NCBI GenBank assembly: GCA_964486045.1
Contig: CAZALK010000012.1
Location: 111,206 to 175,205, forward strand
Source of the DNA: an uncultured archaeon
GTDB taxonomy: Archaea; Asgardarchaeota; Lokiarchaeia; Sigyniarchaeales; SOKP01
Direction of reading: 5' to 3'
DNA: 64,000 nt
In this document: piece by piece, positions 1 to 64,000 of the stretch
How the letters are laid out: every line of letters starts with the position of its first letter
Position numbering within the stretch: position 1 is the first letter of the stretch
Program-made: the position numbers and the translations under genes
The notes under the pieces: generated by a model
Told to the model about the DNA's origin: nothing
Seen by the model: only the letters and a program-made list of their open reading frames with translations
Databases searched by the model: none

Positions 1-1
1 A

Positions 2-970
2 ACAAATCCCGATCAGACACAAGATCTAGTTATTTTCAAAAGGAAAGAAGAGCGGGAAAGTAAAGATCTCCCTAAATTTACTTTTGAGGCAATCGATCAA
101 GAGGACAAAATAAGACTATTAAATGAGTTTAAACCTTACGGTGGGCATTATGTGCTTTCAATTCAACTATTGAATGAAAGTTTAGCACCAATATCAGAAG
201 TAAAAATTAAAATTAGGTATTCAAATTTCTTAAAACTAACAAGAAGTTACCCGCCTACCATATACATTTCAGAACCGATTGAGGAAGTGGAAACATCTAA
301 ATTAGTTCTCGAATTTGACGAACTAAATGAAAGAAGCAAAAAGCAACTTAACTTACACTTTACCCCACTCTCATTAGGTAATGAAGGAGAGATAAGAACG
401 ATTGTTACCTATGTAAATAATAAAGATTTTGTTCGAGTCTTAAATTCAGACCCAGTTACTATTACATTAGATAAAATAACCATTAATCCTAAGATAATTC
501 CAAGCTCATATGTCAGAGAATTTTCACAAATTCCCCGTATGAAAAGAGCCGTTAAAAGCTTAGGGATTGGAACACGAGGAAAAAATGATCCCGATTTATA
601 TTTCAAACTATTAGAACAGGTATTCCTTAGGAACAGTCTTCAATTAATAACTAAAGATCCTGAAAAAAAAATTCTATGGTATTTTGGATCTGATTTAGAA
701 TCGAGAGACGATGTATTAATAATTGGAAAAACCGGGGCAAATAAAGTAAAAATAATCGGTACCTCAAAAAATCATCATGTTCTTATTTCATTTTTAACAT
801 CATTTTCCAATGAATTTAAAGAGCATCTTTTGATAAGTGGAATCGTAAGCAGCCTTGATGACATATATGATTTAGAATGCAAGTATTGTGGGACGATTCT
901 CCCTTATTTCCCTAAAAAAGGTGAAGAAGTTCAATGCTCTAAATGCAAATATGAACAACTTTTATGGTAG
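2..970 (+). CDS. 5'-truncated hypothetical protein; Ig-like beta-sandwich plus alpha/beta platform-like domain and C-terminal Zn ribbon
   Basis: Frame of ORF 152..970 is open back to position 2; C-terminal CKYC...CSKC. Confidence 0.7.
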   Translation, partial: TNPDQTQDLVIFKRKEERESKDLPKFTFEAIDQEDKIRLLNEFKPYGGHYVLSIQLLNESLAPISEVKIKIRYSNFLKLTRSYPPTIYISEPIEEVETSKLVLEFDELNERSKKQLNLHFTPLSLGNEGEIRTIVTYVNNKDFVRVLNSDPVTITLDKITINPKIIPSSYVREFSQIPRMKRAVKSLGIGTRGKNDPDLYFKLLEQVFLRNSLQLITKDPEKKILWYFGSDLESRDDVLIIGKTGANKVKIIGTSKNHHVLISFLTSFSNEFKEHLLISGIVSSLDDIYDLECKYCGTILPYFPKKGEEVQCSKCKYEQLLW

Positions 971-1484
971 CTATTTTATTACAGTTGGTTTTCTTATTAT
1001 TGGTAATGTTTATCCATGTCTTTTACTATAAAATTAAAAATAATAGTTAATTTAACTTAAATCAAGAATTAATTACAAAATTTCCTTTATTTTACCCAAT
1101 CCCCTATATTATTAAAATTAAGTTTAAAATTACTAACTATTCAAAATTGCAAAAACTCATAGTGTTACGTCTCAGATTTTGATCGAATTTTTTAATTGTT
1201 CAAAGAGTTTCTCAATTTAATTCATTCTGAGGAAATTCTGAGACTTTTGATGATTTAAATCTTGGAATCCAACTAAAATTGCCTATCCATAAAAAGAACC
1301 TAACTTGCACGAGATTGATCAATTTCATAATTTCGAATTTTGTCGTTCAATTTTTTTTATTTTTATCCCAACAAAAGCATGAGAATATCAAAATCTTTAA
1401 ATATCCAAAAGATCAATATCTATATAATAAATTCTTTAAAAATAACAAAAATTAACAAAAAGTATCACTACAAAATAAATAATT

Positions 1485-1490
1485 GGAGGA
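1485..1490 (+). promoter_or_regulatory. Shine-Dalgarno-like site of the histone gene
   Basis: GGAGGA ending 7 nt before ATG 1498. Confidence 0.7.
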
Positions 1491-1497
1491 ATAAAAA

Positions 1498-1773
1498 ATG
1501 GCTGGATCAGATTACATTTCTTGGTCACCAATAAGACGTCTCATGAAGCACAACGGGGCTGTAAGTCAATAAACCTCTTTTTGACTGGCTAAAATCGTTG
1601 CGCGAGATGCCGTTAATGAGTTAGTTGATTGGATGGGTCAATCAGCAGAAACACTCACAAAAACCGCGTTAACTTTAACTAAACACTCTAAAATTCTTAT
1701 AGGATTCCTATAAAAATAGGAAAGAAAGAAAGTAACGCGTAATGACATCTTATTGGCCATCAAGTATTTTTAA
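1498..1773 (+). CDS. Archaeal histone (HMf-like fold, 71 aa) in three exons: 1498-1562, 1593-1692, 1723-1773
   Basis: Spliced translation MAGSDYISWSPIRRLMKHNGAVIVARDAVNELVDWMGQSAETLTKTALTLTKHSKRKKVTRNDILLAIKYF has histone-fold hallmarks (PIRRLMK, xVARDA, HSKRKKV..xDI); SD upstream, T-tract downstream. Confidence 0.92.
1563..1592 (+). other. BHB-type intron 1 in histone CDS (30 nt)
   Basis: Central helix GGCT(1557-60)/GGCT(1587-90); bulge GTA and A-rich 3' bulge; inner stem AGTCAA/TTGACT; outer stem CAACGG/TCGTTG; carries in-frame TAA and TGA. Confidence 0.85.
1693..1722 (+). other. BHB-type intron 2 in histone CDS (30 nt)
   Basis: Central helix TCTA(1687-90)/TAGG(1717-20); bulges AAA and AAA; inner stem TTATAGG/CCTATAA; carries in-frame TAA and TAG. 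Confidence 0.85.
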
Positions 1774-1823
1774 AGGGATTTTTGAATTAGGTAATTTACT
1801 TAATTCATTAAAATATCTAATAC

Positions 1824-1847
1824 TCTTTTTTTTATCTTCTTTTTTTT
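1824..1847 (+). terminator. Oligo-T tracts, probable archaeal intrinsic terminator of the histone gene
   Basis: Two long T runs about 50-75 nt after the stop codon. Confidence 0.45.
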
Positions 1848-1893
1848 CAAAATTTAATCCTAAATAGATCATTTTATCGTTCTGTTTGAATTT

Positions 1894-2046
1894 ATGCTTA
1901 TAGTACTTAATCTCTGTATAGGGTGCGGGGTTTGCGCTTCTAATTGTCCGTCTGGAGCAATTATGCTAGAAAAGGTTCTAGATAATATCCCTGCTAGAAA
2001 TCAAACAGAAATGAGAATAAAATATATGGAAGAGAGAGTTTATTAA
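1894..2046 (+). pseudogene. 50-aa ORF with one 4Fe-4S motif; probably the C-terminal remnant of a larger ferredoxin-domain gene
   Basis: MLIVLNLCIGCGVCASNCPSGAIMLEK...; one CxxCxxCxxxCP and no second motif. Confidence 0.55.
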
Positions 2047-2056
2047 AGCTCTTTTT

Positions 2057-3595
2057 TTATTGTGCAATGCTCAAGTAAGGAGGTTTCATAATTCCCTCCC
2101 ACGCCACGCGCTCCTTTCCGTACGGATCATCAACCACTTTAATCTCCTTTCCTAAAAACATCGTACTCCTCTTTTCAGTCTCATATTTGGGCCACTCAGG
2201 TATCCCACTGTGAGACGGATTTCCAGTTCGGGCAAACGCAATCCATGCATCCATAATTTTTTCACTGAGTTTTTCCGCATCTTCACCTTTACCTGAAAAT
2301 AGATTCCAACCTGGTTCCTCCAACATTCCAAATACAAAGGGTATTTCTGTAATGTGACATGCTCCGAGATTCGCACCCATAAAGGGAGATGGCCACGTAA
2401 ACAAATACATGTAAGTATTGGAATTTTGTACTGATTGAACCTCTGCCGTTCGAATTGCAGAAATACGAAATTCAAGATCGGTGGAAAAAGCATCGAGGAC
2501 CTCCTGAGCAGAAAGAGATCCTTCATCCTTCCTTGTTTCTCTATATGACGTTATGAGGCGTTCTGCTTTATCTCCGTTTTCACCGAGGGATGTCACAATA
2601 TTTTTTATCCTATTATGCATCATTTCTTCATCTGCTTCTTTGAAGTTGGGATTAAATGTTTTCCATATCGTGGATTCATTCAAATTTGTTCCAACTAGCA
2701 GATCAACTCCTGCTGCGGTGCCCTTACGAATTAAATCCAGGGGGTGTTCGGGAATATGTTCACCATCAATGAAAGGAGCGATTGAAAAAGGCCAAGGTTT
2801 TATTGCTCCATTTTCTAACGAAATTTTTGATTGAGCATTTACGAGCTCGTAAGCAGAAATTTTCCGGAGCTCTTCGATATCACTCTTTTCAATCCCTACT
2901 TCTGAAATTACACGCTCAGTTATATCTTTACCCTCAGAAGCCCTATAACTTACAGGATTGCATGCACCGCTTTGAGCAATTACATGGTGAAATAAACCCT
3001 TAGCTTCAGGCATAACTAACAGTGTTGAAACTGCCATACCACCTGCACTTTCACCAAAGATTGTAACATTGTCAGCATCCCCTCCGAAATTCTCGATGTT
3101 ATCGCGAATCCATTTTAAAGCCGTAATTTGATCAAGCATTCCTACGTTTGAAGTGACACCTGGTATAAAAGAGAAACCCAGAGAATTTAATCTGTAGTTT
3201 ATTGTAACTACTACCACATTTCCCCTTTTAACTAAGGATGTACCATCGTATATTCGTCCGCTACCAGTATTAAACCCACCACCATGGATCCAAACCATTA
3301 CAGGTCGTTTATTCTGATCGGGGGAAGGTGTCCAAATATTCAAGTTAAGACAATCAGGTTCACTTTGCGGGTTTTGGGGAAATAACAATACAGGAGGGAT
3401 CATTTGAGGACACACAGGTCCAAATTCTGTGGCATAAAATACTCCCGGAAATCGCGTTGCGGGAATTGGGGGTTTAAAACGCAAATCCCCCACCAGTCTT
3501 TTGGTATAAGGTATTCCTTTAAATATTTCTATACCCTCATCTTTAATACCTTGAATTTTTCCCGCTTTTGTTTCAATAATTTCGGTTCTTACCAT
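2057..3595 (-). CDS. Carboxylesterase type B (PnbA-like)
   Basis: WIHGGGF oxyanion motif, FGESAG nucleophile elbow, catalytic His in GACH. Confidence 0.95.
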   Translation of the reverse strand: MVRTEIIETKAGKIQGIKDEGIEIFKGIPYTKRLVGDLRFKPPIPATRFPGVFYATEFGPVCPQMIPPVLLFPQNPQSEPDCLNLNIWTPSPDQNKRPVMVWIHGGGFNTGSGRIYDGTSLVKRGNVVVVTINYRLNSLGFSFIPGVTSNVGMLDQITALKWIRDNIENFGGDADNVTIFGESAGGMAVSTLLVMPEAKGLFHHVIAQSGACNPVSYRASEGKDITERVISEVGIEKSDIEELRKISAYELVNAQSKISLENGAIKPWPFSIAPFIDGEHIPEHPLDLIRKGTAAGVDLLVGTNLNESTIWKTFNPNFKEADEEMMHNRIKNIVTSLGENGDKAERLITSYRETRKDEGSLSAQEVLDAFSTDLEFRISAIRTAEVQSVQNSNTYMYLFTWPSPFMGANLGACHITEIPFVFGMLEEPGWNLFSGKGEDAEKLSEKIMDAWIAFARTGNPSHSGIPEWPKYETEKRSTMFLGKEIKVVDDPYGKERVAWEGIMKPPYLSIAQ

Positions 3596-3712
3596 ATTTT
3601 TTTCATCTCACTTATTTGGTTATCTTAACTTTTTTTTACAATAGAGATATAATTTTTATTATTATTTCAATTTTATTTCTTCATTCGATTATGTATTTAA
3701 ACTCTGAGTATC

Positions 3713-4474
3713 TTAATGAAGAACAACTCCACCACATATACTTACAATTTGACCAGTCATGTAGTTTGACTCATCCGATACCAAGTAAGAAATCAGACCT
3801 ATTACATCTTCAGCAGTTCCTACTCTTTGTAAAAGCGGTTTCATATTTATCATATTCCAAAAATTTTGAATTAAGTTTGGATCATTCTTGTATATTGGTG
3901 TGATGTGATATCCTGGACAAATAGCATTTGCAGTTATCATGGGTGCAAGTTCTTTTGCCAACACTTTAGTTAAAGAGATCATTGCCGCTTTACTACAGCT
4001 ATATATTCCAATACCAGGCATTGGTTCTAATCCAGCAATTGAAGACACGTTAATAATTTTTCCCCTTAAGGGTTTTAAATCCGTCTGTTCTATCATAAAT
4101 TTTGCAGCATACTTTGATACTAACCATGCTCCTTTAAAGTTTATATCCATTATTTTCTGCATGTCTTCTTCCGTTTTATTAAGAATTGAGGTAGCCCCTC
4201 TACTAATTCCGGCGTTATTAATAACTCCATAAAGTCCATTTAGCTCGTTTACAATTTCTGAAATCATTGATTCAACAAATTTTGAACTTGATACGTCTCC
4301 TACTTTAATTAAAGTTTTGATGTTGAACTTTTTTAACAGTTGATCAGTTTCAACTAATTTACTCTCAGTTCTACCGTTTAAAATGATGTTATATCCATCT
4401 TCAGCTAATCTTATGGCCATTGCTTTACCTAGACCAGAACCGGAACCTGTTATTAAAACATTTTTACTATCCAC
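3713..4474 (-). CDS. Short-chain dehydrogenase/reductase (FabG-like)
   Basis: TGSGSGLG, NNAG, YSCSK. Confidence 0.95.
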   Translation of the reverse strand: MDSKNVLITGSGSGLGKAMAIRLAEDGYNIILNGRTESKLVETDQLLKKFNIKTLIKVGDVSSSKFVESMISEIVNELNGLYGVINNAGISRGATSILNKTEEDMQKIMDINFKGAWLVSKYAAKFMIEQTDLKPLRGKIINVSSIAGLEPMPGIGIYSCSKAAMISLTKVLAKELAPMITANAICPGYHITPIYKNDPNLIQNFWNMINMKPLLQRVGTAEDVIGLISYLVSDESNYMTGQIVSICGGVVLH

Positions 4475-4657
4475 TTTTTTACGCCTCTTTACAAAATAGA
4501 ATTAATTAGAAATATTTGATTTTAATTAAAAATCTTATTTCCTTTTTTAATTATACAGTTCTTTATAAATCAATATGAAGATTAACAAAAAATAAAAGAT
4601 TAAAATAGGTTAACGATTAATACCAACTAAATAATTAAATAATCAAAGTGGAAAAAG

Positions 4658-5581
4658 ATGCCTTATTTTGAAAAGGAAAACTTAAAATTATATTATGAGG
4701 ATGTCGGTGAGGGAGAAGCAATTATATCTAACCATGGGTTATCTGAGGATGGGAATTATTGGAGCGAAACTGGTGTTACAAAGGAATTATCAAAAAAATA
4801 TAGATTTATTTCAATGGATATGAGGGGTCATGGTCGTACCATTGTAAGAGAACCTCCCTATGGATATGACCCAGATACTATGGCAAGCGATTTTGATGCG
4901 CTTGCTGATTTTTTAGGTCTTGATAAATTTCACATTTTAACTCACGCTACTGGCGGGATGGTGGGTGCACGTTATGGTATGATCCGATCCGAACGTCTTA
5001 TTAGCCTAATGCTAACTGACACTAGTTCAAACACACGCATAGAAATTCCCGATTATCGAGAGTTTACAGATGAAGAGAAAGCAATAAGAGATCAAAGAAC
5101 TAAGGCTTGGGAAGAAGCCAAAGGGGAAGATAGACAAAAAATGATAGATTCATGGAAGGCAACTGTATCAAAGATTACAATTGAGCAAAGGATGGATGGA
5201 ATCAGACAAGAACCAGGACCCTATTTATTCAAAATGGCAGAGAATCCGGAAAGTGAAAGGATGCTGAAGATTTACGAAGGGTTCTTACGACGGCAAAATG
5301 TTGAAACAATTATTGACTTTCAAACAAGTTTTTATACAGATCCTGATCCTAGAATTGAACAGCTCCAACAGTTCAAATGCCCTACGCTGGTATTATTAGG
5401 AGAGTTTGATGTTGTATTTTTAGAACCAAGTGAGATAATGGCAAGGGAGATACCTGACGTAAAGCATGTAATAATGCCAGGTCTTGGCCATATGACTGCT
5501 ATTGAAGATTCTGAAGGATTTATAAAAGAAATATTAGATTTCCTTGAAACAGTTGAACAAACTGGAAAAGCTAATAAATAA
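4658..5581 (+). CDS. Alpha/beta hydrolase fold protein with atypical nucleophile elbow
   Basis: HG motif, DMRGHG, THATGG in place of GxSxG, GEFD, GH. Confidence 0.85.
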   Translation: MPYFEKENLKLYYEDVGEGEAIISNHGLSEDGNYWSETGVTKELSKKYRFISMDMRGHGRTIVREPPYGYDPDTMASDFDALADFLGLDKFHILTHATGGMVGARYGMIRSERLISLMLTDTSSNTRIEIPDYREFTDEEKAIRDQRTKAWEEAKGEDRQKMIDSWKATVSKITIEQRMDGIRQEPGPYLFKMAENPESERMLKIYEGFLRRQNVETIIDFQTSFYTDPDPRIEQLQQFKCPTLVLLGEFDVVFLEPSEIMAREIPDVKHVIMPGLGHMTAIEDSEGFIKEILDFLETVEQTGKANK

Positions 5582-5753
5582 ATTAAATTATAATATTTTA
5601 CATTTCATCTTTTTTATTTTAGTCTTCTTTTTAATCTTTCCAAGTGTACAATTAGATTAAGATTTATAATTGTCTTATTTTCATAGACGAAATTGTAAGT
5701 TATATTTATCATTTTCGGAAAAATTATTTTTTATCCTATATTTTTAAAATTGA

Positions 5754-6758
5754 ATGAAAGAAGTATATCAAGGAATATTTTTAATTGAGGAAAAGGGGAG
5801 ATTCAACCCTTCAGATAACATATATGTGATAGCCGGAAATGATGGTTTAATTTATGACGCGGGATATGGATCTAAAAAAGCATTAAAGTTATTTTTAAAA
5901 GAATTCGAAGAGATACAGAACTATTATAAGAAACAAAATAAAGACTTTAAAGTCACCCGAATAATCGTTAGCCATGGCCACTCAGACCATTTTAGCGGAG
6001 TCAGGTTTATAAGAGAAGACTTGGGCTTAAAAATTATTTTGACTGAGAAAATTGCTAAAACTATAAAAGATAAAGTAAGTTTTGAGGCTAATTTTCGAGG
6101 TGATGATTATGAAGATTATTTAAGAGTTAGAAAAAAGTCAGTACGAAAAATATGGAATTTACTTCGTCGTCTTGGTATGCGTTTGTTTTTTAGTAGAGTT
6201 CATGGTCTTTCTTATTTAGATCATCCTGATGAAATTATTGATGAAAATTCAGTTATAGTAATCAATGGTGAACGTTGGAAAATATTTCCGTCTCCAGGAC
6301 ACTCCCCTGAACACATTTCTCTCTATAGTGAGGAAAAGGGGATCCTTTTGGCTGGGGACAATGTCTTAAAGATGCGATCAACTTGGCTTGGACCCCCTGA
6401 GTCTAATATCACAGATTATATTGAAACTATTAAAAAATTACAGAATTTACCAAATTTAAAACTAATTCTTCCAGCCCACGGGGAAATTATTGAAAACGCA
6501 AAGGAAACTCTTTCTGCAATCTTGGGGCGGATGGATGAACGAAAAAGACAAGTATTGGATGCTATTAGGAATTACTCAGATAAAGGGGTATCTCCAGATG
6601 ACATCCTTAATCTTGTTTATCCTAAAAGTAAAAAATTTACACGAATTATTGGTCGTGATTGGGTAGTCTTAACATTGAAAATGTTAGAAAGTCAAAAACT
6701 AATTAAACGAGAGATAAAAAAAAATAAAATATTGTTTTTCCCTTTCAGAACTAATTAA
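5754..6758 (+). CDS. Metallo-beta-lactamase fold hydrolase with C-terminal winged helix
   Basis: SHGHSDHF, PGHSPEH, GD, PAHG. Confidence 0.92.
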   Translation: MKEVYQGIFLIEEKGRFNPSDNIYVIAGNDGLIYDAGYGSKKALKLFLKEFEEIQNYYKKQNKDFKVTRIIVSHGHSDHFSGVRFIREDLGLKIILTEKIAKTIKDKVSFEANFRGDDYEDYLRVRKKSVRKIWNLLRRLGMRLFFSRVHGLSYLDHPDEIIDENSVIVINGERWKIFPSPGHSPEHISLYSEEKGILLAGDNVLKMRSTWLGPPESNITDYIETIKKLQNLPNLKLILPAHGEIIENAKETLSAILGRMDERKRQVLDAIRNYSDKGVSPDDILNLVYPKSKKFTRIIGRDWVVLTLKMLESQKLIKREIKKNKILFFPFRTN

Positions 6759-7638
6759 CCTTGGTTGTGAATTTATTTCTTTTTGTTATATAAAGTGCTA
6801 TACTTAAAATTATTGCGATACTTGCCGGTATTGTAATTAACAAATGGTATCCAAATATAGATTCTTCTGCTCCATTACTCAAAATAAATGTTAGGAGGGA
6901 CGCTTTATCATAGGTAATCTCACAGTTCTTTAGTACTCCATTGTCATTATAAGATATTGTTATTTCAATTTCTTTATGGATTTCATTAAAAGCGCCTTCG
7001 GGGTTATTATAAATAAATCCATTTTCAATTTCAGTTAGCGTAATATTTCCATTGATCATTCCAGAAATTTGGTCTACTAATTCTTGAAAATCTGAAATTA
7101 ATTTAGTCCAATTCAAATTATTTGCGATGAAAATAAGTGAGAAATTATAAAATCCCTGTGGTATATTTATGATACCATATAACCCATAATTAAGCGTCGG
7201 AACAATCAATAAATCTGTCTCATTTGCTAAAACGATAATAGATAATTCGGAAGTTATTAAATCACCCAATCCTGGAATATTTATTGTAAATGATACATTC
7301 ACTTCTTTATAATAATAATCCTCATCACCATATATTGATCCAAGATACTCATCGCTTATCGAAAGAATCGTTGCTTTAAAATTAATTTTTGGATACACTC
7401 CATAAGAAAACAGGTTTTCAATGATGGGAAAAGATATATTTATTAAATCCAATTTATCTTCCATATCAGTGTTAAATTCATTAAGAGTACTTTGGTCTAT
7501 TGAAAGAACCCATGAATAATTTTCTCCAACGTTCACTCCAACATATTCATTAGGAATAGCAGTTGCAAAATGTATTGATGTCGATAATAACAGACCCAAT
7601 AAACAAATCATCAATTTATTAATTTTCGATAATTTCAT
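6751..7638 (-). CDS. Exported protein with C-terminal membrane anchor (paralog A)
   Basis: Signal peptide, YVGVNVG start, C-terminal TM plus basic tail; close paralog of 7687..8589. Confidence 0.8.
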   Translation of the reverse strand: MKLSKINKLMICLLGLLLSTSIHFATAIPNEYVGVNVGENYSWVLSIDQSTLNEFNTDMEDKLDLINISFPIIENLFSYGVYPKINFKATILSISDEYLGSIYGDEDYYYKEVNVSFTINIPGLGDLITSELSIIVLANETDLLIVPTLNYGLYGIINIPQGFYNFSLIFIANNLNWTKLISDFQELVDQISGMINGNITLTEIENGFIYNNPEGAFNEIHKEIEITISYNDNGVLKNCEITYDKASLLTFILSNGAEESIFGYHLLITIPASIAIILSIALYITKRNKFTTKVN

Positions 7639-7686
7639 CTATTTTTCAACCAAATATGGAATTTTGTTTTTTCCTCTCGGATTTAA

Positions 7687-8589
7687 TTAACATTGGTAAG
7701 GGGTTCCCTTTTTTTTCTTGATATAAAATACTATACTTAACATTAGTGCGGTGCTAGTAAATATTGTAATTAAGAGAATATATCCACTTATAGATTCTTC
7801 TGCACTAATACTTAAAATAAATGTTAGGAGGGTTGTCTTATCATAAGTAATCTCACAGCTTTTAAGCACTCCTTTATCATTATAAGATGTTGTTATTTCA
7901 ATTTCTTTGTGTGTTTCATTAAAAGCTCCTTCGGGAGTTTTAAAAATAACTCCATTGTCAATTTCGACTGCCGTAATATTTTCACTGGTTAGTACAGATA
8001 TTTGGGATAATAATTCTTGAAAATCTGAAACTACCTTAGACCAATTCAAATTGTTAGCTATGAAAAAGTATGAGAAATTATTTAATCCTGGGGGTATTGC
8101 TATGATGTCAAGTAATCCATAATTAATTATATGAATAATCCAATAATCTGTTCCATTAGCTAAAACTTTAACAGACAATTCAGTGGCTAACAAATCTCCT
8201 AATCCCGGAATATTGATTCCAAATGATACATTCACATCTTTATAATAATAATCTACTTCTGCAGGCCCACCTCCATAATTGTAAGTTGAACCAATATGCT
8301 CATCGCTTATTGAAAGAATTTCTGCCTTGAAATTAATTTTCGGGTTCACTCCATAGGAGAAAAGGGTTTCTACGAGGGGGAAATATGGATATATTAAATT
8401 TAATTTCTCTTCCATATCAGTATTAAATTTATTAAGTGTAGTTTGGTCTATTGAAAGAACCCATGAATATTCTTCTCCTACATTTACTCCTACATATTCA
8501 TCTGGAACAGCAGTAACAAAATGCATTGAGGTTGATAACAATATACCAAATAAACAAATAATTAGTTTATTAATTTTCGATAGTTTCAT
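7687..8589 (-). CDS. Exported protein with C-terminal membrane anchor (paralog B)
   Basis: Same architecture and extensive identity with 6751..7638. Confidence 0.8.
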   Translation of the reverse strand: MKLSKINKLIICLFGILLSTSMHFVTAVPDEYVGVNVGEEYSWVLSIDQTTLNKFNTDMEEKLNLIYPYFPLVETLFSYGVNPKINFKAEILSISDEHIGSTYNYGGGPAEVDYYYKDVNVSFGINIPGLGDLLATELSVKVLANGTDYWIIHIINYGLLDIIAIPPGLNNFSYFFIANNLNWSKVVSDFQELLSQISVLTSENITAVEIDNGVIFKTPEGAFNETHKEIEITTSYNDKGVLKSCEITYDKTTLLTFILSISAEESISGYILLITIFTSTALMLSIVFYIKKKKGTPYQC

Positions 8590-8786
8590 TTATAATTCAA
8601 CTAAATGTGGAATTTTGTTTTTTGTTATAATTAATTGGGATACAACCTATTTAAAAGCTATTAAATTAGAGGATATTAAGCTACTGATAAGATACCTATA
8701 AAAGTAATAGCTATTTATTTAACTTCTATATTACTAAGGATTTATTAACTTATTTCTAAATTGATAAGTGAATTAAATTAGTTTAA

Positions 8787-10997
8787 ATGAACTTAAAATC
8801 TTACACCGATATAATAATTAAAAGGAAAAAACCTCTTCCTCTCCATAACATGCAAGTGGAATCAAAAAAATATTACAATGGTCCGTATATAAAAAAAGAT
8901 ACTGTTTTTTATCGACATTATCAAGAAAATATTGTAAATAGTTGTACAAATAAAAATTCTTTAGTTGTATTACCCACTGGTTTAGGAAAAACTATTATTG
9001 GAATTTTACTAATTTCACGTGCTCTCAAAAAGTATTCGAAGGGAAAAATAATTGTGCTTGCTCCTACAAGGCCATTAGTTAATCAACATAAAAGTTCTTG
9101 TGAAAAGTTCCTAGATATTGAGACTGAAAAAATCGTATCTTTCACAGGAAAGATATCCCCTGAGAAAAGAATCTATTTATTCAAAAATTCAAATGTAATC
9201 GTATCTACTCCGCAAGTAATTAATAACGATTTAACCAGAGGTCGTTATGACTTAACACGAGTCTCATTAATTATATTTGATGAGGCTCACAAGACAAAAG
9301 GAAGATATTCTTACAATTTCATTTCAAAAGAGTATAGTAAGACGTGCAATGATCCTTTGATTTTAGGATTGACAGCTTCACCAGGAAAGGATTTTGAACA
9401 TATACAAGAAATCTGTGATAATTTACTAATAGAAAATATTGTGTTTAGAGGTTATGAAGATGAAGATGTAGTCAAATATATTCATGAAATAGATACTTTT
9501 ATAAATTTGGTAGATCTACCAATAAAGGTTTTGGAATTAACCCAAATTTGGCAAAATCTCTTTCAAAACTTTTTAAGCTTCTTTATAGACAGAAAATTAA
9601 TTAATCCATTCAAGAAATACTACTCAAAATTAGATTTTTTGAGAATCTCTCATGATCTAACAGTATCAATAAGATATGAACAGGGTTACGAATTAGAAGA
9701 TGAATATATGGATTGCTTATTTTATCAGGAGCCAAAGATTATAGACATTATCAAAGATAAAGATATTGATATACATTCAGTTTATTCATATTGTTCAAGT
9801 TGTGTCTCTCTTCTTCATGCAAAAGATTTAATTGAAACCCAAAATATTTCACTTTTTATTTCTTTTTTGGAAAGGATTAAATACAAAGCTGAAGAGGGGA
9901 TCCTCTCTGCAAAAAGAATTGTAAATTCCAAGCATTTCAAATTAATAAATTCAATGATTGAAAAAGAAAATACACAAAATTTAACTCACCCTAAAATAAA
10001 CAAGATTATCTCAATCATTCGAGAAGAAAAGGAAGAATATAGTAATAAGAAAATAATAATTTTCACACAATTTAGAGAAATGGCCGAATTTTTAAAGATT
10101 AAATTGAAAAACGAATTTCAAGATCATTTAATAATTGAGAAGTTTATTGGTCAGTCTTCTAAAATAGATGATATTGGGTTTTCCCAAAACGTACAAGGAG
10201 AAATTCTTCAAAAATTCAGAAATGATAAAATTAATATTCTAATAGCAACAAGCGTTGCTGAAGAAGGGATTGATATCCCAAATGTAGACGCGGTTATATT
10301 CTACGAACCTGTTCCCTCTGAGATAAGATTAATTCAAAGGCGAGGAAGAACAGGTAGAACTGCCCCTGGAAGGTGTTATATTTTAGTAACCGAAGATACT
10401 GTTGATATTCCATTTTATCATGTTGCTAGGAGAAAAGAAAACTTAATGAAATCTATTCTAACCGATTATGACCAAATAAAGTTGAATGAAAACCTGGAAC
10501 GCAAATCAATTACTTTTTCAGTGTCTGAGATAAATGAATGTGCAAATATAGATCTCGTTAAAAATTTTAAGGAAAGAAGAGAACGAGAAAAAGAATTATT
10601 GGCAGACCGTTCGATTGAGGATATTCTTAGCCAATTAGATAATTTTTGCAAAAGTGAGGAATATGAAAAAATTAAGGAATCAGGAGTGACTTTTTATTCG
10701 GATCTATTACAATTAGATCTGTCAAATTTGAGAAATAAGATATCAAAAATAAAAGGGAGGAAAAAAATGCATCAAGAAAAAAGAAAGATATACCTAAACA
10801 AAAATGTAAAAGCTATTATTAATTTAGTAAAGACTTATGGAGAAAATGGTAAACTAGATTTTAAAAAATTACAGCATCTTGCTAAAGAGGAAGAAATAGT
10901 AGATCGGAAATTCTTTATTCATTTTAACCAAGCTTGCTTTCAAGGATACCTTAAAAAGCACATGGATAGTGTTCAATTTATTATGGATTATGATTAG
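8787..10997 (+). CDS. hef: Hef/FANCM/Mph1-family SF2 helicase, no recognisable ERCC4 nuclease domain
   Basis: LPTGLGKT, APTRPL, DEAH, TASPG, TSVAEEGIDIP, QRRGRTGR. Confidence 0.88.
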   Translation: MNLKSYTDIIIKRKKPLPLHNMQVESKKYYNGPYIKKDTVFYRHYQENIVNSCTNKNSLVVLPTGLGKTIIGILLISRALKKYSKGKIIVLAPTRPLVNQHKSSCEKFLDIETEKIVSFTGKISPEKRIYLFKNSNVIVSTPQVINNDLTRGRYDLTRVSLIIFDEAHKTKGRYSYNFISKEYSKTCNDPLILGLTASPGKDFEHIQEICDNLLIENIVFRGYEDEDVVKYIHEIDTFINLVDLPIKVLELTQIWQNLFQNFLSFFIDRKLINPFKKYYSKLDFLRISHDLTVSIRYEQGYELEDEYMDCLFYQEPKIIDIIKDKDIDIHSVYSYCSSCVSLLHAKDLIETQNISLFISFLERIKYKAEEGILSAKRIVNSKHFKLINSMIEKENTQNLTHPKINKIISIIREEKEEYSNKKIIIFTQFREMAEFLKIKLKNEFQDHLIIEKFIGQSSKIDDIGFSQNVQGEILQKFRNDKINILIATSVAEEGIDIPNVDAVIFYEPVPSEIRLIQRRGRTGRTAPGRCYILVTEDTVDIPFYHVARRKENLMKSILTDYDQIKLNENLERKSITFSVSEINECANIDLVKNFKERREREKELLADRSIEDILSQLDNFCKSEEYEKIKESGVTFYSDLLQLDLSNLRNKISKIKGRKKMHQEKRKIYLNKNVKAIINLVKTYGENGKLDFKKLQHLAKEEEIVDRKFFIHFNQACFQGYLKKHMDSVQFIMDYD

Positions 10998-11020
10998 TCT
11001 TTTACTTTTTTAACCAATAA

Positions 11021-14000
11021 TCAATTAATTTTTTCTTCTTTTTTTCTTATCAAATAATAACCCAAAATTATCATCGTTATTATTATCGGTAATGCAAGTG
11101 CAACAGGATTGTTTCCGCTAATAAGGAAGAAATAATATGAGATTGCGACAATTGAGGAAAAGAAAGCAATTATACTACCGTATTGAACTGCAAAATTTCT
11201 CAAATTATGTCTAAGCATCTGCAATTTATAATTTGTACTCTTTATAACTTCTAATTCAGTCTCGTCCAATTCATCCAATATGTCAGGATTTTCAAAATAA
11301 ATATAGAATCGAGGGTCATATTTCCCTTTTAGCTTTCCGGTACTAATTAGGAATAATAAATGGTCTTGAATATTTTGTTTCTTAATCTTTAATTCATTAT
11401 TTAAGAAGCTAATTGTTAAAAATTCATTAGCTACAGCTTTTATGGTCATAGTGATATACTCTTGTAAAATTAATCGTTCCAATGATTTTACTTTTTCACT
11501 CAAAATCTCTGTGAATTCAATTAAAAATTTCTCAAAATCCTCTAATACAAATTTTGAAATTTGACGAAAGTTTTTTGATTGTCTTTTGTATTCCCTTACC
11601 ATCGTATTTGCTGCTTTGTTAATCTCTTTAATCTCAGATTCAATATTTTTTGCTCTCTTTTGAATTAAAATATTTATCTTTTTAAATTCCTTGATTTCAA
11701 TATTATCCTCTACCTTTCTCTCAAGATTTCCTAGTAGTAGGCTTAGTTTAATTTTATTACTGTTTATAAAATCTATTAACTTTCCACGAAAAGATTCATT
11801 TTTCATAGTTTCTATTTGATCATTAATTTTTTCAGCCTTCTTGTTGAATTCCTCCTGAAAATCATTTTTTTTCCTCACAAATATCTCTCTTATCTCTGGA
11901 ATCAATTTCCTGGAATCCCCAGATTTATTAGATATTTTCTTTATTTCATTTTCTACTTTTTCTTGTATTTGTCGTGATCTTTCCTTGAATTCCTGCCTTT
12001 TGTTTTCAAACAACTCTTGATTCTCTAAATAGGAGTCATTTTCTTCAGAATCTTTAACAAATCTATTGTAATATTCTTTTACTTCAATTTTCAGTGTATT
12101 GTATTGTTGATCTACAAAATTCTGCATCGAATTAAAAAGATCTAAAGAATGTTCTATAATATTTATGGCATTTTTGTCATTTTCTAAGATTGAATCAAAA
12201 TAAATTTTTGTACTGAGGAATTCTTTCCGTTCCTGATTTATTTGAAGTTCATTGATTTTATCATAGAATTTCTTTGGGATAATTTCATTAAAACCTTTTA
12301 AATCCTTAATTCTATTTTGAAGTTCTAACATATTTGTCTTTAAAGTCAAATTTCTAATACTTGAGTCATAGAGCGCAAGTATGTTCCCAACTCTTTCTCG
12401 GTTTGATTTTAATAAATGATTATCAACGTAGTTTCTTAAATCTTTATTTAAATAATAAAATTCGGTATGAATTAGAACTGATTTATCATTTTCATTCAAT
12501 TCAGCAGATACTTTAGAGATTCCTATCATATTTTTCAATCTTTTAATTAAAATCTTGCAAGAGAGTTTTAAATCATCTCTTAAATCGACAAGTTTAATAT
12601 TATTAGTTTTTTTCTCGATTGCCATTATATTTATTCTATTTGAAATAACAATATCAATAAACTCGTATTTTAACTCAGAAATTTCATTGATGAAAAAATC
12701 AGCGAATTTTTCCCATTGCAGGATAGTCATATTTGATTTTTCCTTAAAGTTTTCAATGCTTTTAGTGCAACTATTAAATTTCTTTAAAAATAATTTATTT
12801 GTTTTGTTAAAATTAGATTTAATTATATCAAATTCCTTACTTATCTGCTCAATTTGTAAATTTTTTGACTGATCAAATCTAGTTTTAATTTTTGATAATT
12901 CATTTTTTAATTTAAGCGCCTCCTGGGTCACGAAATTATCAAAGTCTTGTACTTTAGTTTTATTTCTCTCCTCTGTAACCTTATCCTTTAAAGATTGCGC
13001 TTGTTTGGCTATTGATTCAATAATCCTTGATTCTGAATTATCTAGATTGTCCTGCAGATGTTTAAATAATAAATAAAGTCCCTGTTTTTCATTGATCTCA
13101 TCTTTAACAACCGATTGGAGATTTTTAATCTCCTTTAGTTCAGCATTCAGTAAGATATCGGATTCTTTTCTAATGATTTCAAAAGCCTTTTGAAATTGAT
13201 TTGTTGAGATCTTACTCTTAGTATTTTCCCCAATCTTAGAAATCTCGTTATTTGATTTAACATTAAATACCTCTATTTTGTTTAAAATCTCTTTAAAAAA
13301 CTGGAATCCCTCATTATAAAATTTATACTCGTTTTCAAATTTCTCTTTAATCCTTACCCAATTTTCTATTATTTTCCTATGCTTATCAACAATTTCTACT
13401 TCTCTTGTTGTAATTTGTTGGGAGATATTATAGATAATTTTATCGTATTTGCTTATATCTTCGATAATTTGATTCAAATGTTGGATAATAAAAGAAAATT
13501 TATTACTATCATATTCTCTCTCAAGATTCTCACTGAAAATTTTCTTAAAAGAGTTTACCTTTTTGTCCAAGTCTTCTTCAATTAAGCCAAGTCTTTCCAT
13601 TAAATTTTCTAATAGTCTATTTAAATTTCTTATTTTCTCTTTCTCTTGTATTTTACCTTTAAGATTTGAATCAACCTCGACTAAATTATGATGTAAAACT
13701 GAATATCCTTTATTCCATTTAGCGATTTCAGTACTTAAAGTAGTTTTAATATTAATATAGTATAAATCTTCATTAAATGAATTTTCAATATTTTCATTCA
13801 AGAAATCAGCTTCCATTACAGCACTTCTTATTATAAATTTTAATCTTTCCTTTGCGTAATCAACTTCATTAATTAAGAGATAACTGTTAATTTCTTCTTT
13901 TATTTGTTTTCCTATATTCTTTAATTTTAAGTTAACATTATAGATATCATTCCTGATATCTTCTAATTTCTCTTTTTCCTCAAGAATCCTCTCCATGTTT

Positions 14001-15427
14001 ATTTCCGTGTCAGATAAAATAATTTTTTCTAAAATATATTTCAAATAAAAGTTATATTTTGTTTTCGCTAAGAATGGTTTTTTGGTTCTTATGTTCCCCT
14101 TAAAGAAATTCCTCGAAATTAAATCATTGATTGTCGGAATAATATCCTCTTTCAACTTTAAAGGCTCCATATTCTGAGTTTTAAATTTCTTAAACATCTC
14201 TGACAACGAAATTATACTTTTTTTCCTAATTTGATCATAAAATCTCTGAATAAATTCCTGTTTCCCACCTGCTAAATTCCGAATATAATTTCTAAATTCG
14301 ATTTTGTTATCTAATATTCTTAAATTAAAATTATAATTAAGATTAATATAGGAGATGAGATCTTCAATATCGTTAAATAATCCAAAAGTAGTTTTCAATT
14401 GATTTAAATCAATATATTTCTCTTTTTCCAGTTCCTTAAACACTAATCTTTCAATTTCGCCGATGAATTTCTTCCATATTAAAGATAAAAGAATAATTAA
14501 TTTAGAAACAGCAGCTAGGTGTAAAACATCCCACTTCTCAATATTGCTTAAAATCTCATTTAATTGAACATTAATAAACAAATATACCCCTGAAGGGTTG
14601 TAATCTAAAAGCCATGAATAAAGATCTAATACGTAAACTATCCAAAAAGTATCATTAAGATTTTCTGTTTGATTAAAACCATAACCGCCTGTTTCCATTT
14701 GATATTGGTGAAGGTTTTGAAATTCTTTTTCTTTTACTTCTAATTCTAAATCTATAGATTTTAAACAAAGAAACTTATAGACTAATGGGATGGTTTTTTT
14801 TTTGGTATCCCCAATTAATAAACGAAATTGATCCCGGTTATTACGAACATCTACACCCAGAAGCGTAAGGATCTCCATGACATAAAATAAAGTCCTTGCA
14901 GGGGAAATGCTTTTACAAACATCACACTCATTATCATGACAGTGTAAGAATACATTTCCTTTCTTATGTGAAAGAATAAAATTTTTAACATCTTCTTTAA
15001 TGTGACTCTGACCTTCTGAGGCAAAGAATTCTTTTAGAACTCCAAGATTTTTTAAACTGGCTAATGCTAGATAAGTGGAGTAAATATCGGCGTGTTTTTG
15101 AGGATCAAGTGACAGTTTAAATCCTAGCTTTTTATCTACCCTAATTTCGCATTTTTTAATGAAACTAAATAATCCATCTCGTTCTTTCTTCTTTTCTTCT
15201 TTCAAATATTTTCTAAGCAGTGAAAACCAGAATACATCTTCTAATGTTAAGCTATGCTCATCTAATAAATTCTTGTTAAAGTAATTGTAAAAAGTAATTA
15301 ATTTATTATAATCTCTTACGTAAAAACGCCCAATATCTTTTCGTTTAATAATGACAAATGATTTAAATGGCTCCTTTTTAAACTTGGTGATATATGGGTA
15401 AGCTGACTTCTTCTCAATGTTAATCAA
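11021..15427 (-). CDS. 1468-aa protein: prenyltransferase-like alpha-barrel, winged-helix/PCI-like segments, long coiled coil, two C-terminal TM helices
   Basis: GF...DIYSTYLALASLKNLG and GGYG...DTFW repeats; heptad-rich middle; LISTGKLKGKYD; hydrophobic C-terminus. Confidence 0.7.
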   Translation of the reverse strand: MINIEKKSAYPYITKFKKEPFKSFVIIKRKDIGRFYVRDYNKLITFYNYFNKNLLDEHSLTLEDVFWFSLLRKYLKEEKKKERDGLFSFIKKCEIRVDKKLGFKLSLDPQKHADIYSTYLALASLKNLGVLKEFFASEGQSHIKEDVKNFILSHKKGNVFLHCHDNECDVCKSISPARTLFYVMEILTLLGVDVRNNRDQFRLLIGDTKKKTIPLVYKFLCLKSIDLELEVKEKEFQNLHQYQMETGGYGFNQTENLNDTFWIVYVLDLYSWLLDYNPSGVYLFINVQLNEILSNIEKWDVLHLAAVSKLIILLSLIWKKFIGEIERLVFKELEKEKYIDLNQLKTTFGLFNDIEDLISYINLNYNFNLRILDNKIEFRNYIRNLAGGKQEFIQRFYDQIRKKSIISLSEMFKKFKTQNMEPLKLKEDIIPTINDLISRNFFKGNIRTKKPFLAKTKYNFYLKYILEKIILSDTEINMERILEEKEKLEDIRNDIYNVNLKLKNIGKQIKEEINSYLLINEVDYAKERLKFIIRSAVMEADFLNENIENSFNEDLYYINIKTTLSTEIAKWNKGYSVLHHNLVEVDSNLKGKIQEKEKIRNLNRLLENLMERLGLIEEDLDKKVNSFKKIFSENLEREYDSNKFSFIIQHLNQIIEDISKYDKIIYNISQQITTREVEIVDKHRKIIENWVRIKEKFENEYKFYNEGFQFFKEILNKIEVFNVKSNNEISKIGENTKSKISTNQFQKAFEIIRKESDILLNAELKEIKNLQSVVKDEINEKQGLYLLFKHLQDNLDNSESRIIESIAKQAQSLKDKVTEERNKTKVQDFDNFVTQEALKLKNELSKIKTRFDQSKNLQIEQISKEFDIIKSNFNKTNKLFLKKFNSCTKSIENFKEKSNMTILQWEKFADFFINEISELKYEFIDIVISNRINIMAIEKKTNNIKLVDLRDDLKLSCKILIKRLKNMIGISKVSAELNENDKSVLIHTEFYYLNKDLRNYVDNHLLKSNRERVGNILALYDSSIRNLTLKTNMLELQNRIKDLKGFNEIIPKKFYDKINELQINQERKEFLSTKIYFDSILENDKNAINIIEHSLDLFNSMQNFVDQQYNTLKIEVKEYYNRFVKDSEENDSYLENQELFENKRQEFKERSRQIQEKVENEIKKISNKSGDSRKLIPEIREIFVRKKNDFQEEFNKKAEKINDQIETMKNESFRGKLIDFINSNKIKLSLLLGNLERKVEDNIEIKEFKKINILIQKRAKNIESEIKEINKAANTMVREYKRQSKNFRQISKFVLEDFEKFLIEFTEILSEKVKSLERLILQEYITMTIKAVANEFLTISFLNNELKIKKQNIQDHLLFLISTGKLKGKYDPRFYIYFENPDILDELDETELEVIKSTNYKLQMLRHNLRNFAVQYGSIIAFFSSIVAISYYFFLISGNNPVALALPIIITMIILGYYLIRKKEEKIN

Positions 15428-15654
15428 ATTAAAAGAACCCCGAAAATGGTAAATTTTCTTATTTTGTAATTAATGAAAATCTTGACATTTATTTTTATTG
15501 AAATTGGAATAACACCTTTAAAATTACATTAAATCATAAAAATTATAGATGCATACTTAAACATGCTTGAGAAAATTCACAGTTGATAAGTCTAATTATG
15601 CTCTTTTTAAGAAAGGAATGTTACAACTATAATGCTGATAAATGTAATTTACAT

Positions 15655-16278
15655 CTAGTTTTGCTCTTTAAGTGGTTTTAAATAAGTTCGCTTTTTATTC
15701 ATATAAACCATAATTAGAGCAAAAAACAAACAAACCACAACAATATAAAAAATTATATTTATTATTGAGGGTGAATTTGCGTTATAATAGTCTAAAATGA
15801 TATTAAAATAACTTGAAAAACCATAATTCTCATTTGATGAAGAATCTTTAGCTGTAATTCTAACTGTGTATGTTTCATTATTTGGATAAGATGTAAAATT
15901 ATCCCAAAAGAAAAACCATAAGTCTTCTTCAGCGAAAATCATTGAAGCACTAAAAAGAGAAGTTGAGTTGCTTGAAATTTCTATTGAAACGTTTCCTGGC
16001 AAAGGAGGGTTGGCATCAGTAATATTTACCATAAAATCAAAATAAGTTGACCTGATTGTTGTGTTATTTAATTCAGGATTAACAAAAGTAATAATTGGAG
16101 CAGTTGTATCACCATTTGCAGATTTAATTACATACGAGAATTTCTCCTCTTCAAGTACTTCATTTAAACTACCAATTTTCAAGATATTTAACGATAAAAT
16201 AAAAAATGATGAAATTACCGAAGAAGCAAGTACTACAAGTAAGATAAGGCTTTTTCTCTGTTTAGTAATATCTTCCAC
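15655..16278 (-). CDS. Membrane-anchored Ig-like domain protein
   Basis: N- and C-terminal TM segments; DTTAPIITFVNP...YTVRITAKD beta-sandwich pattern. Confidence 0.75.
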   Translation of the reverse strand: MEDITKQRKSLILLVVLASSVISSFFILSLNILKIGSLNEVLEEEKFSYVIKSANGDTTAPIITFVNPELNNTTIRSTYFDFMVNITDANPPLPGNVSIEISSNSTSLFSASMIFAEEDLWFFFWDNFTSYPNNETYTVRITAKDSSSNENYGFSSYFNIILDYYNANSPSIINIIFYIVVVCLFFALIMVYMNKKRTYLKPLKEQN

Positions 16279-16419
16279 GACAATAACATGCTAATATTTT
16301 ATTAAGTTAGAATAAATCTGAAGTGTAATTTAAATTTTAAGTCAAAAAAATACCAGAATTAGAATTTAAAGAATTTTTCCATAGATAAAATTATGGTTAT
16401 AGATTTTTTTTTGTTTTAT

Positions 16420-17898
16420 TTAAATTAGGGACCATGTATCTTTTATACCTATATTATCTTGGATTAAAGGAGTTTGGATGTCATTTATGGATTTCACCAT
16501 CCCTGAAGGGACAAAATTTTTCGCAAAATTGAAAGCGTCTCCTACTGTCTGACTTTGATTAATTTGCTCCCAGAATTGATGGAAGAACCATGATCCGGCA
16601 AAATTATCGGCATTATTGTTATCTCGCCAATACCATGAAAGAATATCCGTGGTTGATGTGATCAAAATAGAATTTGGTATATTATACCAACTCAATCCAA
16701 AATTTGCATTTTCGTTTAAAAAATTACCGCTGAAACACATGTCAATGTTTATTAGTATACGAGCACAAATAATTTGCTTAACTAAATTAAAAAACTCTAA
16801 TTCTGTGATATAACTGTCATCTGCCTCGAAATGAAATGTTGCATTACCATCACTAAGTACTTTATTTGAACCATGATCAGATATGAAAATTATTAATTCA
16901 TCGTTTGTCTGAATTCCTGAAGCAAATGAACCCGAGATGGAAACATCTAATTCTTGTTTAAATCTGCTAGTATTTACAGCATCATTTTCAACATCAATTA
17001 CTGCACCAACCAAATCATTTGGGATTCCATCGGATGCTATGATGTCTATTATAGAATCTCCGGTATGATAAAGCATTAAAAAAATATCATCGTCTGTATA
17101 TCCATTATTCTTTAAAATCCAGTAAACTTGAAGGGCTTGAGCAGGGAATCCGTCTGTATTTGTATTACTTGGAATTGGAATTGGGATTGGGGGTGGGAAC
17201 CAATATTCTACTCCAACATCATCAAAAAGCACCATATCAGTACCCGTCATATTACCTTCAACTGCTAACACTAAATGCAATTGGGTTATTTCATTAAGAG
17301 TAGAACTGTTGGCGATGCCGGTTACATTGAGAAAATTCCAACCGGGAATTGCTCCAAATATACCTGTTGACCAGTCAGTTCTTATTACTCCATTAGTAGA
17401 ATTTAACCATCTTAATCCAATTCTTGCACCAGTTCCGGGTGGTATTATAGTAGCAGGAGTCCATGCATTAGTTGTAATATTAACCCAAGCCGATAAATTG
17501 TAAGCTGCAAATTTAATTAATGAAGAATATTTTGTCCAATTGTATATTATTTCCGTATTTACATATTTAGATACAGCGGGACCCTTTACAATTATTTGCA
17601 CAACTCCAGGAGTATCACGGCCAGGTATAGAACTATCAATTCCACCATATTCATTAGAACCCCAATTTTCTATCCATTTAGGGGGGAACGGTTCATTATC
17701 AAATTTTGCATCTTCCCCATCATTAAAATCACTTTCCCCGTCTTTTCTATAAAAATCGTTTGCACTACTGAGAATAATTGCTTTTTTAGAACCTGGCGCT
17801 GAAACTTGCCCTGGTGGTAGAAAAACAATAATCAAAGCAACTACTAAAATCGCAATTATTGCTAGAGCGATAATTGGTGCCACTTTTTTTAGGTTCAT
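16420..17898 (-). CDS. Membrane-anchored C13 (legumain/caspase-fold) cysteine peptidase with an inserted beta-rich domain
   Basis: SDHG and DMCFSG catalytic dyad motifs; N-terminal TM. Confidence 0.8.
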   Translation of the reverse strand: MNLKKVAPIIALAIIAILVVALIIVFLPPGQVSAPGSKKAIILSSANDFYRKDGESDFNDGEDAKFDNEPFPPKWIENWGSNEYGGIDSSIPGRDTPGVVQIIVKGPAVSKYVNTEIIYNWTKYSSLIKFAAYNLSAWVNITTNAWTPATIIPPGTGARIGLRWLNSTNGVIRTDWSTGIFGAIPGWNFLNVTGIANSSTLNEITQLHLVLAVEGNMTGTDMVLFDDVGVEYWFPPPIPIPIPSNTNTDGFPAQALQVYWILKNNGYTDDDIFLMLYHTGDSIIDIIASDGIPNDLVGAVIDVENDAVNTSRFKQELDVSISGSFASGIQTNDELIIFISDHGSNKVLSDGNATFHFEADDSYITELEFFNLVKQIICARILINIDMCFSGNFLNENANFGLSWYNIPNSILITSTTDILSWYWRDNNNADNFAGSWFFHQFWEQINQSQTVGDAFNFAKNFVPSGMVKSINDIQTPLIQDNIGIKDTWSLI

Positions 17899-18056
17899 AA
17901 AATTTTCTAAAATGAAGGTATCAAATGTTAATTAATAAAACATTAAGCTTGTTAGGTTTTTAAATGTATTTTATTTATTTCAAAACTTTCGGTGATTGTG
18001 GTCTTAAAATTATAAAATCAGAAAAAATAAAAAAAATTAATAATGAGCTTATTTAC

Positions 18057-19445
18057 TCATTTTTTCATGCTTACTATTTCTTTTAATGTTGGTTTTTCTG
18101 TAATATCGAGAAGTTTGAACTCATCAATCATTTGAATTAAACCATACACTATTACATCATGATTGTATTGTTCATTTGCATCATATAAATTTCTATAGCA
18201 AAAAGGGCATTCGGTTGTTACTATATCGGCTTTTACCGCATTAGCTTCGTCTAATCGTAAACTGGCAGTTCTGAGCGAAAAATCGGAATATCCTGCTCGT
18301 ACTCCACCTCCCGCACCACAGCAGAAACTATCAAGCTTAATTCTATACATCTCTGTAAATTTGATACCCACATCTTTTTCCAATTGCCTCAGTACGATTC
18401 GGGGGATTTCATACCACTCAGCTATTGCTTGTCTAATCTTACGACTATCCATCATTAGGTTTTTAGATTCTTTAATTATATCTTGTTCCATTTCTAAAGC
18501 GATATGTCTGCCAAGATGACATGGATCATGATAAGTGACAACTTTTCCTTTAAGTTCTTTACTAGGCTTAAATTTAATTTTTTCTGCTGTAATTAATCGG
18601 GAAATCAGTTCAAAAGCGTGCATAGTTTTAAATGGAAGTTTTCCCTCAGCCATCCATTTCGGATAATCGTTTGTCAATGTTTTATAGCACCCTGCGCATG
18701 AAAACATGACTAAATCTAACCCTTTAAAAGCCTCAAGATTTTTATTCATTAATTCCTGAGCGGTATCAACAGCACCAACCCTAAAAAAGGGGCTTCCACA
18801 GCAAACTTCATCCTCAACTAATCTGAAATTGATTCCTAACTGTTCAAAAATCTTACTCGTTGCAATTGCAATTTCTATTTGCCGATAACTCGCAGTACAC
18901 CCTATAAAGTAACCAATTTTAGCATCTTTATTGTTAATGTATTTCTCCAAGCCAGCATCTTTTGCCCATTTCAATCGCTCTTCTGCTTTTCCACCATAAG
19001 GATTGTTTAATTCCTTAGTTAAACGCTCAACTAGTTGATGTCTTTCTATCATTGGAACTCCCGCTTCTTTACAAGCAGCACGTAATGCTTCAATAATATC
19101 CACAGTTCGAATCTTATTTTCACATTGAGCCGAACATTGACCACATGTAATGCAAGGCATTATTACATCCCTTACCTCTTCAGTAAATTCTAGATCCCCA
19201 CTTAAAATTGAACGAGCAATCCAAATCTTACCGGCATTCCAGAAAGCTTCCCATCCATGTTCTATTCCAGCTGGGCATGAATCAACCATGCCTTCATAGA
19301 GTACAGTTCCTTGTTTGCCCTTAAACTCACCTATCCCCTTTCTATCAGGTTCACCTGAATAGGCAAATCTGCAAGCCTTACAATGGATGCACTTGAATAT
19401 ATCTTTCTTTAGCTCTTCGAGCCTTTCCATACCTGTTTTTGACAT
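18057..19445 (-). CDS. Fe-S oxidoreductase, GlpC/HdrD (CCG-domain) family
   Basis: CIHCKAC, CITCGQC, CCG, YHDPCHLGR, CCGAGGG, ECPFC. Confidence 0.92.
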   Translation of the reverse strand: MSKTGMERLEELKKDIFKCIHCKACRFAYSGEPDRKGIGEFKGKQGTVLYEGMVDSCPAGIEHGWEAFWNAGKIWIARSILSGDLEFTEEVRDVIMPCITCGQCSAQCENKIRTVDIIEALRAACKEAGVPMIERHQLVERLTKELNNPYGGKAEERLKWAKDAGLEKYINNKDAKIGYFIGCTASYRQIEIAIATSKIFEQLGINFRLVEDEVCCGSPFFRVGAVDTAQELMNKNLEAFKGLDLVMFSCAGCYKTLTNDYPKWMAEGKLPFKTMHAFELISRLITAEKIKFKPSKELKGKVVTYHDPCHLGRHIALEMEQDIIKESKNLMMDSRKIRQAIAEWYEIPRIVLRQLEKDVGIKFTEMYRIKLDSFCCGAGGGVRAGYSDFSLRTASLRLDEANAVKADIVTTECPFCYRNLYDANEQYNHDVIVYGLIQMIDEFKLLDITEKPTLKEIVSMKK

Positions 19446-19465
19446 TTTTCTATTAACCTCCTTTA

Positions 19466-20956
19466 TTATGGAAGAGCAAGTCTTCCAGGATGCATTATAA
19501 AATTAGGATCTACAAGCTTCTTGAAAGCTCGTAAATATTTCCAATACATTCCCGCTTGATAATACGCTTGTATGTGTATATATGGATCAGGTCTGTAATT
19601 TAACCATCCTTCTTTTAATGCATATTCCGTTGTATCCTGATTTAATTCTTGAACCTTCTCAAAATCCGATTGTTTTGTTGAATCAAAGCACACAATAGGC
19701 ATACAGATTGCTTGCCTACATCTTTCTATTGAGGCAATCCAAATTACTGGTGGAAATCCGTATTCTTCCATCTTCTTTGTATACATTTCAGCGAAGTGTG
19801 CTGACTCATTCCAAGGCGTATACCATGTAATAAACAGAAATCCTGCTTCCCAGAAACTATACGGGACTGCAATCTTATTCGGTTTTTTCATCCTGCTTGC
19901 GATTTGTTTAGGATGAAGTTGTTGTTTTACTATCGAATCAGGACTCTTTGCTCTTTTCTTAAAATCCTCAGCCATAATATCAATTCTTTTAGTTACATAA
20001 TCCAGTTCCTCTTGAGTTTGTGCCCAACACTCCCAATTCATCCACCATTTTGAAATTCCTAGGTCTTTGTAAAACTTATAGTCATGTGGAATTTTATCTT
20101 TTGGCCAACGAGCCATTACAAGAGGATAATTACCTCCTTGAACCATTACAGTGTTGTGTGCAATTCCAAATTCTTGTTTCCCGATTTCAAGAGTTAAATC
20201 TTGCATATCGTAAGGATTATCCATTCCCCAAACAACAACAGTCTTATGTTTAGGATGTGGATAGATTTTGACAGCAGCTTTAGTCACTACTCCGAAAGAA
20301 CCTTGAGAACCCATTAAGAATGACCACATATCAGGTCCCAGACCGTATTTGTAGAAGGGTTTCGCAAATGGAAGCGCCCAAGAGCCCGTACGTACGACAT
20401 CACCATTAGGGAACACGACCTCTCCGCACATGAAGTTATCTCCTTGTGGACCAACACTGGAAGTATAAAGAGAAAAACCTCTATCTATTGCATCACCCAT
20501 AACTGTTGCTGCAGGGGGTGCTCCATCGGCAATAGGGGGTGCCCAATCAGGGTGATTTTTCGCCATATACGCCCATAAAGCTCCGTTAGTTACTCCCGGT
20601 TCTACAATAGCGTATCGATTATCTTCATCAATCTCAATTATTCTATCCATCCTACTTAAATCAAGCATTACTCCACCAGGTTTGATTGTTGGACATGCAA
20701 ATCCCCCAGACAAACCTGCAGAGATTGGACTTACCGCAATTTTTTCTTGAGAGCAGTACAATAATATTTTACGGATTTCCTCAGTATATTTCGGTCGAAC
20801 GACTATATCTGGAATCTGTGACTCTAAACCCATTACCGATTTTGATAAGTAAGAAGCAGTAATCGCTTTATTATTTGTAGCATAATCTTTACCGACAATA
20901 CCAATCATAGCGTCTAAATCTTTTTCATCTGGTAATTTATAGCTCATAATTTCCAA
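19466..20956 (-). CDS. FAD-binding oxidoreductase (VAO/GlcD family), probable partner of 18057..19445
   Basis: PDIVVRP, LDLSRMDRI, VEPGV, GSQGSFGVVTK, DPNFIMHPG. Confidence 0.92.
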   Translation of the reverse strand: MEIMSYKLPDEKDLDAMIGIVGKDYATNNKAITASYLSKSVMGLESQIPDIVVRPKYTEEIRKILLYCSQEKIAVSPISAGLSGGFACPTIKPGGVMLDLSRMDRIIEIDEDNRYAIVEPGVTNGALWAYMAKNHPDWAPPIADGAPPAATVMGDAIDRGFSLYTSSVGPQGDNFMCGEVVFPNGDVVRTGSWALPFAKPFYKYGLGPDMWSFLMGSQGSFGVVTKAAVKIYPHPKHKTVVVWGMDNPYDMQDLTLEIGKQEFGIAHNTVMVQGGNYPLVMARWPKDKIPHDYKFYKDLGISKWWMNWECWAQTQEELDYVTKRIDIMAEDFKKRAKSPDSIVKQQLHPKQIASRMKKPNKIAVPYSFWEAGFLFITWYTPWNESAHFAEMYTKKMEEYGFPPVIWIASIERCRQAICMPIVCFDSTKQSDFEKVQELNQDTTEYALKEGWLNYRPDPYIHIQAYYQAGMYWKYLRAFKKLVDPNFIMHPGRLALP

Positions 20957-21112
20957 CCTTTTAATTTATCTTCAATTCATTGGTTTGTTTAAAATAATTT
21001 AATATTTTGCAGAATTAAGTACTGAATTTTAAATTTTCACAATTGATTTTCATAAAAAGTAAGACTTTTTCATATAGAATTAATGCATAATTTTAACTTT
21101 CAATTAAGAAAT

Positions 21113-21688
21113 TTACTGAATTTCTTGATCTATCTCTATATGGTTAGCTATTTCATTAAAATTAGGACTTATGAATGATTTTCTGCGTCTTTTATCATTC
21201 ATTATAAATTCACTAAAATCCTTATTATTCTCATCAATAAATTCCCAAAATTTTTCATAAATTTCTTTTAAACCCACGTCCTTAGTTTTTGGTGTCATCT
21301 CTAACACATTCTCATGGTTATCATTAATGCTAGCTTTAATTAACGGTATATATTTCACTGCATTACCTTCAAGTACTATTTTTTCAAAAAGATCATTTTT
21401 TTCTTCTTCTTTTTCGTTCTCATTTTCGCTAAAAGCCCTCACTCCATTCAAGAGTTTTTTTGAGTTATCTTGATGTAGTTCCAAATCTACTTTCTGATAC
21501 CCACGGATTTGTAAATTCTTATCTATAAAAATCTGAAAATGATGAGGGCAAATTAAACCTTTGTGAATTGAAATTGTTGTTAAATGATTTCTTTCAGATT
21601 GTCTGATTACTGGAATGCCAATTATATCTCTTATTTTACAAATTGGACATATTACTTGAATTTTATTAGTTTTAGAATATACAACCAT
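21113..21688 (-). CDS. Hypothetical protein with N-terminal CPxC...CxH Zn-binding module
   Basis: CPIC...ICPHHFQIFIDKN..IRGYQKVD, shared with 54002..54850. Confidence 0.75.
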   Translation of the reverse strand: MVVYSKTNKIQVICPICKIRDIIGIPVIRQSERNHLTTISIHKGLICPHHFQIFIDKNLQIRGYQKVDLELHQDNSKKLLNGVRAFSENENEKEEEKNDLFEKIVLEGNAVKYIPLIKASINDNHENVLEMTPKTKDVGLKEIYEKFWEFIDENNKDFSEFIMNDKRRRKSFISPNFNEIANHIEIDQEIQ

Positions 21689-21877
21689 AAGAGATCTTAC
21701 ACTATTAAATCGAAAATAAGCATTAATCCTTTTTCTAGAATGAAATATTTAAACTTCTGTAATTTTTAAATTAGTAATGTTTTTCTTAAACTTTTTTTTT
21801 GGCTATAAACCAATCTTTAAGTTTAATTAACAATTTTTTTGGTTATTATTTCTAATTCGATCTACTCATAATAAAGG

Positions 21878-23290
21878 TTGAGAACCACGTCAGATATAGA
21901 AACTTTTTTCAATCCTAAAACAATCGCAATAATTGGAGCATCTGAAAACTTAGGATTTGGTCATGGGACAACTTCTTATCTTTTAAACTCAAATTTTAAA
22001 ACATATCCTGTAAATATTAAACACGATAAGATTCTAGGACATAAAGCATACAAAAATATCAAAGATATTCCTGATGAGATTGATTTAGCGATAATTCTTA
22101 TAGCAAATGAATATGTGCTTCAATCAATAAGAGATAGTATCGAAAAAGGCGTAAAAGCTATAATAATAGAATCCGCTGGTTTTGCTGAAACAGGGAAAGA
22201 AAAATATATTAAGATGCAGGAAGAAATCGAAAAAATTGCGAAAAAATCTAAAATTCGCATAATAGGCCCGAATTGCATAGGAGTAACTAATTTTCATAAT
22301 CAATTTACTACATCAGACACAGATTTTATTCATGCTCCAAAAGGAAACATTGCAGTTATTGCTCAATCAGGTGTTTTAGGGAACATCTTTATTGATTGGG
22401 CTAATAGTAATGGGATTAAATTTTCAAAAGCAATCACTATTGGAAACAAGGTTGATGTTGATGAGGTTGATTTGTTAGATTATTTAAATGAAGATTCTGA
22501 AACAGATGTAATAACTCTTTATTTAGAAGGAACGAAAAGGGGCAAAGCATTGAAAAATGTATTTGAAACAATGAAAAAACCTGTGATAATTCTTAAAAAT
22601 GGGAGAAGTGAAATTGGGTCAAGAGCAGTTAATAGTCATACGGGCTCTATAGCAGGAAATGATAAAATTTATGGCGCCCTTTTTAAACAATATCCAAATA
22701 TCTTTCGAGTTAATAATTTTTACGAAATGTTCAACATTGCACATGTATTTGCTACACAACCTCTACCAAAAGGGAAAAATATTGCAATAGTTACCGGTTC
22801 AGGAAGTTTAGGCGCATTAGCATGTGATGAAATTGAAAAGCAAGGTTTAAATCTGGCTGAGTTAGATGAAACTACATTACATAAAATCAGATCAGTGATT
22901 CCTAATTGGGTATCAATTCGAGGAACAATTGATTTAGGTCCATCAATGTTTGAAACCTTTATCCCATCTATTAAAGCTATTTTCCACGACTCTAATGTAG
23001 ATAGTGTTCTTTTCATCTTTTCAATACCGAGAGTACCACTTCAAAGGATGGAGTCGTATGCATTGGAGGGAGTAAGAGCTCAAATAAATGCGTTAAAACA
23101 AACAATTGAGAAATTTAATAAACCTTGTATTATTGTATGTTTTGGTTCAAGGTGGACATTTGATTTTGTAACAAAGGCAGCCTTACATTCAGAATCGAAA
23201 CTAACAATACCCATCCTGACTAGAATAAACCAAGCAATTAAAGCGTTTAAAATGATGGATGAATATAATAAATCGCTACAAAAAAAATAG
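21878..23290 (+). CDS. NDP-forming acyl-CoA synthetase alpha subunit (AcdA-like)
   Basis: IAIIGAS, AGFAE, IIGPNCIG, AQSG, SHTGSIAG phospho-His motif. Confidence 0.92.
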   Translation: MRTTSDIETFFNPKTIAIIGASENLGFGHGTTSYLLNSNFKTYPVNIKHDKILGHKAYKNIKDIPDEIDLAIILIANEYVLQSIRDSIEKGVKAIIIESAGFAETGKEKYIKMQEEIEKIAKKSKIRIIGPNCIGVTNFHNQFTTSDTDFIHAPKGNIAVIAQSGVLGNIFIDWANSNGIKFSKAITIGNKVDVDEVDLLDYLNEDSETDVITLYLEGTKRGKALKNVFETMKKPVIILKNGRSEIGSRAVNSHTGSIAGNDKIYGALFKQYPNIFRVNNFYEMFNIAHVFATQPLPKGKNIAIVTGSGSLGALACDEIEKQGLNLAELDETTLHKIRSVIPNWVSIRGTIDLGPSMFETFIPSIKAIFHDSNVDSVLFIFSIPRVPLQRMESYALEGVRAQINALKQTIEKFNKPCIIVCFGSRWTFDFVTKAALHSESKLTIPILTRINQAIKAFKMMDEYNKSLQKK

Positions 23291-23444
23291 CATACCTTTT
23301 TTCATCCATTTTTACTGATTCTTTCGATTTATTTCCTTTCAATCTTTAATCCAAAAATTTTAAAAATTGGACTCCAAATTCTTTTAAATTGATATTAATC
23401 ACCTTTTAATTAAGAAAAAATAATCAAATTAAAGTGATATAAAA

Positions 23445-23951
23445 ATGGTTGATGTGTCTATTTTTGGCATTCCATGGGAAGAAATCGTTGATTGGTTTTT
23501 AGTTCAACCAATATATGGTCAAGTACTGGTTTTAGTTGGTGTTATTGCATTATTAGCACTCGCAGTAGTTATCACGTATTACGTCTTGAAAGGGGTTGCT
23601 TACCTGATTTATTACATTATAAAAGGTGTTTATTACCTGTTGAAAGGAATAGGATTACTCTTCTACAAGACTTTTGAAGCATTATACTTTGCTATTTCAG
23701 GAAAATCTAAACCTGGTTGCTGCTCTCCAGCACAGGAACAGCAATTACCACCGCAAGTAGAGAAACAACCAGAACCAATAACACCTATTCAAAAAACCTA
23801 TCAAACAATTAACCCTGACGTTGCTTTTTGCAGTGAATGTGGAAGTAAATTCTCTGATTCAATGAATCAAACTTTAACAGATAAAGGATTTGTATATTGC
23901 ATTCACTGTGGTAAAGGGTTTCAGGATAGATCAATGAATATCGAATCTTAA
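23445..23951 (+). CDS. Membrane protein with C-terminal Zn ribbon
   Basis: Hydrophobic N-half with repeated YYxxKGV/I units; CSEC...CIHC. Confidence 0.75.
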   Translation: MVDVSIFGIPWEEIVDWFLVQPIYGQVLVLVGVIALLALAVVITYYVLKGVAYLIYYIIKGVYYLLKGIGLLFYKTFEALYFAISGKSKPGCCSPAQEQQLPPQVEKQPEPITPIQKTYQTINPDVAFCSECGSKFSDSMNQTLTDKGFVYCIHCGKGFQDRSMNIES

Positions 23952-23968
23952 TAATTTTTTTCTTATTT

Positions 23969-24337
23969 TTATTTTTCCTTGTTCTTCAAAAACAGTTTTT
24001 CCATCCATTTTGGTAATAACAATCCTCCATAAACGAGAATTTCATCAATTATTCCTAAAAATCTTGCTATAATTATGACTGGTATCAAAGGAATTAGTAC
24101 CTCTATAGTACTTGTAATAGGAAGTAGGATAAAAGCATATAGAAGCAATTTTCCTTTTAATTGTATACGTTTATCATCTGATTTCATAGATTTTCTAGCT
24201 AACCAAAAACCAGATATTAAGACAATTATTAATTGAGTTAAAAGATATACTTCGTTAAATGGAGCATAATCTACTTGAATTTCGTTCATGAGAGTTCCAA
24301 TAAGTGTTGTATCATAGAAAATGATACTTAAATACAT
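23969..24337 (-). CDS. Small multi-pass membrane protein, possibly a 5'-truncated fragment
   Basis: About three TM helices; in-frame stop shortly upstream. Confidence 0.55.
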   Translation of the reverse strand: MYLSIIFYDTTLIGTLMNEIQVDYAPFNEVYLLTQLIIVLISGFWLARKSMKSDDKRIQLKGKLLLYAFILLPITSTIEVLIPLIPVIIIARFLGIIDEILVYGGLLLPKWMEKLFLKNKEK

Positions 24338-24485
24338 AATTTCAACTATGAAAGACGAACTCTACAATACTTAAGATTGAAGAAAAAAGGTGAAAAATTC
24401 CAAATTTCATTGAAATAATCACCATAAATTAAAGATGTTTTTTGGATTTCTCTTTTTTTTCTCCTTATCCTTTTCCTATACTTCT

Positions 24486-25355
24486 TCAATTCAATTTTTT
24501 CTCAAATAAAACCACAGCAAATGGCTCACCCTCATCGTATGAGAACCCTAAATTTTCAACCAAATTAACTATGTCTGGGGAGCAGAATACTACATAAGTT
24601 TTATTTTCTGTATATTTAAATTCTTTTTGAAGAATATGTTTAATCAATTCAATTGCTAGTCTAGGTTTACCATAGACAATCATCCAAATCTCTTTCTCTT
24701 CTGGACTTTCTCTAATCGGAATACTTATTAATTTAACCTTTTGGAGTATTATCTTTGAATTTATAACGTACCATTCACCATCTTCGTCTAAAATATATTT
24801 TAAAGGTTTATAATTCCACCCCATACATATCTCGTTTCCAACACCAATATTAAAATCTTTATAAAGCTCCTTAGCTTCAATTGCAGAAATTTTTCTAACG
24901 ATTATATCGGGGGTATTAAAGGGCTTAATATCCGTTCGTTTTGCTTCTAAAACATTCATACTTTTTTTCTTTTTAAAACCAAAGTGCTTTGCTAATGCTA
25001 CAGAGCCTAAGTTTTTTGAAGATGTATCATATTGGGCTACTTTTATTTTTACACTAGAAGCATAATCGATTGCATACTTTGTCATCTCTCGACCAATACC
25101 TTGTTTTTGATATTCGGTTTTTACTCTACCACCTTCAAGCCATGCTATTTCTTTATCAAACAGTTTTACTCTTCCAAATCCAACCAATTTCTCTCCTTTT
25201 TCGTCTATAAACGTCCCGTAATTCATACAATTTTGGTCTTGAAGCCAATTTTCTATAACTTGAGGAATATAATCTTCACCTTCCCAAATACCCTTACTTA
25301 TTTCTTTTATTGCGGGAACATCGTCAATAGTCAGTTTCCTGAAATATAGCTTCAT
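24486..25355 (-). CDS. GNAT family N-acetyltransferase
   Basis: RVKTEYQKQGIG acetyl-CoA binding motif. Confidence 0.9.
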   Translation of the reverse strand: MKLYFRKLTIDDVPAIKEISKGIWEGEDYIPQVIENWLQDQNCMNYGTFIDEKGEKLVGFGRVKLFDKEIAWLEGGRVKTEYQKQGIGREMTKYAIDYASSVKIKVAQYDTSSKNLGSVALAKHFGFKKKKSMNVLEAKRTDIKPFNTPDIIVRKISAIEAKELYKDFNIGVGNEICMGWNYKPLKYILDEDGEWYVINSKIILQKVKLISIPIRESPEEKEIWMIVYGKPRLAIELIKHILQKEFKYTENKTYVVFCSPDIVNLVENLGFSYDEGEPFAVVLFEKKLN

Positions 25356-25395
25356 AATATGTCTTTAATTTAATTAGCATTAATTAAAATTGTAA

Positions 25396-25995
25396 TCACT
25401 TAGTTTTAAAATACCTATTAACTAAATTAAAATAAATAAGAAATGCAATAATAGGATGGAGTATAAGGCAGTAAAAAAATCCTAAAGTTAAGAAGATAAA
25501 ACCCAAGAAAAGTCCAAGTAAAAAGGAGTAACTAAGAAATATCCCTAAAATCCTCATGTTCCTAAAAATAAACCAAGTATGAATATGATATAGAGAGAAA
25601 ACCAAGCTTGAGATAATTAAAACCAAAATCATATTCAAGTCCAATGAATGAAATAAAATACTTATCAAATAATATCTAAAGATTAGTTCTTCCATTATCA
25701 TGGTTATGATGAATAGCAACAATGTAATTAATCTATCTTTTTTTTCAGTTAAAGATTTGATCACATCATGCTCCTTTATCGCTTCTAGGCTTAGAATATT
25801 AAATCCATATACATCTATTAATTCACCTACGGAAAGAAGTATAACCAAGCCACCGAACAAGATAATTATTGCATATAAATTACTTACTTGGAGAAAAATC
25901 GTTTCAACAAATAATCCAAAAAAAATTGGAATAGTTAGGAGTGTGAAGACAACAACAATAATGACATACTTTCTTCTCTTTTCCAAAATGTTCAC
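25396..25995 (-). CDS. CPBP (CAAX/Abi) intramembrane metalloprotease
   Basis: EELIFR, FSLYH, LH motifs in TM helices. Confidence 0.88.
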   Translation of the reverse strand: MNILEKRRKYVIIVVVFTLLTIPIFFGLFVETIFLQVSNLYAIIILFGGLVILLSVGELIDVYGFNILSLEAIKEHDVIKSLTEKKDRLITLLLFIITMIMEELIFRYYLISILFHSLDLNMILVLIISSLVFSLYHIHTWFIFRNMRILGIFLSYSFLLGLFLGFIFLTLGFFYCLILHPIIAFLIYFNLVNRYFKTK

Positions 25996-26038
25996 TCCTC
26001 TAGGATGGGAATTTCAATCAACCTTCATCAAGAAAAGT

Positions 26039-26332
26039 TTAACTGGGATAGTCGTTTTTTGAACCCATAAGAGTAGTTGTCTCCTCAATCCATTGAGATA
26101 AATCATTATCTACTCTACAATATGTAACAATTTTATCCAAATCTTTTAATTTGCTGAAAGAACACTCAACAATAACATCCCAACCCCCATAGACGGGTGT
26201 TGCATAAGTAATTTTCCAATCCTCATCTTGATCAGATGATTTTAAATTTGTTAGTTTTTTTACAACTTCCCATTCAGTGCCGATTGCTTTTAACCTGATT
26301 AAAATATAACCTCGATAATACATAACCATCAT
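26039..26332 (-). CDS. Stand-alone Lrp/AsnC ligand-binding (RAM) domain protein
   Basis: VYGGWDVIV...TTTL pattern. Confidence 0.75.
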   Translation of the reverse strand: MMVMYYRGYILIRLKAIGTEWEVVKKLTNLKSSDQDEDWKITYATPVYGGWDVIVECSFSKLKDLDKIVTYCRVDNDLSQWIEETTTLMGSKNDYPS

Positions 26333-26638
26333 TTATTTCTATTTTTCTTTTATTTAAAATATTCTCAATTCTCATTAATAATCTAAATAAACGTTTAGAA
26401 TTACTTAAAATAGGTGTTTTGACTTTTTTGTTTTACTCAACTTTATAAATATTTTCTTTCATTTGATAGTAAGATGCTTAAAATCGATTCTACGATGAAC
26501 TTGGAAACATGCAATTTAAGATTATTCCAATGGCATTTTTTGAATCTTCTAGCTTAAACCGATGGTGGTAATCACGTCAAATAAATCAAAGGATTTGCAT
26601 TATTATTAGAATCAAAATACAAATCTCTGGTATTAACT

Positions 26639-27676
26639 ATGTTGAGACAAATATATTTTATCTTGGAGAATGAAATAATATATCATAGAAGTTATTCCAA
26701 AGGTATAGAATCATCCCTTTTAATAAATGTGTACCTGAACATTAAAAAAGATGCATTTGCAAAATTTGGAGAGGAAACGGGAACGTATGAATTTTTTGAT
26801 TCAAGAATTCTTTATACTGTTGATAAGGAACTCAATTTGTTAATTCTTTTTGTCCTAGGATTTTCTGATGAGATAGAGACGGCTAAACCTCATCTATTAA
26901 GAATTAAGAAAATTTTTTTAGAATCAAATATCCAAAATATAAGAGAAAATAATTTTTCTTCAAAAAATGTTGAGTTCAATTCTATTCTTGATGAAATACA
27001 AAGAAGCCTTAGGGCAAAAATATCTATAGTTGGGCTTTCCGGTGTCGGAAAGACTACGACGACGCAATTAATAAAAGCAGAAGAGATCCCGATAGAACAT
27101 GTTCCGACAATTACAGGAAAAGTTGCTACAATCAAACTTGAAGGAATAAATCTATCTATTTGGGATTTCGCAGGTCAAAATGAGTTTGATTATCTTTGGG
27201 AGAATTTTCTAGCTGGAACAGATGCTATTCTTTTAATGACTGAGTCTACCAGTGAAAATATTGAAAAAAGTAAGCGATTTATAGAAATATCAAATAAAGT
27301 TGCTCCATTTGCACGATTAGCTGTTATAGCTAATAAACAAGACTTACCTGGTGCAATGAAAGTAGAAGAAATTGAAAAGTTAATGGGAAGTAAAGTATAT
27401 GGATTTGTGGCTATTGCTCCAGATAGTCGAGATAAAATGATAAGAATTATCGCAGATCTCTTGGACATGAACCCCCAAGTATCGCCATTGTTGAAACCAA
27501 TATTTGAAAGAGATATTCTAATTAATAAAGGAAATAATGCCTTAGAACAGGGAAATCTCGAGGAAGCTGTAAATTTCTTCGATAGAGTAATTTCTAAATG
27601 CGTTGAGATTGGAGATGATTCTCAGGCTACAGAATTTAGATCTAAAGCCGACAAGTTAAGAATATTTCTAAAGTAG
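26639..27676 (+). CDS. Arf-like small GTPase with N-terminal longin-like domain and C-terminal helical hairpin
   Basis: GLSGVGKTT, PTITG, WDFAGQ, NKQD. Confidence 0.88.
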   Translation: MLRQIYFILENEIIYHRSYSKGIESSLLINVYLNIKKDAFAKFGEETGTYEFFDSRILYTVDKELNLLILFVLGFSDEIETAKPHLLRIKKIFLESNIQNIRENNFSSKNVEFNSILDEIQRSLRAKISIVGLSGVGKTTTTQLIKAEEIPIEHVPTITGKVATIKLEGINLSIWDFAGQNEFDYLWENFLAGTDAILLMTESTSENIEKSKRFIEISNKVAPFARLAVIANKQDLPGAMKVEEIEKLMGSKVYGFVAIAPDSRDKMIRIIADLLDMNPQVSPLLKPIFERDILINKGNNALEQGNLEEAVNFFDRVISKCVEIGDDSQATEFRSKADKLRIFLK

Positions 27677-27910
27677 AATACAAATCTGGCTAAAATCACA
27701 GTGAAAACTATACACGTTCCATTAGCTAGTAATCTATAAGTAGAAAAGCTTACTTACCGCAAATTATTTATAAATACTAAAATCATAAAGAAAGAGCTTG
27801 TTTCTTTTGCTTTGCTCAAGTTTAAATATATTTTCTTTTACTTGATAATAAGAATTATTAACACTATATCGAAATAATAAATCTAAACAAAGAATTAAAT
27901 TGTAATAATA

Positions 27911-28825
27911 ATGGCCACCAAAATTGTTATCATAGGAAAACCTGAAATGGGCAAAACAACCATAAAGAAGGTTATATTCGAGGGAGAAGACCCCAATGAG
28001 CTCATATTATTTCCACTGGAAGCTACTATCGGTATTAAGTATTCCATACATGAATTTATGAATTCTAAAGTTAGTTTAATTGACGCTCCTGGACAATCAT
28101 TACAGTTCATTTTAGAAGATGAACAGAAACAGTTGATAGTTTTTGGGGATAGTAGCGCGATTATTTATGTCTTTGATTATCCTACATGGATTTCAGACTC
28201 TCAAGATGTTATTGATGATATTAAAAAAATTTATGCAATCAAAAAGAAACATGAGTCTGATGCAAAAATTATTCTTTTTCTCCATAAAGTTGATCTCCTT
28301 ATTAAGAAAAAAATAGGAAGTATGCTTGCCCTGATAAAAAGACAAATAATTAAACAATTAGAGCTCCCTGAGGAAATTCCTATTTATTTTACAAGCTTAC
28401 ATCCTAATCTAATTTATACTACGTTTAATGCAATTTCTAATACAATTAGCATTTTCTCAAAAGATACATCAACTTTAAAAGAAATCATCAAAAAACTATT
28501 AAAAAACTTATCTAAGACTAGTTTCTTTGTATCAAATAATGATGATAATCTTGTTCTACAAGAAACAACGACCGACTTTGATAATAGTTTAATGTATTAT
28601 ATATATGAGAAAATTTATCAACAAGCGAAATCATCAGAGAAAATTACTTCAAGTACTAAACTGGTAAGTCTTGGCTCTAAGTTGTTAACTATGAGGATAG
28701 AAAACATAGGATCTTTTCATTCTAATTTTAATAATTTGATCATTTTCTCAGAAGTATTAGAGAAAGATGATATGGCTGGAATAATAGATGAATTAAAGAA
28801 GGAATTAAGTCAATATTTTAATTAA
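27911..28825 (+). CDS. Rag/Gtr-like small GTPase with C-terminal roadblock-like domain
   Basis: GKPEMGKTT, LEATIG, DAPGQ, YVFD, HKVD, FTSL. Confidence 0.82.
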   Translation: MATKIVIIGKPEMGKTTIKKVIFEGEDPNELILFPLEATIGIKYSIHEFMNSKVSLIDAPGQSLQFILEDEQKQLIVFGDSSAIIYVFDYPTWISDSQDVIDDIKKIYAIKKKHESDAKIILFLHKVDLLIKKKIGSMLALIKRQIIKQLELPEEIPIYFTSLHPNLIYTTFNAISNTISIFSKDTSTLKEIIKKLLKNLSKTSFFVSNNDDNLVLQETTTDFDNSLMYYIYEKIYQQAKSSEKITSSTKLVSLGSKLLTMRIENIGSFHSNFNNLIIFSEVLEKDDMAGIIDELKKELSQYFN

Positions 28826-28852
28826 TCCTAAATCATTATTACGATGTAGAAA

Positions 28853-29905
28853 ATGTTACGGCAAGTCTTTATAGTTGTAAATGACAAATTATCTTATCAG
28901 AGGAGTTATGCCAAGGGTTTAGAGATTTCTCTTTTTACAAGTGTGTTTCAAAAAGTCAAGAAAGTAGCACTTTCTAAATTTAGCAGTGAAACAGGATCAT
29001 ATGAATTTTTTGAATATAAGCTATCCTATGTAGTCGAAGACGAATTCAATCTCATTTTACTTTTTGTGTCAGGATTGGGTGATGATTTTAAAGACATAGA
29101 ACCCCAACTAAAGAAATTTAAAAAAGAATTTGTAGATTTTTATGGAGACACCTTGAAAACTGAGAATTTTGAAATAATAAATGAGGTTCTTGACCCGATT
29201 GTAGATAGTATTCACAGGAATTTAAAACCTAAAATCTCAATTATTGGCTTTTCTGGTGTTGGGAAGACAACGACAACTAAATTAATAAAATCAGAGGAAA
29301 TTCCTATGCAACACATTCCTACGATTACTGGTGAGGTAGCTACTATTAAAATCGGCAAATTAGTCTTTTTCTTATGGGATTTTGCAGGACAAGAACATTA
29401 TGATTTTCTGTGGGAGAAATTTATAAGAGGAAGCGATGCGGTACTTCTGATGACTGATTCAACCTTAGAAAATCTTGAGAAAAGCCGATTTTTTTTTGGG
29501 TTAGTTAATAAGGCAGTTCCATCGGCTCGTCTCGCAATAATAGCTAATAAACAAGATTTAACAGGAGCGATGAAGGTCGAAGAAATAGAACGATTAATGG
29601 GAAATAAAACCTATTCAATGGTAGCAATTGAACCGAATAATCGATCTAAAATGATCCGAATAATTGCAGATCTATTAGATATGGACACGGGAGTATCACC
29701 TTTATTGCAACCTATCTTTGAAAGAGACACATTAATGGATAAAGCTCAAAAAATATTAGAACAGGGGGATTTTGGTGAGGCTGTTGCAATATTTGAAAAA
29801 ATTAGTAATATCTGTCTTGATTTAGGAGATGACTCTTTAGCTCTTGAATTTCAAAATAAAAGCGAGAAAATTAGTAAAATGTTAAAGTCTTTAGGTAATA
29901 ATTGA
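28853..29905 (+). CDS. Arf-like small GTPase with N-terminal longin-like domain (paralog of 26639..27676)
   Basis: GFSGVGKTT, PTITG, WDFAGQ, NKQD. Confidence 0.88.
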   Translation: MLRQVFIVVNDKLSYQRSYAKGLEISLFTSVFQKVKKVALSKFSSETGSYEFFEYKLSYVVEDEFNLILLFVSGLGDDFKDIEPQLKKFKKEFVDFYGDTLKTENFEIINEVLDPIVDSIHRNLKPKISIIGFSGVGKTTTTKLIKSEEIPMQHIPTITGEVATIKIGKLVFFLWDFAGQEHYDFLWEKFIRGSDAVLLMTDSTLENLEKSRFFFGLVNKAVPSARLAIIANKQDLTGAMKVEEIERLMGNKTYSMVAIEPNNRSKMIRIIADLLDMDTGVSPLLQPIFERDTLMDKAQKILEQGDFGEAVAIFEKISNICLDLGDDSLALEFQNKSEKISKMLKSLGNN

Positions 29906-29943
29906 ATTCAAAATTGATTCTTCTAAGATTTATTGATGATTCT

Positions 29944-31605
29944 CTACCAAGTTCTTGTTAAATTTTGCATCAAAACCAAGACTTCCTTATTTCCAAGAGG
30001 AACAATATTAGATTGAAAAACAATTTGATTATTATTAACTGGTAAAATAAATTTCAGATTCTTAGAAGTTTTATCCTGAAGAGAGTTTTCTATCTTTTCC
30101 TGAACTAGTTCAGCAATTTCTTGTGGTAAAACTTCAGCTATATTTTTTCCTAGAAAATCATTTGTTGAAAATATTTGCTCTCCTATTTTTTCAATTTTCG
30201 TATCTAATTTAAAATCTAGCAAAACTCCAGTTTTTGAAATTCTAAAAATTGAAAATGGAACATGTTTAAAGAGAATACTATTTCTTAGTTCACTTTCATG
30301 CAATTTTTCCCTATTTTGCATTCTTTCTATAGCTGTACCTAGTTCTAATCCGATGGTAATGATAAGTTCCATTTCCTCCGGTAATAGTGGTTTATTGTTT
30401 TGAAAAATCATGTTTATAGAACCAATGATTTCAAATTTTGAAAATAATGGGATAACTGCTGTAGAAGAGAGATCCATCCCTTCAAAAAATTTATCTGATG
30501 ATTCAGGAAAATTATTATTGATGAGTGCTACACCCTTTATAAAGACGATATCGTAAGGATTTTTATTTATTTCTAATTCATGGTTTTCTATGAAAAAATG
30601 TGAAGGAAATCCCTTTTGAACCTTAATTCTTGCTACCTTCTCATGCTTATCAGTAAGAAAAATGGCGCATCCTTTAAGGTTAAATAAATCTATGAAGCTA
30701 TCAAGTATTTTAGATAATAATCCTGATAAATTATTAGCTTGGTTAGCTATACTTATGATTTTGTTTAAAATATCTGTTTTTTTTACTTGTTCTTTGAGTT
30801 TATCTTCGATAATGTGTATATCCGTTATATCATGAAAAAGATATTGAATAAAAAATTGATCTGCTAACTGGGTTTCATTAACAGTTACCTCTAAATACAT
30901 ATGAGTGCCTGTTGATTTTTTAATTCTCGAAATGATGGGGGGCGGTTGGTCAATCAGATGCTTAATCATGTTTGGATCCACTAATCCTTCATCAAATAAA
31001 TCAAACTGTAGAGCTTTAATTCCGATAATTTCTTCCCTTTTTTTTTCGATTAATTTTTCAGCTTCTAAATTCACATCAATAAGTATCCCTGAATCCCTAT
31101 TCATTATTAGAATTGCATCTCGTGCTGCCTTAAATAGAGCTTGATATCGATGCTCAGCCATAACTAAGGTTTTTACTGCCGGTTTAACGGATTCGAAGTA
31201 GGAATAAAAGAAACTTTTAATTTCATTTAATTTATTAATATCGGCTTTGAAGTCTTTTGGTTCATGATCAAATGCTTTATGAGCATCATCAATTTTAATG
31301 ATATATTGAGCAAATCCAGCGAGAAGTTCATTGGCAAGTATTAAAGTTAGGTTCACGCTTGACTCAGTTACCAACGAAAGTAAAAGACTCTCATATCCCC
31401 CTCTAGCAAAAGGACTCCTGAGTTTGAAAAACAAATTTGCTGTTTTAAATTCCCCAAATATATGCATATATACACCTTGGGTTGGAAGATCCATCAAAGT
31501 CGGAATTTTACTCAGGATTTCACCCTCTAATGACTTAGGTGCTTTTAAAACTATTGTGGGTCCGTATAATGGGTCAAAACGACTGAGAATTAATGCTGTT
31601 TCCAA
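29944..31605 (-). CDS. uDENN/longin-like N-terminal domain fused to PAS-GAF-PAS
   Basis: FDPLYGP and ARGG N-domain; PAS (RYQALF..A.D.I...DITD); GAF (VIPL....IIG); no kinase domain. Confidence 0.78.
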   Translation of the reverse strand: METALILSRFDPLYGPTIVLKAPKSLEGEILSKIPTLMDLPTQGVYMHIFGEFKTANLFFKLRSPFARGGYESLLLSLVTESSVNLTLILANELLAGFAQYIIKIDDAHKAFDHEPKDFKADINKLNEIKSFFYSYFESVKPAVKTLVMAEHRYQALFKAARDAILIMNRDSGILIDVNLEAEKLIEKKREEIIGIKALQFDLFDEGLVDPNMIKHLIDQPPPIISRIKKSTGTHMYLEVTVNETQLADQFFIQYLFHDITDIHIIEDKLKEQVKKTDILNKIISIANQANNLSGLLSKILDSFIDLFNLKGCAIFLTDKHEKVARIKVQKGFPSHFFIENHELEINKNPYDIVFIKGVALINNNFPESSDKFFEGMDLSSTAVIPLFSKFEIIGSINMIFQNNKPLLPEEMELIITIGLELGTAIERMQNREKLHESELRNSILFKHVPFSIFRISKTGVLLDFKLDTKIEKIGEQIFSTNDFLGKNIAEVLPQEIAELVQEKIENSLQDKTSKNLKFILPVNNNQIVFQSNIVPLGNKEVLVLMQNLTRTW

Positions 31606-31864
31606 GATTTCTCACATGTTTAATGTAGATATTCTCGATTTTAAAGTGAATATTGAATTATTTAAAATTATGGTTAATAAATTATTTTAAATTATATTAC
31701 AATAGTGAATTTATCTGAATTTAAAGGTTTGTTTCAATAGGTAATCCCATTAATCAAATAAAAAGAATTTTACGATTATTAGGTATATATAAAAATTACA
31801 CAATAAGATATATCACCAAACAAATAATACTAATCTTATAAAACGATCAAAACATTACCTAATT

Positions 31865-32530
31865 ATGACTATGGAAGAATATTTACAACCAACAGAATTT
31901 TTTGATTCTGATAATGGTACAGTAACTGAAAAGGCTAAAGAAATAACAAAGGGATTAAAAACAGAAAAAGAGAAAGCCATCGCTTTGTTTTATTGGGTAA
32001 GAAATGAAATCAGGTATAATATGCGTTTATTTATCCCAAAAATTAAAAAGAATTTTATAGCAAGCAATGTGATACAGGAACGGCAAGGATTTTGTGTATC
32101 GAAAAGCATATTGCTATCAACATTAGCAAGATCTATTGGGATTCCCGCTCGTATTCATCTAGTTGACTTAATTAACCATAAAATCTCTCAGAAAGTCAAA
32201 GATTTAATGAGAACCAATGTAATGCATTATCATGGCTACAGCGAATTTTACTTAAACGGGAAATGGGTGAAATTAACCCCATCATTTGATGAAGAAACCG
32301 CAATTAGAGGAGGTTTTCTACCTATGTGTGAATTTGACGGTGAGAAGGATGCTGTATTTCCTCCTTATTGTCATGATGGATCGAGGTTTGGGGAATATGT
32401 TATGGATCGAGGAGTTCATGCTGATTTGCCACTCGATGATATAGATAAAGTTTTCCAAAAGAAGTACGGAATGTTTAAACAAGTTGATAAAAGCACTGTA
32501 CAACCAAATAAAACAAATAATTTATTATAA
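31865..32530 (+). CDS. Transglutaminase-like domain protein
   Basis: GFCVSKS, GIPAR, HGYSEFYLNGKW. Confidence 0.9.
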   Translation: MTMEEYLQPTEFFDSDNGTVTEKAKEITKGLKTEKEKAIALFYWVRNEIRYNMRLFIPKIKKNFIASNVIQERQGFCVSKSILLSTLARSIGIPARIHLVDLINHKISQKVKDLMRTNVMHYHGYSEFYLNGKWVKLTPSFDEETAIRGGFLPMCEFDGEKDAVFPPYCHDGSRFGEYVMDRGVHADLPLDDIDKVFQKKYGMFKQVDKSTVQPNKTNNLL

Positions 32531-32535
32531 AATAA

Positions 32536-33462
32536 CTATTTAAAATATTTATCTTTTAAACCGAGTTTTCTTAGAAAAATATTATACTTTCCTAATTTTC
32601 CCCCATAGTTACCAGCAGAGACTTTCAAGAGTCCATCCATATCAATAATCCCCTCAATTACTTTTGTCATTGATTTTTCAACTATTTTAATATCTAGGGC
32701 ATTAAAAATGATTTCTGGGATTGATTTGACACCCAAAGGAACTTTAAAATCTTCTGGGGGCAACCTATCCTTCAATGTTGGGCAATAGGGATGATTAGTT
32801 GACGGTCCAATTTCGGGGAAACTTGTTTCAGGTTTTGAGCCAGCTGAACAAACGTCAAAGGTCGTACAGACATCATCAATTTCAGCAAGTATCTTTACAG
32901 CTTCTCTCCCAACTTTTATTCCTGCATCCGTCGATTTGCAAAATAACCATAAATTACCTCCCATAACACCAGGGGCATAAGAGAGTTCTTCTTCAATTAA
33001 AAAATCATAACCCATCATTATTGGTACCGAAATTAGATTTCGGTCATATTTTGCAACAATCCATTCATAGCCATCTCCACAATGTCCTACATTTTCCATC
33101 ATTCTGAATTTTTTTTCAGTTGTTCCAGGATAGTGATCGAATACGGCAGTAGTGGGAACTACAAGGATACCCTGTCTCATTCTCCTTCCCAGTTGATTAT
33201 AGAATTTTGCTGTCGCCTTTTTCCCAGTGCCAGTCACCCATAATTGAACAACCGCTCCTAATCTACTATCAATGGTTTCATCTTTACTAAGCCATCTTAC
33301 AACTCCCCCTTCTGCATCCCCAAATACCGTTGAAGGAAGCGCTGTAAACGCATTTACGGCCCTGTTTAAGAATTCACCATCTTGAGCAGTCACCATTAAT
33401 TGAACACAGAGCCCCTCAAATGCCTCACAGTATGTATCATCAATTATTACCATTTTCAACAA
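32536..33462 (-). CDS. ftr: Formylmethanofuran:tetrahydromethanopterin N-formyltransferase
   Basis: IDDTYCEAF, PTTAVF, GVMGGN, GSK, STNHPYCPTL, SAGNYGGKLG. Confidence 0.92.
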   Translation of the reverse strand: MLKMVIIDDTYCEAFEGLCVQLMVTAQDGEFLNRAVNAFTALPSTVFGDAEGGVVRWLSKDETIDSRLGAVVQLWVTGTGKKATAKFYNQLGRRMRQGILVVPTTAVFDHYPGTTEKKFRMMENVGHCGDGYEWIVAKYDRNLISVPIMMGYDFLIEEELSYAPGVMGGNLWLFCKSTDAGIKVGREAVKILAEIDDVCTTFDVCSAGSKPETSFPEIGPSTNHPYCPTLKDRLPPEDFKVPLGVKSIPEIIFNALDIKIVEKSMTKVIEGIIDMDGLLKVSAGNYGGKLGKYNIFLRKLGLKDKYFK

Positions 33463-33588
33463 TCAAAAATTTAGTTTTTCTAGTATTTTTAAGATATTAC
33501 ACAATCGAATAAAAATTTAAATCAAAAGCTTATTAATTCTATAATATTAAATTAAGTACTAGAAATACATACACAGAGATCAAAAGAT

Positions 33589-34512
33589 ATGCCCCGTGCA
33601 ATAATTCTATATGAAATTGATAAATCATTCGGCCCAAATATTTTAGCTGAGTATTATTTAAAACAGGATGATAAGATACCAGCCACAATATTGAAGGAAT
33701 TTTCCGAAAAGCATGTAAAAAAGGGTTACCCAGATGTATCTATTCGAAAAGATGAGGATCGTTTTTATTCAAGTATTATTAATACCGAATCTATTCAAAA
33801 AGAAAATCTCTATTTAAGTTTTATCTTACAAGAAGGAGAGGATCTCATCTCATTAAAGAGCATTTTTGAAAATATTGAAACTAAAGTTATTCAAGAATTT
33901 TCGACCGATAAGCAAAAGATGACCGAAATCCTCAAAAATGGTCTAAATTCAATATTAAATTTAATTCAAAAATTGCAAGAACCAAAAATTATAAAGGAAA
34001 TATTGAATGAAAGAACAAAAAAAATGCTTGATGATAGTTTGCTCCAAGAAGCTAGAGAATTGATTGATCTAGGTGAAGAAATCCCTGAAAAACTCGCTGA
34101 TGAGGTGAAAGTTGCTGAAGGATTATTGAAAAATAAAGAATATAGGAAAGCAAGAAAAAATTTTTTGAAAGCTTCAGAATTAGCAGTGCTTATTCAAGAG
34201 GAAGAAATTGCTTCATTCTTACAGAATAAAGCTGAACATGTTGGGACATTCCCCGACTTACTCAAAGAGCGTGATAATCTAAATAGAGAAATTCAGAAAA
34301 TAACAGGTGAATTAGAGGGTAACAAATTGTATTTATATGATCTACTTATTGATCCTATTCATAGATTAATCGAAATTTCAAACGATTTGGAAGAAGACGA
34401 AATATCTGGTGAGTTGATGAAATTTAAAAATAATGCACAAAGAGGTTCTCAGTTAGCAAAGGATTTAGAGGGCATAGATAATAAGATAAAAGAAATTTTG
34501 AATAAAATATAG
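33589..34512 (+). CDS. Longin/uDENN-like N-terminal domain plus helical region
   Basis: IILYEIDKSFGPNIL start; helical C-half. Confidence 0.6.
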   Translation: MPRAIILYEIDKSFGPNILAEYYLKQDDKIPATILKEFSEKHVKKGYPDVSIRKDEDRFYSSIINTESIQKENLYLSFILQEGEDLISLKSIFENIETKVIQEFSTDKQKMTEILKNGLNSILNLIQKLQEPKIIKEILNERTKKMLDDSLLQEARELIDLGEEIPEKLADEVKVAEGLLKNKEYRKARKNFLKASELAVLIQEEEIASFLQNKAEHVGTFPDLLKERDNLNREIQKITGELEGNKLYLYDLLIDPIHRLIEISNDLEEDEISGELMKFKNNAQRGSQLAKDLEGIDNKIKEILNKI

Positions 34513-34513
34513 A

Positions 34514-36334
34514 TTATTCTCCGAAATCTTTATCAATGGTAGTTTCTTCGATAACTGGTGGTACGTAATCCCCAATAGCACCAAATATAATTTTCGCTAT
34601 TTCCCACCCTTTTTCTGTTGGATATTTTAATGCGTTTTTTATTAATTCTTCCCCAACTTCATTATTCACTTCAACTTTATGAATATTTGCATTATTTTGC
34701 AAGATACTTTCAAATTTTGCTCCTTTACTGCCAATGGGTACAATCAATAAGGCTTCATCAATTGCCTTTTGTTCAATCGCATCTTTTAGACGTTTTGCTG
34801 CATAATATCCAGCGACTCCTGCACTTCTGTCAAAAGTTTTAATAGAAGGAATTTCCAAGCCCCATTTTTTACCTTCTGCTTCGATTAACGCTGCCAAAGT
34901 TTGAGCTCTTTTTCCAAGCATAAATTTAAACTCCATTTGAGTTTTAAATCGCTTTCCTTTTTCCTCACCAATCATATTAATACATTTTAATGTGGCACCA
35001 GCAATAGATTGGGGATTAACATCTATCGAATATTCTTCCTCGGCTAAAATATCTTCAATCGTCCTTTTAATAACTTCCCTGGGTTTTGAAAAATCGATCA
35101 CTTCTTCTTTGGTCAACGATTGAGGTCTCGCTGTACCAACAATTTCCGCTCCAACTTCTAAAAGTTCGTCAACCGTCATTTCTTCCATAACAACTTTGTC
35201 TATAAATCTTCGACAAAGTTTAATGGAGTTCCTTGGATTACCATTTGTTTTTTCAAAAATCAACTCAATTAATTTTTCATTCAATGGAAATAACGGATAT
35301 AAAGGAGGATTTAAATTATTATCATCCCAAAAGGTTTCCATTGATTTCGAAAAGAATATTTTAAGATCATTGAGACTAAATGGTTTCAATTCTTGTTCAG
35401 GTTCCATTCTCGAGCGTAGTGGTGCATCGGCTATCTCGATAATTCTCGGCCATATTTCTTTTAATACCGCAATGGTGATAACTAAGCCTTTTACTTCATT
35501 GTAGAGTCTCTTTAAAATCTCTAGAAATTTACGCTCAGCAACCTCGCCTAACATTCTATAGGGACTTTCTAATTCATCAAAATATAGAATAAGAACTGTG
35601 TCTAAATTCTCAGTGATAATTTTTATCAAACTTAGGCAAATATCATCTTCCTCTAGAATAGAATTAACGCCTAAATTGGATAGCTCCTCATCATCTAAGT
35701 CTTCGCCAAGAAGCCATCGTTCCGCAATTCCCTTCTTGTTCTTATCGAGTTGATATGTAACCAATGCCTTTACACAGTCTGCGAAAACGCCTGGAAACTC
35801 CCTAACTCCCCTTTGAAGCACTTCCTCAATTTTAGGTTTTTGGAATAGCCCCTTTTTTTCTCCACCCCATTTTTTCACTAATCGTTCAGAAACAATATCA
35901 AGTAATTCAGCACCCATTTCTTCAATTATACAAGTATAAACATGAAGCAATACACGTATACTTGCTGGAGGGCTAGGAATATAGATAATAGACCAATTAA
36001 AATCTTCTAATTTTCCTACTTCAATCTCTTGAACATCTTTAGCTTGCTCTAATTTTTTCAAATTCTCTCGTTCTTTATCTTTAAAAGAATGATATGCATG
36101 AGTTTTCCCTGTTCCTGCTGATCCCAGAATTGGAATTAAGCGCGATGATTTATCTCTAGCAGTTTGACGAACTAAACGATAAACCTCTCGGTCAATAAAA
36201 GCTCGTGGTCTTGCCACGTCAATCTTATCAGGCAGATGCCCGCGTGACACGAAGTTTGAGAAGGGCAGTATCGGGGTTTCACGGAGCACATCGAGGTACA
36301 TATTTCGGTCATCTTCATTAAGCTCACTATACAT
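34514..36334 (-). CDS. P-loop (AAA+-like) ATPase with uncharacterised C-terminal domain
   Basis: GSAGTGKT, ILYFDELE, GNPR. Confidence 0.8.
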   Translation of the reverse strand: MYSELNEDDRNMYLDVLRETPILPFSNFVSRGHLPDKIDVARPRAFIDREVYRLVRQTARDKSSRLIPILGSAGTGKTHAYHSFKDKERENLKKLEQAKDVQEIEVGKLEDFNWSIIYIPSPPASIRVLLHVYTCIIEEMGAELLDIVSERLVKKWGGEKKGLFQKPKIEEVLQRGVREFPGVFADCVKALVTYQLDKNKKGIAERWLLGEDLDDEELSNLGVNSILEEDDICLSLIKIITENLDTVLILYFDELESPYRMLGEVAERKFLEILKRLYNEVKGLVITIAVLKEIWPRIIEIADAPLRSRMEPEQELKPFSLNDLKIFFSKSMETFWDDNNLNPPLYPLFPLNEKLIELIFEKTNGNPRNSIKLCRRFIDKVVMEEMTVDELLEVGAEIVGTARPQSLTKEEVIDFSKPREVIKRTIEDILAEEEYSIDVNPQSIAGATLKCINMIGEEKGKRFKTQMEFKFMLGKRAQTLAALIEAEGKKWGLEIPSIKTFDRSAGVAGYYAAKRLKDAIEQKAIDEALLIVPIGSKGAKFESILQNNANIHKVEVNNEVGEELIKNALKYPTEKGWEIAKIIFGAIGDYVPPVIEETTIDKDFGE

Positions 36335-36533
36335 ACAAACTCACTACTCTCCAGATTTTATTTATTGAACTATAGGAATTTTTAATTGGATTAAATTTAT
36401 TAGTTTAGACAATTTTATCTAATATATAAGCTATTTAGTTTTTAGCAACTATAATACTTAATTAAAAATTTTGCCTATTAAATTTAATTAATATTTAGAA
36501 GTTCAATCAATTACATTAAAGAGATGATTTATT

Positions 36534-37199
36534 ATACCTAAAAGAGACAAATATGATGATGAGGATGAAGAAGATGAAGAGGAAAATCCTTTTGACTTTT
36601 TTAAGCAATTCGGGGATCCTAGTAAATTTTTTTCAGATCCAAATAAATTTTTAATCGATCCAAATAAATTGTTTAAATCAAAGGATTTCAGGAAATTATT
36701 TAAGGAAATTTTTGAGAAAATGATGAATAATTTACCTCCTGAAATGCAAAACCTTTCTCCTGAAGAGCTTATGAAGGAATTCACAAAGAATCGATCAAAA
36801 TTCGGATTTTTTCCGATTACTTATGGATTTAATATAAATATAGGAAAAGATGGTAAACCTACTATAGATTCATTTGGAAACGTCAAAACTAAACCATATT
36901 CAGGAAAACCTGTGGTAAAGTCAAAGAGAGAACCATTAGTCGAGGTTAATGAAGAATCGGATCAGATAATTGTTATAGCTGAAATTCCGGGAGTAGATCG
37001 GGATGATATTGAGCTAAAAGCAACAAGTCATAGTTTGACAATTTCAACTAAGGAGAATGCTAGCATGCATTACTACAAAAATGTTGAGTTTTCCACAGTG
37101 ATAAATTCGGATGTCGCTAAAGCAAGATATGTGAACGGAATTCTTGAAGTACGCTTGAAAAAGATTGATGAAAAACATAGAAGCATTAGAATTGATTAA
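36534..37199 (+). CDS. hsp20: Archaeal small heat-shock protein Hsp20 with extended N-terminus
   Basis: YGF...G.DGKP...FGN, REPLVEV, AEIPGV, NGILEV; frame open to about 36528, start uncertain. Confidence 0.88.
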   Translation: MPKRDKYDDEDEEDEEENPFDFFKQFGDPSKFFSDPNKFLIDPNKLFKSKDFRKLFKEIFEKMMNNLPPEMQNLSPEELMKEFTKNRSKFGFFPITYGFNINIGKDGKPTIDSFGNVKTKPYSGKPVVKSKREPLVEVNEESDQIIVIAEIPGVDRDDIELKATSHSLTISTKENASMHYYKNVEFSTVINSDVAKARYVNGILEVRLKKIDEKHRSIRID

Positions 37200-37340
37200 T
37201 ATTGTTACTAGTATATAATTAATCACTGCATAACTTTTTATTAAGCAATTTTAGGTCCCATTACTTTTGTTTTTTGAATTTGTTAATTTTACTAAAGGTT
37301 TATTACCTTCTTCATCAAATAAGATTTTTAATATCATTAT

Positions 37341-38372
37341 TTGGTTTTTAAAATGTCTGAAAAAAAAAAAGAACTTCTCTCCCAAAAAGGATTAATGATT
37401 ATTGGAATCGTTTCGCTAGCAATTTTGGTTATAGGGATAATATTATACTATCTCGACTTAAATGGTGCGTTTTATGTTTCGATGTATCCAGTTCAATCAA
37501 TTTTTAGGATTATAACTTATCTTGGTGAACCAGTCATTTTCATTATTATCATTGCTATTATTTTTTTAATTTATAATAAGAATTATGCGAAAAACTTAGC
37601 ATTTAGCTTATTATATTCCTATTTTTTGAATGGATTATTTAAAGAATTTTTTAAGGATCCTCGACCAAGTACAAATGTAGATCCTGTAGAAGATTATGGA
37701 TATATAGAACCAGATTATGGATTTCCATCTGGACATGCTCAAACCGCAGTGTCATTTTGGGGATATGTAGGTTATGAATTTAAAGACAAGTATAAGTACA
37801 AAAACATTCAAATTGTGCCAGTTATAATGTCTATCCTGATTTTTTTAATAGCGATTTCAAGAATTATTATTGGTGTTCATGATTTACAAGATATTATTGG
37901 AGGTTTAATGCTAGGTATCGGATTTCTGCTATTATTCATCTATATAGAACCGTATTTAACTGAGTTATTCAATAAACTGTCTTTCCTTGCAAAAATAATA
38001 TTAACAGCCTTGATAGGAGTCTTATTGTTTCTCATAGGAACTCTTATATTTCCCTCAGCAGGTTTAGGATTAGTGACTCCATCACTCCTTTATAAAGATG
38101 ATGGGGTATTTGCCCAAGTCGGAGGATCTGTGCTAGGTTTTGGTGTTGGATATTTGTTAGAACAAAAATATGTTAAATATGATCCAACACACCTTACTAA
38201 CAAAAAGAAGTTGAAAAATCTAGCCATAGGATTAATAATTCTAATTGTTATTTTTGTACCTTTTGAATATTTAATAAAAATAGATAGTGTAGTTTATAGA
38301 TTCTTCAGATATGCTCTCCCGACATTCATTTTGGCTTATGTAGTTCCTTTAATTTGCACAAAAATAGATTAA
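37341..38372 (+). CDS. PAP2-family membrane phosphatase
   Basis: K...PRP, FPSGH, SRIIIGVH; likely start at ATG 37353. Confidence 0.92.
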   Translation: MVFKMSEKKKELLSQKGLMIIGIVSLAILVIGIILYYLDLNGAFYVSMYPVQSIFRIITYLGEPVIFIIIIAIIFLIYNKNYAKNLAFSLLYSYFLNGLFKEFFKDPRPSTNVDPVEDYGYIEPDYGFPSGHAQTAVSFWGYVGYEFKDKYKYKNIQIVPVIMSILIFLIAISRIIIGVHDLQDIIGGLMLGIGFLLLFIYIEPYLTELFNKLSFLAKIILTALIGVLLFLIGTLIFPSAGLGLVTPSLLYKDDGVFAQVGGSVLGFGVGYLLEQKYVKYDPTHLTNKKKLKNLAIGLIILIVIFVPFEYLIKIDSVVYRFFRYALPTFILAYVVPLICTKID

Positions 38373-38398
38373 AAAATCTAGTTATTTTCTTTTTTTTT

Positions 38399-39349
38399 TT
38401 AATTTTTTTGTCTTACAATAATGATTATTGAGATGACTATTATAAATGTACCAATTAAATGGAATATTGAAAATAATTCTCCAAGAAGAATAAAGGAGAA
38501 AAAAGCTGTGACAATTGGGGTTAACGAAAGAATAACACTCGCTTTCCCTATTTCGAGATATGTGAGGCTTTTATACCAAAGAAATAGGCTAAAACCGTAG
38601 TCTACTCCCATCAATAGAAAATAAATGAAATATTGAGGATCTATTACAATTAATATATTTTTCAGTGGAAAGAATAGAAAGTAAGTAAAGAAGAGAATTA
38701 ATCCGCTAATTAAATTCCTCATAAAAACAACTTGGGTTGGAAACAAATCGTTTCGATCAAAGTTTGATTTTGTAAGTGTATGAACAAGGGTAAATATGAC
38801 AACACTAATGAGTAAAATAGCAACCCCTATATTTATAGTAAGGGTGTCAAAAGAAGCTTGAGTTACTGATATAATCAACCCAACAAATAGCAGAAAACAA
38901 AAAAGAATCTGAATTCCGGATATTTTTTCTTTAAGAAGTAAGAATCCAAAAATTAGCGCAAATATTATTTCACTCTTAAAAATTAAAGAACTATTAATTG
39001 CTCCCGCGATTTCAAATCCAATATAGTTAAGAACAGGAACAATACTAAAAGTTAATCCAATAAAGAGAAGAAATTTGATATTTTTACTTTCTTTCCATCC
39101 ATTTAATAATGATCGAATCTTTATTTGTTGACTCTGCCCTTTCTCCATTGTTAAACTATTCTTTAGTCTTCTTCTTTCTAAAATATAAAGTGGTAAGAAA
39201 ATTAATGCTTCTATTAAGGCCGTAATCGCAGCAAATAAGTAAGGGTCAATAATTTTAGGTCTGGAATTTGCAATAACTGGTTGGAGACCTATTGTGAAGA
39301 TTGCGATTATACCAAAAAGAAGCCCTTTTTTTAGGTTCTCATTTTCCAC
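38399..39349 (-). CDS. EamA/DMT family transporter
   Basis: About 10 TM helices in two EamA repeats. Confidence 0.88.
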   Translation of the reverse strand: MENENLKKGLLFGIIAIFTIGLQPVIANSRPKIIDPYLFAAITALIEALIFLPLYILERRRLKNSLTMEKGQSQQIKIRSLLNGWKESKNIKFLLFIGLTFSIVPVLNYIGFEIAGAINSSLIFKSEIIFALIFGFLLLKEKISGIQILFCFLLFVGLIISVTQASFDTLTINIGVAILLISVVIFTLVHTLTKSNFDRNDLFPTQVVFMRNLISGLILFFTYFLFFPLKNILIVIDPQYFIYFLLMGVDYGFSLFLWYKSLTYLEIGKASVILSLTPIVTAFFSFILLGELFSIFHLIGTFIIVISIIIIVRQKN

Positions 39350-39762
39350 AATACATAAGAAAAAGCGGAGTAAAATAATAACTATTTAGTTTTAACTATT
39401 TTTCAGAAAAATTAGAGTAGATATAGGATATTTTTCTTAAATGGTAAACTAACAAATAACTCAGTTCATTATCTCAATGCTTTCCCTTCCAACTTCCCTT
39501 AAAAGAATTCGATTGATTATGATTTTCTCGCTTTTCATAACTTCATCATAATGTGTAACAATCTGATTAATGTATATCTCCTCTTTGAAGGGATGAGGCA
39601 TAACTTCTTCAAGTCGAATTATAGAAACACCTAATAAGTTAAAATTAAGTAGGAAAATTAGAAACAATTTATAAAATTTCCTATTTTTCATTCGACAAAA
39701 AAGAACGAAAATTGCATTAAAATTAAAAAGATGTTTATATTTGATCAAATTTTCACTTTTCT

Positions 39763-40272
39763 ATGTCAGATAGTGAAACATCAAATTCTGATGAAAGGTT
39801 ACCCTTAGATACTAATGCACCGATGATAGATACCGTTGATGCATTCGGAAATCCAATAAATCTTACCGAGATTCTCAAAGAAAATAATGGTTTAATAATT
39901 GACTTTCACAGAGCGGCATGGTGATATTACTGAAAAATTCAGCTAGGAAAATTAAACAAAAATATAGACGAAATTAAGAAAAGAAACGTTAAACTCATTA
40001 CAATTATGACCGATAGAACTATGCCAGTAAAAAAACTCGCAGAAAGCAAAAAGTATGATTTTACTATTATAGCGGATGAAAAGGCAGAAATATCAAGACG
40101 GTATAAAGCATTCGGAAAACCTATAGACTTTGACAAGATAAAAATGTTGATAGCTATACCTACAACATATTTAATTGATACCAACGGGAAAATTGTCTGG
40201 CGATATCTCGGTAATAAAACAGAAAGACCTTCAATTGAAGCTATCCTAGAAGCCATCGATACTAAATTATAA
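39763..40272 (+). CDS. AhpC/TSA peroxiredoxin-like selenoprotein (169 aa; U54-Y-Y-U57)
   Basis: Single frame from ATG 39763 with TGA at 39922 and 39931 at the redox CxxC positions (FHRAAW-U-YY-U); downstream IPTTYLIDTNGKI; SECIS-like hairpin follows. Confidence 0.85.
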
Positions 40273-40298
40273 TCTATATCTATAAAAATTGTTCTTGA

Positions 40299-40334
40299 AT
40301 GATTCGAGTATAAAAAAATGAGATACTCGAGGAC
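40299..40334 (+). promoter_or_regulatory. Eukaryote-like SECIS element (3' UTR)
   Basis: ATGA-T-TCGAGTAT-[AAAAAAATGAG]-ATACTCGA-G-GA: AUGA/GA core, perfect 8-bp stem, A-rich loop, 26 nt after the stop. Confidence 0.75.
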
Positions 40335-40484
40335 GACCTCGCAAAGGTTCATGAAAACCTCATTTTTAATGAAGACTTGTTTTTAACCATTATACGAAGT
40401 TCTAAATCATAATAAAAGTAAAACTATCTAATTTTCAAGGAGAATTTGTTACTAATCTTTTAAATTTCGTTGAGAAATTCTAAT

Positions 40485-40985
40485 TTAGACGTCCGAGGTT
40501 CCTATTATTCCCCCTACTAAACCTAAAACTCCGCCAGCTAACAATGTAATTGTTCCCAATGAGGTAGGTCCTATGGCTAAGTTAAAGGGCAGCACCCCAT
40601 CCACTATAGGGAGTTCCCAGAATAATTGGGTATATTCTAACATGTCCAATATCCCCAGATTAATTAATAAAATCAGTACACCTATAGCTAATGGTAAAAT
40701 TGAGCCTATAATCGCAACAACACGGCTTGCCAAACCCACTAATTGTAGAATTCCAGAAAGTATAAAAACAAGATAGACGATAGCAAGAATATACACAACA
40801 ATTACGTCAACCGCCATAGTTATAGCATATCCATCAGCAGAGCTTAAGATCGTAGGAATATTGAATACAAATCCTAACCCAGATGCAAATGCACCAGTGG
40901 GAATAACTTCAAAAAAGGCAAAGAAAAAGGTTGAAACAAGAGTTAAAAGAGCGCCTATAAGAATTAAAATTTTTCCAGCTCCCAA
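40485..40985 (-). CDS. Hypothetical multi-pass membrane protein
   Basis: Four Gly-rich hydrophobic helices. Confidence 0.75.
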   Translation of the reverse strand: MGAGKILILIGALLTLVSTFFFAFFEVIPTGAFASGLGFVFNIPTILSSADGYAITMAVDVIVVYILAIVYLVFILSGILQLVGLASRVVAIIGSILPLAIGVLILLINLGILDMLEYTQLFWELPIVDGVLPFNLAIGPTSLGTITLLAGGVLGLVGGIIGTSDV

Positions 40986-41061
40986 TAAATTTCACTTTTA
41001 GTTATTTTTTTTTTTTTCGTTCTTAGTTTTAAATAGATCAGATGATATATATAACATTGAT

Positions 41062-41520
41062 CTATTTTAATAATTCCAAATATGGTTTGATTTTATCTTT
41101 TCCTTCTTGATTCTGAATGCTTTCTAGGATTTTTTTTGATAGTTCTTTTTTTTTCCTAAAATAAATCTCCATAATCTCCTCTATTGGCTTTTCTGGGTAT
41201 CGTTCAACCAAAGCAACGTCGCGTCGACTACATCCCCCTGCTCTCATGCAACAGTAAGAAATCGAGCCAAAACATACCACATCTGAATCCCATTCATTCT
41301 CTCTTGAGAAATCTTCCTTAATCTTGATAAACTCTTTACCACTTATTCCCACTTCGCTTAATGTTTCGTCTCTCCTACATTTATAGCCATAAGTTAAGGA
41401 TTCTCCTGGTTTACAACAAAATGTTAAAGCTCTACAATCTCCACCGAAACATACAGGGACTGGTGCATTTTTTTCCCATCCGGGTAAGTCGCGGAGTTTA
41501 TCTTGTTCTATGTTAGGCAT
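41062..41520 (-). CDS. Methanogenesis marker 9 C-terminal domain-like Cys-rich protein
   Basis: W.NAP.PVCFGGD.RALTFCCKP and second CFGSISYCC...C.RRD unit. Confidence 0.75.
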   Translation of the reverse strand: MPNIEQDKLRDLPGWEKNAPVPVCFGGDCRALTFCCKPGESLTYGYKCRRDETLSEVGISGKEFIKIKEDFSRENEWDSDVVCFGSISYCCMRAGGCSRRDVALVERYPEKPIEEIMEIYFRKKKELSKKILESIQNQEGKDKIKPYLELLK

Positions 41521-41618
41521 TATTCAAAAATTTCAAAATAAATATTAATAGAATACCATCACTAAAAATGTATTTAACAATTTTAATTTTTCACTTTATT
41601 ACCATAAATATGGTTTAA

Positions 41619-41723
41619 TGGGGCTCAGAGGGGGTTTACCGCGTTGCAGGAATCCAGCATTCAAAATCGATCCCCCGTCTAGGGATTCACAGTCCCCAAT
41701 TCTCCCATTGAACTACCCGAGCC
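41619..41723 (-). tRNA. tRNA-His(GUG) with encoded G-1 and CCA, and an intron at 59/60
   Basis: Acceptor GCTCGGG/TCTGAGC, G-1:C73, anticodon arm GGGGA-CTGTGAA-TCCCT, T stem GGGGG/CCCCC. Confidence 0.9.
41636..41665 (-). other. 30-nt BHB intron in the T-loop of tRNA-His
   Basis: Helix ATCG/CGGT with bulges ATT and AAA; removal gives 7-nt T-loop ATCGATA. Confidence 0.85.
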
Positions 41724-41793
41724 ATTATTTAAGAAATTTGAGTTGACTATTAGGAAATATAATATTTACTTCTAAAAATATTTTGTTGTTTAG

Positions 41794-42369
41794 CTATTTT
41801 TCATTCTGTTTCACCGTTTTTTTGATGCATTCAAGTAACTGATGCACCGCATCAATTAATTCTACAGAATTATCTATGGTAAAATCTGCTGTCGAGAGCT
41901 TCTGGTTTTGCTTTGCTCGTTCAATCCTATTTTTTAACAATTCTTCAGTTTCTCTTTTTCGATTCTTGATTCTTTGTAGTGTAATCTCAAAAGGAACTTC
42001 TATGAAAACTACTTTAACTTTTTTATATTTTTTTCTTGCTTCTTCAATAACCGTGCGGCTAACATTTATTATTACAGGATATCCTTTTTCAAGCCATTCT
42101 TCATAATCTTTTGGAATTCCGTAATCTAATTCATATACGTGCCAACTTAATGCAAAAACTCCTTTTTCTTCTAATTCTTTGAATTTAATTTTAGTGACAG
42201 AGGTATTACTTTCAAATTCAGACGAAGGCCTAGTAATGTATCTTTTAGGAGCATAGATTTGTTTCAAATACGGAGGATATTCTTTAATAACCTCTGAGAT
42301 TATCAAATCCTTACCAGAACCGGAATTGCCGACAATTAAAAATAAAGTTCCAAGAAAATTTGTTGCCAT
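41794..42369 (-). CDS. phnN: Ribose 1,5-bisphosphokinase PhnN-like (guanylate kinase fold)
   Basis: VGNSGSGKD, RYITRP, FALSWHVYELDYGIP, NVSR. Confidence 0.8.
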   Translation of the reverse strand: MATNFLGTLFLIVGNSGSGKDLIISEVIKEYPPYLKQIYAPKRYITRPSSEFESNTSVTKIKFKELEEKGVFALSWHVYELDYGIPKDYEEWLEKGYPVIINVSRTVIEEARKKYKKVKVVFIEVPFEITLQRIKNRKRETEELLKNRIERAKQNQKLSTADFTIDNSVELIDAVHQLLECIKKTVKQNEK

Positions 42370-42578
42370 CTGCTTTCTTTAATTATGAAATAAGCTCTTA
42401 TAATGTTATTATGTCCAGTTTGAATTTAAAGTCTGCAAAAAAAGGATCTATTTTAAAATTAAAATTACTAAGAAGAAAAAGTAGAACCATATATAAAAAC
42501 AGAAAGAATTAAAGTATGAATGACGTTATCATTCTTAACAGAGACCTTTTTTTTAACATCACATATTTTAATTTAAGT

Positions 42579-42998
42579 ATGGCGAAAAAAAGTAATTATG
42601 GAACGTCTAAAATTTCAGAGATACCTGAGAGTCATCAAAGATATTTAGATGAGATTTTTAGTATTTCGAGAAAAAAAAAAGGAGGATGGGTCACAAATAA
42701 AGAAATTGCCAAGTCACTCAAGGTTGAACCCGCTTCCGTATCAGGTATGTTGGAAAAACTGAAGAAAAAAGGATTAATTAATTGGGAACCTAGAAAATCT
42801 ATAAGACTTACGGAAAAAGGGAAAAAAATTGCCAGACAATTAGACGAAACTCATGCTTTACTTTACCAATTTTTTGCTAACGTGTTAAAAATCGAAGATG
42901 AAGAGATAATCGAGAATTTGTCGTGTGAAATAGAGCATCATATTACTAGAGAGGTAAAAGAATCCTTAGAAGATTTCCTCTCAAAATATTTAAAATAG
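42579..42998 (+). CDS. DtxR/MntR family metal-dependent regulator
   Basis: YL..I, IAKSLKV.PASVS.M, LTEKG, CEIEH; ATG 42579 preferred as start. Confidence 0.9.
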   Translation: MAKKSNYGTSKISEIPESHQRYLDEIFSISRKKKGGWVTNKEIAKSLKVEPASVSGMLEKLKKKGLINWEPRKSIRLTEKGKKIARQLDETHALLYQFFANVLKIEDEEIIENLSCEIEHHITREVKESLEDFLSKYLK

Positions 42999-43046
42999 GA
43001 TTCATTGATGCAATTAACTTATTTTAGTGTTTAATAATGAATTAAA

Positions 43047-43805
43047 ATGTCAGAAGAACTAAGCAAAAAAGTTGATATAATTAAGAAAAAATTTGAGAAT
43101 TTTACAAATTTTATCGAGTTGCCTGATTTTAGGTCATTTCTATTATTTACTTTGACTAGTCAAGTGCCTATGAATGTTTTGGCTCAAATGGGACTAGGAG
43201 GTAATAAAGATGTTATTAGTCTTCCTTATAATCCGATATTAAAGATTTATTATCAAAAAATTAATCTATTATCGGTAGGATCCTTAATAGTTTATGTCAA
43301 AAGTGATCCAATATCTGAGAAATTTGTGCTCGAAAAAGATGATTCTACCATTAAGAGCTTTTTAAATCCTGATGAGATGAGTTTAGCTTTTCGAGGAAAA
43401 GAAAAATTTATGTTACCTTTGATCAGTGATTGTAGTAGTTTCTATGTTGATAATAATTCAAAAATAAATATCAAGGTTGATGACTTTTTCCATTCTTTAG
43501 AAAGCTTTCTGGGGGTCGCTGAACCAAATTTGCTCTTCGTTATAGATGGTGAAAATGATTCTGAACCGGATATCTTATTTACTTTTAACATGATGCCTGA
43601 GATGCCAGGTAGAAAAGATAAGAAGATTTTAAAGATTGACGTACATATTGATGAAAAGCATAATACAAGGGATGTTACCTACATAAGACGCGAAGAAGAC
43701 TATAAAATTGAGTACCTTAAAGAAGTCAAGGCTGTAAGTCATGCTGAAATATATAAATCTGCTTTTTCATTGATAATGCATATCAAATCTTTAAATGAAC
43801 CATAA
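43047..43805 (+). CDS. Hypothetical protein
   Basis: 252-aa ORF, no recognised motif. Confidence 0.7.
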   Translation: MSEELSKKVDIIKKKFENFTNFIELPDFRSFLLFTLTSQVPMNVLAQMGLGGNKDVISLPYNPILKIYYQKINLLSVGSLIVYVKSDPISEKFVLEKDDSTIKSFLNPDEMSLAFRGKEKFMLPLISDCSSFYVDNNSKINIKVDDFFHSLESFLGVAEPNLLFVIDGENDSEPDILFTFNMMPEMPGRKDKKILKIDVHIDEKHNTRDVTYIRREEDYKIEYLKEVKAVSHAEIYKSAFSLIMHIKSLNEP

Positions 43806-44034
43806 AATTTTCTTACCTTATTTTAACCTATTCAAAGAGTAGTTTAGTAAAAATATTTCCTTATTAATAATTGACAATTATGAAAGAATAGGAATTCTCA
43901 TATTCGTTAGAAATTAAACGGTTAACATCATTAAAGGATTAATATATTCAATTTATAAACCATCCGACAAAAAATATAAAGTATAACAATAATTTATAAC
44001 GTTTTGTTATACTCCAAGGTCAAAAGGGTTATTA

Positions 44035-44244
44035 ATGATGAAGATCATAACGATCAATTTACCAGAAAAATATTTACAAGCAATCCAAATATTAAACGAT
44101 AATGGGGCTTACCCCTCCCGTAGTGAAGCGATAAGAAGAGCTTTGAATGATTTCTTAGCAAAAGAGTTAAAGATGTATAGCGATCTTGATGATGACAGCT
44201 TTAGAATGCTTATCCGAAGCAAAAAAAGTAAACTGAATCATTAA
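44035..44244 (+). CDS. Ribbon-helix-helix (CopG-like) regulator
   Basis: IITINLP...YPSRSEAIRRAL. Confidence 0.88.
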   Translation: MMKIITINLPEKYLQAIQILNDNGAYPSRSEAIRRALNDFLAKELKMYSDLDDDSFRMLIRSKKSKLNH

Positions 44245-44412
44245 AACTTATTTTATTTATTTTTTTTAATCAATCATTTAATTTCAATTATCTATAAACT
44301 AATTCCAACATTGACTTATTTCAGAAGTTAAAAAAATTAAATAGATTAAAGATATAATTAAAATTATATAATACTTCAAATTAAACAAATTATTTTCTTT
44401 AAGGGTTCCACC

Positions 44413-45114
44413 ATGGATATTGAGATTGATACATGTAATGGTTGTGGACAATGTGCTATTGTTTGCCCAGTTCAAGCAATCAAAATGATTGATAATAAGG
44501 CTGTTGTGGATGAAGAAAGTTGTGTAGAATGTTCAGTTTGTTATAGAGATGCTAATTGCCCGGCTAATGCAATTAAGATGAAAAGGTTAAAATGGCCCAG
44601 AGAAATTCGTATGCCTTTTAGTAATGTAATAGCTACTCATAAATTAACAGGAATTGGTGGGAGAGGCACTTCTGAGATGAAAACTAACGATGTGACTAAT
44701 CGCTATGGATTCGGGGAATTTGGGATTTCCATTGAATTAGGACGCCCAGGAATAGGAACAAGGCTAAGAAATATCGAGTTATTCACAACAAGATTTTCAA
44801 AAATTGGTGTTATATATGAAGAAAAAAGTCCAGTTACGTCTCTAATAATAGACGATGACGGGCATATCAATGAAGATGTAAAGGATGAGCGTGTTCTTTC
44901 TGCAATAATTGAATTCAAAGTTCCTACTAAAAAATTACCTCAAATTTTAGAAGTGATTACTGAATTAGATAAGGAAATTGATACTGTATTTTCTGTTGGA
45001 ATTGTTTCAAGAATAAAAGAAAATAACACAAAAGAAATCATAAATAAAATAACACAGCTTGGTTTTGAAGTAAGACCGAATGCCAAAATAAATATTGGAT
45101 TAGGTAGACCTTGA
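44413..45114 (+). CDS. 2x[4Fe-4S] ferredoxin-domain protein
   Basis: CNGCGQCAIVCP and CVECSVC....CP; GRGTSEMKTNDVT. Confidence 0.85.
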   Translation: MDIEIDTCNGCGQCAIVCPVQAIKMIDNKAVVDEESCVECSVCYRDANCPANAIKMKRLKWPREIRMPFSNVIATHKLTGIGGRGTSEMKTNDVTNRYGFGEFGISIELGRPGIGTRLRNIELFTTRFSKIGVIYEEKSPVTSLIIDDDGHINEDVKDERVLSAIIEFKVPTKKLPQILEVITELDKEIDTVFSVGIVSRIKENNTKEIINKITQLGFEVRPNAKINIGLGRP

Positions 45115-45135
45115 AAATATGGAGGAAAACGAATT

Positions 45136-45723
45136 TTGACACATACCTTGCACAGGAAAGGGATTGTAAAGGATCTAAAAAAGGATTACGTAATACTGGC
45201 AATGCTCGAGGGCGGTATAAATGATAATTATGACGACTCACGGCAAAAAATGATAAAGATAGGAGAAATTTTGAATGAATATAATCCAATTAATATTTTG
45301 TCTGAAATAGGATGGAGAACATCATCTGTTATAACTGCTGCTTATGGGGATCTTGAGACTGTAAAAAAAGTCATTCAAATCCTGAAAGAAGAAGATTTAG
45401 GTATTTCAATAGTTGTAAGTGGATTAATTTCTGAAATTGAAAAGTCTCTGAAGGAAATAGGATTAGAGCCCCATACGGTCCATTTTTCACTGGGTACATT
45501 CGGAAAAAGTGAGTTATTACCATCAGAAAAGCACTTAGAAATTACTACAATGTGTGGACATCATACAGTTTCACCACAGTCAATTACACATTATGTAGAT
45601 TTGATTAGACGAGGAAAAACTACTGTTGAAAAAGCCGCAAGAAAATTGACAAGACCTTGTGTCTGTGGTATTATCAATACATCTCGTATAATTGAGATAC
45701 TTACTAATTTAGTTAATGAATAA
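45136..45723 (+). CDS. Hypothetical protein, probable partner of the upstream ferredoxin-domain protein
   Basis: MTHTLHR, TTMCGH, CVCG; 21-nt spacing. Confidence 0.75.
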   Translation: MTHTLHRKGIVKDLKKDYVILAMLEGGINDNYDDSRQKMIKIGEILNEYNPINILSEIGWRTSSVITAAYGDLETVKKVIQILKEEDLGISIVVSGLISEIEKSLKEIGLEPHTVHFSLGTFGKSELLPSEKHLEITTMCGHHTVSPQSITHYVDLIRRGKTTVEKAARKLTRPCVCGIINTSRIIEILTNLVNE

Positions 45724-45848
45724 TATCGTATTTTTCACCTCATTTAAAATAGCCTAAGACATAAATACCCAGTTATTTTATTTTCAATTAAACCTAAGCG
45801 ATTTTAGATTTTGTTTAATAAGGTCATATTCAATATGGGGGAGAATTT

Positions 45849-46487
45849 ATGAAAATTGGTATAATTGGAACAGGAAGCATGGGTAAAGGTTTAGGTACAA
45901 TCTGGGCAGAAAAAAATCATAAGATTATGTTTGGTTCTCGTGATCCTGTAAATGCAGAAAAACTAGCTAATTCATTTGGATCAAATGTCTTAGGAGGAAC
46001 ATATGCAGATGCAGCTCAATATGGAGAAGTGGTAGTCCTCGCAGTACCTTGGTCAGCAGCCCAGGAGTCTATACAAGTAGTAGGCGATTTAAGTGAGAAG
46101 ATTATTATTGATTGCACTAACGCTGTGGCACCACAATTAGGGGGATTGTTATTCGGCCATACAACCTCTGCTGCTGAAAAAATTGCTGAATGGGCAAAAG
46201 GTGCTAAAGTTGTAAAAGCTTTTAATTCTCTTGGTTCAGATAATCTAACAAAATTACAATTTGGATCTCAAAATGCTAGTACTTTCATCTGTGGGGATGA
46301 CTTAAATGCAAAATCAATTGTATATAAATTAGGTGAAGAGATAGGCTTCGATGTCATTGATGCTGGTCCTTTAAAAAACGCAAGATTAATCGAACCTCTT
46401 GCTATGCTTTGGATTGATTTAGCCTACAAACAGGGTTTGGGAACTGATATCGCTTTTAAACTACTCCGAAGAAGAAAAGTTAAATAA
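45849..46487 (+). CDS. NADPH-dependent F420 reductase family protein
   Basis: GIIGTGSMG, GSRDP, LAVP, DCTN, VVKAFN, ICGDD, DAGPL. Confidence 0.9.
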   Translation: MKIGIIGTGSMGKGLGTIWAEKNHKIMFGSRDPVNAEKLANSFGSNVLGGTYADAAQYGEVVVLAVPWSAAQESIQVVGDLSEKIIIDCTNAVAPQLGGLLFGHTTSAAEKIAEWAKGAKVVKAFNSLGSDNLTKLQFGSQNASTFICGDDLNAKSIVYKLGEEIGFDVIDAGPLKNARLIEPLAMLWIDLAYKQGLGTDIAFKLLRRRKVK

Positions 46488-46610
46488 ATCAAAAAACCAA
46501 ATCAAATATTCTTTTACTTCTCAATTTTTAATTTTGATTTTATAGAAAACATTAAATTCAAAATAAAAATTAACTTAAAAATGGTAATTACTTTTTAATT
46601 AATTCTTATC

Positions 46611-47552
46611 ATGAAATCAAATAGAACTGGAAAAGATACAGTTTTAAGTCATACTTATTCTATCGTCGCAAGAGATCCTAAAACAGGAGAAATGGGTGTA
46701 GGAGTGCAAAGCCATTATTTCTCTGTGGGCTCTGTAGTTGATTGGGGCGCTTCTGGCGTGGGAGTAGTAGCCACACAATCATTTGTAAACAAATCCTTTG
46801 GATTGAGAGGCCTTGAACTAATGAAACAAGGAAAAACACCAGAAGAAGCATTAGATATACTACTTTCTGATGACGATGGAAAAAATGTAAGGCAAGTTGC
46901 TCTGCTTGATGTTAATGGAAGGGTTGCAGTGCATACAGGATCAAAATGTATTAAATATGCAGGTCATGAAACCGGAGATAATTTTTCAGTTCAGGCAAAT
47001 ATGATGTTAAAAGATACCGTTTGGCCTGCGATGGCACAGGCTTTTGAAAAAAATAAAAATCTCCCTTTACCAGAGAGAATAATTAAGACATTAGAAGCAG
47101 CAGAATCAGAAGGAGGAGATATAAGAGGAAGGCAATCAGCTGCGATATTGATTGTAAGAAGCGAGCCAGTAGAAAACAAATGGGATGATCCACTTATTGA
47201 TATAAGGGTTGAGGACAATCCAGAACCATTAGAAGAATTAAAAAGATTATTAAAACTTCGAAGAGCATATCAGATAATGGATAGAGGAGACGTTGCTATG
47301 GAAAAAGGTGATGAAGATAAGGCACTAAAAGAGTTTAAGTCAGCACAAGAAATGTGTCCTACTAATATGGAGATGAAATATTGGACAGCTATTTCTCTAG
47401 CTAATATAAAAAGATTTGATGATGCTTTACCACTATTTAAAGATATTTTTACTAGGGATAACAATTGGCGCATACTTACAGAAAGGCTTCCTGAGGTAGA
47501 TTTATTAAATATATCAGATGAAGAATTAAACAAAATTTTAACATTGAAGTGA
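46611..47552 (+). CDS. DUF1028 Ntn-hydrolase-like protein with C-terminal TPR
   Basis: HTYSIVARDP, ATQS, GGDIRGRQSAA. Confidence 0.88.
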   Translation: MKSNRTGKDTVLSHTYSIVARDPKTGEMGVGVQSHYFSVGSVVDWGASGVGVVATQSFVNKSFGLRGLELMKQGKTPEEALDILLSDDDGKNVRQVALLDVNGRVAVHTGSKCIKYAGHETGDNFSVQANMMLKDTVWPAMAQAFEKNKNLPLPERIIKTLEAAESEGGDIRGRQSAAILIVRSEPVENKWDDPLIDIRVEDNPEPLEELKRLLKLRRAYQIMDRGDVAMEKGDEDKALKEFKSAQEMCPTNMEMKYWTAISLANIKRFDDALPLFKDIFTRDNNWRILTERLPEVDLLNISDEELNKILTLK

Positions 47553-47559
47553 TAAAAAA

Positions 47560-48606
47560 ATGAAAGTTGCACGATATTATAATAATGAAGATGTAAGAGA
47601 AGATGAAATAGATAAGCCAACAATCGGTCAGGGAGAAATTTTAGTTAAGGTTAAAAGATCTGGAATTTGCGGTTCAGACATACTTGAATATTATCGATTC
47701 GCAAAAATGCAAAGATTGGGTGTGAAATCATTGATTTTAGGCCATGAAATTGCGGGAGATATTGTTGAGATGGGTGAAACGGTGAAACATCTTAAAGTTG
47801 GAGATCGTGTATTTGTTTCTCATCATGTACCATGTTTTGAGTGTCATTATTGTAAACAGGGGCACCATACTGCATGTAATTTACTTCATAATACAAATTT
47901 TGATCCTGGAGGTTTCGCTGAATTTGTGCGAATTCCAAAAATTAACATTGAAAAAAAAGGTGTGTATGTTTTAGATCCAAGTGTATCTTATGAGGAAGCG
48001 GTTTTCATAGAACCACTGGGTTGTGTATGCCGAGCTCAACGATTAGCAAATATGAAGAAGGGATTAACTGTTTTAATTCTTGGGTGTGGTACTTCAGGTT
48101 TATTACATATTCAACTTGCGAAACTGAGAGGGGCCAAAAAAGTCATAGCTACTGATATCAATGAATATAGGCTACAAAAGGCAAAAGAATTTGGCGCTGA
48201 TGAAGTATTTAACGCAAATTCAGATATTCCCGCAGAAATTAAGGAAATAAACAAGTTCAGGCTAGCAGACATAGTAATCGTTAGTACTGGTGCCACATCA
48301 GCAGCAAAGCAGGCTTTAGAATGTGCAGCATCAGGTAGTACGATTGTTTATTTTGCCGTTCCAGGACCAGGGATAAAGCTCGAAGTTCCTATAAATACTT
48401 ATTGGAGAAAAGAAATTAAAATTATGACTTCTTATGGCGCCGCACCCCAAGATCTTGATGAAGCTTATAATTGGATAGTATCTAAAAGAATTAATGTAGT
48501 AGGATTAATAACACACCGGTTTCCTCTTAGTAAAGCAAAAGAAGCCTTTAAAGTGGTATGCGAAGCAGGGAATTCCTTGAAAGTGATACTTGAACCCACT
48601 AGATAG
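47560..48606 (+). CDS. Zn-dependent medium-chain (polyol-type) dehydrogenase
   Basis: ICGSD, GHE, CFECHYC...C, GCGTSG. Confidence 0.92.
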   Translation: MKVARYYNNEDVREDEIDKPTIGQGEILVKVKRSGICGSDILEYYRFAKMQRLGVKSLILGHEIAGDIVEMGETVKHLKVGDRVFVSHHVPCFECHYCKQGHHTACNLLHNTNFDPGGFAEFVRIPKINIEKKGVYVLDPSVSYEEAVFIEPLGCVCRAQRLANMKKGLTVLILGCGTSGLLHIQLAKLRGAKKVIATDINEYRLQKAKEFGADEVFNANSDIPAEIKEINKFRLADIVIVSTGATSAAKQALECAASGSTIVYFAVPGPGIKLEVPINTYWRKEIKIMTSYGAAPQDLDEAYNWIVSKRINVVGLITHRFPLSKAKEAFKVVCEAGNSLKVILEPTR

Positions 48607-48694
48607 ATTAATTGAAGTGCTTTTTAGAAAAGATTTTTAATTTTTTCTATTAGATCATAATATTATAGGAAGTAAACCTAAATATTAAGAGAAA

Positions 48695-51190
48695 TCATCC
48701 TATAAATCGGGTTTGGACTTGTTCATAAAGATTAGTATTATATACTGTCTTTAAACTAACAAATGATCCTAAAAGTATTAGGAGTAGTGGAGGCACTATT
48801 ATATATACAATAGCATTTTGACCAACAACCACTTCAAATGAACCATCTCCTTGGAAAATAGCCGCTAGGGGTAAACTCAACGGATATGTAAAAATTAATG
48901 CTAAAATAATAGAAATTAAACCTTGCATTAAGTTTTCCCCCAATATTAACCGAAAATTTCTTTTTCTCCCATACCCTAAAGATCTTAATATTCCATATTC
49001 ATAGTTTTTATCGTATATATTCATGATTGAATTATAAAAAATGATAAAAAATGATACAACAAGGCTATAGGCGACAATTGTAAGCATGAGTGGCACAAAA
49101 TCGTTAAAAAACTCAGCCAATTTACTTGCCATCACCGCAGAATCGAATATAATCTCAATATTTTCTAAATCGTATATATCATTAATAAGTTTTTCCTTAT
49201 CGGCATTTTCTTCTAGAAGAATATAAACGCCATCAACCATTTCCCCCTCATTATGAAGAATTTTCCTTCCACCATTTAAGGTTACATAACCAGTGCTTAT
49301 CAATTCCTTATGCACACCAACGATTCTCATTGTAAAATTATCATCCGTCGGAGTTGTAATGTTTATATCATCACCCACTTTTTTATCTAATTTCAAAGAA
49401 TGTTGACGCGATATCACAATTTCATTTTCTTCTTTAGGAAGCGAATTTCCAATCTGTTGGCTATCCCAAGTAAAATGGTGCACTGTTGAATTTTCTGCAT
49501 TAAAACCTATCAGTAAGAAGATTTGATCCTCATTTCCTATAGCGGTAACCAACCCTTTTACATAGTTTAGGGTTTCCTTAATACCTTGAATTTCAGAAAC
49601 TTGATCAATAGTATTATTGATATAACTCATATTTATATTATTTTGGAAATCTACATTCAGATCCCAGTTTTCATTTGTTTGTACACTACTAGTAGGCGAC
49701 TTAAAAACTCTTGAAACATTATAATCCATACTATCTACAATAGTTTGAGTTGCTGAGATTATTAGTAACGAAAATGTCATAGCAATTGTTGTAAAGAGTA
49801 ATCTCTTCTTGTGTCGAAAGAGATTTCGATGAATTAGTTTATTTGATATCTTTTTTTTCGGTTTCAAAGATTTTTTTAATCTCATTATGGAAACTTTAGT
49901 TTTAGACTGTCCATATACTAAAGCCGACACGCCAGTTCTTTTTATACTTATTATAGGGATGTAAAGGCTTACAAACGTTATAAGAAATACTAATCCTACT
50001 CCTATAAAAATAACTTCGGGTAAAAACATAAAAGCCAAGTTATTCATAGATAAATTAGCAACATTTGATATTACAACCCCTAAAATAGCCCATCCCACTA
50101 TATAACCTATAACGATTGAAAGAGGAATTGTTATTAATGACACTAATAAAAAAATACGAAGGAAATATTGGTTTATGTCAGATTTCCTATACCCAAATGT
50201 CATTAATATCCCTAATTGTTGCTTTTGATTATACACATATCTACTAAAGATAACAAATGTTATGAATAGTCCCATCAAAAGCATAAATATTAGAATTATT
50301 GTCGTAAATTTCTTTGCATCTTGAATGTTGCCATGGAAGCCCTCATAAGCCCTTGAATCTTTAAAAAATTCTGCAATTTCTATAACTATATCTAAATCAT
50401 CTTCTAAATATGATTTTACAGCAATATTTCCATCAGATGCATCGAACAACTGTTTAAACGTAACGGCAATATTATTATAATCTATATTTTTGTAATAATA
50501 AATCATGGGAGACATATCATCAGGAGTAGTCGCGTTTAACGCTTCAAAATATTCAATTATATAATTTTTTAATGTATCTTTTGAAAGATACCCCACCGCT
50601 ATTGATCCTTGAATTGGGATTGAATATTCTGGATTCGAGGTCATCATTAAAAACTCAGGTGAATTACAAAAACCTGAGATATTCAGTTTTGCATCATTTA
50701 AACCGCTAAGATTTACTATATCTCCCCTAATGAGGGAATTTCTTATCGCAAAGTCACTATCTATTACAATGCTTAGATTATTGCTATTTTGATTGAAATT
50801 TTTGCCAGATTCAATTGTATAATTAAATACCTTTGGTACCTCTACTAGTGGGTCTAAACCTACAAGAAGAATGTATTTAACTTCATTTTGACCCTCCAGT
50901 TTCAGTGATGACTTCCAAAAAAGCCTTCCAGTGTAATCTTTTACTTCATCTTGGTCAGAAAAACCATCTAATACAGATTGATTTATCCAAGTACTTTCTT
51001 CTAATTGATAAACATAATCAGCATGGTTAACATTGTCAAAATATGATTCTATCCAAGGGTCTGCAGCTAATATTACATAAATAAACCCTAAACTCCCACC
51101 AATAGAGAGAACTAATATTAGAATTATTAGTATGCTTCTCCAACCGAATTTTCTAAAATCTTTAAATGCTTTTTTATGAAAAACCTTCAT
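48695..51190 (-). CDS. ABC transporter permease, FtsX/MacB-like (duplicated)
   Basis: Two FtsX modules (GILMTFGY, GILRSLGY) with large extracellular loops. Confidence 0.9.
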   Translation of the reverse strand: MKVFHKKAFKDFRKFGWRSILIILILVLSIGGSLGFIYVILAADPWIESYFDNVNHADYVYQLEESTWINQSVLDGFSDQDEVKDYTGRLFWKSSLKLEGQNEVKYILLVGLDPLVEVPKVFNYTIESGKNFNQNSNNLSIVIDSDFAIRNSLIRGDIVNLSGLNDAKLNISGFCNSPEFLMMTSNPEYSIPIQGSIAVGYLSKDTLKNYIIEYFEALNATTPDDMSPMIYYYKNIDYNNIAVTFKQLFDASDGNIAVKSYLEDDLDIVIEIAEFFKDSRAYEGFHGNIQDAKKFTTIILIFMLLMGLFITFVIFSRYVYNQKQQLGILMTFGYRKSDINQYFLRIFLLVSLITIPLSIVIGYIVGWAILGVVISNVANLSMNNLAFMFLPEVIFIGVGLVFLITFVSLYIPIISIKRTGVSALVYGQSKTKVSIMRLKKSLKPKKKISNKLIHRNLFRHKKRLLFTTIAMTFSLLIISATQTIVDSMDYNVSRVFKSPTSSVQTNENWDLNVDFQNNINMSYINNTIDQVSEIQGIKETLNYVKGLVTAIGNEDQIFLLIGFNAENSTVHHFTWDSQQIGNSLPKEENEIVISRQHSLKLDKKVGDDINITTPTDDNFTMRIVGVHKELISTGYVTLNGGRKILHNEGEMVDGVYILLEENADKEKLINDIYDLENIEIIFDSAVMASKLAEFFNDFVPLMLTIVAYSLVVSFFIIFYNSIMNIYDKNYEYGILRSLGYGRKRNFRLILGENLMQGLISIILALIFTYPLSLPLAAIFQGDGSFEVVVGQNAIVYIIVPPLLLILLGSFVSLKTVYNTNLYEQVQTRFIG

Positions 51191-51977
51191 TTTTTACTGT
51201 GAGCCGACTGTTTTGTTCTATCCTACCGTTTTTAATTTGTATTATTTGCGTTGCGGATTTTTTCGCAATTGTTGGATTATGAGAAACTAAGATACATGTG
51301 ATATCTTCTTTTTCGTTTAGTTTTATTATCAACTCAATTATTTTATCTCCCGTGTCTGTGTCCAAGTTACCTGTTGGTTCATCACATAAAAGAATAAATT
51401 CTCTACCAATAAAAGGGATTTTAGCTAAAGCTCTCGCAATAGCAACTCTTTGCTGTTCACCACCACTTAACTGATATGGATAATGATGCAATCTATCACC
51501 TAATCCTACCATATCTAAATATTTTGCGGCGATTTCATAAAGAGGTAGTTTTTGATTTTTATTTAAGAGTTCTATTGAAATTACAACATTTTCGATTGCT
51601 GTTAATGCCGGAAATAGATTATAAAATTGAAAAACAAACCCTATCCTATTTTTGCGATAATTACATAACTGTTTCATATTATATTCTTTGATATTTGAAC
51701 CAAATATTTTTAATGTCCCCCCATTTTTATCTGGGGATGTTATACCCCCAAGTAGGTTCAACAAAGTTGTTTTACCCGCTCCAGAAGGTCCAAGTATAAC
51801 TAGCCTTTCTTTCTGTTCTACTATCAAATTAATATCTCGTAGTGCTTTTACCTCGACTTCCCCAGAGATATAAGTCTTTGAGAGATTTTTTATCTCTATC
51901 GCATAATCATTTTTATCTACAAGGGTGAAATCCCAATTCATTTCAAAATCATTTATAAAATTAGATCTATTTGCCAT
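51174..51977 (-). CDS. ABC transporter ATP-binding protein (LolD/MacB-like)
   Basis: [24 protein letters not shown]. Confidence 0.95.
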
Positions 51978-52469
51978 CTCTAAACCCCGAATTAAACCTA
52001 AATTAATCTAAATATTATATATTCTAACCTAAAAAAATAATCTAAATCCAATTAAAAATGTATTAGCATTAGCAAAACTTTATAAATTAAAAGTAATAGG
52101 CTTACTTCACTAAACCATTTTGTGTGTAAAACTTTTCTTTAATTTTTTTTATATAGGATAAATTTGAGTTTAATATTAATTGGGGTTATTTTATCTATGA
52201 TCATATGATTTTAAAAATCCTTCGTCATTAAATGTATTTTTTTAGTAATGAGTGTTCCCAAATCTATTAAATAACATAAAATTTCCTTTTTAATATGTTT
52301 TTTAGAAAAAGACATATCTATATCAAGTAATTTATAAAAAAAACTAACTACTTTCTAATCTGGTTTTGAAAAACAGGAAACATAACTCAATTATCCACTT
52401 TAATTCTCTATTCATAATGGGTAAAAAAAAAAAGATTAATTATAGATATCGAATTTCACTTTTTCTTTA

Positions 52470-52871
52470 CTAAAATAATGGTTTCATCTTATCTTCTTGC
52501 TGTAGAAAGGTAAGGCAAAATAACACAAGTAAAATTATGCTTAATGCCATCGAGAAGTATATCATAGCGTTATACGCGGCGAAATTAACCGTAAAAGAAA
52601 TAAGACTAGCAACTAACAAAAATGCATCGATTAGTACTACTATTTTAATTTCCTTCCATTCCTTAGCTAAAATTCCTAAAAGCGAACCAATTGTTAGCCC
52701 TAGGAAAGTTGAACCGAGTGTCATGGTCACAGCTCCTAATTCCGCTGTGTAAGTAAATCCAAAAAGAGTACTAGTCATCTGTGGAAGCCAAAACAAAATG
52801 GTAAAAATAAGCCCTGTTATAAAATGGATTACAAAAGTCAGTTTGGTAAATTTTAATATTTCTTCAGTCAT
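52470..52871 (-). CDS. Hypothetical 4-TM membrane protein
   Basis: Four hydrophobic helices. Confidence 0.7.
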   Translation of the reverse strand: MTEEILKFTKLTFVIHFITGLIFTILFWLPQMTSTLFGFTYTAELGAVTMTLGSTFLGLTIGSLLGILAKEWKEIKIVVLIDAFLLVASLISFTVNFAAYNAMIYFSMALSIILLVLFCLTFLQQEDKMKPLF

Positions 52872-53087
52872 TTTTTATATCATCTTTTTTTAAGAATTAT
52901 CTTTTATTAAATGATGTTGAATAAAAATTTTAACTAGATTATAAATGTAGAGATCTCATTTATGACAAGCTTAATAAAAAGTTTTCTTTTAAACTTGATT
53001 TAAATATACTATTTCTAAATTTCAGCCAAGCTTATTCTGGTTCTTTTCTCTAAAAAAATTAGTATATAACGTTAAAAAAATAGAAAA

Positions 53088-53888
53088 TTATAGTCCAGTT
53101 GGACCATTTTGATAAATCTCAAACGCTTCTTCAACAGGGGTATTTTTATGAACGATCGCTCTCACAGCTTTAATCATACCGATTGGTTTATCTGATTGGA
53201 AAATGTTCCTCCCCATGTCTACGCCAACGGCTCCTTTATCAATAGCATTTTTCGCCATTTGGAGGGCGTCTTTTTCTGGAAGTTTCTTCCCACCTGCGAT
53301 TACAACTGGTGCAGGGCAAATGTTTGTCACTTCTTCAAAATTCTCACAGTAATAAGTTTTTACAAAAGTTGCTCCTAATTCCACAGCCATTCTACTCGCC
53401 ATACCTAGATAACGGGCATCTCTAACCATTTCTCTTCCTACTGCTGTGACCGCAAGCACGGGTACACCGTAGGTTTGCCCAAAATTAACCAGTTTAGAGA
53501 GATTCATCAATGATTGCTTTTCGTATTCCCCCCCAACAAAAATAGAGCATGTAATTGCAGAAACATTTAACCTTATTGCATCATCAATCGAAACGTTAAT
53601 TTCTTCATTTGAGAGTTCTTTAAGCATACTTGCTCCAGCAGAAACTCTTAAAACAATTGGAATATCTAATTCAGATGGCACACAATTTCTAAGCATACCA
53701 CGTGTAAGCATCAGAGCATCAGCGTACTCAAATAAAGGTGTCATATCCGCAAAACGCTTCAATTGACCTGGAATATTACCGAAATAGCCATGATCGACAG
53801 CGAGCATCACACAACGCTTTGAACTACCTCTAGAACGTATAATTCTGTTAAGTCGATTCTGAAAGCCCCAATCTCCAACTAATACCAT
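53088..53888 (-). CDS. lsrF: LsrF-like thiolase / class I aldolase (DhnA family)
   Basis: DWG..NRL, MLAVDHGYF, VTAVG.EMVRDARY, VKTYY, IAGGKKLPE, GVDMGRNIFQS. Confidence 0.88.
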   Translation of the reverse strand: MVLVGDWGFQNRLNRIIRSRGSSKRCVMLAVDHGYFGNIPGQLKRFADMTPLFEYADALMLTRGMLRNCVPSELDIPIVLRVSAGASMLKELSNEEINVSIDDAIRLNVSAITCSIFVGGEYEKQSLMNLSKLVNFGQTYGVPVLAVTAVGREMVRDARYLGMASRMAVELGATFVKTYYCENFEEVTNICPAPVVIAGGKKLPEKDALQMAKNAIDKGAVGVDMGRNIFQSDKPIGMIKAVRAIVHKNTPVEEAFEIYQNGPTGL

Positions 53889-54001
53889 TTTTAATTCACT
53901 TCTTTAGAATATGATTATATTTTTAGTTTATTTGCTTAAAATAGTAATCGATCTTTATTTTACTTTTACTATATGGAGATTAAAAACAGCAGATATTGTA
54001 A

Positions 54002-54850
54002 TTATATACTGCCCAAGAACTCTCCCACTCTACTTTTTATTTTTAAAACGAGTTTTTTAGATACATTCCTTCTGATAAATTCTTTTATTAGATTCAAACG
54101 ATAATTATTAATCTTCTTTGTTTTAAATTCTTGAGATAATTGCCTGATAAGATCATCCTCATAATATTCGCCCACTTTATTGAGAATTGTAATAATAAAA
54201 TTCGTTTCATTTATCAGTCTTGCAATATCTTGTTGAAGAAGCTTTAACTGTTCTTGGTCATCTATTATTTCTAAAGCCCTTTTTACTATACTTTCTTCGA
54301 ACTTTAGTTTTGTATTCCAAGGTGTTTGAAAAATGTGTTGTTCTGTATCCATTATTAACACATCTTTGTGTTTTATTTTTGTTTGACTAATATCTGTGTT
54401 TTCTCGTAAATGTATTGTTTTACTCCCCCCATAATTCTCTGGTAAAATTACATCTCCTATTGAGTTTAATGTGTCTTCATCAAATTCAAATTCCTTGTCA
54501 GTTAAAATGTAGATTGGATAGTTGAATACCTTTGCATGGAGCAAACTAAATATCCCATAAATTCCAAATACTTGTATTAATTTCCTAAGAGTTAATCCAC
54601 TTTCAGTCTCCTTCTCAATTTCTCGTGTTAATGATGTAATATGTATGTCGATTTTTTCATAACCCCTAATAATTCCTTTGATATCAACAAATACAATGAA
54701 TTGGTGCTCTAGACAAACAGCTTTAAGTGGTACTTGAATCTTGATTGTGCCAAACTTTTTTTGGGAGAAAATTGATTCTGGAATATTTATATTTTTTATT
54801 TCCCCGCAAGTAGGGCATGAAATCTCAAGAATTTTAAAAGTGTCCAACAT
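54002..54850 (-). CDS. Hypothetical protein with N-terminal CPxC...CxxH Zn-binding module
   Basis: CPTC...VCLEHQFIVFVD.KG.IRGYEKID, shared with 21113..21688. Confidence 0.75.
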   Translation of the reverse strand: MLDTFKILEISCPTCGEIKNINIPESIFSQKKFGTIKIQVPLKAVCLEHQFIVFVDIKGIIRGYEKIDIHITSLTREIEKETESGLTLRKLIQVFGIYGIFSLLHAKVFNYPIYILTDKEFEFDEDTLNSIGDVILPENYGGSKTIHLRENTDISQTKIKHKDVLIMDTEQHIFQTPWNTKLKFEESIVKRALEIIDDQEQLKLLQQDIARLINETNFIITILNKVGEYYEDDLIRQLSQEFKTKKINNYRLNLIKEFIRRNVSKKLVLKIKSRVGEFLGSI

Positions 54851-55065
54851 ATTCTAACTAAATTTTTTTAATCCCTTATAGATTAATTCATCAACCCTAC
54901 ATAAAAATATTGACAAATTTTATAAAATTCCGTTCGAAGAAGACGTTTAGTTGAAAACATAAATCCGAATTTATTTTTCTCAACGGCATTCCTGATGTTA
55001 AATCTGTAAATATTCATTTATTATAGGCAAGAACTCCTATTTACAAATTTCGTGATCGATCTAAA

Positions 55066-57726
55066 TTAAAAGGAAGGAATTTCGAGAAAATCTTGATTTC
55101 TAAGTTTTTGCTTTATAACCACTTTCACGAATAAAATAATGAAGATCGCAGGAATTAATCCTAAAAAGCAAATCAAAAATATTCCCGCTAAAAAAACATC
55201 AGTAATGTATGTATTAAAGAAAATTTGTCCAACAGAATTTATTAGAAAATGCAAAATTATACTTGGTAGAAGAGTCTTTGTTTTAATATACAGATATCCA
55301 AAAGCAAGACCTAAGAATGTCGCATAAATTACTTGAAAAGAAACAGAAATTAGGGCGCTAAGAGGATCAAGGCCAATTAGGATATATGAAATAATATTAA
55401 AGGTATGTGCAAACCCAAAAATAGCACTGCTAATTATAAGAGATGTCCTTATATGATATTTTTTTACGAGCATGGGAATTAACACTCCTCGATAGGCTAT
55501 TTCTTCCCAAATTCCAGGAATAAGCATAATTATAAATAAGAACCATCCAAGACCACCAAATCCCACTCCTGTAGGTTCAGGGTTCCCAAATAATATTCTT
55601 GGGTCAAAAACATAGTGTCCAAGGGTTATAGCTCCAATAAGCACAACGATGCTAAATATAATGAATGATCCAACTCCGACTAAAATATTTCTGATTATTG
55701 GTTTTGATGGTCTTAAATGAATTATTTCAGTATAATCTTTAAGGGAATAAGTCAAATCGGGAAGTTTCAAACCTTTTGGAACTATTAAGAATAATAAAAC
55801 AGCTAGAAATCCAAATTGGAAGAAAAAATCTAAAAAAAGTAGAAAAGTATAATCATTAAGGGTCAATATGTTTATAAATGGAAGAAGTACTAAACCTTCT
55901 GCAAACCCAGCTAAATACAGGAAAAAAGTATATAAAAGTGTTAAGACTATCCCCCCTAAGATCGGATTATTTCTTAAAAAACCTCCAGTTTTATAATTTG
56001 CCACCTTTTGACCTTTTGGAAACATTTTGTTAAAAATAAATACCATTAAAGCTAATCCAAGAATTCCGATTACACCTAAAACTATTATCCCAACTGTAAT
56101 TCCAAAAAAATATATTAAAATATTTCCAATTATTAAAATTGTCAAATAAAGTCCAATACAAGAGAAGATCATAGCGATCCACTTCAATATCTTGTTTTCT
56201 TTATGTAATTCTTCAATGATGTACTTGTATTTCATTTGCCCGAAGAATTTTATTTTTAAAACAAATATAAATAATAACAATATCCACGCAATCGGTAGAG
56301 TTATTAGAAGCAGAATGATTGGTAATATTGATTGTAATATTAAAGCTAGAACTACTGAAGTTATTAAAAGCGATATTCCTTGAAGTGCTAACATTAAATA
56401 GATTTTTGCTTTTGCTTGGTCCCGTGGGAGAAGTGGTAATGAAGCTAAAGTCGAACTACCTGATTCCTCAATGTTTAAAAATCCTACGATTAGCATTATA
56501 GGAATAACAAGGTACAACATAAGTATAATAGACCAAATCATCAATATAGCTTCAATAGAAATGGTCATTTCATTAAATAATCCAACTATTGATAAAATCA
56601 TTATCAATGGATAAAAAATAGGGAAAAATATAAACATAAAAGACTGAATATCTCTTGTAGAAGATACTAAATCTTTTCGGATATATGCTTTAATTGGTGA
56701 GGTAGGTTTTAATTCGAAATGAATCTCTCTCTTTTCTACTTTTACTGTCTTAACTTCTGATGAAATTGCACTACGTAAAGCTTTTTGAGCAAATCTAAAT
56801 ATCAACCATGTTAATATAATGCTTAAAGCAAATCCTGTTAGAGTAGTGAGTATTAAGATAGGATTTACTTGAGCTTGAAGAGTATTTAATGACACTAGAA
56901 ATGCTGGGGCAAATAGGAAAGGAATTAGACTTAAGATGACAATTAAAATGAAAGGTGGTTCATTAGTAGCGAAGATTGTTAATAAACTTTCAATGGCACT
57001 TATTCCCCAACTGAAGAGAAAACTAGTACCAAAAATAATTATAAAATACCCAAGCATAGTGATTGTCCGAATTAAATTCACATTTTTTGATTTAGCTTTC
57101 GATTCTGAAAAAAGAATACTCATTTTCTCCCCTACTATTACCAGAATGCTAAAACTAAGGATCACATTCACAATAGATACTAACAAACAAATAAAAAACA
57201 TGAAGATGTCTTGTGTTGCGATAACCATAATAATTGGGAAGCCCATTATTAATATTATTAGGGGATAATCTAAACTGCGAAATACGGTCATAAAACCTAT
57301 CTTTTTTAATTTTTTTTTAGAGAATGGGAGTGTCTGTAACCACTTAAAAGCATTACCTGACATAAAGGATCCAGTTGAAATCATTCCAAACATAAGCATA
57401 TACATAAGTACCATCCCAAAGAATATCATAAATAGAAAAGAAGACACGAAAAACATTGTATTTATCGAAATAGTGCCTATATTTTCTGTAATCTGAAAAT
57501 ATATCACTAACGGCAGTAAAGGTAAAAATAAAAAAAGAACTGAAAAAGCAGTTTTAAGGGCAATAGATTGATTTTTAATGTAATTTTTATTCTTTTTTAG
57601 TTTTTCAATAAATTTTGCTTGATGTGCCCCCGCACTCGCCATTTGACCCTCCATTAAAATCTCATAAGTGGGGTATTTCGCTAAAGAATACAAAGATTTT
57701 TTTTTTTTTTCATTCACACACATCAA
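55066..57726 (-). CDS. ABC-type permease fused to a C-terminal CPBP intramembrane protease
   Basis: Multi-TM N-part next to ABC ATPase gene; C-terminal EEIAYRG, FGFAH, HFLIN. Confidence 0.82.
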   Translation of the reverse strand: MMCVNEKKKKSLYSLAKYPTYEILMEGQMASAGAHQAKFIEKLKKNKNYIKNQSIALKTAFSVLFLFLPLLPLVIYFQITENIGTISINTMFFVSSFLFMIFFGMVLMYMLMFGMISTGSFMSGNAFKWLQTLPFSKKKLKKIGFMTVFRSLDYPLIILIMGFPIIMVIATQDIFMFFICLLVSIVNVILSFSILVIVGEKMSILFSESKAKSKNVNLIRTITMLGYFIIIFGTSFLFSWGISAIESLLTIFATNEPPFILIVILSLIPFLFAPAFLVSLNTLQAQVNPILILTTLTGFALSIILTWLIFRFAQKALRSAISSEVKTVKVEKREIHFELKPTSPIKAYIRKDLVSSTRDIQSFMFIFFPIFYPLIMILSIVGLFNEMTISIEAILMIWSIILMLYLVIPIMLIVGFLNIEESGSSTLASLPLLPRDQAKAKIYLMLALQGISLLITSVVLALILQSILPIILLLITLPIAWILLLFIFVLKIKFFGQMKYKYIIEELHKENKILKWIAMIFSCIGLYLTILIIGNILIYFFGITVGIIVLGVIGILGLALMVFIFNKMFPKGQKVANYKTGGFLRNNPILGGIVLTLLYTFFLYLAGFAEGLVLLPFINILTLNDYTFLLFLDFFFQFGFLAVLLFLIVPKGLKLPDLTYSLKDYTEIIHLRPSKPIIRNILVGVGSFIIFSIVVLIGAITLGHYVFDPRILFGNPEPTGVGFGGLGWFLFIIMLIPGIWEEIAYRGVLIPMLVKKYHIRTSLIISSAIFGFAHTFNIISYILIGLDPLSALISVSFQVIYATFLGLAFGYLYIKTKTLLPSIILHFLINSVGQIFFNTYITDVFLAGIFLICFLGLIPAIFIILFVKVVIKQKLRNQDFLEIPSF

Positions 57727-57731
57727 TACCT

Positions 57732-58532
57732 TTAATCTTTCATTTTAAAAGATGCCCTTAATTTTTTGATGATTTCATTAACTGAAGTGTCTTGTTCAGT
57801 CAATCGTAGGAAAACATCTTCCAAACTCGCGCCAACTTTGTCTGCTTGTAGACGAAGTTCCTCAATTGTACCTATTCCCACCATTTTACCTTTATTAATA
57901 ATCCCAATTCGATCACATAATTCTTGTGCTATTTCCATAATATGGGTAGAAAAAAGAACTGAACCTCCTCTTTGAGTATGGAGTTCTAAAATAGTTTTAA
58001 CAACTCTTACAGATTTAGCATCGAGACCCGCAATTGGTTCATCTAAAATTAAAAAATCCGGCTCATGAAGAATTGCTGCAATTATTTGTAATTTCTGTTT
58101 ATTTCCATGAGATAAAGTAGCAATTAATTGATCATAATATTCAATTGCTTCCAAACTTTCTAAATAATCTTTTGCGAGTTCTGTAGTTCGTTCCCCATCT
58201 AAATTTCTAATTGAAGCAATGAAATTGAATAAGTTTTTTGGGGTTAAAGATTTAAAAATTAAGGGCTCTTCAGATACGTAACCAATACGGCGTTTGATCT
58301 CAACTTCATTCCGTTCTGGATTTAATCCGAAAACACTCATTTCTCCTTCATTTGGTTCCAGTAGTCCTAAGAGAAGTTTGATTGTGGTTGTTTTACCTGC
58401 ACCATTTGGTCCCAGTAACCCAAAAATTTCTCCTTTATTGATGTCAAATGATATCCCATTTACTGCTTTTACTTCCCCAAAGAATTTCTTTAAGCCTACT
58501 ATTTTAACAATTTTAGTATCGGACATATTCAT
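57732..58532 (-). CDS. ABC transporter ATP-binding protein
   Basis: GPNGAGKTT, LSHGNKQK, LDEP, STH. Confidence 0.95.
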   Translation of the reverse strand: MNMSDTKIVKIVGLKKFFGEVKAVNGISFDINKGEIFGLLGPNGAGKTTTIKLLLGLLEPNEGEMSVFGLNPERNEVEIKRRIGYVSEEPLIFKSLTPKNLFNFIASIRNLDGERTTELAKDYLESLEAIEYYDQLIATLSHGNKQKLQIIAAILHEPDFLILDEPIAGLDAKSVRVVKTILELHTQRGGSVLFSTHIMEIAQELCDRIGIINKGKMVGIGTIEELRLQADKVGASLEDVFLRLTEQDTSVNEIIKKLRASFKMKD

Positions 58533-58622
58533 CTATTAAAATTTATCAATTATCTTAAAGTTTATTTTAGTTTATTACCTTAGAAATTCACATATGATCT
58601 TGTTTTAAAATACTAAGTTGCT

Positions 58623-59500
58623 CTACACTTGAGACGATAAGTCTTTCGGGATTATTTTTTGTTTAACAATCATAATTATTGATATGATCACTAGGAATGT
58701 ACCTAATAGATGGAACAATGTAAATGCTTCGCTAAGTATAAAACTTGCAAACAAAGAATTAACAATTGGAGTCGGTGATAAAATTATAGTTGCTTTGGAT
58801 ACATCTAGATATGAGAGAGTTTTATACCAGCAAAATAATCCTGTCCCGTAAACAACACCCATAGCTATAAAGAAAAAGACATTAAGAGGATTGCTGAATA
58901 AGATTAGCTTATCAACAGGAAAAATAACAAAATAAGTAAAAATTAATAAAAATCCTGAAATAATATTCCTAACAAATACCATTTGTGTTGGAGTCATTTC
59001 ATTTCGAACAAAGTTGTAAAAGATCCTTGAGCTATAGCTAAAAATAAGCCAAAAAATAAGACAATAGAGAAGATAATTTGTACTTTTGTAATTCGCTCTC
59101 TTAAAATCAAAACTCCGAATATCAACCCAAAAAAAACTGAAGTCTTTTGTGTTAATGAACCATTAATAGCTCCAGCTAAATTATAACCTATAAAGAATAA
59201 AAGTTGATTAAGACCAAAAATAATCCCGATTATTATAAGTAACCACGCATTTTTTTTCCAATTTTGCCATACTGTACTTTGAGAAACGGTCTGATTTAAA
59301 TCATTAGTATTTGGATGATTTTTCTTTATCTCCATTATCGTCAAGGGAAAAAACATAATAACCTCAACCAAACAAGTCATAGCTGCGAAGATAAATGCAT
59401 CAAGAGATTGTGGTCGTGCATTAGCTACGATGGGTTGGAAACCTACTATAAATACACCCAGTCCTCCGAATAGAAGTCCTTTCTTAGTCCTAACATCCAC
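58623..59500 (-). pseudogene. EamA/DMT transporter broken by an internal deletion and frameshift near 59000-59025
   Basis: ORFs 58994..59518 and 58623..58997 match the two halves of paralog 38399..39349, with about one TM helix missing. Confidence 0.75.
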
Positions 59501-59569
59501 GATATATAATAGAAACATGAAGAATTTAAAAATTTTAGAATTTTAAAACGATGAATTATTACCTTTATT

Positions 59570-60433
59570 ATGGTTGTAGATAAAAAGTGGTTTATTGGAA
59601 AAATAAATGATTTCTTAAGGATGGATGAAAGTAATAAAATGGTAGGGGTAGACAGCTCATTTATTTTTGAGCCAAACACAATTGTTGGATTTGCTTCTGG
59701 AAATGATTCTATTTTTAATGATTATAAGGATATAATCGGTAAATTTCATCTAACTCCCATTGAAGCCTTTAATCAATTCTGTGAAAAAAATAATCATTGT
59801 TCAACACTAAAGGATCTCTCAATTGTTGCATTTGTGCTCCCAATAAGTAAAAAGACAAAAAAAGAAAACTTCGAACATTCAAAAGAAATGCCCTCTGAAA
59901 GATGGGCTCATACTAGACTATATGGAGAGCAAGCTAATCAGAAATTGCAGAAACATCTAGTTAAAGAATTAAAAAAAGAAGGAATTAATGCTGTTGCTCC
60001 TATGACAGAAGATTATTTATTCAAGACATATGAAAAGCATGAAAAAGGAGTTTGGGCATCCACATGGTCTCATAGACATATGTTATTTGCTTCGGGTTTA
60101 GGCTCATTTGGATTATCGGATGGATTTATTAATGAGCGAGGTAAAGCAATGAGATGTGGAAGTATAATTGTAGATTATAAATTCCCTTCTGATGCAAGTG
60201 AAAGACCGATTGACCCCTATGAATATTGCATAAAATGCGGAGATTGTATTGAGAGATGTCCTGCTGGAGCTATTTCATTAGAAACCCGTCATGATAAAAA
60301 AAAATGTTCTGCCCATGTTTTCAGCGCTATACCATATGTAAGAAAAAATTATGGTATTGATATTTATGGTTGTGGTTTATGCCAAGTTTCCGTTTCTTGT
60401 TCTTCAGGTATTCCAGTAAAAAAGGACAAATAA
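59570..60433 (+). CDS. Epoxyqueuosine reductase (QueG)-like cobalamin/4Fe-4S protein
   Basis: WSHRH..ASGLGSFG, CIKCGDCIERCP, CGLCQ..VSC. Confidence 0.8.
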   Translation: MVVDKKWFIGKINDFLRMDESNKMVGVDSSFIFEPNTIVGFASGNDSIFNDYKDIIGKFHLTPIEAFNQFCEKNNHCSTLKDLSIVAFVLPISKKTKKENFEHSKEMPSERWAHTRLYGEQANQKLQKHLVKELKKEGINAVAPMTEDYLFKTYEKHEKGVWASTWSHRHMLFASGLGSFGLSDGFINERGKAMRCGSIIVDYKFPSDASERPIDPYEYCIKCGDCIERCPAGAISLETRHDKKKCSAHVFSAIPYVRKNYGIDIYGCGLCQVSVSCSSGIPVKKDK

Positions 60434-60529
60434 TAAATAACAAATATATTCTACTACCACATAACGATTTTTTCACTAAAAAAATTAACGAACAAAATTT
60501 ATCTTAAATAAAATAATGAATAGCACAAT

Positions 60530-61372
60530 TTGGAAGTGAGTTTAATTACAGAAACTTATGCCATTTTAACCAATGACCTAACAAAGGAATTCGGGAAAAT
60601 TGTAGCCGTAAATAACTTAAATCTAAAAATTCCTTATGGGGTCACTTATGGATTACTTGGCCCAAATGGTGCAGGAAAAACTACAACAGTAAGGATGTTA
60701 AATTCAATTATCACACCAACATCAGGGAGCGCTCAGGTTGTCGGGTATGATATTATAGATCAAAGTAAGCAGGTGAAGATTAATTCTGGATTTCTTCCAG
60801 AAACACCTGGATTATATCAGAAATTAACCGCAAAGGAATTTTTAGAATTTGTAGGAGAGTTGTATTACCTGCCTAAAGAAGTTATATTTTCCCGCATTGA
60901 TGAATTATTAGGTATTTTTGACTTAAAAGGTCGTGAAAATGATCTTCTGGAAGGATATAGTAGAGGAATGAAGCAAAAAGTATGTTTATGTGCAGCTTTA
61001 ATACAAGATCCAAAGATTATCTTCTTAGATGAACCAACATCTAATCTAGATCCAGCAGCTGCAAGAATGGTGAAAGATCTGATATCTGATCTTGCAAAAA
61101 AAGCAGATAAAACAATTTTTATCTGTACTCATCTTCTTGATGCTGCAGAAGAACTATGTGATCTAATTGGAATAATTAGTGATGGAGTTTTAAAAGTAGA
61201 GGGAAGTCCAAGAGAGATAATTGAATCTGCAAAAGCAGGAAATTTGGAGGATGCCTATCTTAAAATAATGGGTGTTTCTCATATTGAGGATTTATTAGCG
61301 TGGAGAGAAAAAGTCCCAAGAAGATACAACAAAGATGAAAAGAAGAAAATAAAGAAAGGAAAGAAATATTAA
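60530..61372 (+). CDS. ABC transporter ATP-binding protein (no adjacent permease)
   Basis: GPNGAGKTT, YSRGMKQK, LDEPT. Confidence 0.93.
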   Translation: MEVSLITETYAILTNDLTKEFGKIVAVNNLNLKIPYGVTYGLLGPNGAGKTTTVRMLNSIITPTSGSAQVVGYDIIDQSKQVKINSGFLPETPGLYQKLTAKEFLEFVGELYYLPKEVIFSRIDELLGIFDLKGRENDLLEGYSRGMKQKVCLCAALIQDPKIIFLDEPTSNLDPAAARMVKDLISDLAKKADKTIFICTHLLDAAEELCDLIGIISDGVLKVEGSPREIIESAKAGNLEDAYLKIMGVSHIEDLLAWREKVPRRYNKDEKKKIKKGKKY

Positions 61373-61517
61373 TAGAATGGAACTCTGGAAACAAATCACT
61401 AAGTATGAGATTAGGTTAAAGACGAGTCTTTTCGTTAAGCATAGAGTAAAAATTCTTATTCCTCTTAAAATTGAGTAAAATAAATAAAATTTAGACGTTT
61501 GAAAATAATAAAGGAAT

Positions 61518-63338
61518 CTATTTAATATAACTCCCAAACCCGGGGAACTTCTTTAATTGATCTGAATTAAAGATTGGACCATCTTTGCAAACAGAAATAT
61601 CATGATTATCTCCCACGCAGCACGATCCACATAAACCCACTCCACATTTCATTTTTCTTTCAAGAGATGCTTGAATTTTAATATTTTTTAATTCAGAAAT
61701 GTCTAATACTTTTTTCATCATAACTTCCGGACCACATGTAAGAATTAAATCTATATTGTTATCCGTTATTATTTCTTCAATGCTGTCGGTTACAAAACAT
61801 TTTCTACCAAAAGAACCATCATCAGTAGTACATAATGTATTAGGAATTAGCTCCAATAATCTATCAGCAAAGACCAGTGAGGCTTTATCTTTTGCTCCTA
61901 TATTGACAAAGATATTTTTTTCAGTAACCTTTAATGATTCAACAAGTGATGTAACGGCAGCAATTCCCATTCCACCGCCTACAATAAGAATATTTGTAGC
62001 ATTTTCATAGCTCCATGGGTTTCCAAATGGACCTCTTATGCCAATAGAACTCCCTGCTTCAAGATCAAATAACCTAGCGGTTCCCTCGCCAATTTTTTGA
62101 ACTGTAATTTCAATGAGATTTCCTTCTACTTTTGAAATTGACATTGGTAAAAAATCTATATCTGGGAGCCACAAAAATACAAACATTCCTGGTTTATACG
62201 CTTTAGCTATCCTCTCATTTCTCAAAGTAAAGCTCTTAATGGAGGATGAGTGTTCTGTTATTGATTCAATTTTAATAATATTTGTTTTATACCTAGTAAT
62301 ATCTAAAACTAAATCTTCCTTAGTTTTTTGAAGAGTTTTAGTTTTAAGCATTCCTCTTTCAATGGCTAAATCATATATCTTCTTTCCTCTTTCCGTTCTA
62401 ATAATCAATGTTTTCCAGCCATCTTCACTGCCTATATTGCCTATAGAAATATCTGCAAATGAGGATGTATAGTCAGAACATGAAAAGCAAGCATTCCGAA
62501 TTGATTTATCATAAATATAATTTAATGGAATCTCTTTTATCCCAGACTTTGTATGGATCTTCATTTTAAATGTATTTTTTTCAGCATCTACTTTAATAAT
62601 TTCGTCAGCACTTACTTCATATTCACTAAAACATTGGCTCAAAAGTTGATTGTAATAAGTTCCAAAACAAAAAGTCCCAATTGCCAGTGTGATTAGATCA
62701 TATGCCTCATAATCAAACATAGGGTGATATTGTATTTTCCTTAATGATTGAATTTGACAAGGAGTCCCAACGACTGCAATGTCGCTAAATTCTTTATTAA
62801 TAGCATCCCCTACAAGCGATATTGTTGGACTCTGGCTTGGTTTGTAGCCTACTCCTTTGAAAATTTGCTGTTGATTTTCTGCGATTATAGGAAACGGTAT
62901 AAATTTTTCATCTTTATCAGTTATTATCGAACAATCAATTAAACCTGCTTTCAATGCTGTATATAGTAAAGTTGTGATTGGACCTGCCTCTAGGGGTACT
63001 TTTTCTCTTGCTTTGTCTGTTAACTGCACTGTAACTATGTCTAAATAATGTCCTAAAATTTTGTCTTGCACTTTTCCAAATACCCATTGATCAAGTACTG
63101 ACAAGGGAATTTGTTCTATTCCCGTTTTTGGGCATAAATTATAGCATAAACCATATCCATCTCTACAAGTGTTGCTATCTTTACAGGAACCATCTTCAAT
63201 AGGAATTTCTTTTTGAGAATCAAATTTAATATTTGCACAAAATGCACCACACGCTCCACAATATACACATTTACCGGTTCTTATAATTTCAGAATCCAAT
63301 TCTCCCCAACCCTTTTTAATCCTATTAAGATACATCAT
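61518..63338 (-). CDS. FrhB/FdhB-like F420-binding subunit fused to a PyrK-like FAD/NAD(P)/[2Fe-2S] electron-transfer domain
   Basis: CVYCGAC, VGTPCQ, GTFC, C..C.D....ADIS.G; then RGPFG, GGGMG, CGPE, CGVGLCGSC. Confidence 0.85.
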   Translation of the reverse strand: MMYLNRIKKGWGELDSEIIRTGKCVYCGACGAFCANIKFDSQKEIPIEDGSCKDSNTCRDGYGLCYNLCPKTGIEQIPLSVLDQWVFGKVQDKILGHYLDIVTVQLTDKAREKVPLEAGPITTLLYTALKAGLIDCSIITDKDEKFIPFPIIAENQQQIFKGVGYKPSQSPTISLVGDAINKEFSDIAVVGTPCQIQSLRKIQYHPMFDYEAYDLITLAIGTFCFGTYYNQLLSQCFSEYEVSADEIIKVDAEKNTFKMKIHTKSGIKEIPLNYIYDKSIRNACFSCSDYTSSFADISIGNIGSEDGWKTLIIRTERGKKIYDLAIERGMLKTKTLQKTKEDLVLDITRYKTNIIKIESITEHSSSIKSFTLRNERIAKAYKPGMFVFLWLPDIDFLPMSISKVEGNLIEITVQKIGEGTARLFDLEAGSSIGIRGPFGNPWSYENATNILIVGGGMGIAAVTSLVESLKVTEKNIFVNIGAKDKASLVFADRLLELIPNTLCTTDDGSFGRKCFVTDSIEEIITDNNIDLILTCGPEVMMKKVLDISELKNIKIQASLERKMKCGVGLCGSCCVGDNHDISVCKDGPIFNSDQLKKFPGFGSYIK

Positions 63339-63339
63339 T

Positions 63340-63965
63340 TTAGTTCTCCTCCTTTAGTTTTCTTTCAAAATCTTGAGCTTCCTTTTTGCCAAATTCAAAT
63401 GCTTCCATATTTTTCTCTATTGTGGAGCCTGGTACAAATTCTTTTAAAGTTTCAATCGCAGATTCTTCAGAAATTATGCCAGAAAGTATCGTAAACGCTC
63501 CAAAAAGGATTGAATTTCCAAAAACAATATTCCCAAATTTCTCAACTGCTATTTTTTGAACAGGAATACTTAACGCTTTTTTGATTTTATCTGCGGTACT
63601 AAATTTCTCAATTGTAGAGGGATCCCAAATTAAATATCCTGTGTTTTCACCTTTCTTAAAATAATTAGGATTAACACCGGCAGCTGATTCCCCGGACAGT
63701 ACTATTAAAAAATCATATGGTCTCAAAGCTTGAGGATAATCGATAGATTTCACATTTTTATCTAAATCGACTACCACTTCCGCCCAACAACGGCCTCCTC
63801 TTGCTGAAGCGGAATAGGCCTCAGTTTGTGTGGCTGCTAAGTTTTCATAAAGTGAAGCAGCAGTAATTATCATTTTACTTAGGGTTATGACTCCTTAATC
63901 ACTATGAGGAAATCTCAAAAATTTTGACCGCCATACCCCGCAATACGTATTTCATATCTTGCCAA
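63340..63965 (-). CDS. 2-oxoacid:ferredoxin oxidoreductase gamma subunit (KorC/PorG-like, 198 aa); exons 63965-63924 and 63894-63340
   Basis: Spliced N-terminus MARYEIRIAGYGGQGVITLSKM; TEAYSASARGG, N.EAFE.G; GGAGGAG upstream of TTG. Confidence 0.9.
63895..63923 (-). other. BHB-like intron (29 nt) in the gamma-subunit CDS
   Basis: Helix GGTC/GATT, bulge AAA, inner stem TGAG/CTCA, outer stem TATGGC/GTCATA; in-frame TGA and frameshift if retained. Confidence 0.85.
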
Positions 63966-63968
63966 TCT

Positions 63969-64000
63969 TTACTTCTCCTCCATTGCTATTTTCTTTATTT
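63969..64000 (-). CDS. Probable 3' end of an upstream gene (perhaps another oxidoreductase subunit)
   Basis: ...IKKIAMEEK* ends 3 nt before the TTG start of the gamma subunit. Confidence 0.4.
   Translation of the reverse strand, partial: IKKIAMEEK

What the first reader, a model, noticed from the sequence alone, without database searches (positions are those of the whole stretch)
1498..1773. Histone gene split by two 30-nt bulge-helix-bulge introns
Seen: a complete 71-aa histone is obtained only by removing 1563-1592 and 1693-1722. Each insert carries two in-frame stops. Each folds into a 4-bp helix flanked by bulges with an inner hairpin: GGCT/GGCT with GTA and an A-rich bulge, and TCTA/TAGG with AAA and AAA. 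Cutting after the second nucleotide of each bulge, the known rule for the archaeal tRNA splicing endonuclease EndA, gives GA-V-IVAR and HSK-RKK exactly. The exons look intact and an SD site is present, so this is not decay. Known: BHB mRNA introns are rare in archaea, with crenarchaeal cbf5 the classic case. Inference: this is a multi-exon chromatin gene spliced by the tRNA machinery (EndA plus RtcB) in a eukaryote-related lineage, and ORF callers would miss it.
Basis: partly seen in the sequence, partly recalled or inferred. Interest (0 to 1): 0.97.

Follow-up and report, generated by a model that had tools for sequence, protein, structure and literature searches.

The report
Histone gene with two tRNA-type introns
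A histone gene of a Loki-type Asgard archaeon is interrupted by two 30-base inserts with the shape and cut sites of introns removed by the tRNA-splicing enzymes, which papers report inside a coding sequence for only one other archaeal gene, cbf5; no RNA data were available to confirm the splicing.

Summary
Removing window 1563-1592 and 1693-1722 gives a 71-aa histone-fold protein (Pfam PF00808). It is 85-94% identical, end to end, to uninterrupted genes in same-genus relatives.

Both inserts fit the archaeal bulge-helix-bulge (BHB) rule: a 4-bp helix, 3-nt bulges, and a cut after the second bulge base. Four lines of evidence argue against decay or artefact:
- **Selection.** The nearest relative has introns at the same two sites, one of them 31 nt long. 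Its exons differ from the window's by 24 synonymous and 6 non-synonymous codon changes (dN/dS about 0.08).
- **Covariation.** That relative's intron helices carry compensatory changes.
- **Other sites.** Within this 213-nt gene family the genus shows five intron positions, and all obey the same rule.
- **Other genes.** The genome has catalytic and structural EndA subunits and RtcB. Its only RNA polymerase A' gene and an EF-2-type gene carry the same kind of 30-nt insert.

The interrupted DNA is identical in contigs from two samples.

No RNA data exist, so splicing is inferred, not seen. This scan has noted such introns before, elsewhere in this genome and in at least 34 other Asgard genomes. 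I found no paper describing them. Verdict: very probably real EndA/RtcB-spliced mRNA introns.

The parts
1486..1490 (+). Shine-Dalgarno-like GGAGG, 7 nt before the ATG
   Evidence: Read directly. The same GTGGAGGA element precedes the orthologs.
1498..1562 (+). Exon 1: codons 1-21 plus 2 nt of codon 22 (the Val codon is split GT|A)
   Evidence: Colinear with intact orthologs.
1563..1592 (+). Intron 1: 30 nt, in-frame TAA and TGA, phase 2
   Evidence: Orthologous intron in L130 with compensatory stem changes.
1551..1600 (+). BHB motif 1: outer helix 1551-1556/1595-1600; central helix 1557-1560/1587-1590; bulges 1561-1563 and 1591-1594; inner hairpin 1564-1569/1581-1586
   Evidence: Minimum-free-energy fold of 1545-1605. 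H pair probability 0.57 in the full transcript.
1593..1692 (+). Exon 2 (100 nt)
1693..1722 (+). Intron 2: 30 nt, in-frame TAA and TAG, phase 0
   Evidence: The orthologous intron in L130 is 31 nt, so that gene is frameshifted unless spliced.
1687..1723 (+). BHB motif 2 (relaxed, HBh'): central helix 1687-1690/1717-1720; bulges 1691-1693 and 1721-1723; inner stem 1694-1703/1707-1716 with one mismatch
   Evidence: Not the minimum-energy fold (-4.8 against -7.0 kcal/mol).
1723..1773 (+). Exon 3 including stop TAA 1771-1773
1826..1847 (+). Two T8 runs downstream, a possible archaeal oligo-T terminator
   Evidence: Read directly. Function is inferred and was not tested.

Best explanation
The locus is a working archaeal histone gene made of three exons. 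Its pre-mRNA folds into two bulge-helix-bulge motifs. The heterotetrameric tRNA-splicing endonuclease (EndA alpha and beta) cuts each motif between the second and third base of each 3-nt bulge. RtcB then joins the exons. This removes 30 nt twice and yields a 216-nt reading frame for a 71-aa histone-fold protein.

Shown here: the gene anatomy, the motifs, purifying selection, covariation, presence of the enzymes, and the same insert type in essential single-copy genes.

Inferred: the cleavage and ligation themselves. The introns are derived insertions. Most copies in the genus, and all copies in more distant families, lack them. At least four lineages gained introns at five positions in this small gene.
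For: 1. The spliced product is PF00808 at 35.1 bits. It is 85-94% identical over residues 1-71 to uninterrupted genes in 20+ same-genus genomes.

2. Intron 1's hBHBh' motif is the minimum-energy fold. Both introns obey the rule of a 4-bp helix, 3-nt bulges and a cut after bulge base 2. The rule is stated in PMC7714728 and PMC2738675.

3. Selection. The window gene and L130 are interrupted at the same two sites. They differ at 35 nt, as 24 synonymous and 6 non-synonymous codon changes (dN 0.078, dS 0.97). All other interrupted copies give dN/dS of 0.02-0.1 against their nearest intact copies.

4. Covariation.
- The intron 1 stem AGTCAA/TTGACT becomes GATAAG/TTTATC in L130, with three pairs changed on both sides.
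- The intron 2 H helix TCTA/TAGG becomes GCTA/TAGT.
- At the Arg-codon site, CACG/CGTG in the C6 copy corresponds to TACG/CGTA in G007.
- In the three near-identical C6-type copies, all intron 1 differences fall in the 5-nt hairpin loop.

5. L130 intron 2 is 31 nt, so only removal by the BHB rule restores the frame.

6. 9 of 40 H pairs are G-U. They pair only in the sense RNA, not in the opposite strand.

7. There are five intron positions in this family, and H is 4/4 paired in all ten introns tabulated. That set is eight histone introns plus the RpoA' and EF-2 introns; the G019 variant of one histone intron has 3/4. Only 3.3% of mismatched combinations reach 4/4.

8. Machinery. Two PF01974 genes are present. 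By eye, one has the Tyr/His/Lys triad and the other lacks the His. RtcB is intact. Asgard EndA is the (alpha-beta)2 type with the broad-specificity L1 loop (PMC5829648).

9. Both copies of this histone subfamily in the genome are interrupted. The only RNA polymerase A' gene carries a 30-nt BHB insert whose removal restores CMGHFGH|IELARPV. An EF-2-type gene regains AH|IDHGKTT in the same way.

10. The interrupted DNA is identical in contigs from two runs, and no insert-free contig of this gene was seen there.
Against: - No RNA evidence of any kind.
- Intron 2's BHB is 2.2 kcal/mol above the minimum-energy fold. Its H pair probability is only 0.11-0.15, and it has almost no outer helix.
- Intron 1 has a second possible register (GCTG/TGGC, 28 nt) that would break the frame. 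That register is not kept in L130.
- With the outer helix formed, intron 1's 3' bulge is 4 nt, not 3.
- My loose genome-wide scans give only a weak excess of 30-nt BHB sites over a mirror-geometry control (37 against 24; 9 against 2 at strict settings).
- The two DNA runs come from one study, and one may be the source of the assembly.
Confidence: 0.85

Rival explanations
1. A decaying pseudogene: two small insertions killed the gene, and the BHB-like folds are coincidental.
For: Four in-frame stops. Gene callers produce no protein here. The loose BHB pattern is common by chance in this 31% GC genome.
Against: - dN/dS is about 0.08 between two copies that share both inserts.
- There are no other lesions.
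- Start codon and SD are intact.
- The intron stems and H helices carry compensatory changes.
- Both subfamily copies in the genome are interrupted, while nearly every genus member keeps the subfamily.
- The same insert type sits in the sole RNA polymerase A' gene.
Confidence: 0.03
2. Programmed translational bypassing: ribosomes hop over the 30-nt hairpins, as in T4 gene 60 or yeast mitochondrial byps, and the RNA is not spliced.
For: The inserts are short, carry stops and contain hairpins. For intron 1, a take-off GCT (1558-1560) and an in-frame landing GCT (1588-1590) exist (read).
Against: - Intron 2 has no matching take-off and landing pair that stays in frame. Landing on AAA 1721-1723 runs into TAA (read).
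- A hop at intron 1 would give Lys where orthologs have Val, Leu or Ile.
- The conserved feature is the 4-bp exon-intron helix with bulges 3' of it on each strand, not codon identity.
- L130's 31-nt insert fits the BHB rule exactly.
Confidence: 0.03
3. The inserts are removed from the RNA, but by another nuclease and ligase than EndA and RtcB. For example, a hairpin-triggered system analogous to IRE1/RtcB splicing of XBP1, or to the RtcB-dependent 'SOS splicing' of transposons.
For: Nothing here identifies the enzyme. Intron 2's motif is weak. RtcB-dependent non-tRNA splicing triggered by paired repeats exists in animals (PMC12779559).
Against: The borders fall exactly where the EndA rule puts them in all ten introns examined, and the geometry is strand-specific. 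Crenarchaeal (alpha-beta)2 EndA is known to cut such relaxed motifs in cbf5 mRNA (PMC2738675). Asgard EndA is of the same type (PMC5829648).
Confidence: 0.06
4. An assembly or binning artefact: the inserts are not in the real genome.
For: The genome is a MAG with 7.8% estimated contamination.
Against: Contigs from two runs match 1400-1900 with no differences. Independent MAGs from other studies carry orthologous or analogous inserts: L130, L126, L127, L116 and L024.
Confidence: 0.01

Closest known systems
cbf5 pre-mRNA BHB intron of Crenarchaeota (Desulfurococcales and Sulfolobales; Watanabe 2002; PMC2738675)
   Same: A short intron inside a protein-coding sequence. It has a (relaxed) bulge-helix-bulge motif, is cut between bulge bases 2 and 3, and depends on a heteromeric (alpha-beta)2 EndA. 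It is present or absent by lineage.
   Different: - The gene is a histone, and the phylum is Asgard.
- There are two introns in a 71-codon gene.
- There are five insertion sites in one genus.
- Ten of the eleven introns examined are exactly 30 nt and one is 31 nt.
- It is part of a set that also hits RNA polymerase A', EF-2 and other genes in the same genome.
- cbf5 splicing was shown by cDNA. Here no RNA evidence exists.
[quoted passage not shown]
   Same: The same predicted motif and enzymes. Gains are repeated and lineage-specific, with no known route of arrival.
   Different: The host is an mRNA, so splicing must be exact to the base to keep the frame. The central helix is built from coding sequence. 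That preprint does not treat protein-coding genes.
BHB intron in the 5' UTR of Haloferax volcanii HVO_1309 mRNA (PMC7714728)
   Same: An mRNA substrate of the archaeal splicing endonuclease.
   Different: That intron lies in the untranslated leader and does not interrupt the reading frame. The Haloferax case was confirmed in vivo and in vitro.
Unconventional splicing of XBP1/HAC1 mRNA (IRE1 plus RtcB or Trl1); from my own knowledge
   Same: A very short intron (26 nt in XBP1) is removed from a coding mRNA without the spliceosome and ligated by a tRNA ligase. Removal changes what is translated.
   Different: The nuclease (IRE1) and the motif (two 7-nt stem-loops) are different. That system is regulatory and stress-induced. 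No regulation is known here.
Archaeal histones of the HMfA/HMfB type (Pfam PF00808)
   Same: A single histone fold of about 70 aa, with an RKK(V/I)T loop-2 motif and no tails.
   Different: Known archaeal histone genes are continuous. This one needs two splicing events.

Membership tests
Archaeal BHB (EndA-dependent) intron | 4-bp central helix flanked by two 3-nt bulges, each 3' of its helix strand | tested here: met
   Intron 1: GGCT/GGCT, 5' bulge GTA, 3' bulge AAA(A); this is the minimum-energy fold. Intron 2: TCTA/TAGG, both bulges AAA, but not the minimum-energy fold.
Archaeal BHB (EndA-dependent) intron | Cutting between bulge bases 2 and 3 gives the correct mature sequence | tested here: met
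   It yields GA-V-IVAR and HSK-RKK, in frame and as in uninterrupted orthologs. The same holds for the eight other introns checked.
Archaeal BHB (EndA-dependent) intron | Flanking helices (hBHBh'); relaxed forms lack one | tested here: met
   Intron 1 has a 6-bp outer and a 6-bp inner helix. Intron 2 has an inner stem only (HBh'), a form accepted by (alpha-beta)2 enzymes according to PMC5829648 and PMC2738675.
Archaeal BHB (EndA-dependent) intron | Structure kept by compensatory change in relatives | tested here: met
   Window against L130: three double changes in the intron 1 stem, and the intron 2 H helix changes T-G to G-T. C6 against G007: H changes C-G to T-A. Few sequences were available, so no formal statistic was computed.
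Archaeal BHB (EndA-dependent) intron | Splicing endonuclease and RtcB ligase encoded in the genome | tested here: met
   PF01974 twice (102 and 67 bits) and PF01139 at 557 bits, all without stops. The ORFs are 201 and 200 aa.
Archaeal BHB (EndA-dependent) intron | Spliced RNA, or the excised (often circular) intron, observed | not testable with these tools
   No RNA run was listed for this DNA.
Archaeal histone (PF00808, HMf type) | Histone-fold profile match above the curated cut-off over the whole domain | tested here: met
   35.1 bits against 21.4; residues 10-68 match profile positions 6-65 of 65. This holds only for the spliced product. The own-genome profile search found four other histones and did not report this interrupted gene.
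Archaeal histone (PF00808, HMf type) | DNA binding and dimer or hypernucleosome formation | not tested
   No structure or complex was predicted. Function is inferred from 85-94% identity to intact orthologs.
Programmed translational bypass (gene 60 / byp type) | Matching take-off and landing codons that keep the frame | tested here: not met
   Possible at intron 1 only. At intron 2 no in-frame pair exists (read).
Pseudogene | Relaxed selection (dN/dS near 1) and accumulating lesions | tested here: not met
   dN/dS is 0.02-0.1. There are no lesions other than the inserts.

The most novel reading that the evidence does not exclude
The 30-nt inserts are not isolated accidents. They may be members of an actively spreading class of mini-introns in Loki-type Asgard archaea.

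Supporting observations:
- Five insertion sites arose in one 213-nt gene within one genus.
- Ten of eleven introns examined are exactly 30 nt and one is 31 nt, a near-fixed size.
- All fifteen tabulated 30-nt inserts have A at position 29, and the 3' bulge is AAA in nine of the ten analysed for it.
- The window's intron 2 is 70% identical to the intron of the paralogous histone, which sits 17 nt further downstream and has only the 4-nt exon-pairing segment retargeted.

Together these suggest copying or sliding of introns between sites, for instance by reverse splicing. That would make this lineage a live model of intron gain in the closest relatives of eukaryotes.
Probability: 0.3. Interest if true: 0.92.

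Novelty: new variant of a known kind. Interest (0 to 1): 0.8.

Why it matters
Published work treats endonuclease-spliced introns inside archaeal coding sequences as a single-gene curiosity (cbf5).

Here a chromatin protein of an Asgard archaeon needs two such splicing events. Its paralog needs two others, and the genome's only RNA polymerase A' gene needs one.

If confirmed at the RNA level, three things follow:
- Routine mRNA splicing by the tRNA machinery exists in the prokaryotic lineage closest to eukaryotes.
- Introns are gained repeatedly on short evolutionary timescales.
- Standard gene callers silently drop essential genes from Asgard genomes, which biases gene-content and phylogenomic studies of eukaryogenesis.

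It also makes one question testable: how do protein-free mini-introns arrive at new sites?

Tried and rejected
- **RNA evidence.** No RNA holder was listed for window 1300-2100 or 1440-1800. The single read-laying run therefore went to DNA contigs.
- **Exact look-up.** The spliced proteins of the window gene, L126 and L130 are not in a 15-billion-protein collection. So there is no cDNA-derived record, and no annotation of them either.
- **Structure-only genome scans.** Requiring H 4/4 plus an inner stem gave about 6,700 hits for every intron length, equal to a mirror-geometry control. Adding open-frame and codon-usage filters still gave no clear excess.
- **Coding-first scans.** Starting from in-frame stop clusters with coding flanks, or using strict structure thresholds, did show a small peak at 30 nt (37 against 24; 18 against 10 and 9 against 2).
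- **Position weight matrix.** A matrix built from 15 introns did not enrich for new frame-restoring sites. The apparent base preferences at intron positions 9, 14, 15 and 17 are therefore not shown to define a sequence family.
- **Repeat test.** Each intron sequence is unique in the genome, so they are not a repeated element by BLAST.
- **Rfam.** No match at 1200-2100.
- **Automatic intron solver.** It overfitted, so I replaced it with borders fixed by homology plus the BHB rule.
- **Rest of the window.** A scan for further interrupted genes gave nothing convincing.
- **Literature.** Six searches found no paper on BHB introns in Asgard protein-coding genes. The library does not hold most subscription journals.

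Full report
**What is there**

Window 1498-1773 (+) starts with an ATG seven bases after a GGAGG. In that frame it is broken by four stops lying in two 30-nt stretches, 1563-1592 and 1693-1722. Removing exactly these stretches gives a 216-nt frame for a 71-aa protein. The protein matches the archaeal histone profile PF00808 over the whole domain (35.1 bits, cut-off 21.4). The window is part of a 5.18-Mb, 31% GC assembly. Its relatives are recorded as Promethearchaeota/Promethearchaeia, that is Loki-type Asgard archaea, from marine sediments.

**The spliced reading is the biologically real one**

A six-frame search of 40 related genomes found uninterrupted genes that match all 71 residues at 85-94% identity in most members of the same genus. 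A scan of one genome per species found 79 such loci.

A relative's contig in a third, independent run lacks both inserts. The interrupted form itself is identical in contigs from two runs of one study. So the inserts are in the DNA and are not an assembly slip.

**The inserts have the intron shape**

Papers define the motif as a 4-bp helix flanked by two 3-nt bulges (PMC7714728), cut between the second and third bulge residues (PMC2738675).

- *Intron 1.* The minimum-free-energy fold of 1545-1605 is a textbook hBHBh'. It has a 6-bp outer helix, H GGCT/GGCT, 5' bulge GTA, a 6-bp inner hairpin and an A-run 3' bulge.
- *Intron 2.* H is TCTA/TAGG, both bulges are AAA, and the inner stem has 9 of 10 pairs. 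The fold is 2.2 kcal/mol above the minimum and has almost no outer helix, so it is a relaxed HBh' form.

The loose pattern alone is common by chance in this AT-rich genome. Shape alone would therefore prove little. The weight comes from the comparisons below.

**Comparative evidence**

Seven of 74 complete copies of this histone subfamily are interrupted, at five different positions:

| Position | Exon context | Copies |
|---|---|---|
| a | GCTGT\|A | window, L130 |
| b | CTAAA\| | window, L130 |
| c | AAAC\|AT | second copy in the same genome (G000 C6:146563-146835), L126, L127 |
| d | ACGAG\| | the same three copies; also G007, with an unrelated intron sequence |
| e | GACGAT\| | G020 |

In all but one of these introns the 4 nt that lie two bases upstream of the cut pair 4/4 with the 4 nt that lie two bases before the intron's end; the L127 (G019) intron at position d has 3/4. 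Cutting after bulge base 2 then restores the frame and the conserved residues. Taking these introns plus two from other genes, H is 4/4 in ten of ten. Only 3.3% of mismatched exon/intron combinations reach 4/4. Nine of the 40 H pairs are G-U, which pair only in the sense transcript.

L130 is the nearest relative of the window gene and shares both intron sites.
- Its intron 1 differs at 12 of 30 bases but keeps the stem, through three pairs changed on both sides.
- Its intron 2 H helix changes T-G to G-T.
- Its intron 2 is 31 nt long, so that gene is frameshifted unless the intron is removed exactly as the rule predicts.

The exons of the two genes differ at 35 bases, but only 6 of the 30 changed codons alter the protein (dN 0.078, dS 0.97). 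The other interrupted copies give dN/dS of 0.02-0.1 against their nearest intact relatives. A gene that stayed under such selection while carrying the inserts must still be expressed as the spliced product.

**Machinery and genomic context**

The genome encodes two EndA paralogs of about 200 aa. By eye, one has the Tyr/His/Lys triad and the other lacks the His, which fits a catalytic alpha and a structural beta subunit. RtcB is intact. Asgard EndA is reported as the (alpha-beta)2 type with the L1 loop that confers broad substrate range (PMC5829648). The same enzyme type cuts the relaxed motif in crenarchaeal cbf5 mRNA (PMC2738675).

Both copies of this histone subfamily in the genome are interrupted.

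Following leads from earlier notes of this scan, I verified two further cases:
- The genome's only RNA polymerase A' gene carries a 30-nt insert at C13:44101-44130, with H 4/4, inner 8/8 and outer 4/4. Its removal restores the conserved CMGHFGH|IELARPV.
- An EF-2-type gene regains its P-loop, AH|IDHGKTT, by removal of C13:92018-92047.

My own coding-first scan picked up further candidates. Among them, a thiolase is split next to its CASG motif and a nucleoside phosphorylase within DKHS|TGG. An organism cannot live without RNA polymerase, so this insert type must be removed in vivo.

**Evolution**

Intron-bearing copies sit in at least four places on a poorly resolved tree of the 74 copies. More distant families have only continuous genes. 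So the introns are gains.

The intron sequences are unique in the genome. However, the window's intron 2 and the paralog's intron at a site 17 nt downstream are 21/30 identical in register. The mean over 105 intron pairs is 11.6, with SD 3.0. This hints at copying or sliding, but I could not test it. A weight matrix from 15 introns did not find new cases.

**Rivals**

- *Pseudogene.* Excluded by selection, covariation and the RNA polymerase case.
- *Translational bypass.* Formally possible at intron 1 only, and there it would give Lys where relatives have Val, Leu or Ile. It fails at intron 2.
- *Another nuclease.* Cannot be excluded without biochemistry, but nothing calls for one.
- *Artefact.* Excluded by independent assemblies.

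**What is missing**

There are no RNA data. All statements about cleavage and ligation are therefore inference from sequence, comparison and the published behaviour of the enzymes.

**Novelty**

In the papers I could search, BHB introns inside archaeal coding sequences are described only for cbf5, plus one 5'-UTR case in Haloferax (PMC7714728, PMC2738675). A 2026 preprint on Asgard tRNA introns does not treat protein genes. This scan has noted the same kind of intron before, elsewhere in this genome and in at least 34 other genomes.

The histone case stands out for three reasons: two introns in 71 codons, five polymorphic sites within one genus, and an orthologous pair that gives clean selection and covariation evidence.

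Noticed in passing
G000 C6:146563-146835 (L035:1001-1273): A second histone of the same subfamily in the same genome also has two 30-nt BHB introns, at other positions (inside the His codon of MKHNG and the Arg codon of ITRND). L126 and L127 share these. In this copy the usual stop is changed (TAA to TCA), giving a 77-aa product.
   Followed up: yes
G000 C13:44101-44130 (L134): The only RNA polymerase A' gene of the genome has a 30-nt BHB insert with an in-frame TAA. Removal restores CMGHFGH|IELARPV.
   Followed up: yes
G000 C13:92018-92047 (L047): An EF-2-type GTPase gene has a 30-nt BHB insert with three in-frame TAA just before the P-loop. Removal restores AH|IDHGKTT.
   Followed up: yes
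G000 C3:186175-186204; C7:186723-186752 (-); C20:4147-4176 (-); C5:195271-195300; C1:759271-759300; C17:6250-6279: Further 30-nt BHB candidates that restore long coding frames. They include a thiolase split after CASGM, a nucleoside phosphorylase split in DKHS|TGG, an fwdA-like gene and two AIR-synthase-like genes. The gene names are judged from the junction peptides alone, by eye and partly from earlier notes of this scan; no homology search was run on these genes.
   Followed up: partly
window 1693-1722 compared with G000 C6:146775-146804: The two paralogs' introns sit 17 nt apart in the gene, yet are 21/30 identical in register. That is more alike than the truly orthologous intron 1 pair (18/30). 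The mean over 105 intron pairs is 11.6. Possible intron copying or sliding.
   Followed up: partly
15 introns of 30 nt: Position 29 is A in 15 of 15 and position 30 is A in 11 of 15. Positions 9 (A) and 17 (T) form a nearly constant pair closing a 7-nt loop. A weight matrix built on this did not find new introns.
   Followed up: partly
whole genome G000: ARAGORN finds only 31 tRNA genes, 20 of them with an intron, in an assembly rated 99% complete. This suggests many tRNA genes are disrupted beyond what the tool can read.
   Followed up: no
L121, L076, L081, L097, L100, L108, L118: Contigs carrying this Loki-type histone at 84-91% identity are titled Nanopelagicaceae bacterium, Odin-, Hermod-, Thor- or Hodarchaeota. 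These are probably mis-binned or mislabelled records.
   Followed up: no
window 1894-2046 (+): A 50-aa ORF with a CIGCGVCASNCP 4Fe-4S ferredoxin-type motif lies directly downstream of the histone gene. It may be a small ferredoxin or a fragment.
   Followed up: no

Follow-up and report, generated by a model that had tools for sequence, protein, structure and literature searches.

The window analysed here, a 64,000-nucleotide stretch of DNA from a Lokiarchaeal MAG with an estimated contamination of 7.8%, holds three genes that are interrupted by short inserts: a histone gene, interrupted twice, a tRNA-His(GUG) gene, and the gene for the gamma subunit of a 2-oxoacid:ferredoxin oxidoreductase (OFOR gamma) (Table 1).

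Table 1. Split genes of the window, their introns and the apical motifs
Feature	Positions	Strand	Description
Histone gene (archaeal histone fold, PF00808)	1498..1773	+	exons 1498-1562, 1593-1692, 1723-1773; 71 aa once spliced
Histone intron 1	1563..1592	+	30 nt; strict hBHBh'; central helix GGCU/GGCU; in-frame stops
Histone intron 2	1693..1722	+	30 nt; relaxed BHB; central helix UCUA/UAGG; loop GAUUC; in-frame stops
Apical GGATTCCT of histone intron 2	1702..1709	+	offset 9; GAUUC pentaloop closed by a G-C pair
tRNA-His(GUG) gene	41621..41723	-	73 nt once spliced; missed by ARAGORN
tRNA-His intron	41636..41665	-	30 nt; tRNA position 59/60; central helix AUCG/CGGU
GGATTCCT in tRNA-His intron	41648-41655		offset 10
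OFOR gamma gene (PF01558)	63340..63965	-	TTG start; 198 aa once spliced
OFOR gamma intron	63895..63923	-	29 nt; frameshifting; within the GxGGQG motif; loop AUUUC
GATTTCCT in OFOR gamma intron	63907-63914		offset 9

Split genes of the window

The original prediction described four introns of 30, 30, 30 and 29 nt, each a single hairpin whose 3' part pairs with the last exon bases, and our analysis bears this out: a 4-nt stretch within the last six intron bases pairs with exon positions -6 to -3, and all four introns show the 4-bp BHB central helix, in a register that puts each cut between bases 2 and 3 of a 3-nt bulge. Taking out each intron gives back the sequence of the intronless orthologs. 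The spliced histone equals its syntenic intronless ortholog beyond the start codon, the two genes differing by 28 synonymous and 0 non-synonymous changes; intron 1 is absent from this ortholog and from 29 related histone loci. The spliced OFOR gamma is 83-86% identical to intronless orthologs, and public gene calls carry it as a truncated 177-aa form; its intron is letter-identical in two independent assemblies and is found in genomes G022 and G035, in the latter with a compensated base pair. The T-loop of intronless tRNA-His orthologs reads ATCGATA, and orthologs of the tRNA-His intron in three relatives have the loops AAGUC, AAUUC and GUUUC in place of GAUUC.

The minimum-energy fold is a textbook hBHBh' for histone intron 1 only (z -2.45); histone intron 2, with its weak exon-exon helix, and the tRNA-His and OFOR gamma introns are relaxed motifs (z -1.6 to 0) that are not thermodynamically outstanding. 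Relaxed BHB forms are reportedly accepted by two-subunit EndAs. Neither GT-AG ends nor a catalytic core several hundred bases long, as in spliceosomal, group I or group II introns, was found: the intron ends are variable or AA, the lengths are 27-46 nt, and an Rfam search of the window returned no match. Use of a GTAAGT at 1561 as a splice site would put Lys at a conserved Val of the histone. A 99% identical histone (P0004), considered as a spliced transcript, turned out to be the intronless gene of another species.

Coding introns in the genome and its relatives

A census that used no motif, seeking inserts among about 1,740 orthologs, returned 22 BHB-type inserts, 21 of which are 27-31 nt long; the lengths peak sharply at 30-31 nt. 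Of 41 frame-breaking inserts, 22 had BHB geometry in the true register, and eight decoy registers gave 0-5. The genome has at least 27 confirmed coding intron sites, and we estimate the total at 35-50, about 1% of genes. Further BHB inserts in coding genes, disguised as pseudogene breaks, thus exist genome-wide as had been anticipated; the expectation of "many more" holds in that they recur, but the load is tens of genes and the window has more than the average share. Apart from a slight rise at 29-30 nt, a simple de novo BHB scan did not exceed its decoy registers, a result that speaks against hundreds of introns, and a trained BHB score was useful at its top only (28 vs 7-15 candidates at scores of at least 14).

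Among the 23 tabulated mRNA introns, 22 have the central helix at the EndA register and 16 are 30 nt long; the AA ending noted for the four introns of the window holds there, but genome-wide for only 15 of the 23. The mRNA introns and the tRNA introns of this genome have, as proposed, one common architecture. The confirmed insert of a GH57 gene (C22) and the inserts at RpoA' codon 53 lie outside the strict register. Every one of the 17 unbiased introns of length 3n carries an in-frame stop (10.7 expected). The introns are located in the most conserved segments of their host genes, which include EF-2 as well as the single-copy genes for RpoA', uS10 and uL11, with no intact second copy, and RNase HII, with one match. 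Some genes carry two introns, relatives show a 4-nt micro-exon, and purifying selection is seen across all exons.

Some introns are shared with relatives, and compensatory change keeps the structure of the RpoA' and OFOR gamma introns. Covariation in the RpoA' intron extends over five genera: an alignment of 10 genomes has 93% of cells paired, with two-sided changes in 10 of 13 pairs, and the central helix is 100% paired although the synonymous base of the exon varies (slid controls, 31-46%). RpoA' sites also have longer versions, of 35-85 nt. A stop-bearing insert in RNase HII is present in 55 of 86 family genomes, none of which has a stop-free version. A tree built from the short sequences beside the RpoA' intron showed no clear branching order and speaks neither for nor against horizontal transfer.

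Probable splicing by the tRNA machinery and alternative readings

Checking EndA type and RtcB, as the original prediction had suggested, showed that a two-subunit EndA, RtcB and archease are all encoded. EndA alpha has the catalytic Tyr, His and Lys and a crenarchaeal-type loop, and EndA beta is also present, so that at the gene level a broad-specificity (alpha-beta)2 EndA stands together with the RtcB ligase. We are highly confident that the inserts are genuine archaeal BHB introns in mRNAs, processed by the tRNA-splicing machinery of the cell. Judging from the sequences, mRNA splicing by tRNA-splicing enzymes is probably routine in this Asgard archaeon, since the introns interrupt the sole copies of RNA polymerase, ribosomal-protein and RNase HII genes. 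The collections searched, which are mostly DNA and may omit near-identical records, yielded neither a spliced transcript nor a full-length peptide, and a scan of JGI contigs gave no spliced junction.

On the sequence-level evidence, the pre-mRNA would fold a 4-bp exon-intron helix between two bulges, the typical 30-nt layout being one bulge base, a 9-bp stem, a 5-nt loop, the 9-bp stem again, four helix bases and AA. From known biochemistry, the two-subunit EndA would then cut each bulge past its second base, and exon joining would fall to RtcB, aided by archease. Unspliced messages would be dead ends, as selection suggests, because all in-frame introns bear a stop and the others shift the frame. 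Such a system would span tens of conserved genes in this Lokiarchaeal family, with old shared introns in RNase HII and RpoA' and sporadic recent ones such as the two in the histone gene.

Could the inserts instead stay in the mRNA, with the ribosome hopping over them? Programmed translational bypassing is known from T4 gene 60 and the byps of Magnusiomyces mitochondria, which resemble our inserts in size, hairpin form and obligatory in-frame stops; however, matched take-off and landing codons that yield the ortholog protein are found at only 5 of 27 sites and at 0 of the 3 mRNA introns of the window, the same elements occur in tRNAs, which are untranslated, and covariation keeps the exon-intron helix at the EndA register, making this reading very improbable. 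Less probable still is that the genes are pseudogenes or assembly errors, with the hairpins as remnants of a small mobile element: the source is a MAG and the two histone inserts are missing from most relatives, but single-copy essential genes are affected, the same inserts recur in independent assemblies and other species, and all exons are under purifying selection, so that this reading is already largely refuted. That 16 of 23 mRNA introns keep tightly to 30 nt and 18 of 20 have U at loop position 4 would fit splicing by a specialised factor or a cofactor of EndA, for which the 9-bp stem and RNUUM loop serve as a ruler, rather than by the ordinary tRNA pathway alone, and we know of no EndA requirement for a fixed length or loop sequence; yet versions of 35-85 nt exist at RpoA' sites, no candidate factor was found, and length and loop may be relics of intron origin, and we consider such a factor improbable, if less so than bypassing.

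Origin of the introns and relation to known systems

The shared apical GGATTCCT does lie at nearly equal offsets in histone intron 2 and the tRNA-His intron, but the exact match does not mark a family, with 2 occurrences found in the window and 2.2 expected. Across all 37 introns, 8-mer sharing (25) is not above that in shuffles (19.2 +/- 5.7). What is enriched is a degenerate pentaloop, RNUUM; the apical motif is thus a 5-nt loop preference and there is no 8-mer family. The proposed spread from tRNAs to mRNAs is not supported, tRNA-mRNA intron identity (10.0/30) being no higher than mRNA-mRNA identity (10.6/30), nor is insertion at pre-formed BHB-prone sites, since empty orthologous sites have no extra exon-exon pairing (1.90 vs 1.91). 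Near-identical introns at unrelated sites, as in a Thermoproteales-type copying family, were not found; the sole pair at 21/30 is histone intron 2 and intron 2 of a histone paralog on another contig. The intron start resembles the downstream exon, as in a target-site duplication, at chance level, and the intron end resembles the upstream exon slightly more than expected (p 0.014). An apparent excess of palindromic target tetramers disappeared under a base-matched control (10 vs 8.3).

In the route of gain that we prefer, tentatively, an excised intron is ligated into an abundant RNA, which then serves as the template for a copy in the gene. A bolder version, somewhat less likely, is that the 30-nt elements form a class of minimal mobile introns, non-coding and active to this day, in which the excised hairpin, with its fixed 9-bp stem and RNUUM loop, would be re-ligated by EndA and RtcB into abundant conserved RNAs on a 4-base match only and then copied into DNA. 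If so, this would be an Asgard lineage with genome-wide, enzyme-spliced split genes and no spliceosome, with ordered splicing around micro-exons.

To our knowledge, archaeal protein genes have been assumed to be intron-free apart from cbf5. The cbf5 pre-mRNA of Desulfurococcales and Sulfolobales contains a BHB intron in the coding sequence, the interior of which is free to vary (Watanabe 2002; Yokobori 2009, PMC2738675). As in our genes, that intron is short and BHB-bounded, its cutting enzyme is a hetero-oligomeric EndA that acts between bases 2 and 3 of the bulge, and it has been lost precisely in particular lineages (PMC2738675); cbf5, however, is one gene with one site, whereas here there are at least 27 sites in one genome, two-intron genes, the micro-exon of relatives, a narrow range of lengths and what look like many independent gains. 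The splicing of cbf5 was demonstrated by cDNA; that of the Lokiarchaeal introns is predicted. Non-canonical tRNA introns of Asgard archaea, mainly of other families, and of Thermoproteales share with ours the BHB boundaries, repeated gains, little intron-intron sequence sharing and a two-subunit EndA, but that study covers tRNA genes only, without mention of mRNA, and its introns have a median of 22-23 nt, compared with a mode of 30 nt and protein-gene hosts here (bioRxiv 10.64898/2026.10.13.758758). EndA likewise acts on mRNA at the 5' UTR BHB site of Haloferax HVO_1309, which differs in being a single substrate outside the coding sequence (PMC7714728). In the literature searched, with subscription papers mostly outside its scope, tRNA-type splicing in coding genes is documented for one archaeal gene only, and no paper on Asgard mRNA introns was found.

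The HAC1/XBP1 introns belong to one regulated target, and IRE1 cuts them at two stem-loops, in place of an EndA/TSEN enzyme at a BHB. They are likewise short, non-spliceosomal mRNA introns, whose exons a tRNA ligase joins (RtcB in animals), with a non-functional unspliced form. The suggested bearing on eukaryotic gene fragmentation and HAC1/XBP1 therefore stands as an analogy, with at most the RtcB ligase shared, but not as homology of cutting, IRE1 being no homologue of EndA; we found no evidence of common descent with HAC1/XBP1 splicing.

Gene callers shorten or omit intron-bearing genes, with consequences for the gene inventories, marker-gene trees and completeness estimates of Asgard archaea. 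The introns also offer dozens of natural gain and loss events for testing the origin of BHB introns. If they are spliced, a family of the prokaryotes nearest to eukaryotes depends on mRNA splicing for RNA polymerase, ribosomal proteins, EF-2, histones and RNase HII, which would show that split protein genes can build up without a spliceosome.

Coding introns in the window and across the genome

The window carries two introns in a histone gene, one in a tRNA-His gene and one in the gene for the gamma subunit of a 2-oxoacid:ferredoxin oxidoreductase (OFOR gamma); neither ARAGORN nor Rfam detected RNA genes in the window. The histone's homologues carry the labels Lokiarchaeia or Promethearchaeota in their source records, which marks the host as a Loki-type Asgard archaeon. 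Among the four, only histone intron 1 folds at minimum energy into the strict form (hBHBh', with both outer helices) of the motif called bulge-helix-bulge (BHB) and cut by EndA. Both histone inserts are absent from all 29 related histone loci, two of which hold another 30-nt BHB insert at other codons; after the start codon, the gene differs from a syntenic intronless ortholog of another species by 28 synonymous and 0 non-synonymous changes. Once spliced, OFOR gamma shares 83-86% protein identity with intronless orthologs, and its insert is common to two congeners and repeated exactly in two independent assemblies. At two OFOR gamma loci of relatives (L169 in G035, L174 in G022) an extra 29-nt intron with an AUUUC loop lies at codon 42, besides the one shared with the window.

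Introns and associated features in the window
Feature	Position	Strand	Remarks
Histone exon 1	1498-1562	+	spliced product a 71-aa histone
Histone intron 1	1563-1592	+	30 nt, strict hBHBh'
Histone intron 2	1693-1722	+	30 nt, relaxed motif; between exons 2 and 3
tRNA-His(GUG) gene	41621-41723	-	holds one 30-nt insert
tRNA-His intron	41636-41665	-	30 nt, relaxed; register set by intronless orthologs
tRNA-His position 54	41666-41671	-	A instead of U (T-loop AUCGAUA), as in several congeners
OFOR gamma intron	63895-63923	-	29 nt, relaxed motif; within GxGGQG
OFOR gamma start	TTG 63965	-	spliced protein 198 aa

In a census of the surrounding genome (5.18 Mb, 45 contigs) that was independent of the motif, proteins of the congener G023 and paralogues were aligned to it with a frameshift-tolerant aligner, covering 1,740 ortholog pairs and 505,117 codons. 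Forty-one well-flanked, frame-breaking inserts of 12-240 nt were assessed: 22 measure 30 or 31 nt, and BHB geometry holds at the protein-restoring register in 22, versus 0-5 in eight decoy registers. Setting aside a tRNA case, a 5S-like case and a doubtful one leaves 22 coding sites; the hosts include RpoA' (an RNA polymerase subunit), EF-2, uS10, uL11, three Ras-like GTPases, a mevalonate-kinase-like protein, two AIRS-family proteins, a BadF-type ATPase, GH57 and SCP2 proteins, and two histones with two introns each. The genome has RpoA', uS10 and uL11 in one copy each. A trained scan, together with homology, brought in the genes for OFOR gamma, RNase HII, adenylate kinase, a thiolase and a further enzyme, for at least 27 coding sites in all. 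The introns do recur genome-wide, as originally predicted. Allowing for short first exons, introns common to G023 and genes missing from G023, we estimate a true total of roughly 35-50, about 1% of genes; hundreds are unlikely, since a de novo scan of the genome did not greatly exceed decoys. The 13 tRNA introns recovered share the layout of the mRNA introns, and nine of them measure 28-30 nt.

Several further loci deserve mention. A 31-nt BHB-shaped insert at C1:82440-82470 (+), in a degenerate 5S rRNA-like sequence, repeats 17 nt of upstream sequence and may be an intron that arose through local duplication; the G023 ortholog of this locus reaches only 28 bits against 5S rRNA. In the GH57 gene (C22:58743, -), the register that restores the frame around a 30-nt stop-bearing hairpin insert lacks the 3-nt 5' bulge; the motif is perhaps a relaxed one. 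Close homologues did not confirm the junctions of three high-scoring candidates, at C1:321841 (-), C21:17229 (+) and C2:197802 (+).

Splicing machinery and alternative explanations

On the question of EndA subunit type and RtcB raised with the original prediction, the genome encodes RtcB and a two-subunit EndA. The first EndA gene aligns best with the Aeropyrum alpha subunit and carries both the GxPLxxxKPR loop and the catalytic residues Tyr, His and Lys; the second, without the His, is the structural subunit. The rtcB and archease genes adjoin; at C1:510846-513964 rtcB has a two-intron gene immediately upstream and is followed by archease on the opposite strand. The two reverse transcriptase genes indicate availability only.

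Known biochemistry and the signs of selection make it very probable that EndA cuts the pre-mRNA, RtcB joins the exons and translation uses the spliced mRNA. When introns were collected with no stop required, every one of the 17 in-frame cases proved to hold an in-frame stop, against 10.7 expected from shuffled bodies (joint probability ~1e-4), and among well-flanked BHB inserts of 27-33 nt the census yielded none free of stops; we infer that selection acts against proteins carrying a 10-residue insert made from unspliced message. For ribosomal bypassing, the matched-codon test came out negative at 22 of 27 sites, and a reading as pseudogenes or assembly errors leaves unexplained both the single-copy essential hosts and the covariation described below. 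Twenty of 22 introns lie where the 24 flanking residues agree with the ortholog at 21 positions or more, as do 27% of detectable sites (P ~5e-9), which fits either retention confined to places that tolerate exact removal alone or a preference for abundant conserved RNAs. Exon-exon pairing is not raised at empty orthologous sites, which gives no support to the suggestion that introns insert at BHB-prone sites.

The nearest proven case of such splicing is cbf5 (PMC2738675), in which the chemistry is the same but the scale is different; in the present genome splicing is predicted from the genes, and searches of sequence collections composed mostly of DNA turned up no spliced transcript. A 2020 paper names cbf5 as the sole other BHB intron on record for archaea, to which it adds a single substrate in a 5' UTR (PMC7714728). 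A 2026 preprint on Asgard tRNA introns, which does not mention mRNA, describes little intron copying, as found here (bioRxiv 10.64898/2026.10.13.758758).

A family defined by structure

The introns are a family by structure, not by sequence. Among 23 mRNA introns, 16 are exactly 30 nt with a matching 1+9+5+9+4+2 layout, AA is the ending of 15, and exon position -2 is an A in 19. Sharing of 6- to 9-mers among the introns is no greater than in shuffles (8-mers, 25 versus 19.2 +/- 5.7), tRNA introns are no more identical to mRNA introns than mRNA introns are to one another, and orthologous tRNA-His introns have AAGUC, AAUUC or GUUUC where the window copy has GAUUC. The shared apical motif proposed originally thus survives as a degenerate, positional loop preference and not as a shared sequence: U occupies loop position 4 in 18 of 20 introns versus 35% of genomic hairpins, and an RNUUM loop occurs in 10 of 20 versus 3%, a pattern defined after the data were inspected, yet one matched as well by 6 of 15 sites in other genomes. 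The closest non-orthologous pair, window histone intron 2 and intron 2 of a paralogous histone, lies five codons apart and matches at 21 of 30 positions, a value attained in 2 of 300 column shuffles; it hints weakly that related mRNAs have copied introns from one another.

Gain and loss among relatives

G023 has introns of its own in EF-2 (at a different codon), purA and RNase HII. The RNase HII intron (C1:474888, - in the window's genome), the most widely shared, interrupts the first catalytic motif, DEAGR. By match lengths and stop counts (the sequences themselves being seen for this genome and G023), a stop-bearing insert of ~27-45 nt occurs in 55 of 86 family genomes, with a break near the same motif in three more, and a stop-free 30-nt insert in none of the 86. 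Enzymes of this class remove RNA from DNA, and one may speculate that the intron is tied to RNA-templated intron gain or loss. For the neighbouring family, 12 genomes at the RpoA' N-terminal domain and two at RNase HII showed no stop-bearing insert.

At RpoA' codons 89-91, two loci (L185 in G063, L184 in G025) have a 4-nt micro-exon between introns of 30 and 35 nt; the central helix of the second is complete only once the first is spliced out, which suggests splicing in order. Four others (L182, L183, L234 and L235) hold longer forms of 85, 85, 50 and 40 nt that keep the BHB base and contain between one and three inner hairpins, in which AUUUC or AGUUC loops are frequent; these longer forms may be nested introns.

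The RpoA' His89 intron is present in 12 genomes of five genera. Across ten aligned copies, 93% of cells are paired, versus 31-46% in slid controls, both sides have changed in 10 of 13 pairs, and the 4-bp central helix is intact in every copy despite a changing synonymous exon base. Carriers are scattered on the RpoA' tree, and four sister pairs differ in a sample enriched for carriers; gain and precise loss of the intron therefore both recur.

Follow-up and report, generated by a model that had tools for sequence, protein, structure and literature searches.

A kinase-less longin-PAS-GAF-PAS protein genomically coupled to Arf-like and Rag-like GTPases in a Lokiarchaeial archaeon: a candidate sensor-gated GAP

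Can a single archaeal protein couple the sensing of small molecules to the switching of eukaryote-like small GTPases? The question is raised by a gene in the 64,000-nucleotide stretch of DNA analysed here (the window), whose product joins an N-terminal longin domain to prokaryotic sensor domains and which lies opposite GTPase genes (Table 1). The initial annotation had read it as a sensor-coupled GAP with folliculin and SMCR8 affinities. Since the named homologues of the protein belong mostly to Promethearchaeota/Lokiarchaeota, including Lokiarchaeum GC14_75, the host is a Lokiarchaeial Asgard archaeon. We propose that the protein is a sensor-gated longin GAP for one or more of the neighbouring GTPases, a reading which we prefer while giving it somewhat less than an even chance.

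Table 1. Positions in the window of the sensor gene, its domains and motifs, and the GTPase genes opposite it.
Feature	Position	Strand	Basis
Longin-PAS-GAF-PAS protein gene, 553 aa, without kinase domain	29944..31605	(-)	ORF, Pfam, full-length model
Predicted NPRL2-like (GAP-class) longin domain, residues 1-145	31171..31605	(-)	AlphaFold2, Foldseek, VIA-align
F10-D11...G15-P16 motif	31558..31578	(-)	Invariant in 48 orthologues; C9orf72 spacing per PMC12290439
Arg68, candidate arginine finger, β4-β5 loop	31402..31404	(-)	Orthologue alignment, 170 homologues, AlphaFold2 model
PAS domain 1 (153-262)	30820..31149	(-)	Pfam and full-length model
GAF domain (292-428)	30322..30732	(-)	Pfam
PAS-like domain 2 (about 441-550), ending in conserved NxTRxW	29956..30285	(-)	Pfam, orthologue alignment, model
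Arf-like GTPase, N-terminal longin-like region and helical tail	28853..29905	(+)	Pfam Arf E 3e-18; fixed convergent neighbour
Rag/Gtr1-like GTPase (DxPGQ, HKxD)	27911..28825	(+)	Gtr1/RagA E 8e-23; in co-lost trio
Second Arf-like paralogue	26639..27676	(+)	Arf E 1e-20; 54% identical to 28853

The sensor gene starts with a TTG codon, the starts of its homologues coincide with it, and 63 of 131 have exactly the same length. A homologue search returned 119 matches, nearly all of 552-555 aa and without a kinase domain, and some 130 orthologues of equal length invariantly carry FD..xGP and ARG near the N-terminus and end in the same conserved C-terminal motif. This constancy of length and of the C-terminus rules out the reading of the gene as a truncated kinase or a pseudogene. 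Pfam recognised the first PAS domain (E 6e-7), the GAF domain (3e-8) and, weakly, a second PAS at 481-550 (0.007), and a third PAS-like fold at 451-548 is supported by the full-length model. Neither HisKA nor HATPase was matched by Pfam in the protein, which the initial annotation had described as having no kinase output, and residues 1-150 were without any match. Residues 150-553 consist of PAS-GAF-PAS, with no DENN core on the C-terminal side of the longin, and orthology with folliculin, SMCR8 or Avl9 is therefore excluded. In the full-length model, the longin passes into the first PAS domain through one continuous predicted helix (residues 123-162, with pLDDT under 50 at 147-161), and further helices connect the sensor domains with each other. 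Long helices joining domains are the usual build of parallel PAS/GAF dimers. A sigma-70 promoter scan gave results at chance level, and the sigma-70 model does not apply to archaea.

The N-domain has a longin fold in its AlphaFold2 model (pLDDT 87), the topology β-β-α-β-β-β-α-α being the longin order. The six top solved matches in Foldseek (E 1.9e-5 to 5.5e-4) are GATOR1/SEA chains, including NPRL2 (7t3b_B); chains of the folliculin complex come after them, and DENND1B follows at 0.05. VIA-align gave Z 11.5 against a Lokiarchaeial longin and Z 11.1 against NPRL2 (8fw5_B; rmsd 3.4, 130 aligned), while generic longins also score Z 9-10, so that VIA-align alone proves the fold and not the class. 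Comparison with the Atlas gave TM values of 0.70 for NPR2 and 0.69 for Heimdallarchaeial folliculin-like clusters; ESM Atlas feature matches were all under 0.9 and were taken as leads only. The modelled structure thus supports the assignment of the domain to the GAP-class longins. The fold foreseen by the initial annotation is borne out by all four of these approaches, but the closest solved structure is NPRL2 rather than folliculin or SMCR8. At the sequence level, searches with the longin alignment and its profile gave no link to eukaryotic longin GAPs; the sole reach of wider longin profiles into these was a weak one, to NPRL2 residues 9-40 (E 0.7-1.3), and the Pfam Folliculin family was matched by 3 of 104 family members, with a best E of 0.003.

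Two motifs of the N-domain, which the initial annotation had located correctly, carry the argument for a GAP. F10, D11, G15, P16, A67, R68 and G69 are invariant in 48 sensor orthologues, Arg68 being encoded by aga (31404-31402). Its loop reads LRSPFARGG in this protein and QPNKFARGG in many orthologues. The expected conservation of Arg68 extends far beyond background: the column holds Arg in 156 of 170 unselected distant homologues (down to about 25% identity), a figure that leaves uncounted the invariance in alignments A4-A6, which were picked from Arg-bearing rows. The combination of F[DNH]x3-4GP with [AS]RG is found in 4 of 4427 genomic ORFs, each of them a member of the family, where 0.16 would be expected; the co-occurrence is not due to chance. 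In the AlphaFold2 model, the GP pair opens β2 (15-22) and Arg68 sits between β4 (53-63) and β5 (71-81). The same position of an arginine defines the Avl9-type DENN/longin GAPs (10.64898/2026.01.05.697756), and PMC12290439 reports the GP motif as specific to GAP-class longins and gives, for C9orf72, W33-D34...G38-P39, whose spacing equals that found here. The GP pair also aligns with that of NPRL2, weakly (E 0.67). Profile alignments fall short of the Arg68 loop, and the likely equivalence of Arg68 to the fingers of eukaryotic longin GAPs therefore rests on the position of the loop in the model. The more specific likeness to the folliculin motif L.D..ARGF did not hold, as only ARG is present, with no Asp and with Gly in place of Phe. 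None of the sequence-level findings which the initial annotation had named as weighing against its idea, such as an N-domain unlike a longin or a variable Arg68, was encountered.

The sensor gene converges with three GTPase genes, as had been described, with 38 nt between its stop codon and that of the nearer Arf-like gene (28853-29905); the Rag-like gene ends 27 nt upstream of the latter. All three are present, but the outer Arf gene (26639) is found at its position in just a few genomes and is an accessory, dispensable paralogue outside the fixed module. The nearer Arf-like protein has intact G1, G3 Gln and G4 motifs. Its residues 1-120 probably form a longin, to judge from their sequence pattern and the literature, and this region is devoid of the GP/RG motif. 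The G3 Gln, which is used by Arg-finger catalysis, is retained by both the Arf-like and the Rag-like neighbour. A co-fold of the sensor longin with residues 1-280 of the Arf-like neighbour, GTP and Mg scored 0.02 (mark 0.32), which the tool reads as no evidence either way.

An Arf orthologue is the convergent neighbour of the sensor gene in 20 of 20 genus loci. The same block keeps the genes for a transglutaminase-like protein, an AAA ATPase and an Hsp20-like protein across the genus, and plain synteny was dropped as evidence of linkage since the entire block is conserved. The argument draws instead on the pattern of loss and on distant loci. The sensor orthologue is absent from 10 of 36 genus genomes (79-99% complete), and all ten are also without the Arf and Rag orthologues (classes of 68-82% and 61-73% identity, respectively), a joint loss to be read with the limits that convergent genes do not form a single operon and that adjacent genes can go in one deletion. 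Six of the ten retain a marker gene from the block, and four genomes (G011, G012, G015 and G033) have preserved both flanks while missing precisely the sensor, Arf and Rag genes. On a tree of two block genes, the losses of the trio fall into three lineages or more: G012/G030/G033 (bootstrap 100), G011 within a module-bearing clade (100) and G015 beside G020 (88). The FTR gene of the block has been lost singly in several module-bearing genomes, and single-gene loss therefore does occur there. Two loci are decay intermediates of the cassette: in G014, the deletion cuts within the sensor gene, leaving a stub of 99 aa (L077:7255-7551) and neither GTPase, and in G023 the sensor is intact, the Arf gene broken and the Rag gene absent (L043:8654-9535).

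Loci from outside the genus extend this picture. In a sister clade, two proteins (P0123 and P0125) have a longin 44-48% identical to that of the sensor protein, followed by PAS-only arrays with neither GAF nor kinase. Their outer neighbours differ, yet their genes converge on GTPases whose best matches in the host genome are the window Arf, at 52-53% identity, and the window Rag, at 46% or, in the case of a fragment, 35%. Among five Rag orthologue loci of other genera, two have the sensor (G120, G087), two lie at a contig edge and one (G123) is without the sensor, being a more distant Rag-Arf-Rag set. The Arf/Rag pair is not adjacent to five kinase-bearing relatives or to P0128, where the contigs show it; another relative (P0122/L094) was uninformative, its contig being of 1.5 kb. 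A GTPase gene lies within three genes of 5 of the 8 family genes of this genome, against a background of 10.4% (binomial p about 5e-4), with the caveat that signalling genes cluster and that 2 of 7 PAS/GAF genes are likewise near a GTPase gene. The linkage of the sensor gene to its Arf-like and Rag-like neighbours beyond block synteny is thus supported and survives these controls, with G023 and G123 as exceptions.

Fusions give a third, Rosetta-stone line of evidence for the coupling, as an Arf-like GTPase is fused to 70 of the 170 homologous longins. For one such GTPase, the closest structure found was PDB 8OUN/8OUM, the Asgard ArfR structures. Thirty-two of the fusions are of the form longin-Arf-longin, most of them running on into PAS arrays, and their second longin bears W[D/N]..xG in 28 and RG in 27 of the 32. 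The second longin and PAS of these chains are colinear with residues 2-271 of the sensor protein (30% over 291 aa), the fused longin being 39% identical to the sensor longin. A longin-Arf-longin-PAS chain would equal the combined products of a longin-Arf and a longin-sensor gene, and genes of these two kinds lie opposite each other in the window. The subfamilies differ, however: against a profile of the fused GTPases, the two Arf genes of the window rank only 37th and 39th, the fused GTPases being of another Arf subfamily. The longin tree, which bears on an origin of the sensor protein from such fusions by loss of the GTPase, has few supported forks. The idea that the Arg finger and an intact GTPase covary in the fusions was considered and rejected on the counts (both intact in 32, finger only in 19, GTPase only in 5, neither in 10, the last mostly one clade); with the finger uncoupled from an intact GTPase, the Arg may have a structural role or serve a GTPase in trans.

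Several single proteins of the family were observed in passing. The chain longin(FD..GP/ARG)-ArfR-longin(WD..xG/RG)-PAS-(GAF)-HATPase is found in L051:3233-6106, L052:7873-10707, L058:7742-11113, P0134, P0136 and P0150; single-chain longin-ArfR-longin-PAS proteins of this kind echo SMCR8:ARF1:C9orf72, with a C9orf72-like WD in the second longin (28/32). A clade of 1116-1130 aa (L053-L060) has lost the G3 Gln (DIPGK) and the GP and ARG of the first longin and has kept the RG of the second. The host has a longin-Arf-longin-sensor fusion (G000:C6:93430-94188 and C6:94246-98373) split by a TAA within the GTPase domain, either a pseudogene or an assembly error, with another small GTPase gene directly upstream; its intact homologue, P0196, is one chain of 1772 aa. 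Five longin-Arf fusions (L047:2642-3619, P0165, P0178, P0182 and G000:C17:37984-39021) have an intact ARG beside a degenerate, probably inactive GTPase and, on their sequences, are possible GAPs in trans. Finally, a kinase-bearing longin-PAS4-HATPase gene (P0139, locus L093) adjoins an FTR gene that shares 76% identity with the one at 32536-33462 of the window, and thus lies near the same block position.

We hypothesise that the protein is a cytoplasmic one-component regulator, in which a GAP-class longin would insert Arg68 into the active site of a small GTPase encoded beside it. The most likely target is the nearer Arf-like protein (28853), and the Rag-like protein is a possible one. Gating of this activity would fall to the PAS-GAF-PAS rod, which would dimerise the protein and, presumably upon binding a ligand, shift the helix between the longin and the first PAS domain. 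The bowl that binds the GTPase would be formed by a pair of longins. In SMCR8, Arg147 serves as the finger for ARF1 within a bowl formed by two longins (10.1101/2021.04.13.439632), and a homodimer of the sensor protein, each longin of which bears both the FD..GP patch and the Arg, could build a two-longin bowl like that of C9orf72-SMCR8. Alternatively, the partner in a heterodimer could be the motif-less longin of the Arf neighbour. The modelled fold, the motifs and their conservation, the lack of a kinase and the genomic coupling to the two GTPases stand as observations, and the GAP chemistry, the target, the dimer, the binding of a ligand and the direction of the signal are inferred from them. 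A bolder version, which we hold to be distinctly more doubtful, would take the protein for a single-chain longin GAP under ligand control, which turns off the gene-linked Rag-like and/or Arf-like GTPase, and see in it a minimal archaeal forerunner of GATOR1/folliculin nutrient-sensing logic, with one self-dimerising longin in the roles of both SMCR8 (Arg) and C9orf72 (W/F-D) and with interchangeable PAS/GAF inputs. Biochemistry on an Asgard longin GAP was not found in the literature surveyed.

The signal could also run in the opposite direction, the longin being an input or effector that reads the GTP state and the PAS-GAF-PAS part relaying it to histidine kinases or PAS proteins, so that the protein would be a kinase-less adaptor or decoy. 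Such a role is unlikely in our estimation, but it has support in the close kinase-bearing paralogues, where the longin lies N-terminal to PAS(n)-HisKA-HATPase(-REC), the usual position of an input; in the termination of the sensor protein exactly where its last PAS ends; and in the several PAS kinases of the genome. It is opposed by the swapping of the sensor payload among relatives that keep the longin and the GTPases, as expected of variable inputs, and by the genus loci, where the trio has no linked kinase gene. A constitutive GAP subunit, with PAS and GAF as a kinase-derived dimerisation or spacer scaffold devoid of sensing, is decidedly improbable. It would agree with the conservation of the first PAS domain, which matches that of the longin (0.81 against 0.79) as for a structural part, and with the sensor domains themselves, in which the LOV cysteine motif NCR occurs in 0 of 48 orthologues and no other clear cofactor motif was seen, but some 130 orthologues keep all three domains at constant length, with 15 invariant residues in the GAF and 9 in the second PAS domain.

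Two other readings retain the longin as a GTPase-binding module and depart from its proposed use on the neighbours. The protein might act as a GAP for another of the roughly 90 GTPases of the host genome, for example a DxPGQ-type ArfR of the fusions, with the neighbours linked only physically. The distance of the window Arfs from the fused subfamily, the high synteny of the whole block within the genus and the broken linkage in G023 and G123 would all fit; the repeated joint loss, and the fact that relatives at 44-53% identity have kept this GTPase pair amid different outer neighbours, make this reading improbable, though not as much so as a constitutive GAP. The least probable of the alternatives in our view is a non-catalytic GTPase platform or an exchange factor, in the manner in which DENN, Mon1-Ccz1 and TRAPP-like proteins use longins, with a structural ARG. 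Many longins are indeed platforms of exchange factors and their folds reach Z 9-10 as well, and the Arg persists beside degenerate GTPases. Against this, the GP motif together with an Arg between β4 and β5 has been published as the mark of GAP-class longins and is reportedly missing from those of adaptin, TRAPP and DENND (PMC12290439; 10.64898/2026.01.05.697756), and the Foldseek scores set NPRL2 (E 1e-5 to 5e-4) apart from DENND1B (0.05). The sensor-gated longin GAP is accordingly the reading that we retain.

The idea of such a regulator is less new than the initial annotation implied, as both of its halves are published, and the sensor protein belongs to a published class, the NPRL2-like longin fusions and the GP/Arg Asgard longins. 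Liu et al. (bioRxiv 10.1101/2020.10.19.343400) describe many Asgard fusions of NPRL2-like longins with two-component domains and interpret the longin as the sensory part that feeds into two-component systems. The present protein likewise combines an NPRL2-like longin with prokaryotic signalling domains in an Asgard archaeon; it differs from the fusions described in their text by having neither a kinase nor a receiver domain and by its fixed Arf and Rag gene pair. The Traffic 2025 article (PMC12290439) concerns GP and the Arg finger in Asgard longins, with the same two motifs and the same fold as here, and proposes, or asks about, a GAP action on ArfR or Rag; the sections considered here deal chiefly with Heimdallarchaeial FLCN/SMCR8-type proteins, without mention of a sensor fusion or a partner GTPase. 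In the literature surveyed, we found no member that lacks a kinase and has a fixed pair of GTPases, nor evidence from loss and payload swapping.

Compared with NPRL2 of GATOR1 (PDB 7T3B, 8FW5, 9V0J), FLCN-FNIP2 (6NZD, 8DHB) and C9orf72-SMCR8, the protein shares the longin fold, F/W-D-x3-GP and the loop arginine, and these complexes act on Rag and Arf GTPases, both of which families are represented beside the sensor gene. Unlike them, it has no DENN or NPRL2 C-terminal domain, its identity to them is 12-17%, no dedicated partner subunit was identified, and its regulation is apparently built in through PAS-GAF-PAS. With Avl9/DENND6, monomeric DENN GAPs for Arf-family GTPases (10.64898/2026.01.05.697756), it has in common a single-chain longin and an Arg finger between β4 and β5, with sensor domains in place of the DENN core. 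The Lokiarchaeial longin-ArfR-longin-PAS(-HATPase) fusions share a homologous longin and a colinear longin-PAS1 unit, but carry their GTPase, of another Arf subfamily, on the same chain, whereas that of the window is a separate gene. A Foldseek survey for Asgard equivalents of C9orf72 and SMCR8 returned two candidates, both without Arf-binding regions, and the regulators of Asgard Arf GTPases are still to be established (PMC11914678); matching GTPases to their GAPs or GEFs from genome layout is hard (PMC10933270). The three-gene cassette offers a candidate GAP with a candidate catalytic residue, and two possible substrates for it; its proteins are all soluble and moderately sized, and the question of ArfR or Rag is therefore testable in one assay. 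It makes a published open question directly testable without answering it. If the proposal is true, the off-switch chemistry of Rag and Arf, and its coupling to environmental sensing, would predate the origin of eukaryotes.

Three other genes of the window merit mention. A genus-conserved protein of 307 aa (33589-34512) starts with an FGP motif resembling the β1-β2 loop of longins, obtained no score with the GAP-longin profile, and is encoded tail-to-tail with an AAA/STAND-like ATPase gene (34514-36334). An ORF of 1468 aa (11021-15427) has only a weak N-terminal match to a prenyltransferase-like toroid (E 2e-4). Two adjoining ORFs (58623-59518) jointly match the intact 316-aa ORF 38399-39349 (42-53%) and are probably a split paralogue of it.

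Follow-up and report, generated by a model that had tools for sequence, protein, structure and literature searches.

A peroxiredoxin-like gene with two in-frame UGA codons and a downstream lokiSECIS element in a Lokiarchaeial genome

The closest described relatives of the gene analysed here are the PrxL proteins of Lokiarchaeota, presented by Mariotti et al. in 2016 as a peroxiredoxin (Prx)-like family without the usual hallmarks of a Prx and with a Cys-x-x-Cys redox box (PMC4989117). According to the text of that paper, PrxL.2 contains one selenocysteine (Sec) and PrxL.1 two, with no other Cys, and a diselenide was proposed with SelL as its only precedent. SelL itself, a metazoan and marine-bacterial protein, combines a Prx-like thioredoxin fold and a UxxU motif with one SECIS for two UGAs two codons apart, and its diselenide was shown by Shchedrina et al. 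2007, as cited in passages of PMC4989117 and PMC2397514. The 2016 text also describes the lokiSECIS, the element associated with these genes, as an AUGA, a 9-bp stem, an 11-nt loop and a GA after the stem, located close to the stop codon; the loop begins with five bases that are A-rich and ends in an A followed by an invariant G (Mariotti et al. 2016, PMC4989117). The Prx-like family is reported from 43.2% of Sec-using Asgard archaea in the text of Huang et al. 2024 (PMC11227280), and UxxC- or UxxU-containing thiol:disulfide oxidoreductases of the Prx-like kind are among the proteins listed in a 2026 review (PMC13188914).

We analysed a 64,000-nt stretch of DNA (the window) from a Lokiarchaeial metagenome-assembled genome of 5.18 Mb in 45 contigs, estimated to be 99% complete with 7.8% contamination. 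A preliminary description of the window, made from its letters, had pointed to an overlooked Prx-like selenoprotein of which ordinary annotation shows only an 88-aa tail. Its reading frame proved accurate: the frame opens at ATG 39763, runs through the redox-box context GCA TGG TGA TAT TAC TGA AAA and closes at TAA 40270-40272, with TGA codons 54 and 57 as the only in-frame stops and no Cys in the translation besides the two redox-box sites taken to be recoded. Translation by table 11 breaks this gene, hereafter prxL, into two pieces, a head of 53 aa (39763-39924) and the tail ORF of 88 aa, and many database homologues are shortened likewise, to 92-111 aa. The tail ORF is an artefact that arises when the TGAs are taken as stops, and its expression alone was considered and rejected. 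The gene and its flanks comprise the following features.

39734..39741, + strand: TATA-like box TTTATATT, ~26 nt upstream of the ATG, read directly from the sequence
39763..40272, + strand: prxL coding sequence, 169 codons plus TAA, for a Prx-like (AhpC/TSA fold) predicted selenoprotein with a W-U-Y-Y-U redox box
39922..39924, + strand: UGA codon 54, predicted to be read as Sec; redox-box position 1, in the loop that leads into helix 55-66
39931..39933, + strand: UGA codon 57, predicted to be read as Sec; redox-box position 2, in the first helical turn, aligned with the peroxidatic Cys of BCP
40006..40272, + strand: 88-aa tail ORF (table 11), as reported by an ordinary gene caller
40159..40161, + strand: CCT codon for Pro133, the thioredoxin-type cis-Pro, aligned with the catalytic Arg of peroxiredoxins (ResA and BCP alignments)
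40363..40367 and 40380-40384, + strand: T5 runs, read from the sequence

The position of the TATA-like box would imply a leaderless or short-leader prxL mRNA, and the T5 runs 3' of the gene are a possible archaeal transcription stop. Antisense to prxL, a 137-aa ATG ORF (39939-40352, - strand) is almost certainly spurious because it overlaps both the conserved coding frame and the SECIS. The neighbouring genes encode a PAP2 phosphatase, an EamA transporter, unknown proteins, a guanylate-kinase-like protein and a DtxR-like repressor; no conserved redox partner or other functional hint was found in this neighbourhood, and the order PAP2, PrxL, 152-aa unknown protein, guanylate-kinase-like protein is kept within the genus only.

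The read-through product matches the Pfam family AhpC-TSA over residues 18-146 (86.6 bits, E 1.6e-24), and Redoxin also matches, so that the full length of the protein is covered by both. An AlphaFold2 model, computed from an alignment of 23 read-through homologues, reached a pLDDT of 89 and a pTM of 0.85. Its closest structural match is Bcp4 of S. solfataricus (3hjp, TM 0.82), and the top matches are all peroxiredoxins or BCPs at a TM of ~0.8. Within the model, U54 sits in the loop before helix 55-66 and U57 in the first turn of that helix, which is the classical location of a CxxC motif. The same correspondence emerged from sequence alignments: phmmer paired the W-C-K-P-C of ResA (4nmu) with W-U-Y-Y-U, placing U54 and U57 on both CxxC cysteines. 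When 1.8 billion cluster representatives were searched exhaustively with phmmer, 1978 hits were obtained, the best 150 of which were inspected; CxxC occupies the U54/U57 columns in 124 of the 132 among them that cover the active site, typically in the context YRGxWCPxC, bearing out the earlier proposal that both TGAs fall on the thioredoxin-fold CxxC. Four of these same 132 carry W at one or both Sec sites. Two full-length database homologues have W at both (P0002, 86% identity; P0003, 57%), and W at these positions probably reflects a TGA read as Trp by the gene caller.

The active site is thioredoxin-like, not Prx-like, with UxxU at the N terminus of helix 1 and a cis-Pro opposite. This cis-Pro, at position 133, is Pro in 115 of the 124 CxxC homologues and invariant in the alignment of PrxL orthologues, as are R50, W53, W146 and R155-P156. 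With the peroxiredoxin Q/BCP group (S. solfataricus Bcp4, 3hjp; A. pernix BCP, 2cx3) the protein shares its overall fold and the position of its second Sec, since the peroxidatic Cys of 2cx3 aligns with U57 and the Ser of its S-x-x-C with U54. The PxxxT/SxxC motif and the catalytic Arg of that group are, however, not kept: relative to 2cx3, Pro is replaced by R50, Ser by U54, Cys by U57 and the Arg of AKR by P133. With the Pro, Thr and Arg of peroxiredoxins all replaced, the protein is peroxiredoxin-like, as the preliminary description called it, and not a canonical peroxiredoxin. The CxxC oxidoreductases of the ResA/TlpA/StoA type, in turn, resemble the protein in their W-C-x-x-C (against W-U-x-x-U), in a conserved cis-Pro (IPT) and in size, with motif and cis-Pro both aligning to ResA; yet the protein scores far below the corresponding NCBIfam cut-offs (ResA, 48.9 vs 170; TlpA, 19.2 vs 230) and is structurally nearer to BCP/Prx. 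Thiol peroxidase is among its best NCBIfam matches, and no signal peptide or membrane anchor is evident in its sequence. The comparison with SelL was apt as an analogy, one that the text of PMC4989117 also draws, but it does not extend to family membership: the NCBIfam model SelL_rel_redox (NF040769) gives 40.4 bits against a cut-off of 120, over residues 22-115 only, and host domain and SECIS type differ as well.

Downstream of the stop codon lies an element that has every lokiSECIS feature listed in the text of PMC4989117, with the following parts.

40299..40333, + strand: lokiSECIS, starting 26 nt past the stop codon, 377 nt from the first UGA and 368 nt from the second
40299-40302, + strand: AUGA
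40303-40311, + strand: 5' stem
40312-40322, + strand: 11-nt A-rich loop ending in AG, AAAAAAAUGAG
40323-40331, + strand: 3' stem
40332-40333, + strand: GA

Read in order, its letters are ATGA, TTCGAGTAT (5' stem), AAAAAAATGAG (loop), ATACTCGAG (3' stem) and GA, and all 9 of the 9 stem pairs are perfect. Across an alignment of 25 PrxL elements, 90.7% of stem cells are paired and compensatory changes occur in 8 of the 9 pairs; shifting the 3' partner by 1-3 columns as a control gave 22-51% pairing. A covariance model built from this alignment and run over the whole genome returned 8 hits in 5.18 Mb, the prxL element scoring 70.9 bits. The six hits that could be assigned follow TGA-containing ORFs of selenoprotein type (three PrxL, one SelD and two VhuD/MvhD-like), and a pattern scan located one further lokiSECIS after a third VhuD-like ORF on contig C17. 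The single-sequence fold of the SECIS region was not significantly more stable than shuffled sequences (z -0.4 and -1.25), so that the support for the structure is comparative only. Scanned in full against Rfam at the gathering thresholds, the window returned no match; Rfam contains no lokiSECIS family.

Two other loci in the genome also produced hits to the model. One, at 44 bits (contig C3, 142679-142990; locus L055), is preceded by no more than an 82-aa ORF containing a G-N-U-S-C motif and a hydrophobic segment, which could be a small unrecognised selenoprotein or the remnant of a VhuD-type 3' end. The other is weaker (28 bits; contig C11, 51213-51283; locus L058), has an extended apical region resembling type II, and follows an ORF of >330 aa with an in-frame TGA in a C-D-U context.

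The Sec machinery that the preliminary description had singled out for checking is present in the genome, on contigs other than that of prxL. It includes a tRNA-Sec (63.5 bits, anticodon TCA) adjoined by SepSecS (494 bits), an archaeal SelB with an aSelB_III domain 4 kb from these two, a full-length PSTK-like kinase that matches the KTI12/PSTK-type Pfam family (140.7 bits, below the NCBIfam cut-off of 290.5), and two SelD genes that themselves have in-frame TGAs. The genes for aSelB, tRNA-Sec and SepSecS lie within ~8 kb, forming a small Sec-machinery cluster (contig C15, 132367-140357). The SelD genes are adjacent (contig C1, 756646-759968) and contain one and two in-frame TGAs, with a lokiSECIS-model hit right after the second gene; a duplicated selD is unusual outside Loki- and Thorarchaeia, according to the text of Huang et al. 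2024 (PMC11227280). Genome-wide, 316 of 1839 long ORFs end in TGA and an equal number in TAG, and the SepSecS, PSTK and SelB genes have no in-frame TGA. The codon has thus not been reassigned across the genome.

Set beside the published description of Lokiarchaeota PrxL.1, the locus agrees throughout. Both have an AhpC/TSA fold of ~170 aa in which Sec is predicted in place of both redox-box cysteines and no other Cys occurs, both have one lokiSECIS just after the stop, and both come from a Lokiarchaeial host with the full Sec machinery. The family features are likewise in place here: a thioredoxin-type U-x-x-U instead of T/S-x-x-C, predicted Sec at both positions, and a host with tRNA-Sec, PSTK, SepSecS, aSelB and SelD. 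At the level of the text of PMC4989117, nothing of substance separates the two.

We then asked how the gene is distributed across its class. A six-frame search of 161 genomes found homologues in 105, and virtually all matches listed as better than ~E 1e-18 have 1-2 in-frame TGAs at the redox-box sites. Eight orthologues from other genomes keep both TGAs at the same two codons, with the protein conserved before, between and after them, in agreement with the earlier argument that independent nonsense mutations at exactly these sites are unlikely. Redox-box position 1 is Sec in 33 of the 33 distinct related genes retrieved, whereas at position 2 Sec occurs in 18 of them and Cys in the other 15, a ratio that is biased because a UxxU query was used to select the loci by similarity. 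The genome itself contains two UxxC paralogues (contig C2, 205659-206150; contig C14, 124322-124798), to which the prxL copy is ~40% identical; that copy belongs to a distinct clade with the motif GAWU[H/Y/I]YUK.

In a maximum-likelihood tree of 31 PrxL proteins, unrooted and drawn from a sample chosen by similarity, the UxxU state requires at least 3 changes and forms three separate clades, one of them nested in UxxC genes. More than one change was needed in 200 of 200 bootstrap trees (5%-95% range, 3-3). This distribution suggests that the UxxU and UxxC forms have interconverted at least three times in Lokiarchaeial PrxL. With a SECIS in place, a Cys codon (TGY) and TGA are one base apart. 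Members of the UxxU clade nested in UxxC genes often stand in tandem with a UxxC copy; such prxL pairs, each gene with its own lokiSECIS, occur in related genomes of the same genus (L032, L038, L039 and L041).

Collectively, these data lead us to read 39763-40272 on the + strand, with a probability of roughly 0.9, as an intact PrxL.1-type gene in which both UGAs are decoded as Sec through one lokiSECIS in the 3' UTR, giving a thioredoxin-like UxxU protein that is most likely a low-potential oxidoreductase. Judging from the sequence, archaeal SelB in its GTP form would deliver Sec-tRNA(Sec) to UGA codons 54 and 57, and the single eukaryote-like lokiSECIS at 40299-40333 would serve both. The two selenols, with two residues between them at the N terminus of a helix, would then cycle with an intramolecular diselenide, a hypothesis of the preliminary description that coincides with what Mariotti et al. 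2016 proposed for Loki PrxL.1 in the text of PMC4989117. The analysis itself establishes the gene structure, the homology and fold, the TGA/Cys correspondence, the covariation of the SECIS and the presence of the Sec machinery; from these we infer the insertion of Sec at both codons and the diselenide, as well as the substrate and the reductant of the enzyme. A thioredoxin-like active site that lacks the Prx Pro, Thr and Arg makes PrxL most likely a very low-potential oxidoreductase alternating between diselenol and diselenide, and not a classical Prx.

The same gene and the same recoding would also be compatible with a selenol peroxidase, in which U57 attacks peroxides and U54 resolves the product in a cycle like that of GPx or Prx. 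Sec works well as the peroxidatic residue of GPx, the top structural matches of the model are without exception peroxiredoxins or BCPs, U57 falls exactly on the peroxidatic Cys of BCP, and a thiol peroxidase family ranks among the best NCBIfam matches. The Prx signature is nonetheless missing (Arg50 for Pro, Sec54 for Thr/Ser, cis-Pro133 for the catalytic Arg), the motif and cis-Pro fit oxidoreductases of the ResA/TlpA type, and the family is described in the text of Mariotti et al. (PMC4989117) as being without typical Prx features; we consider peroxidase activity unlikely and rank it below the oxidoreductase. A different product would result if the first UGA alone were recoded efficiently and the second often terminated translation, leaving mainly a 56-aa peptide or a protein level tuned by selenium supply. 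The UxxC paralogues on C2 and C14 of the same genome would be in keeping with such a scheme, but the C-terminal two thirds of the protein are strongly conserved, including the cis-Pro and a WRY motif, UxxU forms persist in three separate clades, and the one SECIS of SelL serves both of its closely spaced UGAs (as cited in the text of PMC4989117), all of which makes frequent termination at codon 57 quite improbable.

Readings without Sec fare worse. Decoding of the UGAs as Trp, Cys or another standard residue, through local or genome-wide reassignment, might be suspected from the two database homologues called with W at both sites, which probably reflect the gene caller's choice of code. TGA is nevertheless a normal stop in this genome, long conserved genes are free of it in frame, the genome encodes a dedicated tRNA-Sec along with the full Sec pathway, and the TGAs are confined to the catalytic Cys columns; we rejected reassignment on these grounds as very improbable. 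Equally rejected, and hardly credible at all, is a pseudogene in which two nonsense mutations struck a former CxxC redoxin so that fragments at most are made. The standard code does yield just a 53-aa head and an 88-aa tail, but the comparative data contradict decay: orthologues in other genera have both TGAs at the same codons with conserved protein on both sides, a covarying SECIS follows the stop, and the first site is TGA in 33 of 33 related genes. The reading we retain is the intact, doubly recoded PrxL.1-type gene.

Around the lokiSECIS of this gene, two further helices can be drawn.

40336..40348, + strand: mini-hairpin ACCU-CGCAA-AGGU, immediately following the GA of the SECIS core, with the conserved form ACCY-N5-RGGU
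40292-40298 with 40349-40355, + strand: candidate lower helix UUCUUGA/UCAUGAA, 6 of 7 pairs, drawn by eye and weak for this copy alone

The mini-hairpin is paired in 94-98% of cells across 25-30 elements and is present also behind the VhuD-type SECIS elements of the same genome. Its outer three pairs (ACC/GGU) exhibit no two-sided change and its inner pair changes on both sides in only 2 of 30 rows, so that its support is conservation, not covariation. The lower helix takes a different register in most relatives (AUCCCA/UGGGAU), where 77.8% of cells are paired and compensatory changes occur in 6 of 6 pairs, and variants of it stand behind other selenoprotein genes of the genome (AACCGA/UCGGUU, ACCCC/GGGGU and AUGUGUU/AACACAU). 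These comparisons suggest that the lower helix, the 9-bp SECIS stem and the mini-hairpin inserted after the core GA may together form a three-way junction, which, if true, could provide the recognition site for the Asgard SECIS-binding factor. The text of the published lokiSECIS descriptions mentions a lower stem and an internal loop, and no inserted hairpin. Together with the repeated Cys/Sec switching, the junction may go beyond what those texts state. As a joint claim, a three-way-junction lokiSECIS combined with at least three Cys/Sec switches in Lokiarchaeial PrxL, tandem UxxC+UxxU pairs included, is one that we advance tentatively, as a possibility with somewhat less than even odds.

The prxL find is correct but already known, being a published feature of a published family. 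Any novelty that the preliminary description attached to a UxxU Prx-like selenoprotein does not hold, with Lokiarchaeota PrxL.1 in the literature since 2016 (PMC4989117), and the gene opens no new question because that year already saw the publication of the family, of its two Sec residues, of the proposed diselenide and of its eukaryote-like SECIS. What changes is the annotation, in which a 169-aa selenoprotein had been listed only as an 88-aa tail, and the count of a rare motif: this is one more well-supported example of a UxxU redox box, for which SelL is the only counterpart to have been characterised. The prxL gene with its compact 3' UTR SECIS also makes a convenient minimal cassette for UGA-to-Sec decoding in Asgard archaea, and the same cassette suits the question of whether one SECIS serves two UGAs three codons apart.

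Follow-up and report, generated by a model that had tools for sequence, protein, structure and literature searches.

Comparative sequence evidence that a 29-nt insert in the korG gene of a Lokiarchaeon is very likely a BHB, tRNA-type mRNA intron

Results

The korG coding sequence is divided between two reading frames

The window, by which we mean the whole 64,000-nt stretch of DNA that was analyzed, ends with a minus-strand gene (korG) for the gamma subunit of a 2-oxoacid:ferredoxin oxidoreductase whose first codons are out of frame with the remainder, and 29 nt separate the two parts. This arrangement raises the question of whether the gene is broken, whether it encodes a shortened protein, or whether the 29 nt are removed from its RNA. 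Contig C12, part of a 5.18-Mb genome with 31% G+C, stops where the window stops. Two small contigs of the same bin (G000 C40 and C45; 5.8 and 2.4 kb) have 58-59% G+C against the 31% of the genome and are likely contaminants. The features of the locus, in window coordinates, are as follows.

63969..64000, minus strand: 3' end of korB (...KIKKIAMEEK and stop), upstream of korG and truncated by the contig end
63963..63965, minus strand: TTG start codon of korG, ~10 nt 3' of GGAGGAG (63981-63975)
63924..63965, minus strand: korG exon 1, 14 codons, LARYEIRIAGYGGQ; with the TTG start it reads TTG-ARYEIRIAGYGGQ
63895..63923, minus strand: putative 29-nt korG intron, AATTTTTGAGATTTCCTCATAGTGATTAA, between exons in different frames
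63340..63894, minus strand: korG exon 2, 184 codons plus stop, GVITLSKM...KEEN
61518..63338, minus strand: 606-aa fusion of an FrhB-like and a DHOD-B-like electron-transfer domain, downstream of korG in the same operon

Exon 2 opens GVITLSKMIIT, has its stop at 63342-63340, and is read in a different frame from exon 1. Without splicing, the exon 1 frame runs into a TGA (63917-63915) after 16 residues, and the sole ORF listed at the locus begins at the ATG at 63873 and encodes 177 aa. Removal of the 29 nt yields a gamma subunit of 198 aa, which is also how long uninterrupted orthologs are. The position of the insert is ambiguous over three positions, as AA terminates both exon 1 and the insert.

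Identification of the protein as a gamma subunit rests on its profile match, on the gene order korA-korB-korG, and on the G-x-G-G-Q-G segment at its N terminus. Exon 2 matches Pfam POR (PF01558) with 85.5 bits against a cut-off of 27.4. The PF01558 alignment begins at profile position 4 and that of NCBIfam NF006323 at position 14, on the G at 63894; because both begin past the start of their profiles, the family N terminus is absent from exon 2. We infer, from sequence alone, that the missing part is exactly what exon 1 would supply, and the glycine-rich N terminus is found in the predicted spliced product only. The operon order is seen in contig L001, where korA (439 aa) and korB (301 aa) precede korG and the 606-aa FrhB/DHOD-B-like protein follows it. 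Scores against NCBIfam equivalogs fall under their cut-offs, so they do not assign a substrate specificity to this 2-oxoacid oxidoreductase.

The GGAGGAG ahead of the TTG start lies inside the 3' end of korB, the upstream neighbor. The start is supported by the ortholog P0002, which likewise begins LARYE, and by an in-frame ATG, GTG or TTG two codons ahead of RYE in most intron-bearing relatives. Six loci (L033, L034, L042, L044, L049 and L051) have none of these codons in the open stretch before (L)SRYE and carry 45-60 nt of AT-rich sequence that separates exon 1 from the stop of korB; in L034, a TTG directly follows that stop. Such loci could have a further intron right after the start codon or could use a non-canonical start; either is possible.

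The insert recurs in independent assemblies and in other lineages

The nearest database proteins are 90-91% identical to the predicted product and have 198 aa (14 + 184), with (F/Y)GGQGVITLSKM uninterrupted; their source names suggest Lokiarchaeota/Promethearchaeota. Among species of the same genus, ten have the uninterrupted frame and one (G022) has the insert. We scanned collections of species genomes and metagenomes with a degenerate pattern consisting of the exon-2 codons, any 20-50 nt, and the exon-1 codons. The species genomes yielded five others with an insert at exactly this site of korG, all of 29 nt. The metagenomes yielded 14 contigs, of which L041 has 30 nt and the other 13 have 29. 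Sixteen distinct 29-nt sequences from this site make up the alignment used below (A2). The comparison with orthologs, which the earlier note had proposed as a check, was thus favorable to its reading: close orthologs run through GGQGVITLSK without interruption, and other lineages keep a 29-nt insert at exactly that site, with substitutions that preserve pairs or compensate each other. No database protein equals the spliced product of an intron-bearing locus, so that the databases offer no indirect trace of a spliced RNA.

We also considered that the insert might be an artefact of assembly, a frameshifting insertion of recent origin, or a lesion in a pseudogene. In favor of such explanations, the window contig ends only 77 nt upstream of the insert, and short contigs and loose ends lie at 63925-63975 in the probable source run. 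Against them, the same insert occurs in independent assemblies (at least six species genomes and 14 metagenome contigs), both exons are under purifying selection (see below), and no contig joins the exons across the 29 nt in the DNA contigs of four runs. An identical insert lies midway in a 23.7-kb contig from a different sample of the same study as the likely source, where korA-korB-korG precede a 606-aa FrhB/DHOD-B-like protein, and DNA contigs from two further studies span the insert without a gap and show two substitutions within it. We regard these explanations as all but excluded.

In the probable source run, we also observed a minor contig (depth 10 versus 240) with 29 extra letters somewhere in 63655-63953, and the several short contigs and loose ends already mentioned cluster together. 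A co-occurring strain may bear a second korG intron, at the site called site 2 below, and strain heterogeneity may explain why the contig ends at 64000; both remain possibilities. The metagenome contig L048 has two copies, 3.6 kb apart, of the segment from exon 1 through the intron into exon 2 (L048:383 and L048:3959), and the first copy ceases to resemble korG after about codon 34.

The insert and its flanks can be paired into a BHB-type motif with a relaxed 3' bulge

The insert and the exon bases around it can be paired in a bulge-helix-bulge (BHB) arrangement as follows.

63930..63935 with 63891-63886, minus strand: exon-exon helix UAUGGC/GUCAUA, 6 bp
63926..63929, minus strand: 5' strand of the central helix, GGUC (exon codons GGU-C(AA)), 4/4 pairs with GAUU at 63900-63897
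63923..63925, minus strand: 5' bulge AAA, canonical, with the predicted cut between 63924 and 63923
63901..63922, minus strand: 22-nt intron hairpin with closing pairs A-U, U-G and U-A, an internal loop, the apical stem UGAG/CUCA, and the loop AUUUC
63897..63900, minus strand: 3' strand of the central helix, GAUU; GAUC, GACU, GACC, GUUU or GUUC in relatives
63892..63896, minus strand: 3' bulge, with the predicted cut between 63895 and 63894

Of the 29 nt of the putative intron, 1 belongs to the 5' bulge, 22 to the hairpin, 4 to the central helix (its 3' strand), and 2 to the 3' bulge. The AA of the 5' bulge is unchanged in 16/16 sequences. The 3' bulge is of a relaxed form and has two readings, either AAG (3 nt) closed by a single C-G pair or AAGGA (5 nt) closed by the 6-bp exon-exon helix; read from the alignment, a 3-nt 3' bulge with 2-bp closure is possible in 12 of the 16 relatives. 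EndA, the archaeal splicing endonuclease, cuts after the second nucleotide of each bulge. Cuts placed by this rule join GGQ to GVITLSK and regain the 198-aa frame.

These results bear out what the earlier note had claimed about the locus. It had described an ORF from 63873 without the family N terminus, a TTG-initiated exon upstream, 29 nt, and then a new frame, all of which held in the sequence. The proposed pairings of GGTC (63929-63926) with GATT (63900-63897) and of TATGGC with GTCATA, together with the AAA bulge, all held, as did the relaxed 5-nt 3' bulge (AAGGA, 63896-63892). The claim that cleavage by the BHB rule restores GGQG held at the level of sequence; splicing itself is inferred.

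Covariation links exon bases to intron bases

We counted pairs on A2 for a named structure with three parts: exon-exon helix, central helix of 4 bp, and intron hairpin. In this alignment, 87% of cells were paired, compared with 36-55% when the 3' partners were slid by 1-3 columns. Cells in which both partners had changed numbered 21, as against 8.1 +/- 2.5 in shuffles, and none of 500 shuffles reached as high a count. The A2 sequences are related, so this control overstates the significance.

The central helix was 92% paired across the 16 sequences, with one pair changed on both sides and two on one side: GGUC is found with GAUU, GAUC, GACU or GACC, GGAC with GUUU, and GGGC with GUUC. In L036, a synonymous U-to-A change in the exon is offset by an A-to-U change in the intron, and in L045, an exon U-to-G change is likewise offset by an intron A-to-U change. 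The intron stem was also 92% paired and showed compensatory changes at 4 of its 7 pairs. The exon-exon helix was 78% paired across relatives without covariation, because both of its strands are constrained by coding. In some relatives the central helix is weak, with 2/4 pairs in L043 and L046 and 3/4 in L038 and L047.

Thermodynamic folding did not pick out the motif. The single-sequence fold of the insert region was not distinctive (z = -0.98); RNAalifold on the 16 sequences returned the apical stem and the exon-exon helix without the central helix; Rfam and tRNA scans of the window gave no matches; and neither the insert nor its hairpin core had repeat copies elsewhere in the genome. That the structure goes beyond chance rests on conservation and covariation in 16 distinct homologous sequences and not on the fold of any single one.

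Both exons are under purifying selection

After removal of just the 29 nt, the window, L033, L037 and L045 have complete frames of 198-199 codons, and all 14 of the complete intron-bearing loci give a frame of 197-199 aa once one or two inserts of 29/30 nt are removed. Between the window and L033, dN/dS is 0.07 at a dS of 1.47, and the intron is 83% identical, far above expectation for saturated neutral sites. Both korG exons are under purifying selection. Since both are selected and their frames are regained on removal of the inserts, exon 1 must be read together with exon 2, and this excludes the pseudogene and truncated-protein readings.

The truncated-protein reading holds that the insert is retained, so that the locus produces the 177-aa protein from the ATG at 63873 or no gamma subunit at all, and exon 1 is a leftover. 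Gene callers do give exactly the 177-aa product (P0001), and the ATG at 63873 has a purine-rich stretch upstream. However, exon 1, although out of frame with exon 2, retains RYEIRI(A/S)G(F/Y)GGQ in all 16 distinct intron-bearing sequences. The protein is conserved there, the codons change synonymously, and synonymous sites have reached saturation. An in-frame exon 1 start codon is kept at most loci. The truncated product would also lack the glycine-rich start of the POR domain, and the structure of the insert covaries, which that of a dead insertion would not. We consider this reading very unlikely.

A second alternative is that the RNA remains intact and the ribosome skips the gap by programmed translational bypass, as in phage T4 gene 60. 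Gene 60 is known for a stop codon and a hairpin after the take-off site, and korG resembles it in having a gap of tens of nucleotides, with a stop codon and a hairpin after the corresponding site, between coding parts that are in register. In addition, the insert ends in CAA, the same as the take-off codon CAA, in 7 of 16 sequences. Unlike korG, gene 60 depends on take-off and landing codons that match. In korG such a match is not conserved, the would-be landing triplet being UAA in the window and UAU, AAA or CAU in 8 others, and the rpoA1, EF-2 and histone inserts described below lack matched codons. The repeated CAA is explained by the GGUC/GAUC pairing together with A-rich bulges, and covariation ties exon bases to intron bases in BHB geometry, which argues against bypass. 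This alternative is, in our judgment, also very unlikely, and RNA-level removal of the insert remains the preferred reading.

As a side observation on the codons at the splice site (63929-63924 and homologs), the Gln codon of GGQ is CAA in 17/17 distinct intron-bearing sequences and the preceding Gly is GGU in 14/17. In ten intron-free relatives, Gln is CAA in 7 and CAG in 3, and Gly is GGU in just 2. This pattern suggests a constraint of the splicing motif on synonymous sites at GGQ; the sequences are not independent.

Relatives carry further putative intron sites in korG

In addition to the site described above (site 1), relatives carry putative introns at two others. Site 2 has 29 nt between TEAYS and A and is found in L034 (L034:1300-1460), L035, L042, L044 and L049-L051. 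Site 3 has 30 nt between AAAR and GG and is found in L036, L038, L039, L041, L043 and L046; its motif is canonical, with AGCU paired to GGCU or GGUU, 3-nt bulges on both sides, and a stem of 8-9 bp. Lineages differ in combining site 1 with site 2 or with site 3. L041 has, at GGQ/G and shifted by one base, an unrelated and fully canonical 30-nt BHB intron (L041:1628-1700) with GCCA/UGGU and a 9-bp stem, which could represent a replacement, extreme divergence, or a second insertion at a favored site. The rule of cutting after the second bulge nucleotide yields the frame-restoring junction at site 2, at site 3, and in the L041 intron.

Similar inserts interrupt other genes of the same genome

The earlier note had also claimed that mRNA introns of this genome reach other genes, and on the evidence of inserts this held: two putative introns lie in a histone gene of the window, and others in rpoA1, EF-2 and uS10. 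The single-copy rpoA1 gene (G000 C13:44100-44129) has a 30-nt insert containing TAA between GHFGH and IELARP. One EF-2 copy (C13 ~92040-92075) has an insert between AH and IDHGKTT, and the second EF-2 copy, on C10, is uninterrupted. A 31-nt insert lies in uS10 (C9 ~148815-148850). These three genes are essential and serve information processing, and their inserts have in-frame stops and canonical BHB geometry. The histone-fold gene (1498-1773 of the window, plus strand) has two 30-nt inserts, at 1563-1592 and 1693-1722, whose central helices have 4/4 pairs (GGCU/GGCU and UCUA/UAGG) with 3-nt bulges, and removing both gives an open frame of 71 aa. The EF-2, uS10 and histone inserts, of 30-31 nt, have 4-bp helices and 3-nt bulges, and the cut rule fits these as well as the rpoA1 insert. 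Because no cell can do without an RNA polymerase subunit, we infer that these inserts must be removed at the RNA level.

We attempted a genome-wide census of frame-restoring BHB candidates in five ways, and each time junctions between neighboring genes and open off-frames swamped the signal. Overall, BHB geometry was no more frequent than in a mirror-image control; the sole excess, a small one at 30 nt (10 versus 3 in the mirror control), appeared when candidates had to have a perfect 4-bp helix and an inner stem of 6 bp or more. Because of this background, we give no intron count for this genome. Inspection of the census by eye recovered rpoA1 and likely cases that include a mevalonate kinase, a MoxR ATPase, and a few others. 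Our impression, which is not a count, is that the genome likely has tens of such introns and not thousands.

Further likely introns of 30-32 nt, for which conserved motifs are the sole basis, lie at G000 C11:28700 (+), C3:187687 (+), C5:195264 (+), C1:759264 (+) and C8:10449 (-); these 0-based offsets locate the central helix by its 5' strand and follow the strand given, and for (-) the count starts from the contig end. One census candidate splits the mevalonate kinase between LFGE and HFVVYG, one splits the MoxR-type ATPase between DEIDKAD and IEF, and there is a possible intron at the N terminus of a DnaJ-like gene.

A proposed splicing path and the enzymes that could carry it out

Taken together, we conclude that the 29 nt of korG are very likely a BHB, tRNA-type mRNA intron of a Lokiarchaeon; there is no RNA evidence, and splicing is inferred. 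In the path that we propose, the last bases of exon 1 in the transcript, GGUC, would base-pair with the GAUU close to the 3' terminus of the insert. The 4-bp central helix so formed would have AAA as the bulge 3' of its exon strand and AAG(GA) as the bulge 3' of its intron strand, and the 22-nt hairpin would close the intron. EndA would cleave each bulge behind its second nucleotide, and ligation of the exons by RtcB would give ...GGC GGU CAA followed directly by GGA GUC AUA.... The predicted spliced junction is GGCGGTCAA joined to GGAGTCATA, and the predicted junction peptide is IAGYGGQGVITLSK. The spliced RNA would encode the 198-aa protein with an intact GYGGQGVITLSK N terminus, and the unspliced RNA would yield only the 16-residue peptide or the 177-aa protein without the first strand and the glycine-rich loop.

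Genes for the required enzymes are present. The genome encodes two EndA-family (PF01974) proteins, of 201 aa (C7:36262-36867) and 200 aa (C10:136871-137473), and an RtcB gene lies on C1. The first EndA paralog is nearest to PDB chains 3P1Z_B, 3AJV_B and 2ZYZ_B, which we take to be crenarchaeal heterotetramer EndAs. (Alpha-beta)2 EndA enzymes with an L1 loop tolerate relaxed BHB variants (bioRxiv 10.64898/2026.10.13.758758; PMC5829648), and the work of Kaneta et al. makes the relaxed 3' bulge of the korG intron plausible as a substrate.

The insert could instead be removed from the RNA by machinery other than EndA and RtcB. The non-canonical 3' bulge leaves room for this, as does enzymology that is untested in any Asgard archaeon. 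On the other hand, geometry and cut rule match EndA substrates at several independent introns, and both enzyme genes are present. A stretch of 29 nt is too small for a self-splicing intron. Other machinery seems very unlikely and cannot be excluded without biochemistry. For EndA-type splicing, the sequences show the anatomy of the locus, a conserved site, a covarying structure, two exons under selection, a cut rule that also works at other introns, and genes for the enzymes; that cleavage and ligation take place in vivo, and that EndA is the enzyme, are inferences.

The intron appears to be old

In the protein tree, which has 39 sequences, the basal grade of the clade consists of intron-bearing rows, and further such rows are scattered among intron-free ones higher up. 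Parsimony on this tree gave 7 changes, at least five of them forced by well-supported branches, and the outgroup families lack the intron. Given the position of intron-bearing sequences as a basal grade, the intron appears old. Sampling for this tree was biased, since intron-bearing sequences were deliberately sought; with this reservation, it is likely that the korG intron is old and was precisely lost several times, as described for cbf5 (PMC2738675), for which a cDNA-mediated route of loss has been proposed.

Discussion

Here we describe a well-replicated comparative case of an apparent archaeal mRNA intron in a second kind of gene and a different phylum, with 16 distinct sequences, three intron sites, and several losses. 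It has a practical consequence for annotation. Public protein sets contain truncated or wrongly started products of intron-bearing korG, for example P0001 (177 aa) and P0052 (192 aa), which shows that annotation pipelines are blind to these introns. Genes of this kind may therefore be miscalled as broken or missing when metabolism is reconstructed from Asgard MAGs.

The inserts in korG, rpoA1, EF-2, uS10 and the histone gene together suggest, in the absence of RNA evidence, that some Asgard archaea routinely splice mRNA with the tRNA endonuclease. A bolder reading is that a gene can hold several of these introns, that they survive family-level divergence and are lost again and again to the exact base, and that an occupied site may come to hold an unrelated intron, as in L041. 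We consider this reading more likely than not. If it is true, mRNA splicing by protein enzymes is routine in close archaeal relatives of eukaryotes, with gain and loss dynamics like those of eukaryotes, and public gene annotations of such archaea are systematically truncated at intron sites.

Among the closest known systems is the cbf5 pre-mRNA intron of Crenarchaeota, which is cut by heteromeric EndA (Watanabe 2002; Yoshinari 2006; Yokobori 2009, PMC2738675). Both are short inserts in protein genes bounded by a BHB-like motif, and both interrupt a conserved motif, so that removal is needed for function. Both are ancestral in their clade with precise, lineage-specific losses, and both are mis-annotated by gene callers. 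The korG intron differs in its phylum (Lokiarchaeia, Asgard), in its host, a gene for a subunit of a central metabolic enzyme, in its uniform 29-30 nt, in having up to three intron sites per 600-nt gene across relatives, and in being one of many inserts in one genome, those of rpoA1, EF-2 and uS10 included. Splicing has been shown experimentally for cbf5, whereas for korG it is inferred. In the literature that we searched, cbf5 in Crenarchaeota is the only confirmed case of archaeal pre-mRNA splicing, and a 2025 paper and a 2019 review cite that case alone. We found no description of BHB introns in Asgard protein-coding genes in this literature, whose coverage is incomplete, so that absence is not proven. 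The mechanism that we infer for korG is thus the known one of cbf5-type BHB introns; the phylum, the gene, the uniform 29-30 nt, the multiple sites, and the apparent spread over many genes are undescribed in the literature searched.

The same motif is familiar from the BHB introns of archaeal tRNA and rRNA, which share with korG the 4-bp helix, the bulge 3' of each strand, the cut after the second bulge nucleotide, and the presumed enzymes, EndA and RtcB; such introns are abundant in Asgard tRNA genes (bioRxiv 10.64898/2026.10.13.758758; PMC5829648). Unlike them, the korG intron has an mRNA as host and no tRNA body for recognition. One strand of its central helix and its outer helix are made of codons, and the same bases are therefore constrained by both structure and coding; korG could serve as a model for how a coding sequence and a splicing motif share bases.

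In eukaryotes, HAC1/XBP1 splicing, which uses IRE1 with tRNA ligase or RtcB, depends on a different nuclease and recognition motif, and is regulatory and stress-induced, whereas nothing shows regulation for korG. The two are alike in that a short mRNA intron (26 nt in XBP1) changes the frame on its removal, and in HAC1/XBP1, too, a protein endonuclease acts on stem-loops and RtcB seals the ends. If mRNA splicing of the kind inferred here is routine in Asgard archaea, it bears on the origin of introns and on the origin of the tRNA and HAC1-type splicing pathways.
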